From: an uncultured bacterium
GTDB lineage: Bacteria; Armatimonadota; Abditibacteriia; Abditibacteriales; Abditibacteriaceae
NCBI GenBank assembly: GCA_963843795.1
Contig: CAWJLW010000006.1
Location: forward strand, 3,298,375-3,362,374
DNA: 64,000 nucleotides
Reading direction: 5' to 3'
The translations under genes and the position numbers were made by a program. This document shows, piece by piece, positions 1-64,000 of the stretch (position 1 is its first letter; every line of letters starts with the position of its first letter). Under the pieces are notes generated by a model. It saw nothing but the letters and a program-made list of their open reading frames with translations. It searched no databases and was not told the origin of the DNA.

Positions 1-2534
1 CACTGGCGCGCGTCTTCGTTTTGTAGCGCGCTGGCGGGAGTGGAGTAGCTCATGTTGTAGCCGAGCGCTAAAGTCCAGGCGAGCGTGGACGGGTCGGTGA
101 CGAACTGGCCTAGATCGTGGTGCAAAAAAGCGACTTTATCGTGCGCCATAATCTGCGCCAAAGGAAATAATTCCCAACAATTGGCGGGCCAGCGGTCGCT
201 GAGCAAGCGCCGCCATTCGGGCGCGCCTCCGGTTGGAACCGTGCTGAAACTCATGCCACAAAACTGAGCTTCCCAGTTCATAACGCGATCCCAACCGTTT
301 TCGGTCGAGAGAGGTCGCGTCTGTGCATCTTCACTCGCTTGTCGCACCATACCATCGATATAAGCGTAAGGCGTGGGCGATGAGGGATTGAGATCGTATT
401 TCCAACTGCGCGCTCCGACCTGATCTTGAAACAGCACATCGACACCCAAATCCTGCACGAACTGCGCGCGAATTTTCCGATTCACCGCGCGTACGGCGGG
501 ATGCCAGAAGGTGACCAGCCAACCATCGTTGGCACCGTATTTATCGTAATGCGGATTGCCATCCAACGCCAAAGCCAGCGGCGCTGTACCTTCGCGCAAA
601 AACGTCGGGCCCCGCGGATGGTCACACCACCACGTCGGGTTGGTATAAGGCACCAGCAAATGTCCACGCGCGTGACCGTCATCGAACAACTGCTTCATTT
701 GCGCCATCGTGCCGAAATTGGCATTGGGCGGCAGGTGGTCGGGCAATTCTTTATCGAAGCCGCCATGCAAATAATCTGCGAAATGAATTTGGGTGGGAAC
801 CGGCAAATACTGTAAATTGGCGAGCTTCTGGGCCGCATTGCCGCTGTAATAAACCAACACCGAGCGCTTCCATTTGTCCAATAATTCGGGCGTCATTTTG
901 TCTTGCAAACGGCGCGTGAAACCGTTGTCCCGCACATACTGACGCGCTTGATTTTCCGCACTATCGCCGACTGTCAAGCGCACAATCGGCGATTGCCAGC
1001 TTTGCCCGCTGGCGACAAAAGTTGCGAAATGACGATCCAGAAAACCTCCCTGCTCGTCGCTGCCGATTTCCCAATGCAAGGGCACAAAAATCGGTTCCGC
1101 AGCGGTTGCGGCTGTTACGAAATTGTGCGGCTGTGGGTTTTGAGGCTGCACACCGTAGAGCGAAGTACTTGCAGAGGCCTCTGCGCCATCGAAATGAAAA
1201 AAATCGGCGAATGAGCCGGGATAATCGGAGCCATAACTGAAATGCAATTCGGGTTTGAGCGCGCTGTAAAACGAGTAGCCGCCGGTTTCAAACCAGTGTC
1301 CGCCACCGCGCACCCAACCCGCGATAGCCTGCGCAGTTGCAATTGTGTCGCTGTTTTCGGGCACCGGTAGCCATTCGCCATACGGATTGACAATCGCCGC
1401 CCAATCGTCTTTTAAAGCCGCTATCATCTGAGCGGTCGAGTTAATTTCGATGAACTGCGCCGTGCCTGAATTGACGACCGGCAATTTCTGCAACCGAGCG
1501 CGCCATTCATCAACCGTCACACCCGCCCAACCACCGCTTTGCGGGCCGTTTTTTAAGGCCAACAAACCGATTTTACGACGTGGAGCGGGCGCTTTCGCTG
1601 CTTCGCTCGCCACATGATTCACCGTCGCGGCCACGAGAGCCGCGATATTTGGAATCGCCACGTTTTCCACGCCACCTCCGACGCGCCACAGCAAACCTGC
1701 TCCACCCAGCGCACTGCCAGCGAAATACGGCCCGTGCGCCGAATCGACCAGCACGACATCGACCTGCGAACGCAGCGAAGGCCGATTGACAACCAACGCA
1801 GTTTTCCCTAAAGTCGAAGCCAACTCGGCACCAAGCCATTCGCGTCCGGTTGGCGTGACAGTTAGTTCGATGGGCATTTCGTCTGTGGATCGCGAATCCA
1901 AAGCACCGCCCCACACTGCGCTATACGCCGCCGGGCTGCCGCCTGCGTTGCGCCAACTCGCGGGATTTGTGGCCGATTGAGTTCCGAAAAACGGCGTTTT
2001 GAACGCCAGACCGGTCGCATCGTGACTTTGGGCCGGAACGATCAAGCGCCGCATCTGCGCCGGTGAAAAACGCAAGCGCGATGGCAAAGCAAAGTCGAGC
2101 AGCGCATTAGATTTATCTTCTTTTTGTGGTGTCAATCGCGCCGAAAAATCGACACCGCGCGCCGTGGTTTGCGCGCTCACATCAACTTTCAGGCGCGAAT
2201 GCACGAACTGCAAAAGCGCCGCGCCACGCGCGCCATCAACTTTCGCTGTCATCTGGCAATCGTGAGCCGAAATCACAGTTCCGTCTTGGAAACGCGCGTG
2301 CCATAAACCATTTTCGCCGCTTTGCCACAAAGAAGTTTTTTGACTGGCACTCGCCACGCGCACGATGTCGCCGTTGGCGGCACTCAGCGCGACAAAATAT
2401 CCTGCTCCAGAAAGTTCAATACGAGAGCCGCGCTGCGCTATGGCCGCACGCGCCACGTTGGCGGTATTTGTCAGATAAAGCATCGATAACAAAACGCCAA
2501 TTTTCAGCGCCGTGAGTGTTTCTTGAATTCGCAT
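1..2534 (-). CDS. Secreted uncharacterised glycoside-hydrolase-like protein (DUF6259-like), runs off the window start
   Basis: Absent from the ORF track because there is no stop in the window. Hand translation from ATG 2534 gives MRIQETLTALKIGVLLSMLYLTNTANVARA (signal peptide) ...FADFFH...YLHGGFDKELPDHLPP...PYTNPTWWCDHPRGPT. Frame checked at several points; family call is by recall. Confidence 0.7.
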   Translation of the reverse strand, partial: MRIQETLTALKIGVLLSMLYLTNTANVARAAIAQRGSRIELSGAGYFVALSAANGDIVRVASASQKTSLWQSGENGLWHARFQDGTVISAHDCQMTAKVDGARGAALLQFVHSRLKVDVSAQTTARGVDFSARLTPQKEDKSNALLDFALPSRLRFSPAQMRRLIVPAQSHDATGLAFKTPFFGTQSATNPASWRNAGGSPAAYSAVWGGALDSRSTDEMPIELTVTPTGREWLGAELASTLGKTALVVNRPSLRSQVDVVLVDSAHGPYFAGSALGGAGLLWRVGGGVENVAIPNIAALVAATVNHVASEAAKAPAPRRKIGLLALKNGPQSGGWAGVTVDEWRARLQKLPVVNSGTAQFIEINSTAQMIAALKDDWAAIVNPYGEWLPVPENSDTIATAQAIAGWVRGGGHWFETGGYSFYSALKPELHFSYGSDYPGSFADFFHFDGAEASASTSLYGVQPQNPQPHNFVTAATAAEPIFVPLHWEIGSDEQGGFLDRHFATFVASGQSWQSPIVRLTVGDSAENQARQYVRDNGFTRRLQDKMTPELLDKWKRSVLVYYSGNAAQKLANLQYLPVPTQIHFADYLHGGFDKELPDHLPPNANFGTMAQMKQLFDDGHARGHLLVPYTNPTWWCDHPRGPTFLREGTAPLALALDGNPHYDKYGANDGWLVTFWHPAVRAVNRKIRAQFVQDLGVDVLFQDQVGARSWKYDLNPSSPTPYAYIDGMVRQASEDAQTRPLSTENGWDRVMNWEAQFCGMSFSTVPTGGAPEWRRLLSDRWPANCWELFPLAQIMAHDKVAFLHHDLGQFVTDPSTLAWTLALGYNMSYSTPASALQNEDARQ

Positions 2535-2605
2535 AGGTTTCTCTGACTGGTTTTGGGCGGTGCAGTTTTGCTTTGAAAAGCGCGCTGCAAGTACTTGCAA
2601 CGCCT

Positions 2606-2649
2606 AATACAAAAGCGCCCTGCAAGTACTTGCAGAGCGCTTTTGTATT
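2606..2649. terminator. Palindrome-tipped hairpin, probable intrinsic terminator
   Basis: aatacaaaagcgccc-TGCAAGTACTTGCA-gagcgcttttgtatt, 12 nt past the stop of the 2662-4047 gene. Confidence 0.7.
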
Positions 2650-2661
2650 TCAGTTTGAGCT

Positions 2662-4047
2662 TTACGAAAGAATTTGCCCGGCGATGAGCAGCAGGGCTTC
2701 GACACGCGGTGCGGGTGCGAGGCCGCGCGCTTCCAGAATGGCGCGGCTGATGTTGCGACCGGCCAAATCTTGCAGCGGCGCAGCGCGCAAACGCAACTGC
2801 GAGCGGCGCGCGCCGGCAACGGATTGTAGGAAGGAACCGACCTGCACGCGTCCACCTTTCCACGTCAGTTGCTTGCCCCAATCGCGTCCGCGCCACAAAT
2901 CGTGCAGCACCATCAAGCGCGCCAATCGGCTTTGCAGTTGGTCTTTATAGGTGCCCGAATCGGCAGTCAGCGAATAATTCCACATGCGGTCGAGGAGCGA
3001 AGCTTCGATGGCGGGGGTGGCAGTCGGATAAATCGCGGGCAGCGCATCAGAAAGCGCGCGCAACACTTCGTTTTGCGGTGGCAATTGCAGCAAAACCGGA
3101 ATCGCACGCTGATCGTATTTAGCAGCCACTTGCGCCAGCGCCGAAATGCGGTCGGCGGTGCTGGAACTGAGCGTGGTCTGCGAAATTTCCGATAAATTGG
3201 TGCGCGCAACGGCGAGGCTTTTTAATCCGGGATAGTTGATATCGTTGGCAATGCGACGCGCTGTGCCCAGATCGAACAACGCCGCCGCACCGGCAACTTC
3301 AGCCAGCAGAAAATCGCGTTCGCCGCCCGAATTCAATTTGCGCACGCTGGTCGAGGCTTCTTTCACCGCAGCTTCGCGCAACGCGGGATTTAAGGAAGCC
3401 ATGCGACGCGCCACGTAGGTGAGCGCACGCGCGCGATAAAGCGCATTGGGTTCGCGGCGCGCAGCTTTTTGCGCATCGATAGCATATTGGTTGGCCGCAG
3501 TCCAGTTGGTGCGCTCGGCGCGCTGTGACAGCGACAAAAATGCACCCGCGCGTGCAGCGTTATCGCTCAGGCCGCCCGCAATACGGCGCGCGAACTGGCC
3601 ATCGCGGCGCGTGGCGGAATCGAAAAAGTCGGCAAGAGCATCGACACGCCGCGTGCGCGAAACGCCGCCCGCCATCGCTAGTTTGAGCCAGCGATTAGTG
3701 AGATTCGAGCGTTCGGGTTCCTGCAAAGCGGGCAGCAACGACGAAGCGCCGCGCACTGCGTTAAGGCGCGTCTGCGAATTGGCAACTGCAGATTCGCGCT
3801 CGGCCAGTGTGAAGGCTTCGCCAATGAGCGCAGCGGCTTGTTCCGAAAGTGCGGGCGTGACCGAAGCGGTGCCCGCCATCATTGGCGGGGCGGGAGTGTC
3901 CTGAGCTAAAACCGTTGCGCTGAGCGTGGCCATTAACAGCGGTGTTATGGCCAGAGCATAGAATGTCGAAAACGATTTCGTCGAAAACGATTTTGTAGCG
4001 TGGTTGTCTGCGTTGCCGTCCTGTCTGCCTGGATTGTGTATCGCCAT
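2662..4047 (-). CDS. Secreted Ala/Arg-rich helical hypothetical protein
   Basis: Long ORF; likely start MAIHNPG at 4047; signal-like segment ALAITPLLMATLSATVLA-QD. Confidence 0.75.
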   Translation of the reverse strand: MAIHNPGRQDGNADNHATKSFSTKSFSTFYALAITPLLMATLSATVLAQDTPAPPMMAGTASVTPALSEQAAALIGEAFTLAERESAVANSQTRLNAVRGASSLLPALQEPERSNLTNRWLKLAMAGGVSRTRRVDALADFFDSATRRDGQFARRIAGGLSDNAARAGAFLSLSQRAERTNWTAANQYAIDAQKAARREPNALYRARALTYVARRMASLNPALREAAVKEASTSVRKLNSGGERDFLLAEVAGAAALFDLGTARRIANDINYPGLKSLAVARTNLSEISQTTLSSSTADRISALAQVAAKYDQRAIPVLLQLPPQNEVLRALSDALPAIYPTATPAIEASLLDRMWNYSLTADSGTYKDQLQSRLARLMVLHDLWRGRDWGKQLTWKGGRVQVGSFLQSVAGARRSQLRLRAAPLQDLAGRNISRAILEARGLAPAPRVEALLLIAGQILS

Positions 4048-4376
4048 AGAATTTCGTTTCAAAACGCACCTCTTCCTAACCCGGAATTTCTTTCGCCGCG
4101 TTCCAAGGGTCTGTCCCAATGGTTTGTAGAGCGCTGCGAATTAACCTTTTGTTTACCCTGTTTTCGCCGTTGGTTTTCGCCTTCGGTTTTGCCTCAATAT
4201 TTGCGCGCTTGCGAGCGGCTGTGAAACGGTGGTTTTCCACATTTTCGGCGCACCGCGCGACGTTAAGGTGCCACTATTGTAACAAACGTAGAGGTCGCGC
4301 GTGAATGTGCCTCGTTACACTGCAAACTGCATTGCAAATCGCGACACTTCCCAACAACTTTCTCAGGAGTTTAATT

Positions 4377-4835
4377 ATGAACGAAAAAACCATCGCACCA
4401 GGCCTCACGACAACTGGTCAGCCCACCGTACAAGACCTGGAAAAATTTGCCGCCGATGGCGTGCAAACTGTCATCAACCTGCGCACTGTAGAGGAAGCAG
4501 ATTATTGGGCCGACGAAGCTCAGGCCGTCAAAGACCACGGACTCGATTACGCTCACATTCCGATTGCTTCCCAAACCATCAGCGACGCCGATGTCGCTTT
4601 ATTTTCCCAAGCCATCGGCAGCGTCGAGAGTATGCCCGCCGTCATCCACTGCAAAAGCGGCGGGCGCGCCGGTTTGATGACGCTGTTGCACCTTGCCGTG
4701 CAAAACGGCTGGACGTTGCAGGAAACTTTGGAAACCGGCGATAAAATCGGCGCTTCGCCCGCGCCCGATTCGCCCTATCGCGACTTCTTCGAGCATTACA
4801 TTCGTCGTCACTCCGCAGGCGAACGCGGCGAATAA
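4377..4835 (+). CDS. DUF442/BLH-like Cys phosphatase or sulfurtransferase-fold protein
   Basis: GQPT...VINLR...HCKSGGRAG (CX5R loop); AGGAG Shine-Dalgarno before ATG 4377. Confidence 0.85.
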   Translation: MNEKTIAPGLTTTGQPTVQDLEKFAADGVQTVINLRTVEEADYWADEAQAVKDHGLDYAHIPIASQTISDADVALFSQAIGSVESMPAVIHCKSGGRAGLMTLLHLAVQNGWTLQETLETGDKIGASPAPDSPYRDFFEHYIRRHSAGERGE

Positions 4836-4844
4836 CATCCGAAT

Positions 4845-4880
4845 CAAAAGCACGCTGCAAGTACTTGCAGCGTGCTTTTG
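4845..4880. terminator. Perfect 36-bp palindrome, bidirectional terminator between convergent genes
   Basis: caaaagcacgc-TGCAAGTACTTGCA-gcgtgcttttg. Confidence 0.75.
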
Positions 4881-4896
4881 GGTTTTCTCGTCGTTT

Positions 4897-6405
4897 TCAA
4901 ATCGCGCCACGCGCTTTCAATTTCATATAACGATTAACGGTTGCAATTGTCAACTGGCTGGCATCGACATCTAAAATTCCTACGCCTTGCCGACGCAGAT
5001 TCTCGAAAACCGCAACGCGCTGGCTCAACATCTTTTGCGCCATCGCTTTTTCGTATAAATCGTTCATGTTTTGCGGCAGTTGTCCAGCCAATTCGGCCAC
5101 ATCGCGATTACTGATCGCGACGCACATCGCGCTGTGATGGCGGCGCAAAGTCGCTGAAGCAGTCAAAAGTTCGCGCGAGGCGAACGGGTCGATGACATCG
5201 GTGAAAGTCACGACTAAAGAACGACGAATTTTGCGTGCATCGAGATACGTGTAAGCCGCGCCGTAATCTGGCTCGACGAGTTGCGGTTGCGCGCCGTAAA
5301 GCGCTTCGATGATTTGGCCGGTTTGCAGGCGACCTTTGCGCGGCGGAACCCAAGTTTTCACGCCATCGGCGAACAACAGCAAACCGACGCTATCGCCCAT
5401 CGAAGCCGCGACGTGCGATAGCAAAACTGTGGCGTTAATTGCGCAATCGAGCTTTGATAGCGGAACATCGGGCGAATTGTCAAGCGCGATTTTGGGGTCG
5501 GGTGCAAGTACTTGCAGGGTGCCGAAGTGCGCTTCGGAATCGAGGGAAGTGGGGATTGTGGCTTTCACATGAGCGGCGCGCGCGTGAGCGAGTGCAGTCA
5601 TCATTCGCCCGCAATCCAAAGCAATGATAATGGTTTGGTCGCGTTCGATTTCGTAATTGGTCGAAATCAAACGTCCGCGCCGCGCCGAGGCTTTCCAGTT
5701 GATATTTTTGAATTCATCGCCCGGCGTATAATCGCGCAGACTTTCGTATTCCGTTCCCTGCCCACGGGAACGCAAACGGTGCAAACCCAGTTCGCTGGCG
5801 CGCCCCAAACGCAATTGCAATTCGTAACGCTTGACTTCGCTCACATCGGGATAAACGCGCACGGTTTGCGCGGCGGGCGTTTTAAATTGTCGCCACCACA
5901 AACCCAGCGGCGTTGGGTAGCGCGCGTATAAATCGCCAAATTCCCAGTCGCCGCGCCGCGTCGGTAGAATTTCGTAACTGGCCGAATCTTCGCTGCCCGC
6001 TTTGAGCGACAATCGCACCAATGGCAAACGTGTTGTATCGAGCGCGGTCGAGGCAGCAGAAATAGCGGTTGCAGGCAAATTTCCGCTATCGCGAAGGGGC
6101 CACTCGTGCGGCGCTTCGTCGCGAATCGTGATGGCAACTTCGCGTTGCGGCGCGCGTTCGGCCTGACGGCGGCGCGCATGAATGGTGATGCGATTGGCGG
6201 TTCCCAGATTCAAACGTGCGGAAGTTTCGCGCGTGATTTCCCATTGATCGGGACGCGGAGAAAGAAACCAATCCATCGCTGAAACCACGATAATTACGCC
6301 CAGATAAAGCAGCGCGATGGGAACAAAAAACGGCACCAGAGCGGCGCTGACCCAGAAAATCGCTCCCAACATCACGTAACCGGCCAATCGTAGCGAAGGC
6401 ATCAT
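4897..6405 (-). CDS. DUF58 family membrane protein (MoxR-associated, VWA-like)
   Basis: GQGTEYESLRDYTPGDEFKNINWKASARRG...DCGRMM motif; N-terminal transmembrane helices. Confidence 0.9.
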   Translation of the reverse strand: MMPSLRLAGYVMLGAIFWVSAALVPFFVPIALLYLGVIIVVSAMDWFLSPRPDQWEITRETSARLNLGTANRITIHARRRQAERAPQREVAITIRDEAPHEWPLRDSGNLPATAISAASTALDTTRLPLVRLSLKAGSEDSASYEILPTRRGDWEFGDLYARYPTPLGLWWRQFKTPAAQTVRVYPDVSEVKRYELQLRLGRASELGLHRLRSRGQGTEYESLRDYTPGDEFKNINWKASARRGRLISTNYEIERDQTIIIALDCGRMMTALAHARAAHVKATIPTSLDSEAHFGTLQVLAPDPKIALDNSPDVPLSKLDCAINATVLLSHVAASMGDSVGLLLFADGVKTWVPPRKGRLQTGQIIEALYGAQPQLVEPDYGAAYTYLDARKIRRSLVVTFTDVIDPFASRELLTASATLRRHHSAMCVAISNRDVAELAGQLPQNMNDLYEKAMAQKMLSQRVAVFENLRRQGVGILDVDASQLTIATVNRYMKLKARGAI

Positions 6406-6568
6406 AATTTAAGTTCATCCGTGGGCGCGACCAAACATCTCGCAAGTACTTGCAGCAAGGACTTGCACCCTTATTTTAACGCGCTGCTGTGGGAGGCGAT
6501 AAAGTAAGCAGTGGAGCCTGCGCGCCTTTGGCCGTTCTATAAACGCGATCACAGCTCGATTCAATGCT

Positions 6569-7303
6569 ATGAAATCTTTCTATCCCCTTGTTTTAATCGC
6601 TTTGGCCATCGGCGCATGGCAATTTCTGCCACGTCAGCCGACGGTCGAAATCAATATCGGCGAACCGAAAAAAACTGCTCCAACGAAAAAAATCTTGGCA
6701 GATAAAACGCCTTTATGGGAGCACGCGGCGCAAGCCATCAAAGACCAAACAGGCAACTGGAAGCTACCCGAAATCGCCATGCCGAAAATCGAACTGCCCG
6801 AAATAGTAGTCGAAGAATGGCCCGGCAGCATGGCAGCGAACAAGACCGCCAGAGTCACCTCTGGTGCGCAACTTTCGCATTATGAAACCATGCTTTGCAA
6901 TTTGGCCAACCGCGAACGCAAAGCCAAAGGTTTGAAACCATTGAAAATTTCGCCAGCACTGGCCGATGTCGCGCGCGCGCATTCCAAAGAAATGGCGCAA
7001 AAAGCTTATTTCGATCACCAATCGCCCGATCCCAAACGCCGCACCGTAATGGATCGCTACAAATTGAAATTTAAAGAAACGCCGCGCTTGGTTGCGGAAA
7101 ATATTTACAAATTGGAAGGCCCGTCGTTTTACAAACTGGGCGAAAAAGATTTTCGGCGCGCGCATACGGGTTGGATGAACTCGCCCGGCCATCGCGAAAA
7201 TATTCTACGCGACAGCCCTGCGGGCGGCCCGACCGAAATCGGAGTTGGGATTGTGGTTCGCAACGGTTCGTTCTGGGCCACACAGAACTTCGCGCGCCCA
7301 TGA
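6569..7303 (+). CDS. CAP/SCP domain (YkwD-like) exported protein
   Basis: NRERKAKGLKPL...ARAHSKEMAQKAYFDHQSP...AENI...GWMNSPGHRENIL. Confidence 0.9.
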   Translation: MKSFYPLVLIALAIGAWQFLPRQPTVEINIGEPKKTAPTKKILADKTPLWEHAAQAIKDQTGNWKLPEIAMPKIELPEIVVEEWPGSMAANKTARVTSGAQLSHYETMLCNLANRERKAKGLKPLKISPALADVARAHSKEMAQKAYFDHQSPDPKRRTVMDRYKLKFKETPRLVAENIYKLEGPSFYKLGEKDFRRAHTGWMNSPGHRENILRDSPAGGPTEIGVGIVVRNGSFWATQNFARP

Positions 7304-7352
7304 AGATGGCTCAAATTCTCCTATTAATTTCGTTCCCGAAAACGCGCTTTGC

Positions 7353-7381
7353 TTGACAGCTTGCAAGGCGTGTTTTACAAT
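7353..7381 (+). promoter_or_regulatory. Sigma70-type promoter of the ABC transporter operon
   Basis: TTGACA (7353-7358), 17-bp spacer, TACAAT (7376-7381). Confidence 0.75.
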
Positions 7382-7418
7382 GTGTGCGGCTTACTCTACC
7401 CACGAGGTAGGATTTGAA

Positions 7419-7505
7419 ATGAGACAATTTTTCCCGAAAACTATTCGCCGTTCGATGCGATGCTCAATGCGATGTCAATGCGCGCAAAGGTTGGCGCAGC
7501 GTTAA
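7419..7505 (+). CDS. Putative Cys/Met-rich leader peptide (28 aa)
   Basis: GAGGTAGG Shine-Dalgarno, then MRQFFPKTIRRSMRCSMRCQCAQRLAQR*; lies between the promoter and the transporter. Confidence 0.5.
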   Translation: MRQFFPKTIRRSMRCSMRCQCAQRLAQR

Positions 7506-7612
7506 AGCTTTGTGTGCTTGTTGGCAAGTACTTGCCACGCGTTTTGGGTTGAGTTTGGGAGCTGTCATGATTTCAAAAGTTGTTGCAAGCGCCGTTGGTG
7601 CGAGGTGGATGG

Positions 7613-8404
7613 ATGCAGATTCGCATTGAAGACGCGCGCAAAATTTATAAAAGTCGTTCCGGCCCGGTCGTCGCCCTGGACGGCGTAAATCTTACCATCG
7701 ACGAAGGCGAATTCGTGTGTTTGGTCGGGCCGTCGGGCTGTGGCAAATCGACGCTGTGCAATATGATTGCGGGTTTCGATACGCCGACTGAAGGTCGTTT
7801 GACTTTGAATGGCAAAACCATCAGCGGCCCTTCTATCGAGCGCGCGATGATGTTTCAGGAGCCGGCACTTTTTCCCTGGCTCAGCGCCCAAAGCAACGTC
7901 GAATTCGGCCTCAAAAGTTTAAAAATTCCCGCCGAAGAGCGCGCCGAACGCGCTCGCAAGTACTTGCAACTGGTGCATTTGTCGCAATTCGGTGGCGCGC
8001 AGCCGCACGAGCTTTCGGGTGGAATGCGACAGCGCGTGGCGCTGGCCCGTGCCCTTGCAGTTGAACCCAAAGTGCTTTTGATGGACGAACCGTTCGCCGC
8101 GTTAGATGCGCAGACGCGCGATCACTTGCACGTCGAACTGGAAAACATCTGGCGACAAACGCGCAAAACCATTGTTTTCGTGACGCACAACGTGCGTGAA
8201 GCGGTGACATTGGCAACGCGTATCGTGGTGTTTACAGCGCGTCCGGGCCGCATCAAAGCCGAATTCGATCTCGAAGATTTGGAGTATCCGCGCGGCGGTG
8301 GGCAAACGTTGGTCAATGAAACGGTGGCGCGTGTGCAAAGCGCCCTGCGCGATGAAGTCGCCAAAGTTGAAGCCAAAGAATACGATTCAGGAGGCAGCGT
8401 GTGA
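7613..8404 (+). CDS. NitT/TauT/SsuB-family ABC transporter ATP-binding protein
   Basis: GPSGCGKST Walker A, LSGGMRQR signature, LMDEPFAALD, FVTHN. Confidence 0.93.
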   Translation: MQIRIEDARKIYKSRSGPVVALDGVNLTIDEGEFVCLVGPSGCGKSTLCNMIAGFDTPTEGRLTLNGKTISGPSIERAMMFQEPALFPWLSAQSNVEFGLKSLKIPAEERAERARKYLQLVHLSQFGGAQPHELSGGMRQRVALARALAVEPKVLLMDEPFAALDAQTRDHLHVELENIWRQTRKTIVFVTHNVREAVTLATRIVVFTARPGRIKAEFDLEDLEYPRGGGQTLVNETVARVQSALRDEVAKVEAKEYDSGGSV

Positions 8405-9429
8405 ATCCGGAATCGCCCCGAACTCCTCCCCATTCAGAACGTATTTCGCCATCGGGTGTAGCCGAAGCGACTTCAAGCGGCGTGGCCGCGGCCAATGTAG
8501 CGGCGACCATTTCGCCTGCACGCGACTCGAAATCTCCGGAGCAAGATACCCAGCGCGAAAGGCGTGCGAAGTGGAACGATACTCTCATTCGCATCGCTTT
8601 CGTAGCCTTTTTGATCGCGCTGTGGCACGGCGCGCATTACGTTCTGGTGACGCGTTTGGATGCGTGGTCGGGCGCGCTGTTTCCCTCGCCGGGTCAGGTT
8701 TTGGGCTGGCTGTGGGACGGCTTTGGCTTTTCCTATCTCACGCACAATTACATTCCGGTCCCGGGCGCGCGCGCGCCCCAATCGCTGGGCGAAGCGATTA
8801 TGCAGAAAGATTATCTGCGCGCCATCGGCTCGAGCCTGGGGCGTTTGCTGGTTGGCTATGGCATCGCTGTCACGATTGGTTTTCCGTTGGGCTTGCTGGT
8901 CGCGCGCTTTGCGTGGGCTGAAAAAACTATCGGTTGGCTCAGTTCGAGTTTGCAATCTCTGCCCTCGATTTGTTGGATTCCGCTTGCTTTATTGTGGCTG
9001 GGCCGTTTCGGTGTGTGGCCGATTATTTTTGTCACGGTGATGGGCGCATTGTTCGCGACCGTGATTGCGGTTGCTGATGGCATCGCGAACGTACCACCGC
9101 TTTTGGCGCGTGCAGGACGCACTCTGGGCGCCGAAGGTATGCGCTTGTATTTCGGCGTGCTATTGCCCGCCGCATTGCCCGGCGTGGTGACAGGTTTAAA
9201 AATTGGCTGGTCGTTCGCATGGCGTTCGTTAATGGCGGCAGAATTGATCGTCAATTCGGGCGGACTGGGTTTTTTATTGCAACGCGACCGCGATTATGGT
9301 GATGCCGATGGCGTGCTGGCGACGATCTTAGTGATTATTGTCATCGGATTAGGCGTTCAAGCCTTGATTTTCGCGCCCGTTGAACGACGTTTACAGCGGT
9401 TGTGGGGCTTGAGCGGAGTGAGGAATTGA
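8401..9429 (+). CDS. NitT/TauT/SsuC-family ABC transporter permease
   Basis: Multiple transmembrane helices; AGRTLGA loop; WRSLMAAEL. Confidence 0.9.
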   Translation: MNPESPRTPPHSERISPSGVAEATSSGVAAANVAATISPARDSKSPEQDTQRERRAKWNDTLIRIAFVAFLIALWHGAHYVLVTRLDAWSGALFPSPGQVLGWLWDGFGFSYLTHNYIPVPGARAPQSLGEAIMQKDYLRAIGSSLGRLLVGYGIAVTIGFPLGLLVARFAWAEKTIGWLSSSLQSLPSICWIPLALLWLGRFGVWPIIFVTVMGALFATVIAVADGIANVPPLLARAGRTLGAEGMRLYFGVLLPAALPGVVTGLKIGWSFAWRSLMAAELIVNSGGLGFLLQRDRDYGDADGVLATILVIIVIGLGVQALIFAPVERRLQRLWGLSGVRN

Positions 9430-9436
9430 AGAGAAT

Positions 9437-10438
9437 ATGAAGAATCGCAGACATTTTTTGGGCGCAGTGGGCGCTGTGGCCGTTTTTGCAATCGCCGGTT
9501 GCGGCAGTAGCGGTAGTAACACGAATACGAGCGGCGAAAGCGCCGCATCGAGCGAGGCGCTCAAAAGCGTGACAGTTGGTTATTTGCCCAACATCGTAAT
9601 GCCTCAGCCCCTAGTTGGCTTACAGGACGGTTTATACGAGAAAAACGTGCCGAATGTGAAGTTCAGTGGCAAAGATTATCCGGCTGGGCCATCGGTAGTC
9701 GAAGCGTTGCGTTCGGGTGTCGTCGATATCGCTTACACCGGCCCGTATCCTCCGCTCAAAGGGTTCGCCAAAGATAAGGATATCGTTCTGCTCGCGGCTG
9801 CCGGTTCGGGCGGCACCGAACTGAGCGTAGCAAAAAATTCTTCCGTCAAAAGCGTGAAAGATTTGAAGGGCAAAACCGTCGGCGTCAACCAATTGGGTTC
9901 AACAGTTGATGCGATGGTGCGCCACGTTCTGATTGAAGCTGGTTTACAGCCGGGTAAAGACGTAAAAATTACGCCGGTTCCGCCCGCTGAACAAGGCGAC
10001 GCTTTGGCGCGTGGCACGGTCGCTGCAGTCGCCGCGCCTGCGCCATGGCCGATTGTCACCAACCAGAAAGGTGGCCGCGCGCTGCTCGATTGGAAAGCGA
10101 TTTTGGACGATGGCAAGTACTTGCAGGGCGTCGCCTTCACTACCAAGAAATTTGCCGCAGCGCATCCCGAATTCGTCAAGCAATTCGTCGCTGCACACCG
10201 CAAAATCACCGATGATTTGAACGCCGACCGCGCCAAAGCCGACAAGCAAATCGTGACGGCGTGGCAAAAAGTAACCGGCAAAAAGATGGAGCCAAGCGTT
10301 GCCGATGCCGCTTTCAAAACCATTCAGTTCGTCAACGATTCGAGTTTGGACGAGTGGAATCGCGTGCAAGATATCGCAGTCGAAACCGGAATTATGCGCA
10401 AAAAAGTCGCGCTAGATGGTTATTTATACGGACAATAA
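9437..10438 (+). CDS. SsuA-like (aliphatic sulfonate-type) ABC substrate-binding lipoprotein
   Basis: Lipobox IAGC; AGPSVVEALRSGVVDIAYTGP; SVKDLKGKTVG. Confidence 0.88.
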   Translation: MKNRRHFLGAVGAVAVFAIAGCGSSGSNTNTSGESAASSEALKSVTVGYLPNIVMPQPLVGLQDGLYEKNVPNVKFSGKDYPAGPSVVEALRSGVVDIAYTGPYPPLKGFAKDKDIVLLAAAGSGGTELSVAKNSSVKSVKDLKGKTVGVNQLGSTVDAMVRHVLIEAGLQPGKDVKITPVPPAEQGDALARGTVAAVAAPAPWPIVTNQKGGRALLDWKAILDDGKYLQGVAFTTKKFAAAHPEFVKQFVAAHRKITDDLNADRAKADKQIVTAWQKVTGKKMEPSVADAAFKTIQFVNDSSLDEWNRVQDIAVETGIMRKKVALDGYLYGQ

Positions 10439-10452
10439 TTAAAGACACCAAC

Positions 10453-11475
10453 ATGAACACTCGTCGCAAGTACTTGCAGAGCATTCTTGCTCTCACACTT
10501 TCCGCTGCAATTAGCGGCTGCGCTTCCAATTCGTCCGCGCCGGAAAGCAATTCCGCCGCTGTTGGCGACAGTTCCAGCAGCACTCCGCAAACGCTGACTA
10601 TCGGCTACAATCCAACAATTGTGCAGCCGCAAGCGCTGGTTGGCATTCAAGGTGGCGATTACAAAACTGCTCTGCCTGAGGTCACAATTGAAGGCCGAGA
10701 CTTCGATGCTGCGCCCGCTGTTTTGGAGCAACTGCGCGCGGGCACGATTCAAATCGGTTGCGGCGGCCCGTTTCCCGCGATGCGCGCGTTCGTCGGTGAT
10801 GGCGACATCGTTTTATTGTGCAACGCAGCCAACGGGGGCACACAATTATCGGTAAAAAGCGATTCGCCCATCAAAACTGTCGCCGATTTAAAGGGCAAAA
10901 TTATCGGCGTCAATCAATTGGGTTCAACTGTTGAAGCGATGGTGCGCTTTCAACTGGTGGAAGCGAAATTAAACCCGAGCAGCGATGTCAAGTTCGTCGA
11001 AATCAAGCCCGCCGAACAAGCCGCCGCCTTGAAAAGCGGCGATGTGCAGGCCGTCGCTGCGCCCGCGCCGTGGCCTTCGCAAGTGCAAGCCGATGGAACC
11101 GCGCGCGCCTTGGTCGATGGCAACGCGATGTATGAAGGCGGTAAGTATTCGAGCGCCGCGTTTTTCACCACGAAAAAATTCGCCGATGCCAATCCGCAGC
11201 TCATCGAAAAATTTATCGCCGCGACCGAAAAAATCACCGATGATTTGAACGGCGACCGCGCCAAAGCCGATGCCCGCGTGCTACAAAACTGGGCAATCGT
11301 GACCAAGAAAACTCTTAAACCCGAAATTGCCAAAGCCGCGTTTTCAACGATTACCTACGACACGAAGTTGGATCAAGCCGCACTGCAAAAGTTCGCCGAC
11401 ATCAATTTCAAACTCGGTGTGCTGCGCCAGAAACCTGATTTGAACGGTTTCATCTGGCAAGCCAAAGCGCAGTAA
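10453..11475 (+). CDS. Second SsuA-like substrate-binding lipoprotein (tandem paralog)
   Basis: Start MNTRRKYLQ; lipobox ISGC; shares GVNQLGSTV, AAPAPWP and TTKKFA with the upstream paralog. Confidence 0.88.
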   Translation: MNTRRKYLQSILALTLSAAISGCASNSSAPESNSAAVGDSSSSTPQTLTIGYNPTIVQPQALVGIQGGDYKTALPEVTIEGRDFDAAPAVLEQLRAGTIQIGCGGPFPAMRAFVGDGDIVLLCNAANGGTQLSVKSDSPIKTVADLKGKIIGVNQLGSTVEAMVRFQLVEAKLNPSSDVKFVEIKPAEQAAALKSGDVQAVAAPAPWPSQVQADGTARALVDGNAMYEGGKYSSAAFFTTKKFADANPQLIEKFIAATEKITDDLNGDRAKADARVLQNWAIVTKKTLKPEIAKAAFSTITYDTKLDQAALQKFADINFKLGVLRQKPDLNGFIWQAKAQ

Positions 11476-11494
11476 TTTCGCAATTTGAAAAGTC

Positions 11495-11526
11495 AAAGCC
11501 CGCTGCAAGTACTTGCAGCGGGCTTT
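11495..11526 (+). terminator. Palindrome-tipped intrinsic terminator
   Basis: aaagcccgc-TGCAAGTACTTGCA-gcgggcttt followed by further T's. Confidence 0.75.
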
Positions 11527-11611
11527 TTGTGCTTTGTGTGTTTCGCAAGTACTTGCGCGGGAACGGCATGCCCAAATTTTCGTGGTTGAAACAGCCAATT
11601 CCCATTTCTTA

Positions 11612-13639
11612 ATGACTATGAAAACTATTTCCCATTCTCGGCGCCGCATTCTCCTTAAAAGTGCGACGCTGGGCATCGCTGCCTTTTCGACTTTGCTTTC
11701 TCTGGAGAAAACTCTCATGCCCGCGTGGAGCGCCGAAGTGACGCAAACCATCAACGCGCCCGATTTTCCTGCCGGTTTCGCGTGGCACAATGTCGAAAAA
11801 CCTCTCAGCCTGCGCGCCTTGCGCGGTAAAGTTGTGCTGCTCGATTTCTGGACTTACGGTTGCATCAACTGCATTCACATTCTGCCAGACTTAAAAAAGT
11901 TAGAGCGCAAATATCCCAATAATCTGGTCGTTATCGGCGTACATTCGGCCAAATTCGCCAATGAAAGCGATAGCGCCAATATTCGCAACGCCTTGCTGCG
12001 CTACAACATTCAGCACCCGGTCGTGGTTGACCAGAATATGCGCCTGTGGAACGAATATACCGTGAATGCGTGGCCAAGTTTTGTTCTCATTGATCCAGCG
12101 GGGAAAGTCGTGGGTACTACCGCAGGCGAAGGTCAATACGACTTGCTGGATAAAACTATCGCGACCACGATTGATACGTTTCGCAAGCGTGGTGAACTGA
12201 ACGAAAAGCCGCTGCAACTGGCATTGGAAGCCGCCAAAGTTGCGCCGACGCCCCTGTGGTATCCCGGTAAAGTTCTGGCGCGCGAAGGTTACGTTTTCAT
12301 CGCCGATTCCAACCACAATCGTATCGTGATCGCGCGGCCCGATGGCCGGGTGGAAGCGGTCGCGGGCAGCGGCGTGATGGGAAATTCGGACGGCTCGTTC
12401 GCTGATGCGACGTTTTCTAATCCGCAAGGTTTGGCGCTCAAAAAAGCGACTAATGGCGATTTAACCTTATTTGTCGCCGACACCAACAATCACACAATTC
12501 GTGCGCTAGATTTGAAAAAAGGCACAGTTTCGACAATTGCGGGAACAGGTGAACAAGCGAGCTTTGGTGCGAAGGGTGGAAACGGAACCCAAGCGGCGCT
12601 GTCTTCACCGTGGGATTTGCAGTTGATTGGTGACACGCTTTATATTGCGATGGCCGGTCCACACCAGATTTGGGATTTGGATTTGAAAACTCGTGAGGTT
12701 GAAGTTTATGCGGGTTCGGGGCGCGAGGCGCGTATGGATGGGCCGCTGAAAAGCGCGGCGTTCGCGCAACCTTCGGGATTGGCGAGTGATGGCAAAAAAT
12801 TATGGATTGCCGACAGCGAAATTTCGGCGATCCGTCAGGTCGATTTGCCGAATATGGGCGGTGAAGTACGCACTTTGGCCGGAGGCGATTTGTTCGAATT
12901 TGGCGACCGCGATGGGCGCGGTGATAGCGTGCGTTTGCAGCATCCGCTGGGCGTCGCGTGGCAAAATGGCACACTGTATTTTGCCGACACCTACAACAAT
13001 AAGATTAAAACGCTCGATCCGAAAACCGGACAGGTGAAATCGTTTTTGGGTGGCGGCCGCGGCGATAAAGTCGATTCGGTAGCCCAATTTTATGAGCCGG
13101 GCGGCTTGTCGATTGATGACAACAAGTTGTATATCGCCGATACCAACAACAACAAAATCAAAATTGTCGATTTGGGGAATAAGAATACACGCGAATTAAT
13201 CCTCAAAGATTTGCCGCCGGTGCGCGCTGCCGAGCCGCAGCGTCCGGTACGGCCCGTTGATGAAGATGCCAACACGATCACGTTGCAAAAAGTGATTTTG
13301 AAGCCTAACAGCGCGGGTGAAGTTGTGTTCGATGTGCAGTTGCCGCCGCAGCATCACTTGAATGCAGAATCGCCGCAGCGCGTGCAGGCGCGCGTGGAAG
13401 GCACGGGTGCTAAGTTGTCGAGCGCGCTGGTTTCAGGCACAGATGTCAAGTTGCCGTTGCGATTGCCATTACAGGTGGGGGCGACTGGTGAAGGCAGCGT
13501 AGTCTTGTCGGCGTCGATTTATTATTGCACCGACGCAGCGGGCCTATGCAAATTCAAAACGCTGCGCTTTCGCGCGCCGTTTGAAGTGAGTGTGGATGGG
13601 GCCGACAATCTAAAAATTGGGGCGAAAATCGAGCAGTAA
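11612..13639 (+). CDS. Thioredoxin-like + NHL-repeat protein (NHLRC2/SOQ1-like), possibly Tat-exported
   Basis: LDFWTYGCINCIH; GVHSAKF; repeated IADSNHNRI/FADTYNNKI NHL blades; SRRRILL in the N-terminus. Confidence 0.9.
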   Translation: MTMKTISHSRRRILLKSATLGIAAFSTLLSLEKTLMPAWSAEVTQTINAPDFPAGFAWHNVEKPLSLRALRGKVVLLDFWTYGCINCIHILPDLKKLERKYPNNLVVIGVHSAKFANESDSANIRNALLRYNIQHPVVVDQNMRLWNEYTVNAWPSFVLIDPAGKVVGTTAGEGQYDLLDKTIATTIDTFRKRGELNEKPLQLALEAAKVAPTPLWYPGKVLAREGYVFIADSNHNRIVIARPDGRVEAVAGSGVMGNSDGSFADATFSNPQGLALKKATNGDLTLFVADTNNHTIRALDLKKGTVSTIAGTGEQASFGAKGGNGTQAALSSPWDLQLIGDTLYIAMAGPHQIWDLDLKTREVEVYAGSGREARMDGPLKSAAFAQPSGLASDGKKLWIADSEISAIRQVDLPNMGGEVRTLAGGDLFEFGDRDGRGDSVRLQHPLGVAWQNGTLYFADTYNNKIKTLDPKTGQVKSFLGGGRGDKVDSVAQFYEPGGLSIDDNKLYIADTNNNKIKIVDLGNKNTRELILKDLPPVRAAEPQRPVRPVDEDANTITLQKVILKPNSAGEVVFDVQLPPQHHLNAESPQRVQARVEGTGAKLSSALVSGTDVKLPLRLPLQVGATGEGSVVLSASIYYCTDAAGLCKFKTLRFRAPFEVSVDGADNLKIGAKIEQ

Positions 13640-13700
13640 AATCGAGTGTAGCGCGTGAGTTGTGAGCAAAGTGGAATCGGTTGAAACAGCAGGTTGAGCC

Positions 13701-13725
13701 GGAACGTGAAGCATGACAACGCGTT
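13701..13725 (+). promoter_or_regulatory. ECF-sigma-type promoter
   Basis: GGAAC-N16-CGTT upstream of the anti-sigma gene. Confidence 0.5.
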
Positions 13726-13771
13726 TAGCGACTGAGAATGTAAAGTCTTAACCAAGACTTTGTGAAGAATT

Positions 13772-14359
13772 ATGAAGGTGAGGAAAATGGAACGACGCGA
13801 AGCGTTGGAATTATTGCCGGAACTATCCGCCGATTGTCTGGATGAAAAGACGGCGGCAGCAGTGCGGCAGTGGGTCGATGAGTGCCCCGAATGTCAGATG
13901 GAATGGCGTTCGCTGCAAACGATGATGGAGACGCTCTCGACTTCGTCGCAGCCACTTTTGACGCCCGCGCAATCGCAGCGCATGTGGGCCAATTGTGCGG
14001 AAAAAATGTTCGACCGGGTGGAAACTGAGCGTTTGGCCCAGCAAAGCCCGTCGCTGTGGTCGTGGATGAAAATGCAGCCGCGCTGGGGCTGGGCGATGGT
14101 CGGTGGCGCAGTCGTTATGCTGGGTGCAGCGTGGATTGCCAATCCCGAAATCCCCGAAGCGACTTCGGGCGAAAACGCTCCAGCCTTAGTCGCCGAAATG
14201 AACAACGAGAACGATCCGGGCGAGCTGCGTGTCTTGAGCCGTCCGCCATCTTATGCAGCTTCGATGGTCGATCATCACGCGCAAATGGCGATTGATCCGT
14301 TCAGCGATCACGTCGGCAGTTCGCTGGTTTCCTACGCCGCGAGCGCGCCACAAAATTAA
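13772..14359 (+). CDS. Membrane anti-sigma factor (zf-HC2/RseA-like)
   Basis: N-terminal LLPELSADCLD...ECPECQ and a single transmembrane helix. Confidence 0.75.
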   Translation: MKVRKMERREALELLPELSADCLDEKTAAAVRQWVDECPECQMEWRSLQTMMETLSTSSQPLLTPAQSQRMWANCAEKMFDRVETERLAQQSPSLWSWMKMQPRWGWAMVGGAVVMLGAAWIANPEIPEATSGENAPALVAEMNNENDPGELRVLSRPPSYAASMVDHHAQMAIDPFSDHVGSSLVSYAASAPQN

Positions 14360-14432
14360 GACACTCAGGTGCTTGCAAGTACTCGCACCCGTCATTATAG
14401 CCTCGCAAGTACTTGCAAAGCATTGACCCGAT

Positions 14433-15515
14433 ATGAAATCGTCTTCTTCTCGTTATGGCCTCTTTGTCGTGGCGTCTCTGATTCTGGTAATGGCGGGCGT
14501 AGTGTGGAATTTGCGCGCCCAACGCGCGAATTTGGTGCGCGCACAGACCGCCAATCGTCACGAAACTCAACACGCAGTTTCTCTTCTTATCCGCGCTTTT
14601 CTAGCCGACACTCAACTGACTTATTCCGCGCTTTCGCAGACGACTGCTTTGTATGCGGGCAAAGAAATGAAAACGCAGGCGCTATTGACGCGCACGCCAC
14701 GCGCGATGGCAATTTCTTATCTCAACGGCGACCGTCAGGGTTTGCAAACTGGGTACAACGGTCGCTGGTTCTGGCGTTCAGCGCCCGGCAGCGGAATGCG
14801 CGCGCACGCCGAAGTAATGCAAGAAGCGCCCGCGATGATGGCACGCCGATTGTCGCTGATGCTGGACAATTATACCATCGAGTGGAAAAATAGCGGCATC
14901 GACGAAGGTCGTGCAGTCGAAATTTTGGAAATTCGCCCATCGCGCGATATTGATGGCGCGCGCGGCCCAGGCAAGATTCTGACTATCGACAGCGAAACCG
15001 GACTTACAGTTTCAACGCGCACTTTCGATTACAACTGGCAGATGGTGATGCAATCGAAGCTGAGCAAAATCGATTTTACGCCTACAATTACAGCCAAAAC
15101 TTTCGCGTCGCCCCAAGAAATGAGTCAGGCTGCCAAAACCAAGCCTTGGCTGGCGCAGGATATGGGACACAACGATGCAGAAGTTGCCCAGATGACTGGT
15201 TTTCAACCGCCCACGCCCACCTATGTGCCGCCCGGCTTCATGATGGACGGCGTCGGTGTGCATCGCTGCAACGAAAACGGCACCGGCCCGATGGCCGCTT
15301 TTACGCGCTACACCGATGGATTGAACGTGCTGACCGTTTTCGCCATGCCCGAACCCGAAGTGGATACCATGACCGCGCCTGAACAAATTTGCGATTTCGG
15401 ATCGGGAACCTTGATTTCAGCCAAAACGCCCAACGGTTACGCAATTGTCGTTTCCGATCTGCCGCCCGCGACCTTGCGGCGCGTAGTGGACAGCACGAAA
15501 GTTGTAATGAAATAA
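14433..15515 (+). CDS. MucB/RseB-like periplasmic regulator
   Basis: LolA-like N-terminal domain (GRAVEILEIRP...IDSETGL); C-terminal PTYVPPGF...YTDGLNVLTVF. Confidence 0.8.
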   Translation: MKSSSSRYGLFVVASLILVMAGVVWNLRAQRANLVRAQTANRHETQHAVSLLIRAFLADTQLTYSALSQTTALYAGKEMKTQALLTRTPRAMAISYLNGDRQGLQTGYNGRWFWRSAPGSGMRAHAEVMQEAPAMMARRLSLMLDNYTIEWKNSGIDEGRAVEILEIRPSRDIDGARGPGKILTIDSETGLTVSTRTFDYNWQMVMQSKLSKIDFTPTITAKTFASPQEMSQAAKTKPWLAQDMGHNDAEVAQMTGFQPPTPTYVPPGFMMDGVGVHRCNENGTGPMAAFTRYTDGLNVLTVFAMPEPEVDTMTAPEQICDFGSGTLISAKTPNGYAIVVSDLPPATLRRVVDSTKVVMK

Positions 15516-15574
15516 AGTCCGCCAAAGCGTCCTGCAAGTACTTGCAGGACGCTTTCTCACACCAAATTTGCGTT

Positions 15575-16027
15575 ATGGAATGCGTTGAAATCTGCAAGCC
15601 TTTCGATTCACTGACCAATCGAGAATTGTATGCCATTCTACGATTGCGAAGCGAAATTTTCGTGGTCGAACAGAACTGCATTTTTCTGGACTTGGATAAC
15701 GTGGATCAGTTCTGTCAGCACTTGATGATAATGCAGAACCAAGAATTGATGGCTTACGCCAGGCTCGTCCCGCCAAATCTGACTTTTGAATATGCGGCGA
15801 TAGGCCGCGTGGCCAGCAGTCGCTCTGCCAGAGGCAAGGGATTTGGCAAACGAATTTTACAAGTGTCGATTGAAAATTGTATCAGGCTTTATGGCAACCA
15901 TTCTATTAAAATCGGCGCGCAACTTTATTTGAAAAATTTTTACGAATCTTTTGGATTTGCAGTTGCGGGCGATGTTTACGACGAAGATGGAATCGACCAT
16001 ATACAAATGATCAGGCCGCCAAAGTAA
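15575..16027 (+). CDS. elaA: ElaA-family GNAT acetyltransferase
   Basis: LYAILRLRSEIFVVEQNC...IGRV...GAQLYLKNFYESFGF...EDGIDHIQM. Confidence 0.9.
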   Translation: MECVEICKPFDSLTNRELYAILRLRSEIFVVEQNCIFLDLDNVDQFCQHLMIMQNQELMAYARLVPPNLTFEYAAIGRVASSRSARGKGFGKRILQVSIENCIRLYGNHSIKIGAQLYLKNFYESFGFAVAGDVYDEDGIDHIQMIRPPK

Positions 16028-16051
16028 AATGAGAGCAACTAAAGCGAACCG

Positions 16052-16078
16052 AGCCGCACAGAAAAAGTCTGTGCGGCT
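16052..16078 (+). terminator. Hairpin terminator without the motif
   Basis: agccgcacaga-aaaag-tctgtgcggct followed by T's. Confidence 0.6.
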
Positions 16079-16103
16079 TTAACGGTAGTGCGTGGAGAAT
16101 CTT

Positions 16104-17282
16104 ATGAAAAAGCAACGATATTTAATTGCGCCCGTGGTGGCGATTTGCTGCGTGGCAAGTACTTGTTGGAGTTCTGCGCCCGCGCTCGCAGCCAAATCAG
16201 ATAAAGATGAAATTCCCAAAGGCGCAACGCCGCGCGAGATTTCGATGGGCGATAAGGCTCAGAAAGAATTAGAAAAAAGTCCTGAAATTAAATTGCTCGA
16301 CCTGAAAGACGCCAAAGCCAAAGTGCTGTCTGACAAAGTCAATGGAATGGTGCGCGAACTGGGCAAAAATTCGACGCGGCCCGACATCAAATATCAAGTC
16401 AAAATCGTCGATGGTGATGACTTGAATGCTTTTACACTTCCCAACGGTAAAATTTATCTATTTCGCGGTTTAATTGATTTCGCGGGCAGCGATGATGAAA
16501 TCGCCGCCGTTTTATCTCACGAAATTGGTCACAACGCGCGGATGCACGCGCTGCGTGGACAGGCCAAAGCCAATAAATTATCGTGGGTCGGTTTGGCGGC
16601 GATGGCGGCGATGCTGACCGGCGGCAAATCGGGCGCGGATGTCGGCCAGTTTTCGCAGTATTTGCTGATGGGCATCATGAATGGCTATACCGAAGAATAC
16701 GAAAAAGAAGCTGACGAAGAAGCCATCACACAGATGGAAAAAACCCGGTGGAATCCTTCGGCTCTAGTCACGTTTATGAATCGTCTCAATCAGGAAGAAA
16801 AACGTCGCCCTGAATGGGAACCAGGCATTTTTCGCACGCATCCACCTACCGCCGAGCGTGCCGATGCCGCGATTGCAGAACTCAAGCGTGAACATATTCC
16901 CTACACGCCGCGCGACGTGCAGGGCGCGAATGAGGCGCACAGCGAAGTGCCCGAAGCCAAAGATCGCGTGCAATTGTTGTTCGGCAAAACCGTGTTGCTC
17001 GAACTAAGCGCGAATGAAAAAACTCTGCCACAAGTGCAAGCGCGCGCCGATGCTGTCGCCACGCAAATTAACAGCTTGATGAAAGCGAATTTATTGATGC
17101 ACGAAATCACTGTCGCGGGCGATGCGAAACGCGCACAAATCAACGCGCGCGGCCTGACGCTCATCGAAATCACGCCCGCTGATACCACGCTGCAAAAGCA
17201 GACGCCGCTCGAAGTCGCGACAACAGCGCGCGATAAATTCCGCCGCATCTTCTGGCGTGAAACTCTAAGCGGCGGAATGTAG
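16104..17282 (+). CDS. M48 family Zn metallopeptidase (BepA/Oma1-like), secreted
   Basis: NAFTLPNG, HEIGH, EKEAD, THP. Confidence 0.9.
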   Translation: MKKQRYLIAPVVAICCVASTCWSSAPALAAKSDKDEIPKGATPREISMGDKAQKELEKSPEIKLLDLKDAKAKVLSDKVNGMVRELGKNSTRPDIKYQVKIVDGDDLNAFTLPNGKIYLFRGLIDFAGSDDEIAAVLSHEIGHNARMHALRGQAKANKLSWVGLAAMAAMLTGGKSGADVGQFSQYLLMGIMNGYTEEYEKEADEEAITQMEKTRWNPSALVTFMNRLNQEEKRRPEWEPGIFRTHPPTAERADAAIAELKREHIPYTPRDVQGANEAHSEVPEAKDRVQLLFGKTVLLELSANEKTLPQVQARADAVATQINSLMKANLLMHEITVAGDAKRAQINARGLTLIEITPADTTLQKQTPLEVATTARDKFRRIFWRETLSGGM

Positions 17283-17351
17283 AAAATTATGGAATTAAAA
17301 TAACGCCCTGCAAGTACTTGCAGGGCGTTTTCTTTTGTCAAACTGCGCTGT

Positions 17352-18212
17352 ATGATTTCCTCGCACACGCGCACACTCGCTATCATTGGCGACCCAATCG
17401 AACATTCCATCACGCCGCGCATTCAAAACCACGCTCTCTCTGCAATCAACGCCGACATCGTCAACGTCGCGTTTCGCGTCGCGCCTGAAAACTTGCACGA
17501 AGCGGTTCGTGGCGCGCAAAAATTGGGCTTTTTGGGTTTGATGGTGACGATTCCGCACAAAGAGCGCGTGCTGGAATTGTGCGACGAGTTGGACGAATCG
17601 GCACGCTTGATGGGTGCGGCCAACCTGCTGCATTTTCGTTCGGATGGCAAAATTATCGGCTATTCGTCCGATGGTTGGGCGGCTTTGAAAAGCCTAGCCG
17701 AAGAAGGCGCAACGATTGAAAACCAAAGAGTGGCGATTCTGGGCGGAGGCGGCGCGGCGCGTTCTCTGGCGCTCACGTTCGCCGCTGCGGGCGCGCAAGA
17801 AATCGTTGTCTTGAATCGAACTCTCGAACGCGCACAAACGATTTGCGACGAATTGATCGAGCGCAATTTCAAGACGCGCGCGCTGCCTTTGAATCCAGAA
17901 ACCTGCCGCGAAACCATGCCAAACATCGACGTTTTGGTGAACACAACTTCGGTCGGCATGAGTCCAGAAATCAAAGCCTCGCCCATCGATGCGCAAGTAC
18001 TTGCACCGCATCTGACGGTTTACGACATCGTTTATAATCCTCTCGAAACGCGCTTGCTGCGCGAAGCCAAAAGCGCGGGCGCGCGTGTTGTCGATGGTTT
18101 GGGAATGCTGATTTACACCAATGTTTTCGCTGTCAAAACCTGCGCCAATTTGGAAATCTCCGCAACGTTGATGCGCGAAGAATCGTTGCAGGCGTTGGGC
18201 GAAAAAAGTTAA
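17352..18212 (+). CDS. aroE: Shikimate dehydrogenase
   Basis: GDPIEHSITP, VTIPHKE, LGGGGAARS, NTTSVGM, YDIVYNP, DGLGML. Confidence 0.93.
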   Translation: MISSHTRTLAIIGDPIEHSITPRIQNHALSAINADIVNVAFRVAPENLHEAVRGAQKLGFLGLMVTIPHKERVLELCDELDESARLMGAANLLHFRSDGKIIGYSSDGWAALKSLAEEGATIENQRVAILGGGGAARSLALTFAAAGAQEIVVLNRTLERAQTICDELIERNFKTRALPLNPETCRETMPNIDVLVNTTSVGMSPEIKASPIDAQVLAPHLTVYDIVYNPLETRLLREAKSAGARVVDGLGMLIYTNVFAVKTCANLEISATLMREESLQALGEKS

Positions 18213-18506
18213 TTGGCACACAGAAACAATTGCATAGCAGTTTACGACCGCACTTCCAAACTGGATAATTTCAAGCAAATTGCTTCGGTGCAAGATATTC
18301 TGCTCGTCAAACCGCAGTTCGTGCGCGTCGAACTTTTTCACCGTTTGGGCGATGAACAGTGGCTGCATCGCGTTTACAATACGCTTGAAACCACGATAGT
18401 TTTAAATCCGATTGGTTGCAATTTGCTACTCAGCGAAATTTATCAAACCATCGACTTGCCCGACCAAACGCCTCTGCGCGATGCAAGCGAAGAAATGCAC
18501 GAGTGA
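18213..18506 (+). pseudogene. N-terminally truncated Uma2-family endonuclease remnant
   Basis: YDRTSKLDNFKQIASVQDILLV...RVELFHR...IGCNLLLSEIY resembles the C-terminal half of Uma2; no proper start. Confidence 0.6.
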
Positions 18507-18569
18507 ACTAACAACCAAAAAGCGCACTGCAAGTAACTGCAGTGCGCTTTTTAAATTTTTCGCTTCGAT

Positions 18570-19586
18570 TTAAACATGGGCAACGCCGTTCATCGGCGCG
18601 GCTTCTTTAGGCGCTTCGTCTTCGGCGAAGGCGTCGTCATGGATTGGCGCAGCTTCTTTCATACGGAAGTTGCAAGCAGGTTTGCCATCAACGGTTTGCG
18701 CGCAAATCCAGCCGCTGCCCGATTTGCCTTTTACATAACGCGCGGGCAAGCCGCAATCGCATTGGGGCGCGTCTTCATCATCGTAAAACGCATCGTCCAC
18801 GTCTTCGACCGGCGCCGCGACTGGCTTTTCGGCACGCGCGGTTTTCTTTTCCGCTTTTTCAGCGCGTGCGGGCTTTTCGGCGTCTTCAACTTTGCCGCCA
18901 TCCGAAAGCCACGCGGTCAATTTTTGCGCGATTTCTTTGCCCGCTTTGGGAATCACTGCGCCCGAAACCGCCGGACAGCGCGTTTTGCCGACAATCAGGT
19001 TATTGTCCTGATCCAAATCGGCGACCACGTCGAATTCGTATTCCAATCCGTCGCGCTGCACCGGAGCCAGACCAACTTTGCGAACCGTGACGCGACCTGT
19101 CTTTTCGTTCTTTTCCTGCACATAATCGGTCTTAGCGCGCATCGTCGTGATGATGTGCATGCGCGCGTTGATGATGCCATCGACCAATGCATTGTGCATC
19201 GGCGTCACATCGCGCCACGCGCCGAACGTGTTGCCGCTTTGCGAACGTTTGGCGATGCGATCGACTTGATCTAAAGCACCGCCTTTACCCGTCCAAGCGT
19301 GCGAAAGCGAGTCGATAATCAAAACTTCATAGCCAGCTTCTTCCGCTGCGTTAATCGCATCGACGTAATTTTGCGGCGAGAAGGTTTCCAGTTCCAACAC
19401 GTCGAAATCGAACATATCGGAATATTTGGAGGCGCTGCCTCGTTCGGTATCGATGACGGCCACACGACCGCCCAAATTGGTGGCGATATTCAGCGCCGTA
19501 TAGGTTTTGCCCGCGCCCGCCACGCCAATCAAGGCCAAGCGCAAGCGCGCCGATTTTTTGGTTGCTCTTTGGAATGTCAAACTCAT
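18570..19586 (-). CDS. AAA_24/Sak4-like ATPase with a C-terminal GRF-like zinc finger
   Basis: GVAGAGKT, VIDTERGS, IIDSLSHAW, GLEYEFD; CDCGLPA...WIC...ACNF; GAGGAGG Shine-Dalgarno. Confidence 0.85.
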   Translation of the reverse strand: MSLTFQRATKKSARLRLALIGVAGAGKTYTALNIATNLGGRVAVIDTERGSASKYSDMFDFDVLELETFSPQNYVDAINAAEEAGYEVLIIDSLSHAWTGKGGALDQVDRIAKRSQSGNTFGAWRDVTPMHNALVDGIINARMHIITTMRAKTDYVQEKNEKTGRVTVRKVGLAPVQRDGLEYEFDVVADLDQDNNLIVGKTRCPAVSGAVIPKAGKEIAQKLTAWLSDGGKVEDAEKPARAEKAEKKTARAEKPVAAPVEDVDDAFYDDEDAPQCDCGLPARYVKGKSGSGWICAQTVDGKPACNFRMKEAAPIHDDAFAEDEAPKEAAPMNGVAHV

Positions 19587-19681
19587 CGTGTCCTCCTCGT
19601 CGCGCCCGTGATGAACGCCCGTTTCAATTTTTGTAGTTCGTTGGCTCACCGCAAGTACTTGCGAGGCGTGTGATGTGGATT

Positions 19682-20143
19682 TCAGCGCGTAGCCGTCGCC
19701 AACAAAGCTGAGCCGTTTCCCCGCTCGCCTTCCTCGCGCGAATTGGATGCCACGCGCGCTTTTCGCGGTGCGCGTGCGCCACTATTGCGAATACCGCCCC
19801 GCACGAAATTCAATTCCGGCACGCCATCGTTTTCGGTGCGCGTATCAATGCGCGCCAGTCGATCTAAGATGCGCCCGATGTGTTCCGGCTCTGTCATATC
19901 ACTTTGCGATGGTAACGAAGCGCGACGCATTTCGGCGCGCAGGTCATTCAAACGAACGCGTGCGGCTTCGCGCGCCATCTGGCGGCGAAATTCCTGCTCG
20001 CTTTCAATTTTGACCAAAACGCGTTCTTCATCGCACATTTCGCGCAGCGCACGGCGCGCTTCCCACCACATACACAGCAAAAATAATCCCATCAAGCCCG
20101 ACATCACCAACACACAAACCGTTTGTTCTGAAATTGTCGTCAT
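19682..20143 (-). CDS. Hypothetical membrane-anchored coiled-coil protein
   Basis: GAGGAG Shine-Dalgarno; N-terminal transmembrane helix then a charged helix. Confidence 0.6.
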   Translation of the reverse strand: MTTISEQTVCVLVMSGLMGLFLLCMWWEARRALREMCDEERVLVKIESEQEFRRQMAREAARVRLNDLRAEMRRASLPSQSDMTEPEHIGRILDRLARIDTRTENDGVPELNFVRGGIRNSGARAPRKARVASNSREEGERGNGSALLATATR

Positions 20144-20220
20144 CGCGATTCTCCTCGCCCTGTTCAAATTTTGCACAAATCAGCATCGTCTCACTCAAAC
20201 CAATGAAACCGACGCAATTG

Positions 20221-20249
20221 ATTATAGCGGGTTCAGTGCGAGTTGTCAT
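20221..20249 (-). promoter_or_regulatory. Sigma70-type promoter for the 20143 gene and the AAA ATPase
   Basis: ATGACA-17bp-TATAAT on the minus strand. Confidence 0.55.
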
Positions 20250-20285
20250 CGTTTTCATCGGTTCGAGTGAAAATATTTTTTGCTG

Positions 20286-21017
20286 TCAAAATTTGAGATT
20301 CCACTCAGGGTTCAGATAACGCTCTCTCAATAACTTTTGCATCCGTTCATCAGGAAATTGCTCGAAGTGGCCGTGTGCATTCCATTCTGTGATAAGCGCA
20401 TCTTTAATTTTCTGTCGCGTCAGCGGAAGTGTGGTCAAAAATTCGGTGTGAGTGCGATGAGCACGATATTCGGGCTGGCGCGCGGGCAGTTGGAGAGTTT
20501 GCGCGAGGAGTTCGGATGGTAAATCGAGCAGGAACGTGCCGTGAAAAAGCGTGAATCGGCGTTTTCGACGTTGGGCATTACCGGAGAATTTGCAATTATC
20601 AAGTGTTAAATCAGTCGTGCCCTGCACATGAATTCGATTTCCCATTTCGCCGGCAAGTACTTGCAAAAGGGCACTTCGCTGGCGCGCCATGATATAAGCG
20701 TTGCTTTCCGAAACAGTTTGCAGTTCAGCGTGCGCGGCGATTTCTAAAACCAGCGCGTAATTGAAACTGCCCGGACCTTGCAGCACGGTTCCACCGCCGG
20801 AAACGCGGCGCAGAATGGGAATGTTCAAACTGCGACAATTTTCGCGCTGAGTTTCGGTTTCAATGGAGTTGGTGTAGCCCAACGCGACGAATGGGACGGT
20901 AGATTCCCAAAAACGCAGAATTTCGCCGCAGTCGCTAACTTCGGCAAGTTCCAGCAAAGTTTCATCGGCGGCGAGATTTTCTTCTGGTGTGTCGAAAGTG
21001 CGCTCGAAAATTAGCAT
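20286..21017 (-). CDS. Lipoate-protein ligase A family protein
   Basis: NLAADE, RRVSGGGTV, KFSGNAQ, HGTFL. Confidence 0.9.
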   Translation of the reverse strand: MLIFERTFDTPEENLAADETLLELAEVSDCGEILRFWESTVPFVALGYTNSIETETQRENCRSLNIPILRRVSGGGTVLQGPGSFNYALVLEIAAHAELQTVSESNAYIMARQRSALLQVLAGEMGNRIHVQGTTDLTLDNCKFSGNAQRRKRRFTLFHGTFLLDLPSELLAQTLQLPARQPEYRAHRTHTEFLTTLPLTRQKIKDALITEWNAHGHFEQFPDERMQKLLRERYLNPEWNLKF

Positions 21018-21089
21018 AAGCGTTCAAACAGCAAAAAGCGCGCTGCAAGTACTGCGCAAGTACTTGCAGCGCGCTTTTTCGCACTGATT

Positions 21090-22481
21090 TTAAATATGAA
21101 GAGCGCGCTTATCGACGGCGAGCGCGGCTTCGTGCAAGGCTTCGCTAAGGGTGGGATGCGCGTGACAGGTACGTGCGATGTCTTCGCTGCTCGCGCCAAA
21201 TTCCATCGCGGCGACGGCTTCGGCGATCAAATCGCCCGCGCGCGGGCCGATGATGTGAACGCCCAAAACGCGGTCGGTTTCTTTATCGGCCAGAATTTTG
21301 ACCCGGCCTTGAGTGTGGCCAATGCAGCGTGCGCGGCCATTGGCCGAGAACGGAAAAATGCCTTTATTATATTCAATGCCCGCTTCTTTCAACTGGTCTT
21401 CGCTTTTGCCGACCGTCGCCACTTCGGGCTCTGTGTACATAATGCCGGGAATCGTGTCGTAGTTAACATGACCATAACCGCCCGCAATGAGTTCGACACA
21501 CGCGACGCCTTCTTCGGTCGCTTTATGGGCCAGCATAGGGCCGACGACCACATCACCAATTGCATAAATACCTTGCAAATTGGTTTCGAAACGCTCGTTG
21601 ATGACAACGCGCCCGCGCTCATCGGTTTCAAGGCTGATCGTGTCCAAGCCCAGACCTTCGGTGTTGGGCGCGCGGCCCACGCAAAGCAGAACTTTATCGG
21701 CGCTAATCGGATCGTCGCCTTCAAGTTCGACAAGAGCTTTGCCATTCTCCACGCGCGCACCTAGCACTTTGGTTCCCAGCTTGAAAGTCAGACCTTGGCC
21801 TTGAAAAACCTTCAAGGCTTCAGCGGCCATCTCGCTGTCCATACCGGGCAAAATGCGCGGCAGATATTCCAACACTGTAACTTGCGCGCCCAATCGGCGC
21901 CACACACTGCCCAATTCCAAACCGATATAACCCGCGCCAATTACAATCAAATGCTCCGGCACTTCGCTATAAGATAGCGCATCGGTGCTGGTGCCGATGG
22001 TGTCGCCATCAAGTTCGACGCCTTTGAGTTGCGCGGTCACGCTGCCGGTCGCGATGATGATGTGATCGGCTTCAATTTCCTGAGCTTCGCTGCCATCGCC
22101 ATCGGCAAGTACTTGCACCGTGTGCGGAGAAGTGAACTGGCCGGTTCCACGATAGCGTGTAATTTTGTTTTTCTTGAACAGAAAATCGATGCCTTTGGTA
22201 TTGGCTTCCACGACTTCGGTTTTGCGCGCCATCATACGACCCAAATCGAACGAAATTTCATTCGCTGTGATGCCGTGTTCTTTGAGTTCGTGTTGCGCTT
22301 CGTGCAAACGTTCGCTCGATTCGAGCAGCGCTTTGGAGGGAATGCAGCCAACGCGCACACAAGTTCCACCCAGAACCGGCTCTTTTTCAATCACGCCGAC
22401 GTTCATGCCCAACTGCGCGGCGCGAATCGCGGCGGGATAACCCGCCGGGCCGCCACCGATAATTAATAAATCGTGTTTCAT
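21090..22481 (-). CDS. lpdA: Dihydrolipoyl dehydrogenase (E3)
   Basis: GGGPAGY, GGTCVRVGCIPSK, HAHPTLSE. Confidence 0.96.
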   Translation of the reverse strand: MKHDLLIIGGGPAGYPAAIRAAQLGMNVGVIEKEPVLGGTCVRVGCIPSKALLESSERLHEAQHELKEHGITANEISFDLGRMMARKTEVVEANTKGIDFLFKKNKITRYRGTGQFTSPHTVQVLADGDGSEAQEIEADHIIIATGSVTAQLKGVELDGDTIGTSTDALSYSEVPEHLIVIGAGYIGLELGSVWRRLGAQVTVLEYLPRILPGMDSEMAAEALKVFQGQGLTFKLGTKVLGARVENGKALVELEGDDPISADKVLLCVGRAPNTEGLGLDTISLETDERGRVVINERFETNLQGIYAIGDVVVGPMLAHKATEEGVACVELIAGGYGHVNYDTIPGIMYTEPEVATVGKSEDQLKEAGIEYNKGIFPFSANGRARCIGHTQGRVKILADKETDRVLGVHIIGPRAGDLIAEAVAAMEFGASSEDIARTCHAHPTLSEALHEAALAVDKRALHI

Positions 22482-22629
22482 AAAGGTTTATACAAATAAA
22501 AATAACCGCAAAAAACGCAAAGAAGGCAAAGATTTGAGAAAGTTTGAGTCACGTCTCACTGCAAGTACTTGCAGGCTCAGTGATCTTCTTTGTCCTTTGC
22601 AGCCTTTGTGTTCTTTGCGGTTTTGTCAA

Positions 22630-23970
22630 TTACGCTTCAACTAACATTCGCGTCGGATTTTCAATGCATTCTTTAATGCGCATCAAAAAGCCCACCGCTT
22701 CGCGCCCATCAACAATACGGTGGTCATACGTCAGCGCGACATACATCATCGGACGAATCACGACTTGACCGTCTAAGGCAATAGGACGCTGTTGAATAGT
22801 GTGCATGCCCAAAATGCCCGACTGCGGCGCGTTGACAATCGGCGTCGAAAGCAGCGAGCCGTAAACGCCACCATTAGTGATAGTGAAAGTGCCGCCCATC
22901 AATTCGTGCGGTTTCAAAGCATTGGCACGCGCGCGCTTGGCGAACTCGCCGATGCCGACTTCAATTTCAGAAAAACTCATGTGCTCGGCGCGCTTCAAAA
23001 CCGGAACGACCAAGCCCTTGCCGCCGCCAATCGCTACGCCGATATCATAGTGATTGCGATAAACGATGTTAGTGCCGCGAATTTCGGCGTTGATGCCGGG
23101 ATACATTTTCAACGCATCGACTGCGGCTTTGATGAAAAACGACATGAAGCCTAATTTCACTTCATATTTCTTGGTGAACGCGTCCTGCATTTCCTTGCGA
23201 ATTTGCATCACGTTCGTCATGTCAATTTCGTTGAAAGTCGTTAGCAGCGCCGCGTTTTGCTGCGCATTGACTAAATGCTCAGAAATTTTGCGGCGCAACA
23301 TCGTCATCGGCACGACATCTTCATCGGCACCCGCGACCACTGGTTCTTCGCTTACTGGTGCGATTTTATTCAATGGCGCGGCAGTAGGAACCTGCAACGC
23401 AGATGATTCGGCTCCAGAAGTTGTAGCATTTTGAGTATTCGTATTTTGGGCAACAGCGCTTTGCGCGACTGCATTCTGCGCATCGGATTTGGTAATGCGG
23501 CCACCTGGCCCGCTGCCTCCAACATTTTCGGCGCTCGCCCCGTTTTCGCTGAGAACGCGCTGCGCCGAAGGCATCACGAAACCACCGGTTTTGCCAGTAG
23601 CTTCAGACGGCTTTTCGCCCGTTTCGGGAGCGCCATTAGCTTCGGCCTCAGCGGATGGAGAACTGTTGGAATCGCTTGTAGACACGCGCGCAGTCTGAGC
23701 CGCGCCATCGGCAGAAGAGCCAGCAGCGCCGCTACCGGCTTCGAGTAAAGCGATAACGTCACCGACGTTAGCAATTTCTCCGGCGTTTTTGATGATTTTA
23801 CTGATGGTGCCGCTTTGGGGCGCGGGCACTTCAACGGTGGTTTTTTCCGTATCCAGCGTAGCGATGGTTTCATCGACCTGCACGCTATCGCCTTCGTTCT
23901 TGAGCCACTCGCCGATCTGCACTTCTGTAATCGACTCGCCCACCGAGGGCACCTTCAATTCAATCGCCAT
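22630..23970 (-). CDS. sucB: 2-oxoglutarate dehydrogenase E2 (dihydrolipoamide succinyltransferase)
   Basis: Lipoyl domain [31 protein letters not shown]. Confidence 0.95.
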
Positions 23971-24132
23971 GACATTTCCTTTGTACGCTGGCCGCAATCG
24001 CTGCGGCATTTCCTATTTTGGGCGGCAAGTGCGTGCGGCAAGTACTTGCGGAGCGCAATTTATCGTAAATCTTCCTGTATTTAAAATGCGAGAACAACGG
24101 CAAGCACTCATCGCGAGTACTTGCTGTTGTTC

Positions 24133-27100
24133 TTATGCAGCTTCGTTGTCTTTGCTACGACGTTTCTCGAAGGCTTCTTTCAACAAAATTTCTTGCTCTT
24201 TTTTGTGCGATGCGCCCGAACCCGTTGCCGGACTTGCTGATTCGGGACGCGAGACACCTTCAAACGGATGCGTTTCGTAACATCTTCTGCCCGAACATCA
24301 CTTTCATGAAACGCCAAGCGCCCATGTTGCGCGCTTCTTCCTGCACCCAGCGCACCGGGACGCGTGGCTCGTAATCTTGCAACGCCACTTTCAATTCCTC
24401 GTGCGGAAAAGGATACAACTGTTCGATGCGCAGAATCGCCACGTCATTGCGTTCCAATTCTTCGCGCTTTTTGTCCAATTCGTAATAGATTTTGCCCGAA
24501 CACAGCAGCACCTGCTTAACTCTGGTCGCATCGACCGAATTATCGGGAATCACGCGCTGAAAACGGCCCTGCGCCAGCTCGTCCAAATCCGACACGCATT
24601 CCAGATGGCGCAGCAAAGATTTGGGTGACATCACAACCAGCGGTTTACGCCATTTGCCCACAACCTGACGCCGCAGCAGATGAAAATATTGCGCGGGTGT
24701 CGTCGGATAGCAAATCTGCATATTATCTTGCGCCGCTAAAGCCAGAAAGCGCTCCAGTCGCGCGCTCGAATGTTCCGGCCCCATACCTTCCATTCCGTGT
24801 GGCAGCAGCAGCGTGATGCCGCTGAGATGGAACCATTTGTCTTCGGCGCTCGAAATGAACTGATCGACAATGACTTGCGCGCAGTTCCAAAAGTCGCCGA
24901 ATTGCGCTTCCCATAACGTCAGACCGTCCAGAGCATCCAGCGAATACCCGTATTCAAAGCCCAAAACACCGATTTCAGAAAGCGGCGAATTATAAATCTC
25001 CAAGCGCGCCTGCGTGTCGCTGAGATTGCGCAATGGCATATAGGTTTCGTCGGTTTCGATGTCGTGCAAAACCGAATGGCGATGCGAAAAAGTGCCACGC
25101 TCGCTATCCTGTCCGCTCAAACGCACCGGAACGCCTGCGACTGATAAGCTGGCAAAGGCCAGCGCTTCGGCATTGGCCCAGTTCAGCGGCTGCTCGCCGC
25201 GCGCCATTGCCTCACGCGCCTGCAGGACGCGTTGCAATTGCTTGTGCAAAGTGAAACCATTCGGCACTTGCGCCATGCTTTCCAGCAGTTCGACCAGCTT
25301 TTCGCGCGGCACGCGGGTATCGCAATCCTCAATGTCGGCTTCGTCGCCGCCCGTGTAACCGCCCCAGGTCGTGCGCATATGGCTGGGACGCGGCTGATCG
25401 GCTTCGCGCGCGCGATTGAGTTCGGCATCCAATTGTTCGCGCCGCCGCGTTTCGATGTTGTCGGCTTCTTCGCGCGACACTTCGTTCATTTGCAACAAGC
25501 GGTCGAGATACGCTTCGCGCACTGGTTTGCGCGCCGCAATCGCGCGATACAAACGTGGTTGGGTGAAAGCGGGCTCGTCGGTTTCGTTGTGGCCCAATTT
25601 GCGATAGCAATACATATCAATCACGACATCGCGCTTGAACTGATTGCGAAAATCCATCGCCAGCTTCACAACTTGCGCGACCGCTTCGGGGTCTTCGCCG
25701 TTGACGTGAAAAATCGGGCTTTGCAGCATTTTCGCGACATCGGTGCAATACGTTGTCGAGCGCGCCTCTTGCGGGCCGGTTGTGAAACCGATCTGGTTAT
25801 TGACAATAATATGCAGCGTGCCACCGGTTTTGTAGCCCGGCAACTGCGACATATTTAAGGTCTCCTGCACGACGCCTTCGCCCGCGAAAGCCGCATCGCC
25901 GTGAATGAGAATTGTCATGCCACGTTCGCGCTGTTCGTCGTTCATGCGGTCTTGCTTGGCGCGCAGACGGCCCAGCGCGACCGGATTAACATACTCGAGA
26001 TGGCTCGGATTAAAGCACAGCGACAGATGCACGCGATGACCAGACGAGGTTTCGAAATCGTTGACGTAACCCAGATGATATTTCACATCGCCGCGCCCGA
26101 GCATTAAATCGGGATCGGTATCGGCGAATTCGCGGAAAATTTCGTGCGGACTTTTGCCAATGATATTGGCGAGCACGTTCAAACGTCCGCGATGCGCCAT
26201 GCCCATCACAATTTCCTGAATGCCCTGCTCGCCTGCTTCTTCAATCGCCAAATCAAGCAGCGGAATCAAAGATTCCGCGCCTTCAAGAGAAAAGCTCTTG
26301 GCACCAACGAACTTGCGACGAATAAATTCTTCAAACGCGACCGCATCGGTCAAGCGCGTGAGAATACGAATCTGTTCCTTGCGCGACAATTCCAAACGGT
26401 TCTGCGAGGTTTCCATGCGTTCTTGCAGCCATTCGCGCACATCAAGATCGTCGATGTGCATGAATTGCACGCCGATGGAACGGCAGTAGGTATTACGCAG
26501 GGTTTCGACAATATCATGCAACGACATTTGGCGCGTCAGCCCGGTATCGTTGGGCAGATAAATGTCGTTGTGGCGAATGACATAAGCGAAATCGCGGTGC
26601 ATATATTCCGGCGTAAGGCCGTAATATTCGGGATCGAGTTCTTCGGGATACGGGCGCGGCAAGTCTAGCGGGTCGAGATGCGCGACTAGATGGCCCAGCA
26701 CGCGATGCGCGCGCACCAAACGCGAAACGCGCTGTTGCAGCGATTTGGTATCGGCGCGCGAAGCAGCCATTTCTTCGATTTGTGCTTGCAATCGCGGCGA
26801 AATTTGCGTCGAGGCCGAAGCGCCATTGGAAACCGCCGCATCGCTGGAAACGCCACCGAACACGCTCGCGGGCTTAAAGTTGGGGCCGATGCGAAAATGG
26901 CCGTTGCCATTGGCGTGACCATTCGAGGTCGCGTCGCCGTTGACGGAGGTGTCGCCGTTGAAAGCGATGTCATCGTGCTTTTCAGGATTGCGTAGAAAAG
27001 CCTGATGAGCGGTGGGTTCGAGAGCGGCGAAATACTGCTGCCATTCTTCGGATACCGATTCGGGATTGTCTAAAAATTCGGCATAAAGCGCTTCGATGAA

Positions 27101-27145
27101 CGACAGGCTCAGCGAATGCGGTAGTTGGCTATTGTGTTCGGTCAT
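24133..27145 (-). CDS. sucA: 2-oxoglutarate dehydrogenase E1, with a +1 frameshift near 24279 (probably a sequence error)
   Basis: GMAHRGRLN, HGDAAF, WEAQFGDF. The conserved tail SRPESASPATGSGASHKKEQ continues in another frame to TAA at 24133. Confidence 0.95.
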
Positions 27146-27343
27146 AATTCTTCTCAGCAATCGGCTTTGATTCAAATCAAGAGGCAGTTTACAACACTAA
27201 CCACACAAATTATCGGTGCCTCAAGTACTTTTACAGAAGATTTCTGGGCTCCACACTCCCAACAATCGGCCGTCAACAAAACCATCAACAAAAGTCTGAC
27301 GTTTGATTCCTGCCTAAGCATGCTGCAAGTACTTGCCACACTT

Positions 27344-28414
<1,071 letters not shown>

Positions 28415-28473
28415 TTAATAAACGAAAAGCGCATTGCAAGTACTTGCAACGCGCTTTTGACAGGCAACACAAT

Positions 28474-29532
28474 TTATTTTTTATCCGGCGCGGGTTCGCC
28501 CGAAGGTGCGACGACGGGTTCACCCAGCGCGACAGGAATTGGTAATTTCGGCGTGCCGTCTTCGTTCCAGGTGAACATTTGGGCGCGCGTCGAGCGGTCG
28601 GCGTAGGTATCTTTGGTGCTGCTTTTGGCGTGATAGGCGATCCAATCTTGCGTGCCATCGGGCGATTTGAAGAAGAAATGGTGGCCCGGCCCGTAAACGC
28701 CGTTTTGGTCAACGCGTGCCATCAGCAATTTCGGATATTGCTTCCACGATTCGGGTTTCAACAAATCAGCGCCTTCATCGGCGACGAGCATACTCAGCCG
28801 ATAATCGGGCGTCGAAGCGCCGCACATTGAATAAGTCAGAAAAATGCGCCCGTTTCTCTGCAACACTTCCGGGCCTTCGCGTACTACATCGCAGCCAAAA
28901 CCATCAGCATTGAGATAAGTGCGCGCGCCGGTCAAAGTCCACGGATTGGTCATGCGTTGAATATACAAACCCTGACCGGTCGGACTCGGGCGACCGCACC
29001 ACACCATATACAAATCGCCGTTGGCCAGCTTCAAAATGTTGCCATCGATGGCGTAATGTTTGTCTTCTGGGTCTGTGCGCAGCTGCGCTTTGAAAGTGTA
29101 AGGCCCGAGCGGGTCGGTGCCCGCGCTTTCGCAGACATACATGCGATGGTTGTTATCGGCTTTGCCATCGGCAGCAGTGTAATAGAGATACCAGCGCGGG
29201 CCGTTGCCGCTATCCAAAAGATGAAATTCCGCCGCCCACATATCGCGAAAACGTGTCGGCGTGTCGTCTTTCCAAACCTGCACATCAGCAGCAGTTTTCA
29301 AATCATTCAAGCGGCGCGCGCGGCGCAAACGCACATCAACCGCCGTTGTAGTCGAGAGATAATACCAGCCCTCGTGAAAAAACAAACACGGATCGGCACC
29401 TTCGGTTTTCAAGGGATTAGTGAAAGTGGGAGCGTTTGGTTTCATAGCGGGTTGAGTGTTTTGAGCGCAGGCGGGCAAAATCGAAAGCAGCGACAAAGCG
29501 AGAAGTTGGGCCGCGCGACGTAAAAAATTCAT
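28474..29532 (-). CDS. GH43 glycoside hydrolase (arabinofuranosidase-like), exported
   Basis: GADP, WAAEFH, AIDG, EGP, YGPGHH. Confidence 0.9.
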   Translation of the reverse strand: MNFLRRAAQLLALSLLSILPACAQNTQPAMKPNAPTFTNPLKTEGADPCLFFHEGWYYLSTTTAVDVRLRRARRLNDLKTAADVQVWKDDTPTRFRDMWAAEFHLLDSGNGPRWYLYYTAADGKADNNHRMYVCESAGTDPLGPYTFKAQLRTDPEDKHYAIDGNILKLANGDLYMVWCGRPSPTGQGLYIQRMTNPWTLTGARTYLNADGFGCDVVREGPEVLQRNGRIFLTYSMCGASTPDYRLSMLVADEGADLLKPESWKQYPKLLMARVDQNGVYGPGHHFFFKSPDGTQDWIAYHAKSSTKDTYADRSTRAQMFTWNEDGTPKLPIPVALGEPVVAPSGEPAPDKK

Positions 29533-29690
29533 AGTAATTCCTTTGTGATTTTCCAGAGTTGGCAAATACTTGCCGTGAGGTTTGGTCATTATTGCGACAG
29601 AGAAATTCGCGCCAAGTTGCTTTTTACGTGCTGCAAGTACTTGCAGCTTATCGGCATTGCATCTAAACCTTTGCGGCGAGGTAAATCATT

Positions 29691-30851
29691 ATGGCGAGTT
29701 GTTGGATTGAAGTCGATTTGGGTTGTGTGCGCGAGAATTATCGCGCTTTGAAAACAGTGCTTGGCCCCGAAATCGACATCATCGCCGTCGTCAAAGCCGA
29801 TGCTTACGGTTTGGGCGCACTCGAAACGGGTCGCGTTTTAAGCGAAGAAGGCGCGCGTTATCTCGCCGTCACACGCATCGAAGAAGCGCAAGTTTTGCGG
29901 CAAGGCGGAATTTCCGCACCGATTCTGATGCTTGCGCCCGCGCCGCACGAAGATGTCGATGCGCTTCTGGAACTCGATATTACCGCGTGTTTGAACGCTG
30001 ATGATGACATCGAACAATTGCAAAACGCGGCACAAAGGCACGGCAAAATCGCGCGCTGTGGTTTGAAAATCAATACCGGCATGAATCGTTTCGGCTTCGT
30101 CCCCGGCGAAGCGCCGGACGCCGCGCAACGCATCGCCAGTTCGTCGCATTTACAATTGGAAACGTGCTGGACGCATTTGATGGACGCGGGAGAAACCAAA
30201 CCGCTGCACGTCCACGAACAATACGGACGTTTCGCGCCCTTGATTTCTTCGCTGGGCCGAATTACGGGCTTGACGCCACACGATTTCCACTGCGCTAACT
30301 CTTCGACGATTCTGCGTTTTCCAGCTTTGCGCTTGTCGTGCGTGCGCGCGGGTACGATTTTGTTTGGCCAATTTCCCGGCCCGCAAGCGCGCGTCGCGGG
30401 CGAAAACGCTGGTTTGAAACTGCGCGATCCTTTTGGAGCCAAAGCGCGCGTTCTGGCGTTGCAGAATGTTAAAGCAGGCGACAGCGTGGGCTACGGCGGC
30501 GAATGGACGGCCAAGCGCGCCTCGCGTATTGCAACGCTGGGCATTGGTTTCGCTGATGGCTTGATGCAGCAGCCGCAAACGCGCCCAACTTCTGCAATGA
30601 GCGTTTTAAGCAAAGCCGCGCGGGAAGCGGGCACGCGAATGCTGAAAGGCGCAAATGATGGCACGCGTCGCGTGTGGTGGAACGCGCCGAACGACGAAAA
30701 AAATGTTGCCGCGCAAATCATTGGGCGCGTGGCGATGCAAAGTTGTTTGATTGATGTGACCGATTTACCGCAAATCAAAATCGGCGATGTGTTCTCGGTT
30801 TCTCTACGCCGCACTTCAGCGGGCGCGCATCTTCAGCGCGTTTATCGTTGA
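29691..30851 (+). CDS. alr: Alanine racemase
   Basis: AVVKADAYG, NTGMNRFG, ANS, VGYG, GRVAM. Confidence 0.9.
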   Translation: MASCWIEVDLGCVRENYRALKTVLGPEIDIIAVVKADAYGLGALETGRVLSEEGARYLAVTRIEEAQVLRQGGISAPILMLAPAPHEDVDALLELDITACLNADDDIEQLQNAAQRHGKIARCGLKINTGMNRFGFVPGEAPDAAQRIASSSHLQLETCWTHLMDAGETKPLHVHEQYGRFAPLISSLGRITGLTPHDFHCANSSTILRFPALRLSCVRAGTILFGQFPGPQARVAGENAGLKLRDPFGAKARVLALQNVKAGDSVGYGGEWTAKRASRIATLGIGFADGLMQQPQTRPTSAMSVLSKAAREAGTRMLKGANDGTRRVWWNAPNDEKNVAAQIIGRVAMQSCLIDVTDLPQIKIGDVFSVSLRRTSAGAHLQRVYR

Positions 30852-31030
30852 AAATGTGTGCTGCAAGTACTTGCAGCAATGAGAAGTGAAGTAGGTTCGG
30901 AAACCGAAAAGAAACGTCGTTTTGACTTATGCTTAACGTGCGTGCCGAGCGCTTATGCCACACTTTGAACCGGTCAAGTTGTCACAACCAAACGATAAAG
31001 GCCTTATAAAGAGACAATGTCGCACCCATC

Positions 31031-31912
31031 ATGAAGTCGATTTCTTTTCCTTCTCCGAGTTCGTTTAAGAATGCGCCCGCATCAGAAGTTTCTGCAAGCG
31101 TCGTTGGTGTGGGCGGCGCTGGGGCGTCCGAAATTCGTGCCCTGCGCAGCACGCTGCCGGATATTTATTTCGTCAACACGCCTCCCGAGCGCGTCAATCG
31201 TCACATCGAAATTCTGCGGCAGTTGGGCGATTCGCTTGATGTCGATTCGGGAGATCAGGCGCGTATCATCGACTTTCATCGCGCGCCGGGGCGCGCTTTG
31301 GACGAATGCACTTTTTGTGCTTTTGACGAGGGCGAGCCGGGCCTGCTGGCGAAAATGTGCGGGCTGATGCTGTGGCTTAATCTGCGCGTCCATACCGCTT
31401 TCATTTACACGCTGGACACTGGCAGCGAAGTTTTGCGCGAAGGCGCGCGCCCGATTGCGCTCGATACGTTTTTAATCAGCGAACGCCATTTCGGCATCGA
31501 TCGCGCCTTGAGCCATAAAACCCAAAACCGCCTGAAACAGGAAATCGACGGCTTTTTCAACGGCGCGGAGATCGCTTCCGACTGGTTGTCGCGCGCGCGC
31601 CGCCGGATGTTGTCGCCGGTGCAGATTCATGCACTGCGCTTGGAAAACTTCGCTCATGATGTCAGCACGCGCTTGACTTTGAGCGCCGCTCATGACGATG
31701 GTATTTTGTATCGCATCACGAAATCGTTATCGCAAGTGAAGCTGAATATCCGCGCTGCCCAGATCTCGACTCACGATTCCACCTCCAACGATATTTTCTT
31801 CCTCAGCGACATTCACGGGCAACGCTTGGACGACGCGCAATTGCCAACACTCACCGCGCAACTGCGCGCGCTAATGGAGACCCCAATGGCGTTTGGCCCC
31901 GGCGATTCATGA
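31031..31912 (+). CDS. Stand-alone tandem ACT-domain protein resembling the GlnD C-terminus
   Basis: DEGEPGLLAKMCG...VHTAFIYT; DDGILYRITKSL...NIRAAQIST...DIFFL. Confidence 0.75.
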   Translation: MKSISFPSPSSFKNAPASEVSASVVGVGGAGASEIRALRSTLPDIYFVNTPPERVNRHIEILRQLGDSLDVDSGDQARIIDFHRAPGRALDECTFCAFDEGEPGLLAKMCGLMLWLNLRVHTAFIYTLDTGSEVLREGARPIALDTFLISERHFGIDRALSHKTQNRLKQEIDGFFNGAEIASDWLSRARRRMLSPVQIHALRLENFAHDVSTRLTLSAAHDDGILYRITKSLSQVKLNIRAAQISTHDSTSNDIFFLSDIHGQRLDDAQLPTLTAQLRALMETPMAFGPGDS

Positions 31913-31926
31913 AAATTTCGGCTGAT

Positions 31927-33009
31927 TTACGCGGTGTCTCCGACAATAAGTTCGACCGGTAGCACGGTGCGCTCTGGCACGTCTTGCCCGTCGTGCTGCG
32001 CTACTAAAAGCGATACCGCAGTCCGTGCGACTTCAGCCCACGGCGCGTGAATGGTAGTTAAACGCCGCGAGGGGCGGCGCGCCGCCGCAAAGCCATCGAA
32101 GCCCACAATCGCTAAATCTTCGGGAATGCGCAGATCATTTTCGCGACAGAAATCAACTGTGTAATCGGCGGAAAAATCACTGAAAGCAGCCAGTACATCG
32201 GGCCGCCGCGTGGGGTCAAGCAACAATTCGGCTTCCTCTTTTTCGGTGAACGCGCCCTGGGCCAGCAGCAAATCGACTTGCAAGCCGCGCTGCGTCGCGG
32301 TTTCGCGAAAACTTTGCCAACGCTTCTCGATAGTCGAGGGCAGAACCGTGTCGGTCACGCGATACAAAACGCTTTTGTAGCCTTTGTCCGCCAGATAATT
32401 CGCCAGCAATCTTCCGCCCATTTCGGCATCGACCGTTACGCACGGCAAACCGGGCACCTCATCGGCGATGGTCACAACCGGCAAGCGCGAATCAATCAGT
32501 CGCTGAATGAGCGGCGTGACGCTGCGCGCATATAAAACCAAACCGTCGATTTGGCCGTTGAGCAATTGCAGATAAATGTCGTTTTCGCTACGATTGCGAA
32601 AGGTGCCGTGCAGCAAAAAATCTTTCTGGTGATCTTCGCACCCGTCCAGCAAACCCTTTAAAATCGTGCCGAAAAAAGGATACAGCGGATTGAAGCGCTG
32701 GCCCTGCGCGCTGTAAAAGCCGATAACATCGGTGCGCTGACGACGCAGCGAACGTGCCATCGCGTTGGGCTTGTATTCTAGCGCCTGAGCCGCTTCAACG
32801 ATGCGCGCGCGCGTGGCATCGGAAACCCGCACCTGCGAGCGCGACTTGTTCAGCACGACAGAAACCGCGACTTTGCTCACGCCCGCGACTTTGGCGACGT
32901 CACTGAGCGTCGCCGCGCGCTCGATATCTTTGCCGTTTTTGCTGCGATTCGGATTTGCGCTTTGAGTTCCGTTATTGATCGAGTTTTTTGTAGGCACTTT
33001 ACTTATCAA
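31927..33009 (-). CDS. LacI family transcriptional regulator
   Basis: TLSDVAKVAGVSKVAVSVVLN, YKPNAMARSL, IPEDLAIVGFD. Confidence 0.93.
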   Translation of the reverse strand: MISKVPTKNSINNGTQSANPNRSKNGKDIERAATLSDVAKVAGVSKVAVSVVLNKSRSQVRVSDATRARIVEAAQALEYKPNAMARSLRRQRTDVIGFYSAQGQRFNPLYPFFGTILKGLLDGCEDHQKDFLLHGTFRNRSENDIYLQLLNGQIDGLVLYARSVTPLIQRLIDSRLPVVTIADEVPGLPCVTVDAEMGGRLLANYLADKGYKSVLYRVTDTVLPSTIEKRWQSFRETATQRGLQVDLLLAQGAFTEKEEAELLLDPTRRPDVLAAFSDFSADYTVDFCRENDLRIPEDLAIVGFDGFAAARRPSRRLTTIHAPWAEVARTAVSLLVAQHDGQDVPERTVLPVELIVGDTA

Positions 33010-33059
33010 CCTCGTTATTTGACGGCTGCAACAAACAACGCAAGTACTTGCAGGGTGTT

Positions 33060-34073
33060 TTAGGCGCGCTGCGACCAGCGCAAGCGCGCCTGATCTAATC
33101 CGACTGCCAGCAATAATACTACACCGCGCGCGACTTCCTGATAATAGCTTGACACATTGAGCAAGGTCAAGCCGTTATTCAAAGTGCCCAGAATCAAAAC
33201 GCCCAGCAGCGTGCCGCTGATTGTGCCTTTGCCACCGCTCAAGCTGGTGCCGCCTAAAATGACCGCTGCAATCACGCTCAGTTCGATGCCTGCCGCCGCT
33301 GCCGGTGCGCCCGCGCTCAATTGTGAAGCCAGAAACACGCCGCCCAGCGCCGCGCTCAAGCCCGATAACAAATACACCGCGACCTGCATATTTTGCACGG
33401 GCAGACCGGCCAAACGGCTGGCGTGCGCGTTGCCGCCAATCGCGTAAATCGAGCGCCCGAAAACCGTCGCGCGCATCACAAACGCCACCATGATGAACAA
33501 AATCACCATCACAATCACTTGAAATGGCACGCCAAAAACAAAGCCACGCCCCAGAAATCCGAAGCCTTCATTATCAATGGATTGCGTCAAACCACCCGAA
33601 AACACAAACGATAAACCGCGCGCAATCGACAGCGTGCCAAGCGTCGCAATCAAGGGATTAATTCCGATGCGCGTGACCGCCACGCCGTTAAACAAGCCCA
33701 CAATCGCGCCCACCAAAAGCGCCGCGCCCACGCATAGCCAGATCGCATAATGATGCGATAATTGCGCGACCGCGACACCTGAAAGGGCCACGACCGAACC
33801 AACCGACAAGTCGATGCCGCCCGAAACGATGACCATCGTCATCGCGACCGCGATAATTCCGATAGTCGAAACCGCGACCAAAATGTTGAGGAAATTATTC
33901 AGGCTGGCGAAATAAGGCGATTTCAAGCTGAGCACGATCAGCAGCACGATATAAATCGCCACCAGCCCCAAAGATTCGCCGAATTTAATGCGCGCTCGCT
34001 TAGGACCGGCAGATGTTTCTACCGCCTTTGCCGTTTGAGGTGAATTTTCAGTTGCCACAAATCTTTCCTTCAC
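33060..34073 (-). CDS. Monosaccharide ABC transporter permease (RbsC-like)
   Basis: GGIDLSVGS, IAAVILGGTSLSGG. Confidence 0.93.
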   Translation of the reverse strand: MKERFVATENSPQTAKAVETSAGPKRARIKFGESLGLVAIYIVLLIVLSLKSPYFASLNNFLNILVAVSTIGIIAVAMTMVIVSGGIDLSVGSVVALSGVAVAQLSHHYAIWLCVGAALLVGAIVGLFNGVAVTRIGINPLIATLGTLSIARGLSFVFSGGLTQSIDNEGFGFLGRGFVFGVPFQVIVMVILFIMVAFVMRATVFGRSIYAIGGNAHASRLAGLPVQNMQVAVYLLSGLSAALGGVFLASQLSAGAPAAAAGIELSVIAAVILGGTSLSGGKGTISGTLLGVLILGTLNNGLTLLNVSSYYQEVARGVVLLLAVGLDQARLRWSQRA

Positions 34074-34140
34074 TTATCTTTTTGAAATCAAGGTCATATA
34101 GACACGCTGCAAGTACTTGCAGCACCAATTTCTGCTCGAT

Positions 34141-35640
34141 TCAATCTTCGCCTGCCGCAGCGCTGAGCAAACTTTCCTGACTGGCTTCCGAACGCTCGAA
34201 TTCGCGCACAATGCGCCCACGCACGAAAGTTAAAATGCGGTCACTTAAGGCCAGCACTTCTTCCATGTCGGTCGAAACCAGCACAATCGCCAAGCCCTGC
34301 GCGCGCAATTCTTCTAGAACCGCGTAAATATCGGCGCGCGCGCCCACATCAACGCCGCGTGTGGGCTCGGCCAATAATAAAACGCGCGTGCCCGCTTCGA
34401 GCCAGCGCGCCAGCACCACTTTCTGCTGATTGCCGCCGCTGAGCGTCCCGACCATTTGCCCCGCGCCCTGCGCGCGAATGCCCAAACGCTGCGTCCAATG
34501 CGAAACTTGTTCTCGTTCGCGCGCGCCTTGCAGCACGCCGCCGCTCGAAATTAAATTCCAGTTGCCAAGCGTCAGATTTTCGCTCACGCTCATGCCCAGC
34601 ACCAAGCCCTCGCGCTTGCGATCTTCCGACACCAAGCCGATTCCCAAACCCTTCGCTTCGCGCGGTGAATGGGGCATCGCGTTTTGTCCGCCGATTGTTA
34701 TCGCGCCTGAAGTCGCGGGCGGCGCACCGAACAAAGCGCGCAGAACTTCCATTTGTCCCGCGCCCAACAAACCATATAAGCCAACGATTTCGCCCTTACG
34801 CGCCTGGAAACTCACGTTTTCAAACGCACCGTTGCGCCCTAAATTTTGCACTTCAAGCACGATTTCGCCAGGTTCGCTCGCACGTTCGGGATACATGGTT
34901 TCGACTTCGCGTCCGACCATCAGGCGCACGATATCACGCCGCGAAACTTCGCTCATCAACCGTTCGCCTTCAGCTTGTCCATCGCGCAAGACCGCCACGC
35001 GCTGCGCGATTTCCTCGACTTCGTCCAAGCGATGCGAAATATAGATAATCGCGACACCTTGCGCGCGTAGCGAATTGATGGTTTCAAACAGCAAATGCAC
35101 TTCGCGCGAAGTGAGCGCGGCGGTCGGCTCGTCCATCACTAAAACGCGCGCTTCACTGGATAACGCTTTGGCAATTTCGACCAGTTGTTGCTGCCCAACA
35201 CTGAGATTGCCGACCAGTTCGCGCGGATCGATTTCGGCTTTGAGCTGAGCAAGTACTTGCGAAGCGGTCGCGTAAGTTGCGGGCCAATCGACGACGAAAC
35301 CCCCACGGCGCGGCAAGCGGCCCATCAAAATATTTTCCGCCACCGATAAATCGGGCGCGTAGTTCAATTCTTGATAAATTACCCGCACGCCGGCGTTTTC
35401 CGCGTCGCGCGGCGAGCGGAAATCGACCGATTTTCCATCGAGCGTAATTTCGCCGCCGTCGCGCGTGTAATCGCCGTTGAGAATTTTCATCAACGTCGAT
35501 TTCCCCGCGCCGTTTTCGCCCATCAATGCCAAAACTTCGCCCGCGTGCAAGGTCAAATCGACGCCGTGCAACACTTCAACGCCGGAAAAACTTTTGCGAA
35601 TCCCGCGCATCGCCAACAATGGAGAAGCAGAAGAACTCAT
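34141..35640 (-). CDS. Monosaccharide ABC transporter ATP-binding protein (RbsA-like)
   Basis: GENGAGKST, two nucleotide-binding domains, LSGGNQQKV. Confidence 0.94.
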   Translation of the reverse strand: MSSSASPLLAMRGIRKSFSGVEVLHGVDLTLHAGEVLALMGENGAGKSTLMKILNGDYTRDGGEITLDGKSVDFRSPRDAENAGVRVIYQELNYAPDLSVAENILMGRLPRRGGFVVDWPATYATASQVLAQLKAEIDPRELVGNLSVGQQQLVEIAKALSSEARVLVMDEPTAALTSREVHLLFETINSLRAQGVAIIYISHRLDEVEEIAQRVAVLRDGQAEGERLMSEVSRRDIVRLMVGREVETMYPERASEPGEIVLEVQNLGRNGAFENVSFQARKGEIVGLYGLLGAGQMEVLRALFGAPPATSGAITIGGQNAMPHSPREAKGLGIGLVSEDRKREGLVLGMSVSENLTLGNWNLISSGGVLQGAREREQVSHWTQRLGIRAQGAGQMVGTLSGGNQQKVVLARWLEAGTRVLLLAEPTRGVDVGARADIYAVLEELRAQGLAIVLVSTDMEEVLALSDRILTFVRGRIVREFERSEASQESLLSAAAGED

Positions 35641-36659
35641 TTTTTGTCGTTGGGATAGAATTTATCGACGTTTTCTTTGGTCAGAAATTCGTGCGTGGTG
35701 TAAAGCTCCGGCGGCAACTTTTCGCCTTTGATCGCTTTGAGCAAAGCGGGCACGATTTTTTCGCCGTATTTTTCGGGAAACGAAGCCGTCGAGCCGACTT
35801 GCGGACTGCCAGCTTTGCGAATTTCTTCGCGTCCTCGGTCGCTGGCATCGACCGCAACGACCGCGATTTGATTCTTGCGCCCCGCGGCTTCGGCTGCTGC
35901 AATCGCGCCCGCTGCGGTGTCATCGTTAATACAAACCACGCCGATATGCTTGGCATTAGGCAAAGTCGTCAAAGTGTCGGTCATCAGCTTGCGCGCTTCT
36001 TCGAGCGTGTTCTTTGAATCGAGATGTTTGACTTTGTTTTCGGGAATTTTGCCGATGACGCTTTCCAAACCATCGCGCTGCCCTTTCAAGCGTGCGGCGG
36101 GAATGGGACCGCTTTGCGGCAGTTCGAGCATCACTAAAGCGTCAAGTTGACCGTTCCAATTTTTCTTCACCCATTCGCCCAAACCTTTGCCCGCCATTTG
36201 TCCGGCGACCGGATTGTTGACGCCGAAAAAAGTCGCGCCCGGCATCGGAATATCAATGGCGATGACAGGAATGTTCTTCGCTGCAAATTTCTGCATAATG
36301 ACTTTGCCAAACTTTTCATCAGTTTGAAATTCAATCACGCCCTGCACGCCTTGTGTGATGAAGTTGTCCGCATTGGCTAACGCCGTCGCGCCGTCTAATT
36401 TGTTATCCGCAGTCACCAGTTCGACATTATTTTCTTTGGCGGCTTTTTCAATGCCTTCACGCACGCGCACGGCAAACGGAATATCTTCAGTGAGGTTGGC
36501 GAAACCAATTTTCACGCGTTCGCCGCCCGCTGCCGCCGTGTTGCCAGCGTCACCCGAAGTCGAGGCAGTTTGCGTTCCGCTGTTGCAGCCTGCGAGCACA
36601 AAAGAAGCGGCCACTGCGCCGTAGAAAAAGGAAATGGGACGAAAGCGTCGAGCGATCAT
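35637..36659 (-). CDS. Sugar ABC substrate-binding lipoprotein (RbsB-like)
   Basis: Lipobox LAGC; periplasmic binding protein type 1 pattern. Confidence 0.9.
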   Translation of the reverse strand: MIARRFRPISFFYGAVAASFVLAGCNSGTQTASTSGDAGNTAAAGGERVKIGFANLTEDIPFAVRVREGIEKAAKENNVELVTADNKLDGATALANADNFITQGVQGVIEFQTDEKFGKVIMQKFAAKNIPVIAIDIPMPGATFFGVNNPVAGQMAGKGLGEWVKKNWNGQLDALVMLELPQSGPIPAARLKGQRDGLESVIGKIPENKVKHLDSKNTLEEARKLMTDTLTTLPNAKHIGVVCINDDTAAGAIAAAEAAGRKNQIAVVAVDASDRGREEIRKAGSPQVGSTASFPEKYGEKIVPALLKAIKGEKLPPELYTTHEFLTKENVDKFYPNDKK

Positions 36660-37078
36660 AAATGGGGTTCTCCTAAAAATAAGACTTGGAAATGGGACTT
36701 CAATAAACGAAAACTGTCGGTAGAAATACCGGTATCTTCGCTACCGAAACATGTGATGGAATTTGAATTACGTTCTAATTTACCCCAAAACGCAATTTAG
36801 GCGCGGGGCAAGTACTTGCTGCAAGCTATCGGATGCGCTGCTATCGACTGGATATCAACGTTTGCACCTGCAATCGAATTCAGAATTCTGCCTTTAACTG
36901 TGACACATATCTGCAGCGGGCGTTGTCCATTATAAAGCAATTTAAAGTGCTTCGAGCCCCACAACAACTTAGAAACTTACGATTTGCGCCATGACATTGC
37001 CTGGTTTGCCAATTCGATCAAACTGGAATAGTCTCAAAATTTAGAGTTCCGAAATTTATTTATTTGTCGTTATGCACC

Positions 37079-40000
37079 ATGAAAAATTCTTTAATTTCTC
37101 GTAATCTCGCTTTTCCTAATCCCGTTCCTCCCACCGTATTCGCGGCAGCCCTGCTTTTCAACACCGCGCCTTTTTCGCGGAGTGTTGCAATACCGGTCTC
37201 GCAAATATTTGTACGCCAGGCTGTGGCGGCTTCGTTGGCGGCTCCGGCTTCTGCGACCAATTTGCGCTGTGAATACAAAGCGAATCCGATGAGTATCGAC
37301 ACGCTCGCTCCGCGTCTGAGTTGGACGATTGCGGGCGGCGGGCGCGGCTGGATGCAAAGCGCTTATCGCGTTCAAGTCGCTCCAACGGCGGCGTCGTTCA
37401 ATGCCAAATCGGCCACTGTGAAAAATGCGCTGTGGGATAGTGGCAAAGTGGCTTCCGACCAGAGCTTGAACGTGCGTTATGCGGGCAAACCGCTGTCTTC
37501 GGGCGCGCGTTATTATTGGCGCGTACAAACGTGGGGCAACGATAATCGCGCTACGACGTGGAGCGCGCCGCAGTTCTGGCAGATGGGTTTACTGGGCGCT
37601 CAGGATTGGAAAGCGCAGTGGATTAGCGGGCAAACGCCGCGCAAAACGATGGTCGATGGCATCGTGCTGCCGCCGCCGCCTTATTTGCGCAAAGCCTTCA
37701 TTTTAAACAAACCGATTCGTCAGGCCACGATTTTCGCCACCGCGCGCGGTGTTTACGAGATGCGCTTGAACGGCGCCAAAGTGAGCGAGCAAGTACTTGC
37801 ACCGGGTTGGACGGATTATCGCCAGCGCATTCAATATCAAACTTACGATGTCACGTCGCAAGTAAAGCGCGGAGCCAACGTCATTGGCGCGATTCTGGGC
37901 GATGGCTGGTACAGCGGCTATGTCGGCTTTGGCCGTCAGCGGAATCATTACGGCGATACGACTGCACTCATGGCGCAGCTCAACGTCGAATACAGCGATG
38001 GCACGCGCCAGATTATCGGCAGCGACCCTTCTTGGCAAAGTGCTACTGGCCCAATTGTGTATTCCGATATGCTGATGGGCGAATGGTACGACGCGCGCAA
38101 AATGCAGCCAAACTGGGACACCGCGCGCTACCAGCCCAACGGCGCGCAATGGAGCAGCGCGGTCATCGCGCCCAAGCCCAATGTTCCAACCGTTGATGTC
38201 ACCGATAAATTGCGAGCGGCAATCAAAAATAATACGCTTTCAGTTGTCTCGGGCAACGATCTGGCGGGCGATCCGGCTTACAACGTAGTGAAAAATCTGC
38301 GTGTGGACTATACGCTGGGCGGTATCGATAAAACGCGCACGCTGGCCGAAAACGAAACGCTCCAGATTCCCGGCCCGAACGAAACCGCTGGAGCCTTGGT
38401 GGTCCGGCGCGCGGTTTACGGCGCTTTGGATCAGGCCGATGGCAAGCCCGCGCAGCTGGTTGGCACACGCGACCCCGAAATTCGCGTCACGCAAGAACTG
38501 AAACCGCTGCGTATCACGCAGCCCAAACCGGGCAATTACATTTACGATATGGGCCAGAATATGGTCGGTGTCGTGCGCTTGAAAGTGCGCGGCGCAGCGG
38601 GCACCAAAGTGCAACTGCGCTTTGCCGAAATGCTTAACCCCGATGGCACCGCTTACACCGCCAACCTGCGCGCCGCGCGGGCGACCGATACTTACATTTG
38701 CAGCGGCAAAGGCGTCGAAGTGTGGGAACCGCGCTTCACCTTTCATGGTTTCCGTTACGTCGAAGTCACCGGTTTTCCCGGCGCGCCCACGTTAGACGCG
38801 ATTACTGGTTTGGTAATCGGTTCCGATATTCCCAAAACCGGTACATTTTCCAGTTCTTCAGCTCTGGTGAATCAGTTACAAAGCAACATCGATTGGGGAC
38901 AGCGCGGCAACTTCCTCAGTGTGCCGACCGATTGCCCACAGCGCGACGAGCGTTTGGGCTGGATGGGCGATGCGCAGATTTTCGTGCGCACCGCGACCTA
39001 CAACCGCGACGTTTCCAGCTTCTTTGAAAAATGGATGCACGACGTCGAAGACGCACAAGGTGAGGATGGCGGCTTCAGCGACGTTTCGCCGCGTAAAGTC
39101 GATAACGCCAACGGTGCGCCCGCCTGGGGCGATGCCGGCGTAATCGTGCCATGGACGATTTATCAAGCGTACGGCGACACGCAAATTGTCAACGAACACT
39201 GGGATGCGATGACCGAGTGGATGAACTATATCGGCGAGGCCAACCCTAACGGCTTATGGCTGCAACGCCGCTCCAACGATTTCGGCGATTGGCTTTCCAT
39301 CGCCGCCGACACGCCCAAAGAAGTACTTGCCACCGCTTATTACGCTTATGATGCGTCGCTGATGGCGCGCATGGCGCGCGCGACCGGTCGCCCAGATGAT
39401 GCCGCCAAATACGACGCACTTTTCGCGCGCATCAAAAACGCTTTCAACGCGGCTTATGTGCAACCCGATGGTACCATCAAAGGCAACACGCAGACCGTTT
39501 ATGTGCTCGCGTTGCACTTCGACTTGCTGCCGGAAAATTTGCGTGCCCGAGCCGCGCAACATTTGGTCGATGACATCTCGGCCAAGAAAGGCCACCTTTC
39601 CACCGGCTTTGTCGGCGTCGGTTATCTGTGCCCGACTTTGAGCAATACCGGCCACAACGATACCGCTTACAAGCTGTTACTCAATGATACGTTTCCTTCG
39701 TGGGGTTATTCGATTCGTCAGGGCGCGACTACGATTTGGGAACGCTGGGACGGCTGGACGGAAGACAAAGGTTTTCAAGATGTCGGCATGAATTCGTTCA
39801 ATCATTATTCGCTGGGTTCGGTGGGCGAATGGCTGTATCGCTACGTCGCGGGCATCGATACCGATCCCGATTTCCCCGGTTTCAAGCGCATTTTGCTGCA
39901 GCCCCATCCCGGCCCCGGCCTCACTTTCGCCAACGCGTCTTACGATTCGGCTCATGGCCGCATTATCAGCAACTGGAAACGCGAAAACGGAATGGTGACT

Positions 40001-40189
40001 TACAACATCACAATTCCCGCCAACACCACAGCTCAAATCTCGATTCCTGCCGCGAGCGCCGCTCAAGTGAAAGAAAATGGCGCGCTGGCTTCGGGCGCAA
40101 CGGGCGTGAAATTGGTCGGTCAGCAAGCGAACAAGGCAACATTTGCAGTCGGTGCGGGCAGCTACACGTTTACCGCTCCCGCCCAATAA
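37079..40189 (+). CDS. GH78 alpha-L-rhamnosidase
   Basis: PRLSW, YDMGQNMVG, FTFHGFRYVE, PTDCPQRDERLGWMGD, ATTIWERW, MNSFNHY. Confidence 0.93.
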   Translation: MKNSLISRNLAFPNPVPPTVFAAALLFNTAPFSRSVAIPVSQIFVRQAVAASLAAPASATNLRCEYKANPMSIDTLAPRLSWTIAGGGRGWMQSAYRVQVAPTAASFNAKSATVKNALWDSGKVASDQSLNVRYAGKPLSSGARYYWRVQTWGNDNRATTWSAPQFWQMGLLGAQDWKAQWISGQTPRKTMVDGIVLPPPPYLRKAFILNKPIRQATIFATARGVYEMRLNGAKVSEQVLAPGWTDYRQRIQYQTYDVTSQVKRGANVIGAILGDGWYSGYVGFGRQRNHYGDTTALMAQLNVEYSDGTRQIIGSDPSWQSATGPIVYSDMLMGEWYDARKMQPNWDTARYQPNGAQWSSAVIAPKPNVPTVDVTDKLRAAIKNNTLSVVSGNDLAGDPAYNVVKNLRVDYTLGGIDKTRTLAENETLQIPGPNETAGALVVRRAVYGALDQADGKPAQLVGTRDPEIRVTQELKPLRITQPKPGNYIYDMGQNMVGVVRLKVRGAAGTKVQLRFAEMLNPDGTAYTANLRAARATDTYICSGKGVEVWEPRFTFHGFRYVEVTGFPGAPTLDAITGLVIGSDIPKTGTFSSSSALVNQLQSNIDWGQRGNFLSVPTDCPQRDERLGWMGDAQIFVRTATYNRDVSSFFEKWMHDVEDAQGEDGGFSDVSPRKVDNANGAPAWGDAGVIVPWTIYQAYGDTQIVNEHWDAMTEWMNYIGEANPNGLWLQRRSNDFGDWLSIAADTPKEVLATAYYAYDASLMARMARATGRPDDAAKYDALFARIKNAFNAAYVQPDGTIKGNTQTVYVLALHFDLLPENLRARAAQHLVDDISAKKGHLSTGFVGVGYLCPTLSNTGHNDTAYKLLLNDTFPSWGYSIRQGATTIWERWDGWTEDKGFQDVGMNSFNHYSLGSVGEWLYRYVAGIDTDPDFPGFKRILLQPHPGPGLTFANASYDSAHGRIISNWKRENGMVTYNITIPANTTAQISIPAASAAQVKENGALASGATGVKLVGQQANKATFAVGAGSYTFTAPAQ

Positions 40190-40269
40190 GAATCCATCGA
40201 AAGCACAAAAACGGCTCTGCAAGTACTTGCAGAGCCGTTTTACGTTTGAATATCCAAAATTCACAAACC

Positions 40270-40305
40270 AAAAGCCGTTCGCTGATAAATCAGCGAACGG
40301 CTTTT
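40270..40305. terminator. Bidirectional terminator hairpin (a second, motif-tipped hairpin lies at 40208-40241)
   Basis: aaaagccgttcgctgat-aa-atcagcgaacggctttt between convergent genes. Confidence 0.7.
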
Positions 40306-40323
40306 CAAATTTAAATTTCCAGC

Positions 40324-41154
40324 TTAACGGAAGTAACCGATGGCTCCTTGTGCGGCGTTGGCCTTCAGGAAAGTCACCGCTGCGCCTTTGTACCATTTCA
40401 CATGACCATCTGCCATCGCGAAGTTGGCACCGTCAAAGTGGCGCGGCTTGTTCGCTGTGCTATTGTTGGTTTGCGCTCCATCACGAAACGGCCCAGTGGC
40501 ATGAATTGGTGTTGCGGCGCCGCCGTTGCAGCACTCGCCACCATTGCCAGCATTCGCGGTAATAATGTTATCGCCGAAGTCGGCAGGCGATTTGTAATCG
40601 CCCGCTTCAATAGGCGAATCGAGGTTAACGTTGGCTTTGGTCGAAACTTCGCTCAACATCACCATGCGCGCCGATTCATCGACCGATGCCAGGTTAGCAC
40701 CGCCCAGCGATTGATTGAGCGCATAAGAAACCGGGCTACCTGCAGTAGCGGTATTGCCGTTGCCACGCGCTGTATCGCTGGGACAAACGAAAATTTGCCG
40801 GCTCTTGAGATAGGGTGCGGTCTCACCGCCCCAGCCAACGCCACGCCAGCCCTGACCATTAACTGAAATGCCCCACGGATAAAGTTCATCGTAATCCTGG
40901 GTATATTGCATCAAACCCAAGCCAAGCTGTTTCATGTTGCTCATGCAGCTCGAACGGCGAGCGTTTTCGCGCGCACGCCCAAAAACCGGAAACAAAATCG
41001 AAGCGAGGATCGCTATGATAGCAATCACTACTAACAGCTCAATAAGCGTAAAGCCCTTGCGCTTTACGGTGCAAGTCGATAAGCAGGTCGGTTGTGCGCG
41101 CGCCGGGAATACCGGTAAAGCACGAGATCGCGAAGTTGCAGAGGAAATGTTCAT
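40324..41154 (-). CDS. DUF1559 prepilin-type N-terminal cleavage / H-X9-DG protein
   Basis: [41 protein letters not shown]. Confidence 0.92.
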
Positions 41155-41302
41155 AATCTCTATGATACCCGCTTTTCCTAATAACTAAACCCATCATTTC
41201 CGTTTTTTTTCAATTTTTAACTGATGTAATTCAAATCTGTCGAGTCAACAAATAAACATGGCGTTTCCCTGTCTGGCCGCGTGACTTTCTCTCAACCCTA
41301 TT

Positions 41303-44300
41303 TCAGAGCGGTGCAAATACTTGCACCGGCCCCAAAAGTCCCGATTCCATCAGCGGCGTATCTTTATTCAAACGGCGCACGTTGGTTTGTGTGAAACGTT
41401 TTTCGACTGGCAAACTTGCATCGCCGATGATGCGGTTGGGCCAGAAATTTACGACATCAATTTCCAATTGATTGCCGGTCGCTTTGGCCGCGCCCGTAAT
41501 ATCGACGCGAAACGGCGGCGCCCACACGATGCCCAAATCTTTGCCGTTCAAGCGCACTTGCGCGATTTCCTTGACTTGCCCTAAATCGAGCATCAAGCTT
41601 TTGAGGTTTTGTAAATTCGGCGCGAGATCGAAAGTTTTGCGATAGGTCGCTGTGCCCGAATAAAACCGAATGCCGTCTTCAGCGCGTTTGGTCCAACTTT
41701 CCAACCGTTCAAAAGTCGCGTTCGGCGGCCCGCCCCATTTCGGATCGAAGCTCACTTGCCACGCGCCATTCAAAGTCGCGCGCGGCACAAATTGCGGCGT
41801 GTTGGCTTGCCCGTTCGCCGGATGCGCAGCTATCGGCGCGCGAAAAACCACGAACCATGAACCGCAAGGCGCGAATTCCATTGGTAACGAAGTGCGTCCG
41901 CCAACTTGCGTGTAATTGGTGGCGAATCTTCTTTCGCCAGTCACCGCGTTCCACAGTTCGGGCGCTTTGCCGTTCACGCGAAATGTGCAAGTCGCAGCCA
42001 GCGCGGTTTTGGCGCGATTGGCGACGAAATAAATTTCCGCAGCGCCAGCGCGTCGATGAATGTAATTCACATCCGCGCTGTTGACGCTAATTTCGAAGTC
42101 GGGCGCGATGTTATCGGCTGCAAGTACTTGCAGTGCGCTTTGGCCCGAAATCACGCGGCCTTTGCCGACTTTGGCGTTCGGCTGATTCCACATCTGTGCG
42201 GCGATGCGTTTAATTTCCGCATCGTTGTTGGGATAATTTTCCAAGCTGCTGGCTTGCGTCGGGCGCGGGCCGATAATCGTCGCGCCTTGCCTTGCAAGTA
42301 CTTGCAGACGGCGCAAAACCGGCAGCGAAATTTTCGTGCGCTCGGGCAACACCAGAACGCGATAGCTCACGCCTTCGGGTAGCGTCAAGCGTCCGTCGCG
42401 CACGCTTAAACGATGCAAAATGACGTCTTCGGTCATCACATCGTAATCGTAGTTTTTGCCGATTTTCGCCGGATCGGAAGCGCGCAGTTGCGTAAAATTC
42501 GGCACGTGATCGCCGTAATAATACGCCACGTCACTCACCGGAATGCCCTGCTGCATCATGAACTGGCTGCGGTTGATGTATTTCAAAAATGGCGCGGAAT
42601 AATTCCACCACGTCGTGTTGGGATTGAAGTGCGTGCCCGCGAAATATTGCTGTCCCGGCATTCCCATTTCAGCGGGCGAACACACGAAAGCGTGCCACAC
42701 CAAACGATTCAAACCTTCGGTCAGGGCGTAATCGAACGAGGGTTTTAAGTTATCCCACACGGTTTCCTGCCAGTGCGGGCCGATGGTTGTGAAACCTTCC
42801 GCCGCGACCAAGTTTTTGCCATACGTGTGCGCGGCAGAGGCCGGTTGCTTGACGAAAAATCGGTCGGCATCGGTCACGCGATGGCGCGGCGAAGCGGCCC
42901 AGAATTCCGACATCGGCATATCGTTTTGGCCCAGCGAACGCTGCGCATCAATCGGGCTGGCGTGCGGGCCGCCCGATTCGGGATGAATCAGCAGGTTGTG
43001 CGCGTGCGACCATTTCACGAACGGCTCGTAATGATGCGCGACCGCCAAATCGCCCAGCGTTTTGCGAAAATCATCGAGAAAGCGATTGCTCTGCTCGCGG
43101 TCGTTGAGTATCGCACCGCTCAAAACCGGCAGCCACGGCAACAAATCGTAGCCACGCCGCGCCCTAAATTCTGCGCGCAACGTCGGCGTCCAGTTAATCG
43201 CCTCGACTTCCCAACTATCGGTGTGCAGAGTACCTCAGCGTCGTTCCGGCCAGCGGGCCAGCATCGGCAATCAGCGGCTCGACGATTTGGTTCCAGTAAC
43301 GCCCAAACGCGCCTACGTCCAGCACATCCAAAGCGTAACCGCTCCAGCCTTCGCTCGAAGTGGAAACTTTGGAATGATCGCCAACCGTCGCGCCAAAGCG
43401 CGTGATTTGCCAGTTTCCCGCTGGCGCTTCCCAGTTCAAAATGCCCTGCGCGTTCATTTTCGACGTGAGATCGACGACATCGCGCACGTTCGCATCGGCT
43501 TCACCGGGCGTGGCGGGAATATCGGAAAGCAAAAGCGAAGTGTCGGGCGCGGAAAAGCTCAAACTGCGCCGCATCGCTTTTTCGCTGAGGTTGCGAATCG
43601 GCGCGCGACCGTCCGCGTTCGCTTGGGGCCACGAAATTTCTTCACCCCTCAAACGCGCCTCGACGATTTGCACATTGCGCGGATTATCTGCGAATTTCGG
43701 GTCGTAAGAGCTGAAAAATGCGACGCGAAAAAACTTCGCTTTGGTTGCGGGAAACGCGATTTCCGCCGTGCCATTGTTCTCCACAGTGAAAGTTTTCACG
43801 TCGCGAAAAGTTTGGCCATCGTCCGAAACCTGCACTTCGCCTTCGCGCGGCCCGTAATCGGGTCGGCCTTGCAAGGTCAGGCTGTGGGCGCTGACGGGCG
43901 CGCGGAAATTCCATTGCAGCCATTGCGGCTGCACGCGCGTCGGCCCTTGTCCGGCTTCGAGTCCGCTCGAAACCCAAAACGTGTCGCCGCTGCCATCAAC
44001 TGCGGCGCTGGCCGAATGTTCGGCCTGACTGGAACTGCTCGTCACGCCCGCGAAATTCGTATCAGCCGGCACGTCTTTGACGCGATAAGCCGTGACGAAC
44101 AATCTTGGTAATACGGGTCAGCGTGCTGCGGCGCGGGCAATTGCTGGCTGATTTTTGCACCGCCTTTGATTGTAGTTTGCGACCAGACGAGCTTTTTAGC
44201 GGCGTCTGCGGCCCTGACATTCGGACCGCCCAAATTCCAGCCGCTCTGGATATTCAGGCTCATTTCCAAGCCCAGCCGATTGGCTTCGCGCAAGGTGTGT

Positions 44301-44638
44301 TTATACAATTCGCGCCACGCGGGCGAGAAAAATGTCGGGCCGTGCGGAACTTCCGCGTTGCCATCTTGCGCCGCGCCACCGGCATCACAAATCAGCGCGC
44401 CACCAAAACCCTGACGCTCCATTTCTTCCAAATCGCGCGTAATCGAAGCCTTGGTCACGTTGCCATTGAGCCACCACCAATACGCGCGCAACTTCGCCGC
44501 ATCCGGCGGATTTTGCCAGCCCGCTTCCAATGTCGGTGCGCCCGCGCGAGCGCTGGAGATTTGAGCAGGTGCGCTGATTGCGGCGGTGCCCAGCAAAACG
44601 GTCGCACCCAAAAAGCTACAAAAAGTGATTTTTTTCAT
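41303..44638 (-). CDS. GH106-family alpha-L-rhamnosidase-like protein with a discoidin-like insert; two frameshifts (about 44100 and about 43228)
   Basis: Three consecutive ORFs form one protein: YWWWLNGNVTK...GWNLGGP / ...LHTDSWE / ...AAEGFT...YSGTATY...LDLGQV...SGLLGPV. Confidence 0.85.
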
Positions 44639-44682
44639 GACGAGAAACAATTGAGGCGCTGCAAGTACTTGCAGCGCCTTTT

Positions 44683-46110
44683 TTAACAAACCTGCACGAT
44701 TTCGATTTCCAACAGCGCGGCCAATTTTTGCAATTTGCCGCCGATGTGCCCGACGCCGACCGCGCAATGATGCGCCGGACCTTGCGCGTTCCACTGATTG
44801 ACAAATTCGCGCGCGCCGATTTCAAACTTGTAACGGCTGTTGGTGTTGCCGATTTCTAGAACCGGTCCGGCCACCGATTCGCCATGCGCGCTCAAGAATT
44901 TCAATTTTCCATCGCGCGTTTGCACGACCGACAGCAGCGTGACCGGCCCGTGTTTAACCGCCATTTCGACCGACAAACCGCGCCCGACTTTGCCGTGATA
45001 AACATCGAGCGGTCGCACTTTGGTTTTGCCTTCGGCAATCGCGATGTGGCCCGGCCCATCGTGGCCCATCAGCACCACATCGTCGTTAAAATCGAGCGCG
45101 TAATATTCGGTAAAACTGCCGCCAACGCCGAATGCATCCATGATTTTCATCGCCTGCGCGTTCTTAATTTCCATCTCGCCCGCGCACGGAATTCCGCGCG
45201 CCGTCAGCAGCGAATTGCCCAGAATAATCGAGCTAATCGCGTCCTCATTTTGCGCGCTGCCCATGTAATAGTAAGCTAGCGAACCCAAATCGTGATTTTC
45301 GACCAAGGTATCCAACGCGACCGAAGTGCGCGCCGCGCGTTCGAGTTCTTCAGGCGCGCAATCGGGCTGCACCTCGAAAATATCTTGAAATTCATCTACA
45401 CGTGCGGCGATTTGCACATCGGAAACTTCTTGGCGCAGCGCAGCCAATTCATCGACTTCGACGATTTCGATATGGCCGCCGAAGGTTGCGCATTGCTGCG
45501 TCAAATCGGAATAAATATCGAGCATTCCGTTGTAATAATGGCCCATCACGCCCAAGCGATTGTGCTCCATCACGTGCTTGACGCGCGCCGCTTCAATCCA
45601 TTCATCGACTTCGTTCCAGCACTGCGGATCGTCATGCAGCGTACCAGTAATTTGGTGAAACGCGATGCCGCAGCGCGCGAAAACGTTGGCGATTTCAGGG
45701 ACGGGACAGGCGGCACAAAACGCCAGCCAATCGCCAGTCATGCGCGTGCGGTCGCCCAGAGCGTTGAAGCGCGCGTAATCAATCGCGGCTGCGGGCTGCA
45801 AATTCAAAATCACAACCGGGACTTTGGCGCGCCGCACAACCGGCAAAACCGTCGAAGAAAGCGCATAGGTCGTGACGTGCAGAAAAATTAAATCAACGTC
45901 AGCGCGCCGGAATTCGTGGCCCGCAGCGAGCGCTTTTTCCGGCGTGTCGATTAAACCCAAATTCACGACTTCGACATCGGCGCGCCCGATTTTTTCGGCC
46001 ACAGTGGCGACATACGAATTCAGTTGTTCCTGCAAACCTGCGAATTGCGACCAATATGCTTCCAAGCCGATGCCGAAAATGCCGATGCGCACGTGAGAAA
46101 AATCGTCCAT
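44683..46110 (-). CDS. L-fucose/L-arabinose isomerase family protein
   Basis: CAGEMEIKN, MGHDGPGH, GPAHHCAVGVGH; GAGGAG Shine-Dalgarno before 46110. Confidence 0.85.
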   Translation of the reverse strand: MDDFSHVRIGIFGIGLEAYWSQFAGLQEQLNSYVATVAEKIGRADVEVVNLGLIDTPEKALAAGHEFRRADVDLIFLHVTTYALSSTVLPVVRRAKVPVVILNLQPAAAIDYARFNALGDRTRMTGDWLAFCAACPVPEIANVFARCGIAFHQITGTLHDDPQCWNEVDEWIEAARVKHVMEHNRLGVMGHYYNGMLDIYSDLTQQCATFGGHIEIVEVDELAALRQEVSDVQIAARVDEFQDIFEVQPDCAPEELERAARTSVALDTLVENHDLGSLAYYYMGSAQNEDAISSIILGNSLLTARGIPCAGEMEIKNAQAMKIMDAFGVGGSFTEYYALDFNDDVVLMGHDGPGHIAIAEGKTKVRPLDVYHGKVGRGLSVEMAVKHGPVTLLSVVQTRDGKLKFLSAHGESVAGPVLEIGNTNSRYKFEIGAREFVNQWNAQGPAHHCAVGVGHIGGKLQKLAALLEIEIVQVC

Positions 46111-46256
46111 AAACTCCTCGAATTGTGATGCTACAAAACGCGCTGCAAGTACTTGCAGCGCGTTTTGCACTCGTTGATTTAAAGGGTTGGGCGATTTAAT
46201 TTTACTGTTTTCGCGGCGTTTCGATGCGATTTTCTCGTCGCAAGTACTTGCAGCGC

Positions 46257-47654
46257 TTACGGCGTCCATTGCAGAACCGAAATTTCCTGCGGCGGCAAAT
46301 TTTCCAGCGTTTCCGCATCGCCCTGCCCGACGTGCTGCACGAACAGGTTCAATTGATGATCGCGCTGCCACAAAATCGGGTCGTGGGTCGGCTCCCACGC
46401 GCCCATATTTTTGTCCAGCAAAGTTAGGTTTTTCCAATCGTTGCGCGCCGCGTTTTCCGAAACCACGACCGAAATTCCGTTGCCCAATTCTTCATCGCGA
46501 AAAATCAGGTAGATTTGGTTTTTGCTGCCCGCGAGGACCAAAGGCCGTGAAATTGGAATGCGCTTAGTGCCGCCGCCGCTCAAACGGAACGGCGTGGTGC
46601 GCTTGGTGGCTTCGCTGTGCTGCCACTTTTTGCCATCGTGCCACACGATTTGATACTGCGGCACTTCGCTGCCTTGCGCGCGCCAATACGTCGCGATAAT
46701 CGGATGATTTTCGCCATCGACCGTCATCGAAGTTTGGTTAATCAGCTCGCTGTTGTGCGGCACGGGCCACGCGACTTCGGCGTTTTCGATGGTGATGGGA
46801 AGCGTGTATTTTTCGCCGTTCGATTTCTGCCAGCTTTTGCCTTCGTCGGGCGAATAGGCATAGCAAATATCGTGATTGGTCGCGACATCGGGCGAATCGC
46901 GCCACACCCACGACAAGTGCAAACCGCCTTTTTTGTCAACCGCTAAATTGTTCAAATACGCGTTGCGCTTTCCGCCACCCGCGACCAAAGGATGCTGCAC
47001 GACTTGCCATTTCTGAGTCTTCACATCGTAACGATTCAGCATTGCGTTGCCGTTGCCCGAACTGCCGTCACGATATAAGAACAGCAAATCGCCACTCGGC
47101 AAAGTGTAAAATTGCGGATAAGTCACACTTTTTTCTTGCTCGCCGGTCATCGGCATTTCGGCACTCAATTCGAGTTCACCGGTCGGGTCGTTAATCGCTT
47201 TGGTGCTGCGCACATAGCGCAAATTCTGGTTGTGTAAATCCCAAGAAATGTGCAGAAAACCTTTGCCGTCAACGCCCAGCGAAATCACGTTGTGAGCGTC
47301 TTGCGCCGCGCCTTGATATTGCGTGACATAAATTTTCCAATCTTGCGAATCGAGCTTGCGGCGCGCCAAAATCATGTGACCTTGATCGTCGTAATACGCT
47401 GCAACTTGCGTGTCTTTGAATGTCACCAAACTGCTGGTGCGAAAAATCGCCGCGTTAACCGAAGATTTGGCCCAACCAGTTCCGCCCAACGCAACGGTTT
47501 TTACATCCGGTGCAGTTTCGGCTTTGGCATTGGTTTGAGTTTGCGCTGCTGCTGGCTGCACCGTTTGCGTGGCTCCCGGCTGAGCGGCGCACGAAATTGT
47601 GCTGATGACCAAACCGAGACCGCAATATCGGGCAAAATTCTTGAGATTTTTCAT
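46257..47654 (-). CDS. BNR-4 repeat beta-propeller lipoprotein (glycan-active)
   Basis: DAHNVISLGVDGKGFLHISWD, YPQF, SPDEGKSW; lipobox ISC. Confidence 0.85.
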   Translation of the reverse strand: MKNLKNFARYCGLGLVISTISCAAQPGATQTVQPAAAQTQTNAKAETAPDVKTVALGGTGWAKSSVNAAIFRTSSLVTFKDTQVAAYYDDQGHMILARRKLDSQDWKIYVTQYQGAAQDAHNVISLGVDGKGFLHISWDLHNQNLRYVRSTKAINDPTGELELSAEMPMTGEQEKSVTYPQFYTLPSGDLLFLYRDGSSGNGNAMLNRYDVKTQKWQVVQHPLVAGGGKRNAYLNNLAVDKKGGLHLSWVWRDSPDVATNHDICYAYSPDEGKSWQKSNGEKYTLPITIENAEVAWPVPHNSELINQTSMTVDGENHPIIATYWRAQGSEVPQYQIVWHDGKKWQHSEATKRTTPFRLSGGGTKRIPISRPLVLAGSKNQIYLIFRDEELGNGISVVVSENAARNDWKNLTLLDKNMGAWEPTHDPILWQRDHQLNLFVQHVGQGDAETLENLPPQEISVLQWTP

Positions 47655-47724
47655 AATTTCAAATTTATAAATTCAAAAAGGCGCTGCAAGTACTTGCAGC
47701 GCCTTTTCAACGGACAAGCCGCGA

Positions 47725-48552
47725 CTAACCATCATCTTGAATCGTGAAAGCCGACAGCGTGACGCCATCAGCGGCGCGGCGCGCGGCTAAGGAACTCAGC
47801 CTCTGCGATTTGACGTGACCGTCGGTATACAATACGTTGGTGGTTTCCAGATGTCGCGCCACCATGTAATCGATCTGGTTGGGATTGGCTGTAGTATTGA
47901 CCACGGTGGCCGGTTGTGTCGAAGTACAACCTGAACCGCCAGCCGGCGCACAAGACCAGCCAAAAGAGTTTCGATCAGCACCGGACGTGATATCAGAAAT
48001 CCAAACTGTGCCCGCAGCATCTGCCAGTTCAGAAATGTTCAAGCCCACTAAGTAGCGCCCTGACGGCGGTGTACGCGCACCCGGATCATAGCGATACATG
48101 ATATTCACGCCATAGCTGCCGTAATTGGTGTTGCTGGCCGCGGGCAAATTCTTGTAGTAGATGTAATTCTTGCCGGTTCCGCTATCGCTGGGGCAGGTAA
48201 AAACCTGCTCGCTTTTGATATACGGGTAAGCCGCATCCATCCACTTATACAATGTGCCGTTGGGATTTGATGCATTGCCATTGGCACCGTAAAAGAAGAA
48301 CGGCAGCGATTCATCGTAATCCTGCGAATATTGAAGCAAGCCCAGCCCGATTTGCTTCAAGTTGCTGGAACACGAAGCACGACGCGCATTTTCGCGCGCT
48401 CGCGCAAATACCGGAAACAAAATCGCCGCCAAGATAGCGATGATCGCTATCACAACTAAAAGTTCAATCAGTGTGAAGCCCGCGCGAACTGAAATCGTCC
48501 GCCGCTTTTGCACTGCTGCCAACCGCTCTCCCATCCCCAAATATGCGCTCAT
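47725..48552 (-). CDS. DUF1559 prepilin-type N-terminal cleavage / H-X9-DG protein
   Basis: [41 protein letters not shown]. Confidence 0.92.
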
Positions 48553-48580
48553 TTTCTTCTCCCGACAATTCGTAATCACT

Positions 48581-48638
48581 TTGATTAAACATTTAATCAA
48601 AGTGAGCTGATTATAGCAATTTGAATTCCTCCCTGCAA
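48581..48638 (-). promoter_or_regulatory. Promoter with a downstream palindromic operator (LacI-type)
   Basis: TTGCAG-17bp-TATAAT (48638 to 48610, minus strand); near-perfect palindrome TTGATTAAACATTTAATCAA at 48581-48600. Confidence 0.6.
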
Positions 48639-48732
48639 GTGGCAGGAGCAAACTTTTATTTGCGCCGAGTGAGCTTTTTGAATTGAAATGTTTTGATTCG
48701 CAAGTAGTGGCGATGCAATTTCGACTGAGGGT

Positions 48733-49248
48733 TCAGGGAATTCGACAGGCTTCGACTTCATTTGCCTCAAGTGTGCCCAACAATTCTCCGCAATTGAGGA
48801 TGCGGCGGCGCGTTATTTCGATGCGCTTTTGCACCTTAGGGCCTCGCGTATGATAACCGCGCTTTTCAAGTTGAGCAATGGGCACAACCCAAACTTCGGC
48901 GCGCCCCGAAGGCACAATGAAAACGGCCCACAGCTCGTCCAAATCGTTGAGCATCGAGACCAAAACTGAAACTGGCGGCGTCGTGCTTTTGGCGCATTTG
49001 ATTACAACCGATTTCGAGGCGAATTCACCGCGATTGTTGGCGTGATTGCTCGACATTTTCACTCCGAACTTCGTGCCCACTACCCGCGCCAAACGTCGCG
49101 CCCATTGAGTCGGCGCGAGATTGGGCGCAACGGACGCCGCACGAGAAATGCTGCGCCGCGCCGATTTTCGCTGTGCCGCGCGACTTTGCGAATCGCGACT
49201 TTGCGAATGCGGCGAGATGTCAAGAAGAGGGGCAGAATCACGTTTCAT
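48733..49248 (-). CDS. Hypothetical protein (possible restriction-endonuclease-like fold)
   Basis: ORF fills the gap; N..GE...VVIKCAK pattern; family uncertain. Confidence 0.5.
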   Translation of the reverse strand: MKRDSAPLLDISPHSQSRDSQSRAAQRKSARRSISRAASVAPNLAPTQWARRLARVVGTKFGVKMSSNHANNRGEFASKSVVIKCAKSTTPPVSVLVSMLNDLDELWAVFIVPSGRAEVWVVPIAQLEKRGYHTRGPKVQKRIEITRRRILNCGELLGTLEANEVEACRIP

Positions 49249-49295
49249 GGCTGCGTTGGAGGGAATGATGGAAGTGATGAGTGAAAAGTGGAAAA

Positions 49296-50090
49296 TTAAA
49301 TGTTTTCCAGAGCTGAAGCGGAGTTTTTCTCACTGCAAGTACTTGCAGCGTCATTTTCTGCAGAAACTTGACCTTGAAACCAATCGAAAGCGATTTGAGC
49401 GGCGCAGGTTTCCGCCGCTTTTTTGGTGCGGCCTTCGCCCTGCCCACGCACCACTCCATCGACTACGACTTGCGCGCAATAGCGCCGTTCAGACGCGAGG
49501 TTTTTGGCGATGCCTTTATCGGCTGCAATGCGATAAACCGGCGTGCCCAGCGCGTTGGCCTGCGTCCATTCCTGCAACAAATTTTTGATATTGACTGTGC
49601 TGGCCTGTGTCGCCAGTTCAAACTCATCAACGAACCAACGTTCGATGAAAGCGCGCGTAGCCTCAATGCCACCAGACAAATGAATCGCGCCCATTACGGC
49701 TTCGATGGCATCACACAAAATCGTGTCGCGTTGTGCTCCACCCGCATTCGATTCGCCGCGTCCCAAGACCAGATAGTTACCCAGTTCCAAGCGTCGCGCC
49801 ACACGCGCTAAAGTCGTTTTCTGTACGATAGCGGCTTTGCGTTGCGTGAGGTCGCCTTCGGGCAATTCGGGAAAACGACGATACAAATATTCGGCGACAA
49901 CCGCACCGAGAATCGTATCGCCCAGAAACTCCAAACGTTGATTCGATTTCAAGGTACGCTCGACGCCTTCACCGACTGCCGAAGGATGTGTAAGGGCGAG
50001 TTGCAGCAGTTCGTCGGAGACCTCGCAACCCAACTTGGGCCGCAACGATTTCCATTCTGCGGGCCAAACGGGTGTGCGGTCGATTTGCAT
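49296..50090 (-). CDS. rnc: Ribonuclease III
   Basis: ALTHPS, NQRLEFLGD, DAIEA, C-terminal dsRBD GRTKKAAE. Confidence 0.94.
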   Translation of the reverse strand: MQIDRTPVWPAEWKSLRPKLGCEVSDELLQLALTHPSAVGEGVERTLKSNQRLEFLGDTILGAVVAEYLYRRFPELPEGDLTQRKAAIVQKTTLARVARRLELGNYLVLGRGESNAGGAQRDTILCDAIEAVMGAIHLSGGIEATRAFIERWFVDEFELATQASTVNIKNLLQEWTQANALGTPVYRIAADKGIAKNLASERRYCAQVVVDGVVRGQGEGRTKKAAETCAAQIAFDWFQGQVSAENDAASTCSEKNSASALENI

Positions 50091-50143
50091 GATCCAAATG
50101 ATAAACCAAACGCGCTGCAAGTACTTGCAGCGCGTTTGAAATT

Positions 50144-51382
50144 TTATTGCGTCCAGCGTTTAAACAGCAACGCCGTGTTGTGGCCGCCAAAGCCCGACGA
50201 GTTGCACAACGCGTAATCGACCTGCTTTTTGCGCGCACCCTCGGTGACGTAATCGAGGTCACACGCCGGATCGGGATGTTCGTAGTTGATTGTCGGCGGC
50301 AAAACGCCATCGTGCAGCGCCATTACGGTCGCAATCGCTTCGACTGCGGTACCACCGCCCAATAAATGTCCAATCTGCGATTTAGTTGAACTCATCGCCA
50401 ATTTGTAAGCGTGCGGGCCAAAAACGTGCTTGACGGCTGCGGTTTCGCACGAATCGTTGACCGGAGTCGAAGTGCCGTGCGCGTTGATATAGCCCACATC
50501 TTCGGGCGTGATGTCGGCCATTTTCAAGGCTTGCTTCATCGCGTTGCCGATGCCATGACCGTCTTCGGGCATTCCGGTGATATGATACGCATCCGCCGTC
50601 ATACCGTAAGAAACCATTTCGCCATAAATCGTGGCGCCGCGTTCTTGCGCGTTTTCCAAAGATTCCAGAATCAGAGTCCCAGCACCTTCGGCAATAACAA
50701 AACCGTCGCGCGTTTTATCGAAGGGGCGACTGGCGTGTTCGGGATCGTCATTACGACTTGACAGCGCGTGCATATTACCAAAACCAGCCATCGCGCTATC
50801 GCAAATCGGCGCTTCCGTGCCACCAGTGATCATCGCGACAGCGTCGCCGCGACGGATTAAATCGTAGGCCAAGCCCAAAGCGTGACCCGACGATGTGCAC
50901 GCCGAAACTGTCGCGAGGCTGGGGCCGCGCGCGCCGCTGCGAATCGAAACATGGCCGCTGGCCATGTTCGGAATCATCATCGGAATGAGAAACGGACTGA
51001 CCCGATCCGGACCTTTAGCCAGCAATTTGGCATATTCGCGCTCCCACGTCGTGAGGCCGCCAATACCGCTACCTATAACCGTACCGACCATGTCGCGGTT
51101 TTCTTCGGTGACTTTGAAGCCTGAATGTTGCAGGGCTTCATCGGAAGCCGCAACCGCAAGTTGGACAATACGATCCATGCGGCGTGCTTCTTTGCGCTCG
51201 ATGTAGTTTTCGGGATTGAAGCCGGTCACTTCGCCGCCGAACTGCGTGCGATGAATCGACGGGTCGATTAAGGTCAAGCGCGCGATGCCGTTGCGTCCGG
51301 TTTTCACGCCCTGCCAAAACTCAGTCGCGCCCAATCCCAACGGCGTCATCGCACCGAAACCGGTGATGACAACTCTATGCAT
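50144..51382 (-). CDS. fabF: 3-oxoacyl-ACP synthase II
   Basis: SACTSS, NAHGTSTP, KSQIGHLLG, GFGGHN. Confidence 0.96.
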   Translation of the reverse strand: MHRVVITGFGAMTPLGLGATEFWQGVKTGRNGIARLTLIDPSIHRTQFGGEVTGFNPENYIERKEARRMDRIVQLAVAASDEALQHSGFKVTEENRDMVGTVIGSGIGGLTTWEREYAKLLAKGPDRVSPFLIPMMIPNMASGHVSIRSGARGPSLATVSACTSSGHALGLAYDLIRRGDAVAMITGGTEAPICDSAMAGFGNMHALSSRNDDPEHASRPFDKTRDGFVIAEGAGTLILESLENAQERGATIYGEMVSYGMTADAYHITGMPEDGHGIGNAMKQALKMADITPEDVGYINAHGTSTPVNDSCETAAVKHVFGPHAYKLAMSSTKSQIGHLLGGGTAVEAIATVMALHDGVLPPTINYEHPDPACDLDYVTEGARKKQVDYALCNSSGFGGHNTALLFKRWTQ

Positions 51383-51558
51383 GATATATTTTTGACACTT
51401 AACAATTTACTTGTTCAATTCCGCGCAAAGAATCACAGAGATTTCGTAGAGAGCCGGAAGAAAAGAGAGAAAGCTCAATCTGCAAGTACTTGCAGATTGA
51501 GTTTTCGAAATCTCCAAGTTTTCTGCGAAATCTTTGTGTCTTGGCGCGAAGTTGAAAA

Positions 51559-51798
51559 TTACGAATTTTCGGATTTGTTATCGATATACGAAACGGCTTC
51601 GCCCACGGTGGTGATTTTTTCGGCGTCTTCGTCGGGGATTTCGATTTCGAATTCTTCTTCAAAGCGCATCACCAGTTCAACGACATCCAGCGAATCGGCC
51701 CCTAAATCCTCTACGAAACGCGCCTGCGGCGTCACGATACTTGAATCCACGCTGAGTTCGTCAGCCACAATTTCCTTCACTTTATCGACTACTGCCAT
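51559..51798 (-). CDS. acpP: Acyl carrier protein
   Basis: [14 protein letters not shown]. Confidence 0.97.
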
Positions 51799-51851
51799 GT
51801 GTTTCCTCCACTTCCTTGAAAGTTTTTTTAATTCAATGCGACGTTATCAAA

Positions 51852-52589
51852 CTACGACATTACAAGCCCGCCGTCAACATTGAACACCTGTCCCGTCACA
51901 TATCGTGCGCCCGCTCCGGCCAAAAATAATGCCATCGCAGCTACGTCTTCGCTTTGTCCCAAACAGCCCAGCGGAATGTTTTTCATTAATTCCGCGCGTG
52001 CCTCTTCGTTCATTTCCGAAGTCATATCGGTTTCGATAAAGCCGGGCGCAATCGCGTTGCAGGTGATGCCGCGTGAACCCAATTCTTTCGCCACCGATTT
52101 AGTGAAACCGATTAGACCAGCTTTGGACGCCGCATAGTTGGCCTGCCCCGCGTTGCCCATCTGACCGATAACGCTCGAAATGTTGATGATGCGCCCACTT
52201 TCGGCTTTGAGCATCATGCGGCTGACCGCTTTAGTGCAGTAAAACGCGCCCGACAAATTCACGTCCAGAACCTGTCGCCACTGCTCGACTTTCATGCGAA
52301 TCAACAAGCCGTCCTGCGCAATGCCCGCATTGTTGACCAGGACGTCGATTTGTCCCATTTCCTTACCGGCGCTTTTGATCGCGCTTTCAACTGCATCGGC
52401 ATCAGAAACATCAACTGCCAAAGCCAGTGCACGCCGACCCAAATCGGTGATTTCCTGCGCTAATTCGTCGGGCGCCGAACGCGCGATGAGAACGCAATCC
52501 GCACCCTGGCGCGCGTATTCCAGCGCGATTTCGCGCCCGATGCCGCGCCGCGCGCCGGTTATTAGCGCGACTTTGCCTTCCAATTGCAT
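51852..52589 (-). CDS. fabG: 3-oxoacyl-ACP reductase
   Basis: TGARRGIG, NNAG, GNAGQANYAASK. Confidence 0.95.
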   Translation of the reverse strand: MQLEGKVALITGARRGIGREIALEYARQGADCVLIARSAPDELAQEITDLGRRALALAVDVSDADAVESAIKSAGKEMGQIDVLVNNAGIAQDGLLIRMKVEQWRQVLDVNLSGAFYCTKAVSRMMLKAESGRIINISSVIGQMGNAGQANYAASKAGLIGFTKSVAKELGSRGITCNAIAPGFIETDMTSEMNEEARAELMKNIPLGCLGQSEDVAAMALFLAGAGARYVTGQVFNVDGGLVMS

Positions 52590-52639
52590 AATTTCCTCTG
52601 CAAGTACTTGCACCATTGCTTGCACCAAGTCCTGGCGCT

Positions 52640-53530
52640 TTATTCCCAGCTTTCGGCGAACTGCGTTTGCACGCTTTTGTCGATGCGCCCGACCAAACCG
52701 CACAGCACTTTGCCTGGCCCTAATTCGATGAACTGCTCGGCGCCATCAGCGATCATCTGCTGAACGCTCTGACTCCACAAAACCGCGCCTGTCATCTGCG
52801 CGCTGAGAGCTTTTTTCAATTCTGATGCGTCGGTTGTGGAGCGCGCTGTCGTGTTACAATAAACCGGAATGCGCGCGTCTTGAAACGGTGCGGCTTCAAT
52901 AAGCGTAGCCATGGTTTCGCCCGCGCTTTGCATCAGGGGCGAGTGAAAGGCGCCGCTGACCGGCAATCGAATCGCCATTTTCGCGCCCTGCACCTTGGCT
53001 TCGCTCATCGCGCGCTCGACTGCAGCCTCTTCCCCACTGACTACGATTTGTCCAGGCGAATTGAAATTTGCGCCCACAACTACGCCCGCTTGACCCGCGC
53101 TTTCGAGGACTTGTTCCAGCGCGTCGTCTTTCAAACCAATCAGCGCGGCCATCGTGCCAGCGGGCGCGTTGTCCATCAATTGAGCGCGCTGCTGCACTAA
53201 ACGCAACGCGTCTTCAAATTCCAGCACATTAGCTGCGACCAGAGCGCTGTATTCGCCCAAAGAATGTCCGGCTGTCATCTGGGCTTCTAAATCGTGTTCG
53301 CGCGCTAAATCAAGCGCGATAACGCCCACAGTGAGCAAAGCGGGCTGCGCGTGCAGCGTTTGCGTCAAGGTTTCAACTGGCCCTTCAAAGCACAATTTCG
53401 CCAGATCGTAGCCCAAAACCTGCGACGCCTGATCAAAGCGCCGCCGCGCCGCGACGTGTGTGCGCTGCCACGCCTGTCCCATGCCGACTTTTTGACTTCC
53501 CTGTCCCGGAAACACCCACGCATTTTTCAT
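52640..53530 (-). CDS. fabD: Malonyl-CoA:ACP transacylase
   Basis: FPGQGSQ, GHSLGEY, AFHS. Confidence 0.96.
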   Translation of the reverse strand: MKNAWVFPGQGSQKVGMGQAWQRTHVAARRRFDQASQVLGYDLAKLCFEGPVETLTQTLHAQPALLTVGVIALDLAREHDLEAQMTAGHSLGEYSALVAANVLEFEDALRLVQQRAQLMDNAPAGTMAALIGLKDDALEQVLESAGQAGVVVGANFNSPGQIVVSGEEAAVERAMSEAKVQGAKMAIRLPVSGAFHSPLMQSAGETMATLIEAAPFQDARIPVYCNTTARSTTDASELKKALSAQMTGAVLWSQSVQQMIADGAEQFIELGPGKVLCGLVGRIDKSVQTQFAESWE

Positions 53531-53581
53531 AATTTCTGGACGATTACACTTTGCAAGTACTTGCAACTCATTATGAGAATT

Positions 53582-54163
53582 TTAAGATTTGGTCGCAAAA
53601 ACTGCGTAATGATACGGCCCGACTTCGCGCGTTTCCTGCACCGTGAAACCGGCTTCCTGCACCCAATCGCGCACGGTTTCGCTTTTCAAGCGTCGCGCTT
53701 GGCTCGGCCCCGGCAAATCAGGATCGCCACCGGCTGCGCCCGGATGCCATTCGATAACAATCAAACGCCCATTATTTTTCAAAACTCGTCGCGTTTCAGC
53801 CAAATGGCGCAGCGGTTCTTCGCATTCATGCAAAACGTTGGCATGGAACACAACATCGACTTCGGCATCGTCCAGCTCAAACGAATTTTCGCCACACGGC
53901 AGGGTCAGAATGCGCTCCCAGTTTTCGCAGCGCGCCCGCAAAATTTGCAGCATCGCAGGCTGCATATCCAAAGCGTAAACCATGCCACGCGGACGACAAA
54001 CACGCTCGATTTCAAAAGTGAACCAGCCACTGCCGCAGCCAATTTCGGCCACGCGTTCGCCCGCTTTAATTTCAACAGCTTTGACGATTTCAGCAGGATT
54101 GTTCCAACTCAAGCGGTCGGCACTTTCCAAAATCGGCGCTTTTTCGGGATCAAATTTCGTCAT
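53582..54163 (-). CDS. Class I SAM-dependent methyltransferase
   Basis: VAEIGCGSG, YALD, LHE, LKNNGRL. Confidence 0.85.
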   Translation of the reverse strand: MTKFDPEKAPILESADRLSWNNPAEIVKAVEIKAGERVAEIGCGSGWFTFEIERVCRPRGMVYALDMQPAMLQILRARCENWERILTLPCGENSFELDDAEVDVVFHANVLHECEEPLRHLAETRRVLKNNGRLIVIEWHPGAAGGDPDLPGPSQARRLKSETVRDWVQEAGFTVQETREVGPYHYAVFATKS

Positions 54164-54198
54164 AATTGGGTGCAGGTACTTGCAACACACTCTAACAT

Positions 54199-55255
54199 TT
54201 AAGACCATTTCAAAACCGCAGATGCCCACGTTAGCCCGGCACCGAAGCCAACGGTAACAATTGTGTCGCCGCTTTGGATGCGACCCTGATCGCGCGCTTC
54301 ACATAACGCAATCGGTACGCTGGCCGCCGAAGTATTGCCGTATTTTTCGACATTGACGAACACTTTGTCGGAAGAAAGTTTCAAGCGTTTGGCTGCCGCG
54401 TCAATAATGCGCACATTGGCTTGATGAGGCACAAACAGATCAACTTCATTGGTGGCGATACCGCACTTTTGCAAGGCGCGTTCGGCGCTTTCGCCCATTA
54501 CATTGACTGCAAAACGATAAACCTCGCGTCCGTTCTGATAAATTGCGCGCGGGCTGGGGCAACGTACTTGCAGCTTCATTTTTGCCATCGGGAATGCGCA
54601 GCGGAGCAGGTTCGCCATCAATACTGAGCTTCAGCAGAGGGCCGCCGCTGCCATCGGAACCCAGATCGAAACCTAAAACGCCCGTGCCGTCTTCAACTTT
54701 CGAAACCACCACAGCGCCTGCGCCATCGCCGAACAAAACGCACGAACTGCGGTCGTTCCAATCCAAAACGCGCGACATCACTTCAGCACCAACCACCAGA
54801 ATATTTTCACACGCGCCCGAACCGACAAACTGCGCTGCCGTAACCAGTGCATACACGAAGCCAGAACAGGCCGCGCCCATATCGAAGGCCGCACCCGCGA
54901 CGCCAAGTCGATGCTGCAACAGCGAAGCCGAAGACGGAAATTGATAATCGGGCGTGCAAGTCGCGACGATTACCATTTGAATGTCGGACGCGTTTAATTT
55001 AGCGTCTTCAAGTGCGCGACGCGCGGCAATTTCGGCAATATCGACTGTGGTTTGTTCCGGGGAAACGATGCGGCGCGCGCCGATGCCGGTGCGCGAGCGA
55101 ATCCATTCGTCGTTGGTATCGAGAAAGCGCGCTAGATCGTCGTTAGTGACGATGCGCTCCGGCACATAAAAACCCAGACCTGTAACGCCCGCTGAACGCA
55201 GCGTGCGTGGCAAAGTCTCGGCAACCGAAGGCGCAAGGTGCGAAAAATTGGTCAT
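54199..55255 (-). CDS. fabH: 3-oxoacyl-ACP synthase III, with a +1 frameshift at about 54563 inside a motif copy
   Basis: AACSGF and FGDGAGA in the first [16 protein letters not shown] and GFGAGL in the second. Removing one base joins them as ...[16 protein letters not shown]. Confidence 0.93.
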
Positions 55256-55412
55256 AAATCAGAAATTCAAACCGGCACAAAAATGCGCGGCTTTTCGAGC
55301 CGCGCGTCCATATTTCATCGCGCTATTTGCGCACGACAAGTGCTTGCGAAAGCCTTAAGTACTTGCGAAAGCCTTGTCACTGAGCCGCACCACGATTTGT
55401 GACGCCACAATT

Positions 55413-56549
55413 TCACAGCGCAACATCAGGATTATCGACAACAGTTTCCTCGGCGGACGCTTGCAGCGACGCCGCAACTTCAGCCGCACTCGATTCCCCC
55501 TCAGGAGTTTGCGTTTGCGCAGCCTTAATTTGCATCATCGCACGCCGAATCGAACCCGTGACATCTTTGCTCGCAGTTTGGCGCGCGATGCGCAGGGCCG
55601 AATAAATCGACTTGGCATCGCTGCTGCCGTGACTGATAACACAAACGCCATTTACGCCCAGCAAAACCGCGCCGCCGTACTCGGTGTAATCGAACTCTCT
55701 CCGCATCTGCACCAGAGCCGGTTTGAGCAACAGCGCACCAATTTTCGCGCGCAGATTACTGAGCATGGCGGTTTTGAGAGAAGCAGCGAACATCTTAGCG
55801 AAGCCTTCGGTCGTTTTCAAGACAATATTGCCGACATAACCGTCGCAAACCACCACATCGACCGTGCCATACGCAATGTCGCGGCCTTCGACGTTTCCGT
55901 AATAACTATAAAATCCGGCTTTGGTTTGTTCGCGCAGCAAAGGATAGGTGTGCTTAATCAGGTCGTTGCCTTTGCCTTCTTCTTCGCCAATCGATAGCAA
56001 ACCAACTGTTGGTAACTGTGTGTCGCTGAGCGTGCTTTGCGTGCCCGGAATCACGCCCGCAATCGCGCGCGCATAAACCGAACCCATAATGGCAAATTCA
56101 GCTAAGTTGCGTGGGCGACAGTCGGCGTTGGCTCCGGCGTCCATCAAAACTAATGGATTTTTCTGGGTTGGGAAAACGCTGGCGATACCAGGTCGGTCGA
56201 TGCCTTCGATGGGACGCAGGCCGAAAATCGCGAACGCCGAAGCCGCGCCGGTGTTGCCCGCCGATAAAACCGCATCGGCTTTGCCTTCGGCGTGCAGGCG
56301 CGTGGCAACCGCGACCGAAGAATCTTTCTTTTTGCGCAAAGCGACCGAAGGCGCTTCATCCATCGCGACAATTTGACTGGCGTGATGAATGCTCACATTC
56401 GGCGGCAAAGTGGGCAGCAAACGCTGCAAAACCGTCTCGTCGCCGACCAAGATGGCGTGAAAATCGAAATCGCGGGCCGCGCGCACCGCACCTTCGACAA
56501 TGGCTTCGGGCGCGTTATCGCCGCCCATCGCGTCAATTGCTATTCGCAT
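55413..56549 (-). CDS. plsX: Phosphate acyltransferase
   Basis: IDAMGGDNAP, SAGNTGA, CDGYVGN, HGSS. Confidence 0.95.
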   Translation of the reverse strand: MRIAIDAMGGDNAPEAIVEGAVRAARDFDFHAILVGDETVLQRLLPTLPPNVSIHHASQIVAMDEAPSVALRKKKDSSVAVATRLHAEGKADAVLSAGNTGAASAFAIFGLRPIEGIDRPGIASVFPTQKNPLVLMDAGANADCRPRNLAEFAIMGSVYARAIAGVIPGTQSTLSDTQLPTVGLLSIGEEEGKGNDLIKHTYPLLREQTKAGFYSYYGNVEGRDIAYGTVDVVVCDGYVGNIVLKTTEGFAKMFAASLKTAMLSNLRAKIGALLLKPALVQMRREFDYTEYGGAVLLGVNGVCVISHGSSDAKSIYSALRIARQTASKDVTGSIRRAMMQIKAAQTQTPEGESSAAEVAASLQASAEETVVDNPDVAL

Positions 56550-56677
56550 CGGCTACTCGATTTAGATAAATCCCACACAAAAACTGGTGAGGCAGACGCC
56601 AAAAAGTACTTGCGAAGGTTTCGCAAGTACTTGCAGGGCGTTTTCACCGTTTCAAAGGCACCTTGAGGAGGCACCGT

Positions 56678-56884
56678 TTACGAGGCGTCGGGACGCGGCG
56701 TGTGCTTGACGCGCGGTGCCAATACCTGGCGACCATTGTAATAACCACAGGCGCCACAGGCGCGATGCGGCACATTTGGCGCGTCGCAATGCGGACAGGT
56801 CGTGAGCGTAATTTTGGCGGCGCGCCACTGGTGGCGCCGCGTGCGCACTCGAGAGTGCGATTTCCGACGTTTGGGTAAAGCCAT
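56678..56884 (-). CDS. rpmF: 50S ribosomal protein L32
   Basis: MALPKRRKS...CPHC...PHRACGACGYY. Confidence 0.96.
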   Translation of the reverse strand: MALPKRRKSHSRVRTRRHQWRAAKITLTTCPHCDAPNVPHRACGACGYYNGRQVLAPRVKHTPRPDAS

Positions 56885-56949
56885 CTTATTTTCTTCCTTA
56901 AAACGTAAACTTAATTTTCAGTTCGCTAAATTTCAGCATTCGCTAATTC

Positions 56950-57501
56950 TCAGCGCTCGTTATTTTTCTGTGCCCATTGCTGCAAATCTGCCCAACGCGC
57001 ATCACCTTCATCGGCTTCAGCTTTGCGATCCTCGATGCCGGGGCAATCCTGTGAACACAAAGGTTGAATCGGCCAATTTAAAACTGCCGATTGGCGCAGC
57101 AACTCCAGAACATCGACAGAATGCGCATCAAAAATCGCCGCGGTTTCATCGTCGATCTCGTCTTCTTCATCTTCGATTTCATCGCTTGCGTGTCCGCTTT
57201 TAGGGCGTCCGGTGGCGACCACCGAATTGGTTTGCACTTGAAAGAACGCCAAGGGCGCGTCAGCTTCAAGTTCCAACTCGACTGGCTGCTCGTAATCGCG
57301 CAGACAGCGCGCGCACTGCATTTTTACGCTGCTTTGAGCCTGACCCGTGACCACGATATTGCGGCGCGCATTGGCGGCGCGCACGCGCCCCGTAATCGGT
57401 TGAACGAATTCGACATCGTCCAGCACGACCGGCTCTAAATCAATGACGCGCTCGACTGATGTGCCTGGCGCGCGCAAAACATCCAGTAAATCTAAGTACA
57501 T
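56950..57501 (-). CDS. yceD: YceD/DUF177 protein
   Basis: CARCL, LCSQDCPG, DARWADL; conserved position upstream of rpmF. Confidence 0.9.
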   Translation of the reverse strand: MYLDLLDVLRAPGTSVERVIDLEPVVLDDVEFVQPITGRVRAANARRNIVVTGQAQSSVKMQCARCLRDYEQPVELELEADAPLAFFQVQTNSVVATGRPKSGHASDEIEDEEDEIDDETAAIFDAHSVDVLELLRQSAVLNWPIQPLCSQDCPGIEDRKAEADEGDARWADLQQWAQKNNER

Positions 57502-57575
57502 TGTCATCACCGCCAAAATGACGGCCAAGTGAACGTCGCGCTGCGAAAAAGTTCCGCCACGAAACGCGATAAGGC

Positions 57576-57604
57576 ATTTTAAGGAGAGTTCGCCTTTTTG
57601 TCAA
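57576..57604 (-). promoter_or_regulatory. Sigma70 promoter of the yceD-rpmF-plsX-fab operon
   Basis: TTGACA-17bp-TAAAAT on the minus strand. Confidence 0.75.
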
Positions 57605-57670
57605 GGCCGCCACACTGTGCAGCAGGTACTTGCACAAGCTATTGCGCCCGTATCCGCAACATTAAAAACA

Positions 57671-57700
57671 AAAGCGGCTCAATTTAAATTGAGCCGCTTT
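57671..57700. terminator. Perfect 30-bp palindrome terminator
   Basis: aaagcggctcaatttaaattgagccgcttt downstream of the 57729 gene. Confidence 0.65.
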
Positions 57701-57728
57701 CATCTGCTGCAAGTTACTTGCAGCGAAT

Positions 57729-58292
57729 TTATTTCACTCGAATCGAACCGCTTTTGGCCCTCGATTTTGAATCCGACTTTTTTAAGCCATTATAGCCGTA
57801 ATCGGGATACTGATCGTAGCCACCGGCATAAACATCGCCGTTGCGATTGGAAGGATAACGATTATCGGGATAACGGTTGTAATCCGGATAATTGTTATCG
57901 GGATAGCCGTAATTACCCGCGCGATAGCCACCATTATCGGGATAGCGATTGTAATCTTCAGGATAAGTGTTGCGGTTATCGCTGCGTCGATTGCGATAAC
58001 GGTCGTTATTATTTGCATCGCGGTCGGCGTCGCGGCCTTTTTTGTAAGCGTAATATGCGCCGGCGCCAGCGATGATGGCAGGAACATTTTTCCCTTTCAC
58101 GCCATAATAGGCACCCAGAACACCCAAAGCTGCGGCACCGGCTTTATAAGCATCAGCTTTATCAATGGCGTGCGCGCTATTCGCGCCACCAATTGGGAAC
58201 AGCGAAGCGGTCAAAGCCAGAGCGCCCGCGATAAAAACGAAACGCGGCGAACGAGAAATCGAGGGAGAAGTTTGGAAATTGCGGTTTTTCAT
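57729..58292 (-). CDS. Exported glycine-zipper-like protein with N/R/Y/P/D low-complexity repeats
   Basis: Signal ending AHA; AGAAALGVLGAYYG; repeated (N)RYPD/NYPD. Confidence 0.7.
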   Translation of the reverse strand: MKNRNFQTSPSISRSPRFVFIAGALALTASLFPIGGANSAHAIDKADAYKAGAAALGVLGAYYGVKGKNVPAIIAGAGAYYAYKKGRDADRDANNNDRYRNRRSDNRNTYPEDYNRYPDNGGYRAGNYGYPDNNYPDYNRYPDNRYPSNRNGDVYAGGYDQYPDYGYNGLKKSDSKSRAKSGSIRVK

Positions 58293-58399
58293 GGAAAAGC
58301 TCCTGTTGAACTTGGTTATTGGCTTGGTCAACAGCGGCGCAGACGCGCGATTTTGGGGGCAAGTTCAAAACAAGTTGGCAGTTTCTCGCAAAATTTCCA

Positions 58400-58930
58400 T
58401 TAATTTTTTCCGCTTTCGCCGCTTAGATCAACGCCATCCATCAACTTCATGAATTTGTCTAATTCTTCGGGCGCGAGTTCGGTCGATGGTTCTTCAGCTT
58501 CATCAATTTCATCAATTGCTTCTTCGATTTGAATACCGGTTTTTTCGGCCACTTGAGCAGCGACCAGAATGCGACATTGCGCGCGCAAGGCCAGTGCAAT
58601 TGCATCCGAGGGGCGCGCGTCGATTTCCTGTAACTGCGCATCGCCGGGCAATTGTAAATGCAAGCTGGCGTAATAAACCTGATCGGAAAAATCGTTGACC
58701 GTGACTTTGACCAGTCGAATGCCGAGTTCACGAAAAATATTGCTCATTAAATCGTGCGTCATGGGACGCGGCGATTGCTTTTTGTCCAGCTCCATTTGAA
58801 TCGAAATCGCTTCGGGCTGCCCGATCCAAATCGGCACAAACGTGGTGCGCTCTTCATCGCGCAATAATACCAGCGTCTGGCTTTGCGGGTCGATACCAAT
58901 TCCCTCGACCACCATTTCAATCATCGACAT
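58400..58930 (-). CDS. Bifunctional nuclease family (DUF151)
   Basis: PIWIGQPEA, RPMTHDL, DARPSDAIALA. Confidence 0.92.
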   Translation of the reverse strand: MSMIEMVVEGIGIDPQSQTLVLLRDEERTTFVPIWIGQPEAISIQMELDKKQSPRPMTHDLMSNIFRELGIRLVKVTVNDFSDQVYYASLHLQLPGDAQLQEIDARPSDAIALALRAQCRILVAAQVAEKTGIQIEEAIDEIDEAEEPSTELAPEELDKFMKLMDGVDLSGESGKN

Positions 58931-59034
58931 AATTCCACCTTTAACTGCGATTCCTTTTCACAAAATCCGAGGAACAGCAACTTTTCTTAATTCTAACTGC
59001 GCAAGTGCGCTGCAGAGTACTTGCAGGACAAATT

Positions 59035-59709
59035 TCAACCATCAAGCACGGCAGTTCGCGCCCAAATCAACGCCTCATCAAAATCACGTTCTTCCAGCAG
59101 AGAACGGCACCAAGCCGCTGCAAGTACTTGCAAACCATGCGGCGCGCCAACGAAAGTTTTATACGCCGCAGATAAGGCTGCGTTTTCTAACAGTTCGCCA
59201 TCGAGCCAGAATTTTTTGTGGCGCCACATGAGACGATGTTTGGCGTCACCTCGCTGCCACTGAAACTTCAAGGTTTCGTCACAAAAACCATGTTCGAGGC
59301 GTGCGCTGCGGATCGCTTCTTTTTGGCCTGCGCACAAGTTGACGCGATAAGGTTGCTCGCGCTCACTTAAATTTTCGAATTGCAGCGCCGGAATTTTAAT
59401 TTTTTCTGAATTTTCCTGAAAATCATTTTCCACAGTGCGTTGGGCGAACCGTGCATTGGGATCGTCGCCGAAAGTGGTTTCCAAACGCGCTGCCAAACCC
59501 CAGCGCCACAACGCGCGCGCCGCGACTGCCGCGCCACCAATTTCACGTTTTTCATGCACAATTTGAGCAGTGGACGCGGAAACTGATGTCTCAAAAACTG
59601 GCTTTGAGTCGAGTTGGAGCCAGTATTCAACCCAAGTCGCCCCACTTACGCAGAGCGCCTGAAAATCGGATTCGAACGTGGTATTAAGCGATGCGTCGGG
59701 AACAATCAT
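59035..59709 (-). CDS. Hypothetical protein, degenerate PfkB-kinase-like N-terminus
   Basis: IGGAAVAARALWRWG...FGDD resembles PfkB signature 1; no DTxGAGD motif. Confidence 0.5.
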   Translation of the reverse strand: MIVPDASLNTTFESDFQALCVSGATWVEYWLQLDSKPVFETSVSASTAQIVHEKREIGGAAVAARALWRWGLAARLETTFGDDPNARFAQRTVENDFQENSEKIKIPALQFENLSEREQPYRVNLCAGQKEAIRSARLEHGFCDETLKFQWQRGDAKHRLMWRHKKFWLDGELLENAALSAAYKTFVGAPHGLQVLAAAWCRSLLEERDFDEALIWARTAVLDG

Positions 59710-59830
59710 GAAAATTTCCAAAACTCACAGCAGCGCCCTGCAGGGCCAGTTGGGCCAAATCAATTGCGGCGCAGTCGCAAATCGGCTAAATTTAAGCTAC
59801 CGTTTTTCACAACGCCTTGCCGCTTTCACC

Positions 59831-60526
59831 ATGACTGTACGCATGAACGCTCGCACGACCGCAATTTCGCCTCATTCACGCCGTCGACTGGCTTTGGTTC
59901 CGAGCGCGTTTTTTGTGGCGGCATTTGGCCTGGGAACCGGTTCGGTCGAAGCGGCACCCAAAAGCCAGAACCTCACTTTCGCGATGACGGCGCGCTTATC
60001 TTATAAGGATGCCGAAGGCAAAACGCCGGCGCAGACACTGAATGCGCGCGCGATGCTGGCGGGCCAGAAAGCGCGTCTGGAAACCAATCTGGGCGGCAAA
60101 CCGATGGTCATTTTGTATAAAGCGCCCTACGTTTATCGACTGCTACCAACTTCAAAAGTTGGTCAGCGTTACAAGGCCAGCACGCTGCCGCAGTTGGCCG
60201 ATCTGCTACCGGGCGTAAATTCGCTGACGCCCGATCCAAAAGCGGTGCGCGCGGCATTGATTAAAGGCGGCGCGGTGAAAACGATGTCGGCCAAGTACCA
60301 GGGTGTTCCGGTCGATGTTTACGAAAGCAAGCGGTTTCGCAACCGACCTGATACGCTGAAAGCGTTGTTGAGAAGCAGCGATTCTTTGCCTGTGCGCGTG
60401 CAACTCGATTCAAAAAACTTTGGCGCTGTTGTTTCGTGGCGCAATTATCAACGTCCGGCCACACTGGCGGACAGCTTGTTCGAAGTGCCCAATGGCTATC
60501 GCGTGCGCACAGTTGAAAAACCGTAA
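59831..60526 (+). CDS. Exported LolA-like/DUF4412-like protein
   Basis: Signal SRRRLALV...VEA; C-terminal LADSLFEVPNGY. Confidence 0.65.
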   Translation: MTVRMNARTTAISPHSRRRLALVPSAFFVAAFGLGTGSVEAAPKSQNLTFAMTARLSYKDAEGKTPAQTLNARAMLAGQKARLETNLGGKPMVILYKAPYVYRLLPTSKVGQRYKASTLPQLADLLPGVNSLTPDPKAVRAALIKGGAVKTMSAKYQGVPVDVYESKRFRNRPDTLKALLRSSDSLPVRVQLDSKNFGAVVSWRNYQRPATLADSLFEVPNGYRVRTVEKP

Positions 60527-60690
60527 TCGGAAATTTCAAATTTAGAATTTCTACACGAAAAGCCCAAGCCAAGCGGTTGGCATGCTGAGAAAATTATCAG
60601 TGACAGAAAAATGTAACACCCAAAGTCGGTGCTGTTGTCGAATCAATCCAAATGTGTTTTGTCACAAAATTGTTATCCAAAGGAACGCCC

Positions 60691-62844
60691 ATGCGAAATT
60701 TTGTTCCCCTGTTCGCTTTAAGTGCTTGCCTGATTTTGGCTCCCACTCTGACCCATGCTCAAGAAGGTCTGCCCGGTGGCGACCCGTTTGGTGGTGGCGA
60801 CCCCACCCAGCCCGGCGGAGAGGGTTTTGGTGAACCCGGTTTCGGAGACCCCGGCTTTGGTGAGCCAGGTATGAACGACGGGCTGGACGGTTTGCCCGAT
60901 CCTGCTGCGGAACCTAACGATACGCCGATGGACGAAAATGGACCAGTGCAGGCCGCAACAGCCAACGACTGGACAGTTTTCAAGGGCGACCAGCAACGTA
61001 CTGGTGCGCGTGCCGTTTCGTTGCAATTGCCCTTAAATTTGTTGTGGCGGCATTCGGCGGAAGAAGCGCCCAATCCCTCGGCGGCGCCAATTGTGGCGGG
61101 CGCTGGCGCGGAACGGCGCATATATTTCGCGGCGGGCGCGACAGTTTATTGTTTGAACGCGCAAACCGGCGCGCGCATTTGGAAAAGCCAGGTCTTGACG
61201 CGCGCCATTACCGCGCCACTGGGTTTCACGTCGGGGCCCGACGGTGACATGATTCTGGCCATCACCAGTGGCGGTCAGATGAGCGCGCTACGCACGAGCG
61301 ACGGTGGACAAATCTGGCTGGCCGACGCCAAAGCCCCGGTGCAATCGGGCGCACCGATGGTCATTGAAACTCCCAAAGGGCCTCGCATTGTGGTCGGCGT
61401 TTCCCTGGGACGTTTGCTCGCGTTTACCATGGAAGGCGCGCTCGACCCAAGCTGGGAAGTGCGCATCGGTCAAACCGGCACCGCCCCGACTTCAACTCCC
61501 GCGCTTTCTGTTGACGGCAAGCGTTTATTCGTGTGCGCGCAGGACCAGCGCTTATATTGCATTGATGTCAAGAAAGCCAGCGTGGTGTACACGGTGACAC
61601 TGGGATCTTCGTCGCAAGGCAGCCCCTTAGTACTTGGCGATCAAGTCGTAGTGGCAGCGGGCGACATTGTGACCGGTTTTCGCGATTCGACCGGCGATCC
61701 GATCTGGCGCGTTGATACCGATGGACGTCAGGTGACAGCTTCGCCTTCGGGTATCATCAAAGGCGAAGTGCCAATGATTTACATCGGCGCGCGCAACGGC
61801 GTTTTCTTCGCCATTGATGGACGGCGCGGTCAAGTGGTTTGGAAAACGGATCTCGGTCAGCCAGTGACCGGCACAGCCACCGTAACACCGAACGCGATTT
61901 ACGTGGGCACGGCCAACGGGGTTATGTTCGCGCTCAATCCCGAAGATGGTAAATCTATTTGGGAGTATCGCCTCGATACCAAACGCGAAATCGAAGTCGC
62001 TAACTCGTCCAACCAACGCAATGGAATTGGCGGCAGAGGAGCTGGCGGTTTGGGGTCAGGTGGCGCAGGTAGTGGTGGATTCGGAGGGCGCGGAGCCGGT
62101 GGGCGCGGTGGCTTTGGTTTTGGCCGCACGCAAACCGTCGAGCGCATTTTTGGCATTTCCGCAGCGCCTGTTGTACTGGCCGGACAAGCGTTTGTCTTGG
62201 GCGACAACGCCGCGTTGTACGCTTTTGACGCTGGCATAATGGATGCCGCGCCGCCACGCGTGGTCGAACCCTCGATCAGCGTAACGGCAGCCGAAGGTGG
62301 TTTATCGACACGCGCGCTGGACGCTGACCGGCCACTTTTGATTCCGGGTCGCGCGCCAGTTTACTTTGCAGCGATTTTGAACGATAGCGGTTCGGGCATT
62401 AATCCAGACTCAATCAAAGCCAACCTGGATAACGAAGCAGTGCCCGCAGCACGCACCGTTTTTAACATCGCCAGCGGCATATTGACCGTTACGCTCAATT
62501 CCAATGCGAATGGAGCGGGCACTAATTTGCCCGATGGCACACACACCATTACCATCGACGCCAAAGATTACGCCGGAAATCCTTTACGCTACACAGGTCG
62601 TATTACCGTCGATAACTCAACTCCTCCGCCCTCGCAACAACCGGCAACCGGTGGACGCGGCGGTCGTGGTGGGCGTGGTGGATTTGGTGGACGCGGCGGC
62701 AGTTCCGGCGGGTTCGGTGGCAATGATGGCGGATTCGGCGGCGCAGACGGCGGTTTTGACGGCGGCGGTTTCGGTGGATTTGATGGTGGTGGATTTGATG
62801 GTGGCGGGTTTGGAGGCAGCAGCAGCGGAGGCCGACGCGAGTAA
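60691..62844 (+). CDS. PQQ-type beta-propeller (BamB-like) exported protein with an Ig-like domain and Gly-rich tail
   Basis: WTVFKGDQQRTG; repeated A.D..TG...W blades; GGFGG repeats. Confidence 0.85.
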   Translation: MRNFVPLFALSACLILAPTLTHAQEGLPGGDPFGGGDPTQPGGEGFGEPGFGDPGFGEPGMNDGLDGLPDPAAEPNDTPMDENGPVQAATANDWTVFKGDQQRTGARAVSLQLPLNLLWRHSAEEAPNPSAAPIVAGAGAERRIYFAAGATVYCLNAQTGARIWKSQVLTRAITAPLGFTSGPDGDMILAITSGGQMSALRTSDGGQIWLADAKAPVQSGAPMVIETPKGPRIVVGVSLGRLLAFTMEGALDPSWEVRIGQTGTAPTSTPALSVDGKRLFVCAQDQRLYCIDVKKASVVYTVTLGSSSQGSPLVLGDQVVVAAGDIVTGFRDSTGDPIWRVDTDGRQVTASPSGIIKGEVPMIYIGARNGVFFAIDGRRGQVVWKTDLGQPVTGTATVTPNAIYVGTANGVMFALNPEDGKSIWEYRLDTKREIEVANSSNQRNGIGGRGAGGLGSGGAGSGGFGGRGAGGRGGFGFGRTQTVERIFGISAAPVVLAGQAFVLGDNAALYAFDAGIMDAAPPRVVEPSISVTAAEGGLSTRALDADRPLLIPGRAPVYFAAILNDSGSGINPDSIKANLDNEAVPAARTVFNIASGILTVTLNSNANGAGTNLPDGTHTITIDAKDYAGNPLRYTGRITVDNSTPPPSQQPATGGRGGRGGRGGFGGRGGSSGGFGGNDGGFGGADGGFDGGGFGGFDGGGFDGGGFGGSSSGGRRE

Positions 62845-62978
62845 TCGTAGCTCGGCGTTGGTCCATTCAGCGCATCGATCTTCAAAATATTGTTTCAAGA
62901 AAATGGACGATTTGTCCTCTAAGGCCCACGCGAGACGTTGCGTCGCGTGGGCCTTTCGTTATATATTGCCATCACGTT

Positions 62979-63022
62979 TGCGCCACATCATCCTGCAAGT
63001 ACTTGCAGGATGATGTGGCGCA
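62979..63022. repeat. Perfect 44-bp palindrome centred on the iterated motif
   Basis: tgcgccacatcatcc-TGCAAGTACTTGCA-ggatgatgtggcgca. Confidence 0.95.
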
Positions 63023-63032
63023 GTGAATTATC

Positions 63033-64000
63033 ATGGCAACGGCTTCCCGACAATTCGATGACAGCGACGCGATGCAGCTCGCGTGGCTGCGTTTGTCTTT
63101 CGTCGCTCTGCCTGCCGGACGTTGCCGTCGCGTGCTGGAGCGTTGGGAAACGCCGCTCGATTTGTTGCAGGCCGCTCACCGCGGATACGAAGCCGAATTG
63201 CTCGAAACTCAAGGATTAACACCGCGCACCGTTGACTTGCTGCGCCAGAACGCGGCGCGCGACCTGACGCCCGCTTTGCAGGCCATCGAAAAAAATCAAT
63301 TGTGGCTGCTTCTGGATTCGCACGAAGATTATCCCGCTGCCCTGCGCGCCATTCCCGACCCACCGCTTTATCTGTGGATGCGCGGCGAAATCGGTCGCGC
63401 CGATGATATGGGCATCGCTATCGTCGGCACGCGCGGCCCCACCGAATACGGCAAAGGCATGGCAATCAAGTTCGCTGGCGATCTGGCGCGGCGCGGTCTG
63501 ACAGTGATTTCGGGTCTAGCTCGCGGCATCGATACCGCCGCACACAAAGGCGCGCTCGCTGCAGGTGGTCGCACGCTCGCGTGTTGCGGCTGCGGTTTGG
63601 ACATCGCGTATCCCAAAGAAAATCGTGGGCTCATGGACGAAGTCTGCGAAAATGGCGCGTGTATCTCCGAATTTGCGCCGACGGTGCATCCCGAACCGTG
63701 GCACTTTCCCGCCCGCAATCGCATCATCAGTGGCCTCAGTCTGGGCACACTCGTCGTCGAGGCTGCACTGCGTTCGGGCGCTTTGCTGACTGCCAACAGC
63801 GCGCTTGAGCAAGGACGTGAAGTTTTCGCGGTTCCGGGCAACGTGCTGAAATCGCAAAGTCGCGGGCCGCACGGATTGATTAAACAAGGCGCCGCGTTGG
63901 TGGAAAACGCCGAAGACATTGTAGAGATTTTGCAGTCGCGCACGTTGCCCTTCGACCGCGATGTGGCACTGGTTTTGAACGAGGTGGGCGACGAGAGCGC
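63033..64000 (+). CDS. dprA: DNA-processing protein DprA/Smf, runs off the window end
   Basis: Hand translation: YPAALRAIPDPPLYLWMRG...IAIVGTR...VISGLARGID...HFPARNRIISG...SGALLTA...GREVFAVPG. Confidence 0.95.
   Translation, partial: MATASRQFDDSDAMQLAWLRLSFVALPAGRCRRVLERWETPLDLLQAAHRGYEAELLETQGLTPRTVDLLRQNAARDLTPALQAIEKNQLWLLLDSHEDYPAALRAIPDPPLYLWMRGEIGRADDMGIAIVGTRGPTEYGKGMAIKFAGDLARRGLTVISGLARGIDTAAHKGALAAGGRTLACCGCGLDIAYPKENRGLMDEVCENGACISEFAPTVHPEPWHFPARNRIISGLSLGTLVVEAALRSGALLTANSALEQGREVFAVPGNVLKSQSRGPHGLIKQGAALVENAEDIVEILQSRTLPFDRDVALVLNEVGDES

Follow-up and report, generated by a model that had tools for sequence, protein, structure and literature searches.

The window, that is, the whole 64-kb stretch analysed here, comes from a 4.3 Mb genome of the Abditibacteriaceae (G000, completeness 92%) and carries 45 exact copies of GCAAGTACTTGC, spanning positions 2587 to 63006. 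A preliminary description had put the number at about 45, far above chance, with the copies dispersed inside and between genes. Both points are borne out: 100 dinucleotide shuffles of the window give a mean of 0.01 copies and a maximum of 1, and 14 of the 45 copies lie within gene calls and 31 outside. The halo of one-mismatch variants that it noted has eight members (6455, 14375, 16155, 24113, 29562, 41313, 54172, and 57622), of which 6455 had been missed and four of the other seven placed 1–2 bases off. The features are listed below, with the strand where one is assigned; hairpins are predicted folds.

2587–2633: pair of intergenic sites, 2587 and 2622, 35 bp apart, among the few pairs out of helical phase
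4845–4880: site 4857 topping a two-way terminator-type hairpin, convergent genes (−27.5 kcal/mol, z −6.7)
5504–5515, minus: coding site (LQVLA), DUF58 gene
6442–6466: site 6442 and one-mismatch site 6455, 13 bp apart, divergent gap
7524–7535: intergenic site lacking an extended stem (fold z 0.9)
7956–7967, plus: coding site (RKYLQ), ABC ATPase; G009 ortholog ungapped, without the word
10113–10124, plus: coding site (GKYLQ), SsuA-family binding protein
10466–10477, plus: site near the start of a second SsuA-family gene (RKYLQ), start codon uncertain
11495–11556: hairpin site 11505 (−25.4 kcal/mol), followed at an in-phase distance of 40 bp by site 11545
14375–14416: one-mismatch site 14375, with exact site 14405 in phase 30 bp away
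15524–15555: site 15534, hairpin top
16155–16166: one-mismatch site
17302–17329: site 17310, hairpin top
17993–18004, plus: coding site (AQVLA), aroE; ungapped in G009 ortholog
19651–19662: intergenic site
20653–20664, minus: coding site (LQVLA), lipoate ligase gene
21056–21067: intergenic site, decayed tandem copy immediately 5′
22105–22116, minus: coding site (VQVLA), lpdA; no hairpin (z 0.15)
22561–22572: intergenic site
24038–24124: exact site 24038 and one-mismatch site 24113
27325–27336: intergenic site
28436–28447: intergenic site
29562–29644: one-mismatch site 29562, with exact site 29633 at a distance of 71 bp
30863–30874: intergenic site
33040–33051: intergenic site
34109–34120: intergenic site
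35249–35260, minus: coding site (SQVLA), sugar ABC ATPase
36808–36819: intergenic site
37789–37800, plus: coding site (EQVLA), rhamnosidase gene
40208–40241: site 40219 topping a two-way hairpin, convergent genes (−25.3 kcal/mol)
41313–41324: one-mismatch site
42120–42131, minus: coding site (LQVLA)
42294–42305, minus: coding site (LQVLA)
44654–44679: site 44661, hairpin top
46134–46251: hairpin site 46145 (−27.9 kcal/mol), with site 46240 at a distance of 95 bp
47676–47707: site 47686, hairpin top
49335–49346, minus: coding site (ASTC) towards the end of rnc
50107–50138: site 50117, hairpin top after fabF
51474–51501: site 51482, hairpin top
52600–52611, minus: site at the fabG start (VQVLA), start codon uncertain
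53553–53564: intergenic site by our gene calls
54172–54183: one-mismatch site
56623–56634: intergenic site
57622–57633: one-mismatch site; A4G is the commonest variant class genome-wide
59120–59131, minus: coding site (LQVLA)
62979–63022: site 62995 centring a 44-bp perfect palindrome just upstream of dprA (−39.6 kcal/mol, z −9.8)
63033–64000, plus: dprA, running off the window (PF02481, E 1e-75)

As a transformation gene, dprA would belong to the pathway proposed below; it is not a demonstrated part of the motif system.

The enrichment extends well beyond the window. A genome-wide k-mer count against a Markov null, as the preliminary description had proposed, gives 2,567 exact copies on all 11 contigs, where an order-3 model fitted to the core-masked genome predicts 0.09, so that composition does not account for them. 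One-mismatch sites number 506 and two-mismatch sites 371 (6.0 and 127.5 expected, respectively, in the same model). The full palindrome is involved, 5,134 of the 5,345 half-site 10-mers falling within a complete site, and the extended consensus is AAA-n-SCGCT-core-AGCGS-n-TTT. Along contig C6 (100–3,600 kb, 100-kb bins) there are 47–83 copies per 100 kb, and the series is unbroken at the GC-skew switch. Neither the sites of G000 nor the asymmetric sister words show strand or replichore polarity; an excess of 3′ A over 5′ T next to the core is seen in the window only, and the contig is not polarised.

Genes contain 30% of the G000 sites, and the remaining 70% lie between them. The 758 in-frame coding sites (115, 145, and 498 by frame) override codon usage and occupy permissive positions. 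The motif's codons are used for 557 of 937 QVL, 192 of 314 KYL, and 115 of 133 ASTC, where 0.4%, 4%, and 0.2% are expected, respectively. When coding sites are aligned with orthologs from metagenome relatives, 27 of 64 and 26 of 43 recur in the same column, compared to 6–7% of random 8-mers, and these sites sit in less conserved stretches, with flank identities of 0.60 and 0.56 versus 0.67 and 0.70. In a pair of relatives sharing 81% identity, 53 of 77 cores have stayed intact (0.88 versus 0.74 in the flanks). The word is generated and maintained at the DNA level in permissive positions, at one per 1–1.5 kb, and is conserved above its flanks. The 16S gene has no sites; three sites that may or may not fall within the 23S gene lie at C6 26711, 27083, and 29921.

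Outside genes, the number of copies per gap is about 0.6 throughout gap sizes of 40–5,000 bp, and convergent gaps are most often occupied (279 of 427). Some 550 non-coding sites (547) have long stems and are predicted terminator hairpin tops; A and T tails accompany 174 of the 194 convergent long-stem sites. In the window, 11 of the 31 sites outside gene calls extend into stems by at least six further pairs, and five hairpin folds have z between −5 and −10. The word is thus co-opted as a predicted intrinsic terminator.

The sites are more evenly placed than random and repel rather than cluster. At a density of 0.6 per kb and a median spacing of 1,283 bp, the spacing CV is 0.78, compared to 1.19 ± 0.02 in 200 shuffles preserving coding and non-coding density; for G009 it is 0.64 versus 1.06 ± 0.05 in the same kind of shuffles. 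The median distance from coding to non-coding sites is 1,048 bp, versus 700 bp for random coding positions (p 3e-21). Sites close to one another keep the helical phase (Rayleigh Z 16.8, n 147 pairs, versus 0.1–2.3 for nine control palindromes), and the A/T tracts beside the core are symmetrically phased at 10.5 bp to about 65 bp on each side. The relative amplitude of this phasing is 0.19, versus 0.03–0.05 in the background and 0.006–0.077 for eight control palindromes, and arms lacking the nearest tract still give 0.17. The pair and tract phasing together imply a protein that reads bent double-stranded DNA, and they show that the word is read in double-stranded form with one helical face mattering.

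The sites are depleted in recently acquired DNA, in that the four longest site-free stretches (26–33 kb) are foreign islands encoding conjugation, phage-tail-like, IS, and restriction genes, as assigned by reading translations. Among the 27 family genomes sampled, five relatives carry other AGTACT palindromes, each its own word, and five further relatives carry non-palindromic words, which are new here; no such word was found in 16. Close kin differ completely, and the absence of words from 16 genomes implies that the function is dispensable. GTAC is retained in every g1 and g6 word, including that of G006. The latter, AGTACGGTCG, is non-palindromic and one base off the Haemophilus USS core AAGTGCGGT (PMC3458573); it is present in 1,260 + 1,307 copies, versus 2–6 in four relatives, arranged as singles and inverted terminator pairs. 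In G020, 53 of 57 copies of the word are intergenic, in DNA absent from the sister genome, so that the family's words need not all be one system. The preliminary description did not extend to the family dialects, to sister words that are no palindromes, to the evenness of the spacing, or to the helical phasing.

Its central proposal, a lineage-specific word maintained by a sequence-specific process, is supported, and none of the outcomes it had named as refuting (confinement to the window, composition, a REP family or transposon end) was observed. Of the candidate processes it named, biased DNA uptake fits best, nucleoid-protein binding stays a candidate, and methylation-linked repair is weakened, because no C5 methyltransferase was found in G000, G001, or G012 and the single N6/N4 enzyme does not track the words. 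We see an even chance that GCAAGTACTTGC is a species-specific uptake or recombination-entry signal, similar to DUS and USS, accumulated by drive. In this model, the 12–16-bp dyad would be bound by a symmetric reader that sits on the pilus or the pore of the competence machinery, while the phased A/T tracts would pre-bend about 130 bp into a U shape, letting uptake start inside a fragment. Site-bearing fragments would enter and recombine more often, and sites would build up where none is near by molecular drive, whether or not selection contributes. Terminator hairpins may later have grown out of many intergenic sites; an altered reader would create a new dialect, and loss of the bias would let the word decay.

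The competence genes are widespread in the family (ComEC 27/27, ComEA 25/27, PilB 27/27), including word-less relatives, and G000 has ComEA, ComEC, DprA, whole ComM, PilB, PilT, and secretins. No discriminating reader was found among the pilins, ComEA, ComEC, and HU, which are also present in word-less genomes and whose occurrence does not follow the words. The main operon encodes four pilins with a net acidic charge, and at least six frame breaks interrupt the G000 pilus operon (in PilC, PilD, and two minor pilins; background 25 per 136,435 aa); these could reflect either decay or assembly error. We count against uptake the weak A/T phasing in G009, the concentration of intergenic sites 10–50 bp past stop codons, and the sites in ribosomal-protein operon spacers.

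As the main rival, it is possible, though unlikely, that a cytoplasmic dimeric protein wraps or bends about 130 bp (a sequence-specific nucleoid protein, or a gyrase or SMC loader or preferred site) and organises supercoiling at gene boundaries, selection keeping one site per 1–2 kb. The symmetric phasing, the in-phase pairs, and the preference for convergent gaps would all suit such a protein, as would the flank extent, equal to that of the 130-bp symmetric gyrase motif in the available part of its description (PMC6379681), and the chromosome role suggested for HIP1 by Xu et al. However, the gyrase motif is degenerate while the GCAAGTACTTGC core is nearly exact, the sister words are asymmetric, the 10.5-bp oscillation is damped rather than box-shaped, and the family distribution is patchy even among close kin. 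There is no TetR_N match in G000, G001, or G015, and HU, single-copy in G000, is nearly identical in G020 and in the word-less G042.

A methylation-dependent mark, in which an orphan N6/N4 enzyme modifies GTAC or AGTACT and uptake or a repair ratchet reads the mark, comparable to HIP1 or the Campylobacter RAATTY signal, appears improbable. The search for methyltransferases that had been recommended did yield a single PF01555 gene in G000, with orthologs in all six AGTACT genomes; the retention of GTAC would agree with such a target, and C. jejuni, in the part of the account available, imports only RAATTY-methylated DNA. However, the ortholog occurs in 22 of 27 family genomes (2 broken), 12 of them word-less, and was not found in the word-bearing G016. 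The target of the enzyme is not inferable from its best structural relative, M.RsrI (E 2e-36), or from plasmid matches of at most 36%. A HIP of the C5-methylation type was rejected, as G000, G001, and G012 have no PF00145 match, and a local repair ratchet predicts neither mutual repulsion nor helical phasing.

We consider it more improbable still that the sites are a Chi-like self-mark serving defence or repair, with a nuclease or translocase sparing or processing DNA that has a site every 1–2 kb. The even spacing and the site-free islands are consistent with this, as is a 67.8-kb phage contig in which this core recurs 20 times, but polarity is lacking, the islands persist in the chromosome, and the phage (39% GC) has four weak protein matches to G000 and its own 16-bp form, mostly beside gene starts. 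Least probable is an element of about 34 bp, REP- or MITE-like, spread by insertion and then decayed: the intergenic excess, one 30-mer occurring 50 times, 20 head-to-tail doublets at 12–13 bp, and gaps near coding sites in orthologs (6/64 and 4/43, i.e., 9% versus 2–3% background) would favour it, but there are 2,342 different 30-mers with independently complementary stems, the coding sites are mostly ungapped in orthologs, which already largely refutes such an origin for them, no GTAG tetranucleotide stands at the 5′ foot, the sites repel, and the only Y1 transposase gene of G000 has a canonical GTAG-REP of its own at its flanks, distinct from the word, with 15 arms found, so that REP/BIME and transposon-end origins were rejected.

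The uptake reading can be set against known systems. The SlmA-binding sequence GTGAGTACTCAC (PMC3020112) is also a 12-bp palindrome, the AGTACT core being common to both, and the G009 dialect shares GAGTACTC with it; SlmA, however, is a TetR protein whose sites avoid Ter, and a SlmA site was rejected, since G000 has neither a TetR_N match nor a gap at the skew switch. The E. coli gyrase motif and BIME-2 (PMC6379681), in the part of that account available, share the symmetric footprint of about 130 bp, the 10-bp compositional phasing, and the bias to gene ends, but have no exact core and no dialects, whereas G000 has far more exact than one-mismatch sites. The C. jejuni signal, methylated RAATTY with CtsM (PMC10046745), is, in the portion available, likewise palindromic and paired with an orphan adenine methyltransferase, but consists of six degenerate bases rather than 12 nearly exact ones, and the G000 enzyme does not track the words.

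HIP1 (GCGATCGC) and the alternate HIPs of cyanobacteria, according to the available parts of the sources (PMC4390886, PMC5861425, PMC13756078, bioRxiv 2024.09.10.611283), are highly iterated palindromes; HIP1 raises transformation in Synechococcus, and Xu et al. proposed a chromosome role. As with HIPs, the G000 word arose by substitution, is conserved in coding and non-coding DNA, and has species-specific palindromic extensions and a proposed transformation link. It differs in its length (12–16 versus 5–10 bp), AT-rich core, intergenic bias, and lack of a detected C5 methyltransferase, and those parts of the sources describe neither 10.5-bp phasing nor asymmetric sister words.

The DUS of Neisseriaceae, with eight dialects (PMC3630211, PMC2397512), and the USS of Pasteurellaceae, with helically phased T tracts and even spacing (PMC3458573, PMC7811141), are similar in more respects. 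The G000 word has thousands of evenly spaced copies, about one per 1–1.5 kb, sits at permissive coding positions conserved above the flanks, is depleted in acquired DNA, is co-opted as predicted terminators, and belongs to lineage dialects around a shared core. The phased A/T tracts and the G006 word, asymmetric, with inverted terminator pairs and one base off the USS core, recall USS in particular. Unlike the non-palindromic DUS and USS, the G000 word is a perfect palindrome that itself forms the hairpin top, and its tracts run five to six turns on both sides, resembling a gyrase footprint, rather than being two tracts on one side. It occurs in a different phylum, with words patchy within the family, and the DUS/USS receptors are ComP and the candidate ComN, whereas no discriminating pilin was found in G000. 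We suggest only tentatively, as a rather doubtful extension, that the Abditibacteriaceae may have a third, independently evolved uptake-signal system, whose reader would bend about 130 bp. Inside a single genus, that reader would have moved between symmetric words resembling HIPs and asymmetric words resembling DUS/USS, with one case of convergence on the Haemophilus core. If so, HIP-type palindromes and DUS/USS would represent a single type of signal in two different states.

The 12-bp palindrome GCAAGTACTTGC, with the core AGTACT, is found in 45 exact copies in the window, in line with the count of the preliminary description, where shuffled sequences give 0.01, and the halo of one-mismatch variants noted there is also present, with eight such sites. 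Enrichment confined to the window or arising from composition had been considered as well; neither is the case, as 2,567 copies occur across the whole genome (G000, 4.30 Mb in 11 contigs), while order-2 and order-3 models predict 0.63 and 1.31, respectively, counting both strands. The classes with zero, one, and two mismatches hold 2,567, 506, and 371 sites, compared to 0.09, 6, and 127.5 expected. The density along contig C6, to which the window belongs (C6:3298375-3362374), is flat (47-83 sites per 100 kb), and no replichore polarity of the Chi or KOPS type is seen. An Rfam search of the window gave no match, and words of the relatives' types are few and scattered in G000 (11 of the type of the relative G001). 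Head-to-tail doublets of the word, 12-13 bp apart, are observed at 20 places (e.g., C6:373244), most of them at hairpin tops.

The copies lie both between and inside genes, as had been claimed: by our own gene calls (3,463 genes, 85.8% coding, with uncertain starts), 758 are coding and 1,809 non-coding, corresponding to densities of 0.21 and 2.95 per kb, respectively. The coding sites use all three frames (115, 145, and 498). A site is present in 1,605 of the 2,985 gaps of at least 20 bp, most often in convergent gaps (279/427), and also in divergent ones (231/450). The stem extension around the sites is bimodal, with 547 non-coding sites extending by at least 6 pairs, the majority flanked by A and T tails. 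For five window sites with long stems, folding energies of -25 to -40 kcal/mol (z -5 to -10) are obtained, while the two stemless window sites that were folded give no such hairpin. The sites comprise 2,342 different 30-mers, and because the stems thus differ from site to site, the terminators appear to be built around the word.

Gaps contain about 0.6 copies each at any length between 40 and 5,000 bp, and coding sites keep away from non-coding ones (median distance 1,048 vs 700 bp, p = 3e-21), so that a second nearby site would be worth little, helically phased pairs excepted. The coefficient of variation of the neighbour spacing is 0.78 in G000, compared to 1.19 ± 0.02 in shuffles, and 0.64 in 400 kb of the relative G009, compared to 1.06 ± 0.05. 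As to the density in acquired DNA, a comparison proposed earlier, no site occurs in four stretches of 26-33 kb, the longest of their kind, whose genes were interpreted from their translations as belonging to conjugation, phage-tail-like, IS, and type I restriction functions. Among the site-free islands are C3:1-32022 and C6:3590136-3623414; according to their translations, one reads like an extracellular contractile injection system cluster, and the other is a stretch of 63% GC with VirB-like conjugation genes.

The word is kept as DNA. The motif codons are used in 59% of the cases for QVL, 61% for KYL, and 86% for ASTC, where codon usage predicts 0.4%, 4%, and 0.2%, and ASTC is over-represented 34-fold in the proteome. 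In orthologs on metagenome contigs of relatives, taken as two sets (28 loci each, drawn from 80 full-flank loci), the coding cores fall in the same column in 27/64 and 26/43 cases, compared to 6-7% of random 8-mers, and occupy the less conserved stretches. Gaps near the coding sites (6/64 and 4/43) are above the 2-3% background, yet a minority. Between the two metagenome relatives themselves (81% identity), 53 of 77 cores are intact, and AGTACT sites share a column with G000 in 6/13 cases for G001 and 1/35 for G009. Sites are retained within a genus although their flanks change, but between genera they turn over. Three DNA sequencing runs yielded scattered short contigs only, of no use for polymorphism.

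The G000 12-mer occurs zero to three times in each of 40 relatives, and AGTACT is abundant (0.75-1.2 per kb) in six of the 331 genomes of the phylum searched, all Abditibacteriaceae, the others having at most about 0.24 per kb. Relatives have their own versions of the word:

G001: dialect CAAAGTACTTTG
G009, G015, and G019: dialect TCGAGTACTCGA
G012: dialect CGAGTACTCG
The metagenome relatives: dialect CAAGTACTTG

Five further family genomes (G006, G007, G016, G018, and G020) have asymmetric words. That of G006, AGTACGGTCG (2,567 copies vs 2-6 in four relatives), occurs singly and as 24-bp inverted pairs, and corresponds to the right half of the G009 word plus two bases. In G007, G016, and G018, the core is CGTGGCTG, YGTGGCTR being present in 3,774, 3,968, and 3,359 copies, respectively, compared to 269-1,397 in 28 others; 24 of 28 sampled G007 sites are coding. 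The G020 word, CATTTTTTGTG (2,478 copies vs 3-17 in four relatives), is also helically phased, with 53 of 57 sites intergenic. Its sister G042 has 30 matches at up to two mismatches, compared to 2,409 in G020; G041 has one decayed homolog, and gaps lie opposite four of the G020 sites in G042. The G020 word may represent a repeat of a different kind. Candidate words in G042, G017, G008, G005, G002, and G021 turned out to be local repeats or to lack a genome-wide excess. In 16 of the 27 family genomes no dispersed word is found in samples of 32-84 kb, a size that can miss rarer words, and word-bearing and word-less genomes interleave in an RpoB tree (30 rows; G024, with no locus, left out).

Several other observations concern the relatives. 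Contigs with another species' word, in genomes otherwise without it, occur in G017 (C26, C50), G020 (C179), and G042 (C13, C64, C212), representing either recent transfer or mis-binning. More intergenic palindromic repeat families of 80-120 bp are common to G020, G042, G013, and G024 (L557:12062-12184, 13434-13520, 6198-6300, and 7583-7673). GTAC hardly occurs (0-1.1 per 10 kb of the sampled sequence, with 1-33 copies of AGTACT per genome) in G005, G008, G011, G013, G014, G007, G016, G018, G020, G022, G024, G041, and G042, which suggests a history of GTAC-directed restriction that would also bar DNA from the AGTACT-word relatives. Finally, a tailed-phage contig of 39% GC (G332, L490-L493; also G331 and G333) has 20 copies of a 16-bp palindrome of the GTGCAAGTACTTGCAC type, mostly adjoining gene starts, which is probably a phage operator or promoter word.

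The sites of G000 are helically phased. For the 147 close pairs (15-110 bp apart, every spacer different), the distances peak at 20-21, 29-30, 39-41, 49-51, and 60-64 bp, with a Rayleigh Z of 17 at 10.6 bp, nine control palindromes giving 0.1-2.3. A/T tracts flanking isolated sites, whether coding or not, reach maxima at about 14.5, 25, 35.5, 46, 56, and 66 bp to either side of the dyad. The relative amplitude is 0.19, tract autocorrelation far from sites being 0.03-0.05 and eight control words giving 0.006-0.077; one-mismatch sites give 0.13, and arms from which the nearest tract is missing 0.17. The metagenome relatives show a weaker form of the phasing, and in G009 it is not clear. We infer that recognition involves bent double-stranded DNA and takes place from one face. 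The phasing offers a physical handle: the core can be left intact while mutations target same-face pairs or the pre-bent flanks.

The earlier claim of a lineage-specific motif maintained by a sequence-specific process thus holds as regards a real word, lineage-specific dialects, and maintenance as DNA, while the process itself is a matter of interpretation. By analogy with known systems, we give about an even chance to a signal for uptake or recombination entry that a symmetric reader would recognise. A binding site of a chromosomal DNA-wrapping protein such as gyrase is a rather unlikely alternative. The two-sided, 130-bp phasing equally matches a wrapping protein such as gyrase, as described in PMC6379681; however, most of the family lives without any word. 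If this alternative is true, it would point to an undescribed chromosome-wrapping protein, sequence-specific and with thousands of sites.

For the uptake signal, the preliminary description had pointed to ComEA/ComP-type receptors. ComEA is indeed present, in 25 of 27 family genomes, but does not track the words and is an unlikely reader; ComEC and PilB (27/27 each) do not separate word-bearing from word-less genomes either, nor does any pilin of the main pilus operon at the loci compared. Secretins and an unbroken ComM are also present in G000, as is DprA, encoded in the window from 63033 onward; none of these tells the two groups of genomes apart either. HU, which does not co-vary with the words, is an unlikely reader, and so is a TetR/SlmA protein, no TetR domain being found in G000. 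CAA-N4-TTG resembles the IHF consensus, but this lead was abandoned, the other dialects being without it.

The main pilus operon of G000 (C6:385-399 kb, L560) has at least six frame breaks, compared to 0.18 per 1,000 aa elsewhere. Because the background breaks also cluster and also hit conserved genes, assembly error is possible. In G009, G006, and G007, the minor pilins and the prepilin peptidase each align without a change of frame. Other frame-split genes are a rhamnosidase in pieces (window 41303-44794) and a shortened fabH (54446-55255); assembly indels are the likely cause in all three cases, with decay as the alternative. Two prepilin-type genes, one with an H-X9-DG match, lie beside rhamnose-utilisation genes (window 40324-41154 and 47725-48651), among 62 prepilin-motif matches in G000, some of them false. 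The comM gene is split by about 29 kb in G009 (C1:2145624-2176085) and over contigs in G006, while numerous 3' fragments of it are present in G007 and G010, a pattern expected where comM serves as an integration site of mobile elements.

The suggested GTAC/AGTACT methyltransferase search gave one N6/N4 enzyme in G000, with orthologs in 22/27 genomes but not in G016, and no C5 methyltransferase was found in G000. The neighbours of the N6/N4 gene are not conserved and are unlikely readers. A homolog of this enzyme exists in Abditibacterium utsteinense; likewise, the best named relative of the window FabF is from an Abditibacteriota genome (73%), and on these grounds G000 is assigned to Abditibacteriaceae. 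An orphan enzyme in G020 (C88, L149) is 75% identical to that of G000 (C6:2517365-2518135, L137), compared to 58-61% for the sister genomes' enzymes, and falls outside their clade, possibly having been acquired by transfer. A methylation-dependent mark, as treated in PMC4390886 and PMC10046745, is improbable, and self-marking for defence still more so. A mobile repeat is the least likely reading. A canonical GTAG-REP, separate from the word, flanks the only Y1 transposase gene. This RAYT-like gene (C6:751.6-752.5 kb, L351) has an early stop and lies between inverted GTAG-REP pairs, which have no relation to the palindrome and of which 15 arms were detected on C6.

Two families of proteobacteria are known for certain to take up DNA in a sequence-specific way, and the reason for HIP1's existence has been open for three decades. 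Abditibacteriaceae offer close relatives with palindromic, asymmetric, or no words; the reader should therefore be findable by phylogenetic profiling, and drive can be tested against selection. On the practical side, donor DNA can be recognised by the words, and transformation of these bacteria may require them. In the literature searched, the main texts of mostly open-access papers, no description was found of the 12-mer, Abditibacter palindromes, or Armatimonad uptake sequences, nor, among the papers listed and judging by title and the beginning of the abstract, of the AAGTACTT palindrome.

The uptake or entry signal is favoured because the traits match those of the Neisseria and Haemophilus uptake sequences (DUS/USS), USS tracts are phased, and HIP1 raises transformation. 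As described for DUS/USS in PMC2397512, PMC7811141, PMC3630211, and PMC12616744, the sites are evenly spaced, fill in long genes, sit at permissive positions, are missing from islands, are used in terminators, and come in dialects; one sister word, in addition, is USS-like. The sister word, that of G006, is one base apart from the H. influenzae USS core AAGTGCGGT (PMC3458573). The T tracts of USS are helically phased, a feature suggested to aid kinking at the pore, and HIP1 raises transformation in Synechococcus according to bioRxiv 2024.09.10.611283 and PMC13756078. The SlmA site (PMC3020112) has the same core, but in G000 neither its reader nor a Ter gap is found. Unlike DUS/USS, the G000 word is palindromic and has no sequence kinship to them; compared with HIP1, it differs in that no C5 enzyme was found in G000. 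By analogy, the word would thus work like DUS/USS and look like a HIP, while being a member of neither.

What the first reader, a model, noticed from the sequence alone, without database searches (positions are those of the whole stretch)
5503..59132. The palindrome is written into protein-coding genes in all three frames
Seen: exact copies inside CDSs. They encode (L)QVLA in DUF58 5504, aroE 17993, the lipoate ligase 20653, lpdA 22105, the sugar ABC ATPase 35249, GH78 37789, GH106 42120 and 42294, and 59120. They encode KYLQ in the ABC ATPase 7956 and the binding proteins 10113 and 10466, and ASTC in the rnc tail 49335 and fabH. In-CDS copies lack the long hairpin arms, so the core alone is what is kept. 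REP elements are mostly extragenic, whereas HIP1 and DUS bias the proteome in this way.
Basis: seen in the sequence. Interest (0 to 1): 0.8.

Follow-up and report, generated by a model that had tools for sequence, protein, structure and literature searches.

The report
Conserved palindromic DNA tag with dialects
This uncultured bacterium has one 12-letter mirror-image DNA word written every 1.7 kilobases through its genes and spacers, keeps it even where the protein code would allow change, and flanks it with DNA shaped for bending, so some protein probably reads it, perhaps to recognise the cell's own kind of DNA.

Summary
GCAAGTACTTGC occurs 2,567 times in 4.3 Mb, where under one copy is expected. 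Of these, 796 are in genes, in all three frames (509 QVL, 157 KYL, 130 ASTC), and QVL, STC and KYL rank 1st, 2nd and 5th among enriched tripeptides. Corrections: 68% of copies are intergenic, fabH has none, and more than the core is kept.

New here:
- Coding copies mostly replace residues rather than insert them.
- They stay in register, synonymous bases included, in two species at about 65% protein identity.
- They fill gaps between intergenic copies.
- They carry 10.3-10.5 bp phased AT/GC flanks, also at fourfold-degenerate sites.

Relatives (Abditibacteriaceae, inferred) use other AGTACT-centred dialects, partly at homologous sites, and one sister clade iterates an unrelated non-palindromic word. 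The scan noted these dialects before on another genome (e1-5297255).

Best reading: a selected, protein-read DNA tag, most likely an uptake-type self signal.

The parts
5504..5515 (-). GCAAGTACTTGC in the DUF58 gene (4897-6405), LQVLA
7956..7967 (+). copy in ABC ATPase, RKYLQ; the ortholog of one same-dialect species has RQYLQ with 11 of 12 bases matching
10113..10124 (+). copy in NMT1-like binding protein, GKYLQ; exact in register in one same-dialect species
10466..10477 (+). copy at the N-terminus of a second NMT1-like binding protein, RKYLQ
17993..18004 (+). copy in aroE, AQVLA
20653..20664 (-). copy in lipoate ligase, LQVLA
22105..22116 (-). copy in lpdA, VQVLA; the G001 ortholog has its own dialect CAAAGTACTTTG aligned here (TKVLC)
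35249..35260 (-). copy in sugar ABC ATPase, SQVLA
37789..37800 (+). copy in GH78 rhamnosidase, EQVLA
42120..42131 (-). copy in GH106, LQVLA
42294..42305 (-). second copy in GH106, LQVLA
49335..49346 (-). copy in the rnc tail, ASTC
52600..52611 (-). copy at residue 5 of the called gene 51852-52625 (fabG by position), VQVLA; start codon uncertain
59120..59131 (-). copy in ORF 59035-59559 (no Pfam match, weak gene score), LQVLA
4845..4880 (.). intergenic copy between convergent genes, extended by 12-bp arms with T/A tails on both sides (bidirectional-terminator-like)
40208..40241 (.). intergenic copy between convergent genes, 11-bp arms
62979..63022 (.). intergenic copy with 16-bp arms upstream of dprA
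2587..63006 (.). span of all 45 exact copies in the window (14 coding, 31 intergenic)
63072..64000 (+). dprA (runs past the window end); context for the uptake hypothesis, not part of the motif

Best explanation
The word is a binding site for a lineage-specific protein that bends or wraps about 70-90 bp of DNA around a dyad. What is favoured is about one good site per 1-3 kb. The most likely role is a self-DNA signal in natural transformation (uptake or the recombination that follows), as for USS/DUS and as proposed for HIP1. Intergenic copies are often co-opted as the apex of terminator-like hairpins. Shown: abundance, proteome imprint, substitution mode, conservation, spacing, phased flanks, dialects. 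Inferred: a protein reader, DNA bending, transformation as the function, terminator activity.
For: Conservation: G000 coding sites match 11-12 of 12 bases in register in 20 of 48 and 22 of 35 ungapped sites of two metagenomic species. Those species have 64-65% protein identity and 45-48% fourfold-site identity, and control 12-mers are identical in 1.7-1.9% of cases. GTA is kept in 36 of 65 motif codons vs 1.6% of 671 outside; CTT 36 of 66 vs 8%; CAA 38 of 63 vs 8%. Mode of origin: 89 of 132 site-ortholog pairs have no length change, and sites lie at variable residues (31% vs 62% identity), as reported for uptake sequences (PMC2817400, abstract and passages). Spacing: coding copies are at relative density 0.49 within 200 nt of an intergenic copy and 1.93 at 1.6-3.2 kb (p 7e-22); 230 gaps over 3 kb vs a minimum of 278 in 200 randomisations. 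Phased flanks: period 10.25 at fourfold sites (power 26, null maximum 8.4 in 200 runs, 617 sites) and 10.5 in intergenic copies; amplitude 0.062 vs 0.002-0.021 for seven control anchors. H. influenzae USS has AT tracts whose predicted bend tracks uptake (PMC7811141, passages). The two 26-kb motif-free stretches are an IS-rich island and an island with a transposase and type I R-M genes. Competence-type genes are present: ComEC, ComEA-type HhH, DprA, secretins. Dialects occur across the family. A sister clade iterates a non-palindromic 8-mer equally on both strands, and one of its three genomes has 551 inverted pairs in one orientation vs 26 in the other, which is DUS-like anatomy.
Against: Known USS/DUS are not palindromic (PMC2817400, introduction read). 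A perfect dyad with symmetric phased flanks suits a cytoplasmic dimer at least as well as a pilin. Competence genes do not track the motif: ComEC matched in 27 of 27 family genomes, with or without a motif. No reader was identified among 41 prepilin-like proteins found by a regular expression. 22 of 132 site-ortholog pairs show G000 longer by 3 or more residues, vs 165 of 5,792 controls (p 9e-11), so a minority may be insertions. G006's 24-bp palindrome (830 exact 22-mers) is hard to build stepwise. The two same-dialect species are related to each other (about 82% nucleotide identity), and their loci were picked by a motif match, so they are not independent. Conservation cannot separate selection from ongoing biased conversion.
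Confidence: 0.48

Rival explanations
1. Chromosome-architecture or supercoiling site: a dimeric nucleoid protein, or a factor that recruits gyrase, wraps DNA at these dyads about every 1.6 kb.
For: Perfect dyad with symmetric 10.5-bp phasing. Even spacing. Densest between convergent genes (4.4 per kb vs 1.7 between divergent genes). The E. coli gyrase motif is symmetric with 10.75-bp GC phasing and is enriched downstream of transcribed units and in BIME-2 (PMC6379681, passages). HIP1 conservation and periodicity were read as a chromosomal role (PMC5861425, passages).
Against: The gyrase motif is 130 bp and degenerate; here the core is strict and phasing fades by about 40 bp. Most family genomes have no such word. 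Density is flat across the GC-skew turning point, unlike SlmA, Noc or MatP sites (their distributions recalled). HU is single-copy in all 5 genomes tested, with or without the motif.
Confidence: 0.27
2. Methylation-linked drive (Elhai-type): a solitary methyltransferase marks the central GTAC, and repair or conversion near marked sites creates and maintains the palindrome.
For: G000's single N6_N4_Mtase match is a solitary 256-aa beta-class enzyme, with orthologs in 21 of 27 family genomes including all 7 with a GTAC-containing word. GTAC is near expectation in the sampled DNA of three genomes lacking it (32/38, 46/50, 48/51) and below half of expectation in all 14 motif-free genomes that carry it (one copy broken). 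HIPs co-occur with matching methyltransferases (PMC4390886, abstract and passages).
Against: Specificity is untested; the closest solved relative is M.RsrI (its GAATTC site recalled). Three other genomes without the gene are also GTAC-poor (0/20, 2/27, 11/30), and the three neutral genomes form one clade. The enzyme is nearly invariant across dialects, so it cannot set the flanks. It does not explain phasing, spacing or the non-palindromic word. No C5 or Dam-type methylase was found in G000. It may still act as a modifier of the signal.
Confidence: 0.1
3. Miniature mobile element (REP/RAYT or RPE-like) that inserts in frame into genes.
For: Excess of net insertions at sites (22 of 132). One Y1 transposase gene. 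G006's longer 24-bp form.
Against: 5,033 of 5,080 distinct 20-nt flanks occur once; no target-duplication excess in 11 of 12 settings (one at 2-fold); only one cluster of three copies; the Y1 gene is flanked by a different repeat of about 12 copies. Two thirds of pairs have no length change. Sites are old and conserved.
Confidence: 0.08
4. RNA-level signal: a standard terminator or processing hairpin whose coding copies are by-products.
For: 282 of 448 convergent spacers hold a copy, and 145 of 297 such copies have T tails on both sides.
Against: Coding copies have no arm pairing yet are conserved. In co-directional spacers T tails are as common antisense as sense (319 vs 332 of 1,201). Helical phasing is a double-stranded DNA feature.
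Confidence: 0.05

Closest known systems
DNA uptake sequences of Neisseria (DUS) and Pasteurellaceae (USS), PMC2817400, PMC7811141, PMC12616744
   Same: Density (0.6 vs 0.8-0.9 per kb), about one third in genes, frame bias, roughly doubled tripeptides, location at variable residues, even spacing, lack in recently acquired DNA, terminator-like use, dialects among relatives, AT-rich flanks one helical turn apart
   Different: Perfect palindrome with symmetric flanks and three AT peaks per side; no uptake assay; no receptor found; unrelated phylum
HIP1 (GCGATCGC) and alternative HIPs of cyanobacteria, PMC4390886, PMC5861425, PMC13756078
   Same: Genome-wide palindrome, all reading frames, conserved at synonymous sites, variant forms in relatives, a solitary methyltransferase that may recognise the central 4 bases
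   Different: 12 bp with an AGTACT core; 14-fold denser between genes; methyltransferase link untested and no C5 enzyme found; helically phased flanks, which the passages I read do not mention for HIP1
REP/BIME with RAYT; Rickettsia palindromic elements (recalled)
   Same: Palindromic, frequent just downstream of genes
   Different: No shared flanks, no clusters, mostly substitution, 31% in genes, no transposase flanked by this word
E. coli gyrase binding motif, PMC6379681
   Same: Symmetric, about 10.5-bp AT/GC phasing, enrichment downstream of genes
   Different: 130 bp and degenerate; no strict 12-bp core or lineage dialects

Membership tests
DNA uptake sequence (DUS/USS) | Hundreds to thousands of copies, more evenly spread than random | tested here: met
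   2,567 copies; 230 gaps over 3 kb vs a minimum of 323 under a uniform null
DNA uptake sequence (DUS/USS) | Under-represented in genes, frame-biased, enriches the encoded tripeptides | tested here: met
DNA uptake sequence (DUS/USS) | Arises by substitution, not insertion | tested here: inconclusive
   89 of 132 pairs with no length change, but 22 of 132 longer by 3 or more residues
DNA uptake sequence (DUS/USS) | Non-palindromic core, paired as inverted repeats | tested here: not met
   Perfect palindrome; the feature is met only by the unrelated word of G016
DNA uptake sequence (DUS/USS) | Competence machinery present | tested here: met
   also present in motif-free relatives
DNA uptake sequence (DUS/USS) | Sequence-specific uptake through a pilin receptor | not testable with these tools
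   no assay; receptor not identified
HIP1-type highly iterated palindrome | Genome-wide palindrome, hundreds per Mb, in all frames and between genes | tested here: met
HIP1-type highly iterated palindrome | Sites conserved between genomes beyond codon background | tested here: met
HIP1-type highly iterated palindrome | Sequence GCGATCGC or a derivative, in cyanobacteria | tested here: not met
HIP1-type highly iterated palindrome | Methyltransferase specific for an internal sequence | tested here: inconclusive
   candidate co-occurs; specificity unknown
REP/RAYT or MITE | Copies share 20-40 bp, cluster, and flank their transposase | tested here: not met
REP/RAYT or MITE | Target-site duplication or clean insertion | tested here: not met
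SlmA/Noc/MatP/ParB chromosome sites | Tens of sites with ori/ter bias (recalled) | tested here: not met
   30-83 copies per full 100-kb bin along C6, no gap at the skew turning point

The most novel reading that the evidence does not exclude
Abditibacteriaceae run a third, independent self-DNA recognition system. Its reader wraps about 80 bp around a palindromic dyad and changes specificity between lineages, rewriting the flanks of existing sites in place (LQVLA to LRVLE or LKVLS). In one clade it switched to a non-palindromic word. This would link HIP-type palindromes and uptake sequences as one phenomenon.
Probability: 0.3. Interest if true: 0.88.

Novelty: new variant of a known kind. Interest (0 to 1): 0.66.

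Why it matters
The function of highly iterated palindromes is a long-open question, and sequence-specific uptake is documented in only two families (PMC2817400). Here one family offers at least five GTAC-containing dialects, an unrelated word and motif-free lineages. That makes reader-motif coevolution and cross-dialect transformation directly testable. The word also measurably rewrites the proteome: 642 of 3,522 called genes carry it.

Tried and rejected
- Non-palindromic reading of G006's word: withdrawn. 470 of 748 half-sites have a perfect partner 2 nt away, so it is a 24-bp palindrome.
- Alpha-helix periodicity as the source of the phasing: rejected. It persists at fourfold sites and between genes and is absent in 528 peptide-matched controls.
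- Genome-wide A-tract periodicity: rejected by control anchors.
- Convergent use of permissive VL codons as the source of cross-dialect sharing: rejected for G001 (5 of 8 vs 4 of 124, p 2e-5), weak for G009 (2 of 3 vs 16 of 213, p 0.02).
- Methyltransferase specificity by homology: no informative hit (search listing only).
- PabI-family GTAC restriction enzyme: 0 of 27, but the controls did not ring either, so uninformative.
- Phages carrying the word: 48 of 49 viral loci hold one copy and one holds two.
- AGTACT iteration elsewhere in the phylum: not found in 137 sampled genomes outside the family (at most about 225 per Mb vs 750-1,230).
- Literature: no paper holds the exact words; searches listed nothing on this family's repeats. 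The library lacks most subscription papers, and no supplements were read.
- Motif-free relatives were screened for other words on only 3-29 kb each, so rarer words could be missed.
- The coding share, polarity and flank phasing of CAGCCACG remain unmeasured.
- No structure, complex or read-mapping job was run.
Full report
Observation. The word is GCAAGTACTTGC. All 13 listed positions carry it exactly and lie in called genes in the stated frames. The window has 45 copies, 14 coding and 31 intergenic. The claimed ASTC in fabH is not there. The genome has 2,567 copies in 4.30 Mb against 0.3-0.7 expected, and only 506 single-mismatch variants. Full 100-kb bins of the main contig hold 30-83 copies. 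The nearest named relatives of lpdA and of the methyltransferase are Abditibacteriaceae, so the family is inferred.

Proteome imprint. With my own gene caller, 796 copies are coding, 1,755 intergenic, 12 on gene edges and 4 at contig ends: 0.21 vs 2.98 per kb. Frames are 509 QVL, 157 KYL and 130 ASTC, and 642 of 3,522 genes carry a copy. QVL, STC and KYL rank 1, 2 and 5 among tripeptides. Motif codons account for 567 of 950, 135 of 171 and 205 of 326 of them, and the remainders equal background. Density falls from 0.26-0.31 to 0.12 per kb in genes with the most typical codon use; none of 47 tRNA genes contains a copy. The two 26-kb stretches without a copy are an IS-rich island and an island with a transposase and type I R-M genes (29 of their genes of 300 nt or more were scanned).

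How sites arise. I aligned G000 proteins to partial DNA of relatives (about 0.8 Mb of G006, 0.4 Mb of G009, 0.24 Mb of G001, 3-29 kb of others; HSPs of at least 45% identity and 120 aa). Of 132 site-ortholog pairs (110 sites), 89 had no net length change, 22 were longer in G000 by 3 or more residues and 4 shorter. Residue identity at sites was 31% against 62% in 5,792 controls. So most sites are substitutions at tolerant positions, with a real minority excess of insertions. Flanks are unique, clusters are absent and target duplications are not evident. The one Y1 transposase has a different repeat beside it.

Conservation. A metagenome scan found contigs of two other species with the same core. 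They average 64-65% protein identity and 45-48% fourfold-site identity to G000. Of G000 coding sites aligned without gaps, 20 of 48 and 22 of 35 match 11-12 of 12 bases (6 and 8 exact), against 1.7-1.9% identical control 12-mers. The rare codon GTA is kept in 36 of 65 motif positions against 1.6% elsewhere. ASTC-frame copies were not exactly kept in any of 7 cases. Conversely, 6 of 29 and 8 of 24 of their coding copies are exact in G000. Between the two species themselves, 6 of 11 sites are exactly shared against 19% of controls. In these species the outermost base pair is relaxed, so the strict core is CAAGTACTTG. The loci were chosen by a motif match and the two species are related, so the counts are not independent.

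Spacing. Coding copies avoid intergenic copies: relative density is 0.49 within 200 nt and 1.93 at 1.6-3.2 kb (p 7e-22; p 0.016 against positions in the same gene). Gaps over 3 kb number 230 against at least 278 in 200 randomisations. A second site nearby appears to add little (inference).

Flanks. Coding copies lack paired arms but keep an extended consensus. They show AT peaks 9-10, 19-21 and 30-31 nt from the edge on both sides. The period is 10.25 at fourfold sites and 10.5 in intergenic copies. It holds in each frame and, more weakly, in 130 single-mismatch sites, and is absent or at least three-fold weaker and out of phase for seven control anchors. Similar peaks are visible in G009 and G001, and weakly in the two metagenomic species (no significance test). 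This indicates DNA bent or wrapped around a dyad-centred protein (inference). Intergenic copies are densest between convergent genes (282 of 448 spacers), and many extend into hairpins with T tails.

Dialects. The exact 12-mer occurs 0-3 times in each of 26 other family genomes. AGTACT is iterated 2,813-4,733 times in 5 of them: CAAAGTACTTTG in G001, TCGAGTACTCGA in G009, G015 and G019, and YGAGTACTCR in G012. G006 has AGTACGGTCGA-WW-TCGACCGTACT. An earlier scan note (e1-5297255) pointed me to dialects; I verified them here. Dialects partly share positions: in-register GTAC at 7 of 19 G000 sites in G001 against 2 of 894 controls, and 2 of 28 against 2 of 1,061 in G009. The excess survives a control for permissive VL codons in G001 and is weak in G009. 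On a three-gene tree of 21 genomes, motif-bearing lineages are interleaved with motif-free ones (some nodes weak). G007, G016 and G018 almost lack GTAC and instead iterate non-palindromic CAGCCACG 2,676-3,503 times, against 133-529 in the other 24 genomes. G016 has 551 inverted pairs in one orientation against 26 in the other; G007 and G018 have 17-19 in each. None of 137 sampled genomes outside the family iterates AGTACT.

Candidate readers. ComEC matched in 27 of 27 genomes; ComEA-type and DprA matches in 4 of 5 and secretins in 5 of 5 tested. They are present but do not discriminate. G000's only N6_N4_Mtase match is solitary and has orthologs in 21 of 27 genomes, including all 7 with GTAC words. 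Its presence loosely tracks GTAC avoidance, but its specificity is unknown and it is too invariant to explain dialects. No C5 or Dam-type methylase was found (G000 is 92% complete).

Comparison and verdict. It works like an uptake sequence or HIP1 but is a member of neither: it fails non-palindromy for DUS/USS and sequence and taxon for HIP1. Papers seen: PMC2817400 (abstract, introduction, Table 1, passages); PMC4390886, PMC5861425, PMC7811141 and PMC6379681 (passages); PMC13756078 (abstract, one section); PMC12616744 (abstract). Searches for the exact words found nothing, and family-level searches listed nothing relevant; the library is incomplete. The scan has logged similar iterated palindromes in several other phyla, so the class is not rare. 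The added value here is conservation, in-place dialect change, gap-filling and helical phasing. I put uptake-type self recognition at 0.48 and a chromosome-architecture site at 0.27. New variant of a known kind; interest 0.66.

Noticed in passing
G007, G016, G018 (L160, L161, L166): An unrelated non-palindromic word CAGCCACG occurs 2,676-3,503 times, equally on both strands; G016 has 551 inverted pairs with an extended consensus. DUS-like or REP-like; deserves its own study.
   Followed up: partly
G006 (L087-L146): 24-bp palindrome AGTACGGTCGA-WW-TCGACCGTACT, 830 exact 22-mers, some inside genes; single copies in G012 and G005.
   Followed up: partly
genera g5 and most of g2 (L151, L152, L158, L161, L163, L165, L166): GTAC almost absent; AGTACT 1-33 per genome in 13 genomes. 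Cause unknown.
   Followed up: partly
L182:1483-2253 (G000:C6:2517368-2518135): Solitary beta-class DNA methyltransferase, 56-75% identical across 20 other family genomes, with no consistent neighbours; closest solved relative M.RsrI.
   Followed up: partly
window 10453-10480: The motif supplies RRKYL at the N-terminus of a binding protein, resembling a twin-arginine signal (motif recalled; start codon uncertain).
   Followed up: no
window 54199-55255: The FabH-like ORF is only 269 aa with an overlapping 140-aa ORF downstream; possible frameshift or assembly indel.
   Followed up: no
L227:1378-1800: Short Y1 (RAYT-like) transposase ORF beside a repeat of about 12 copies, next to restriction-modification-like gene pieces.
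   Followed up: partly
G000:C6 56-82 kb and 518-543 kb (L488-L491): IS-rich island with parB, and a low-GC island with type I R-M genes; both lack the word.
   Followed up: yes
whole genome G000: Most 6-bp palindromes are depleted, CGGCCG, GTCGAC and GGGCCC to below 0.2 of expectation.
   Followed up: no
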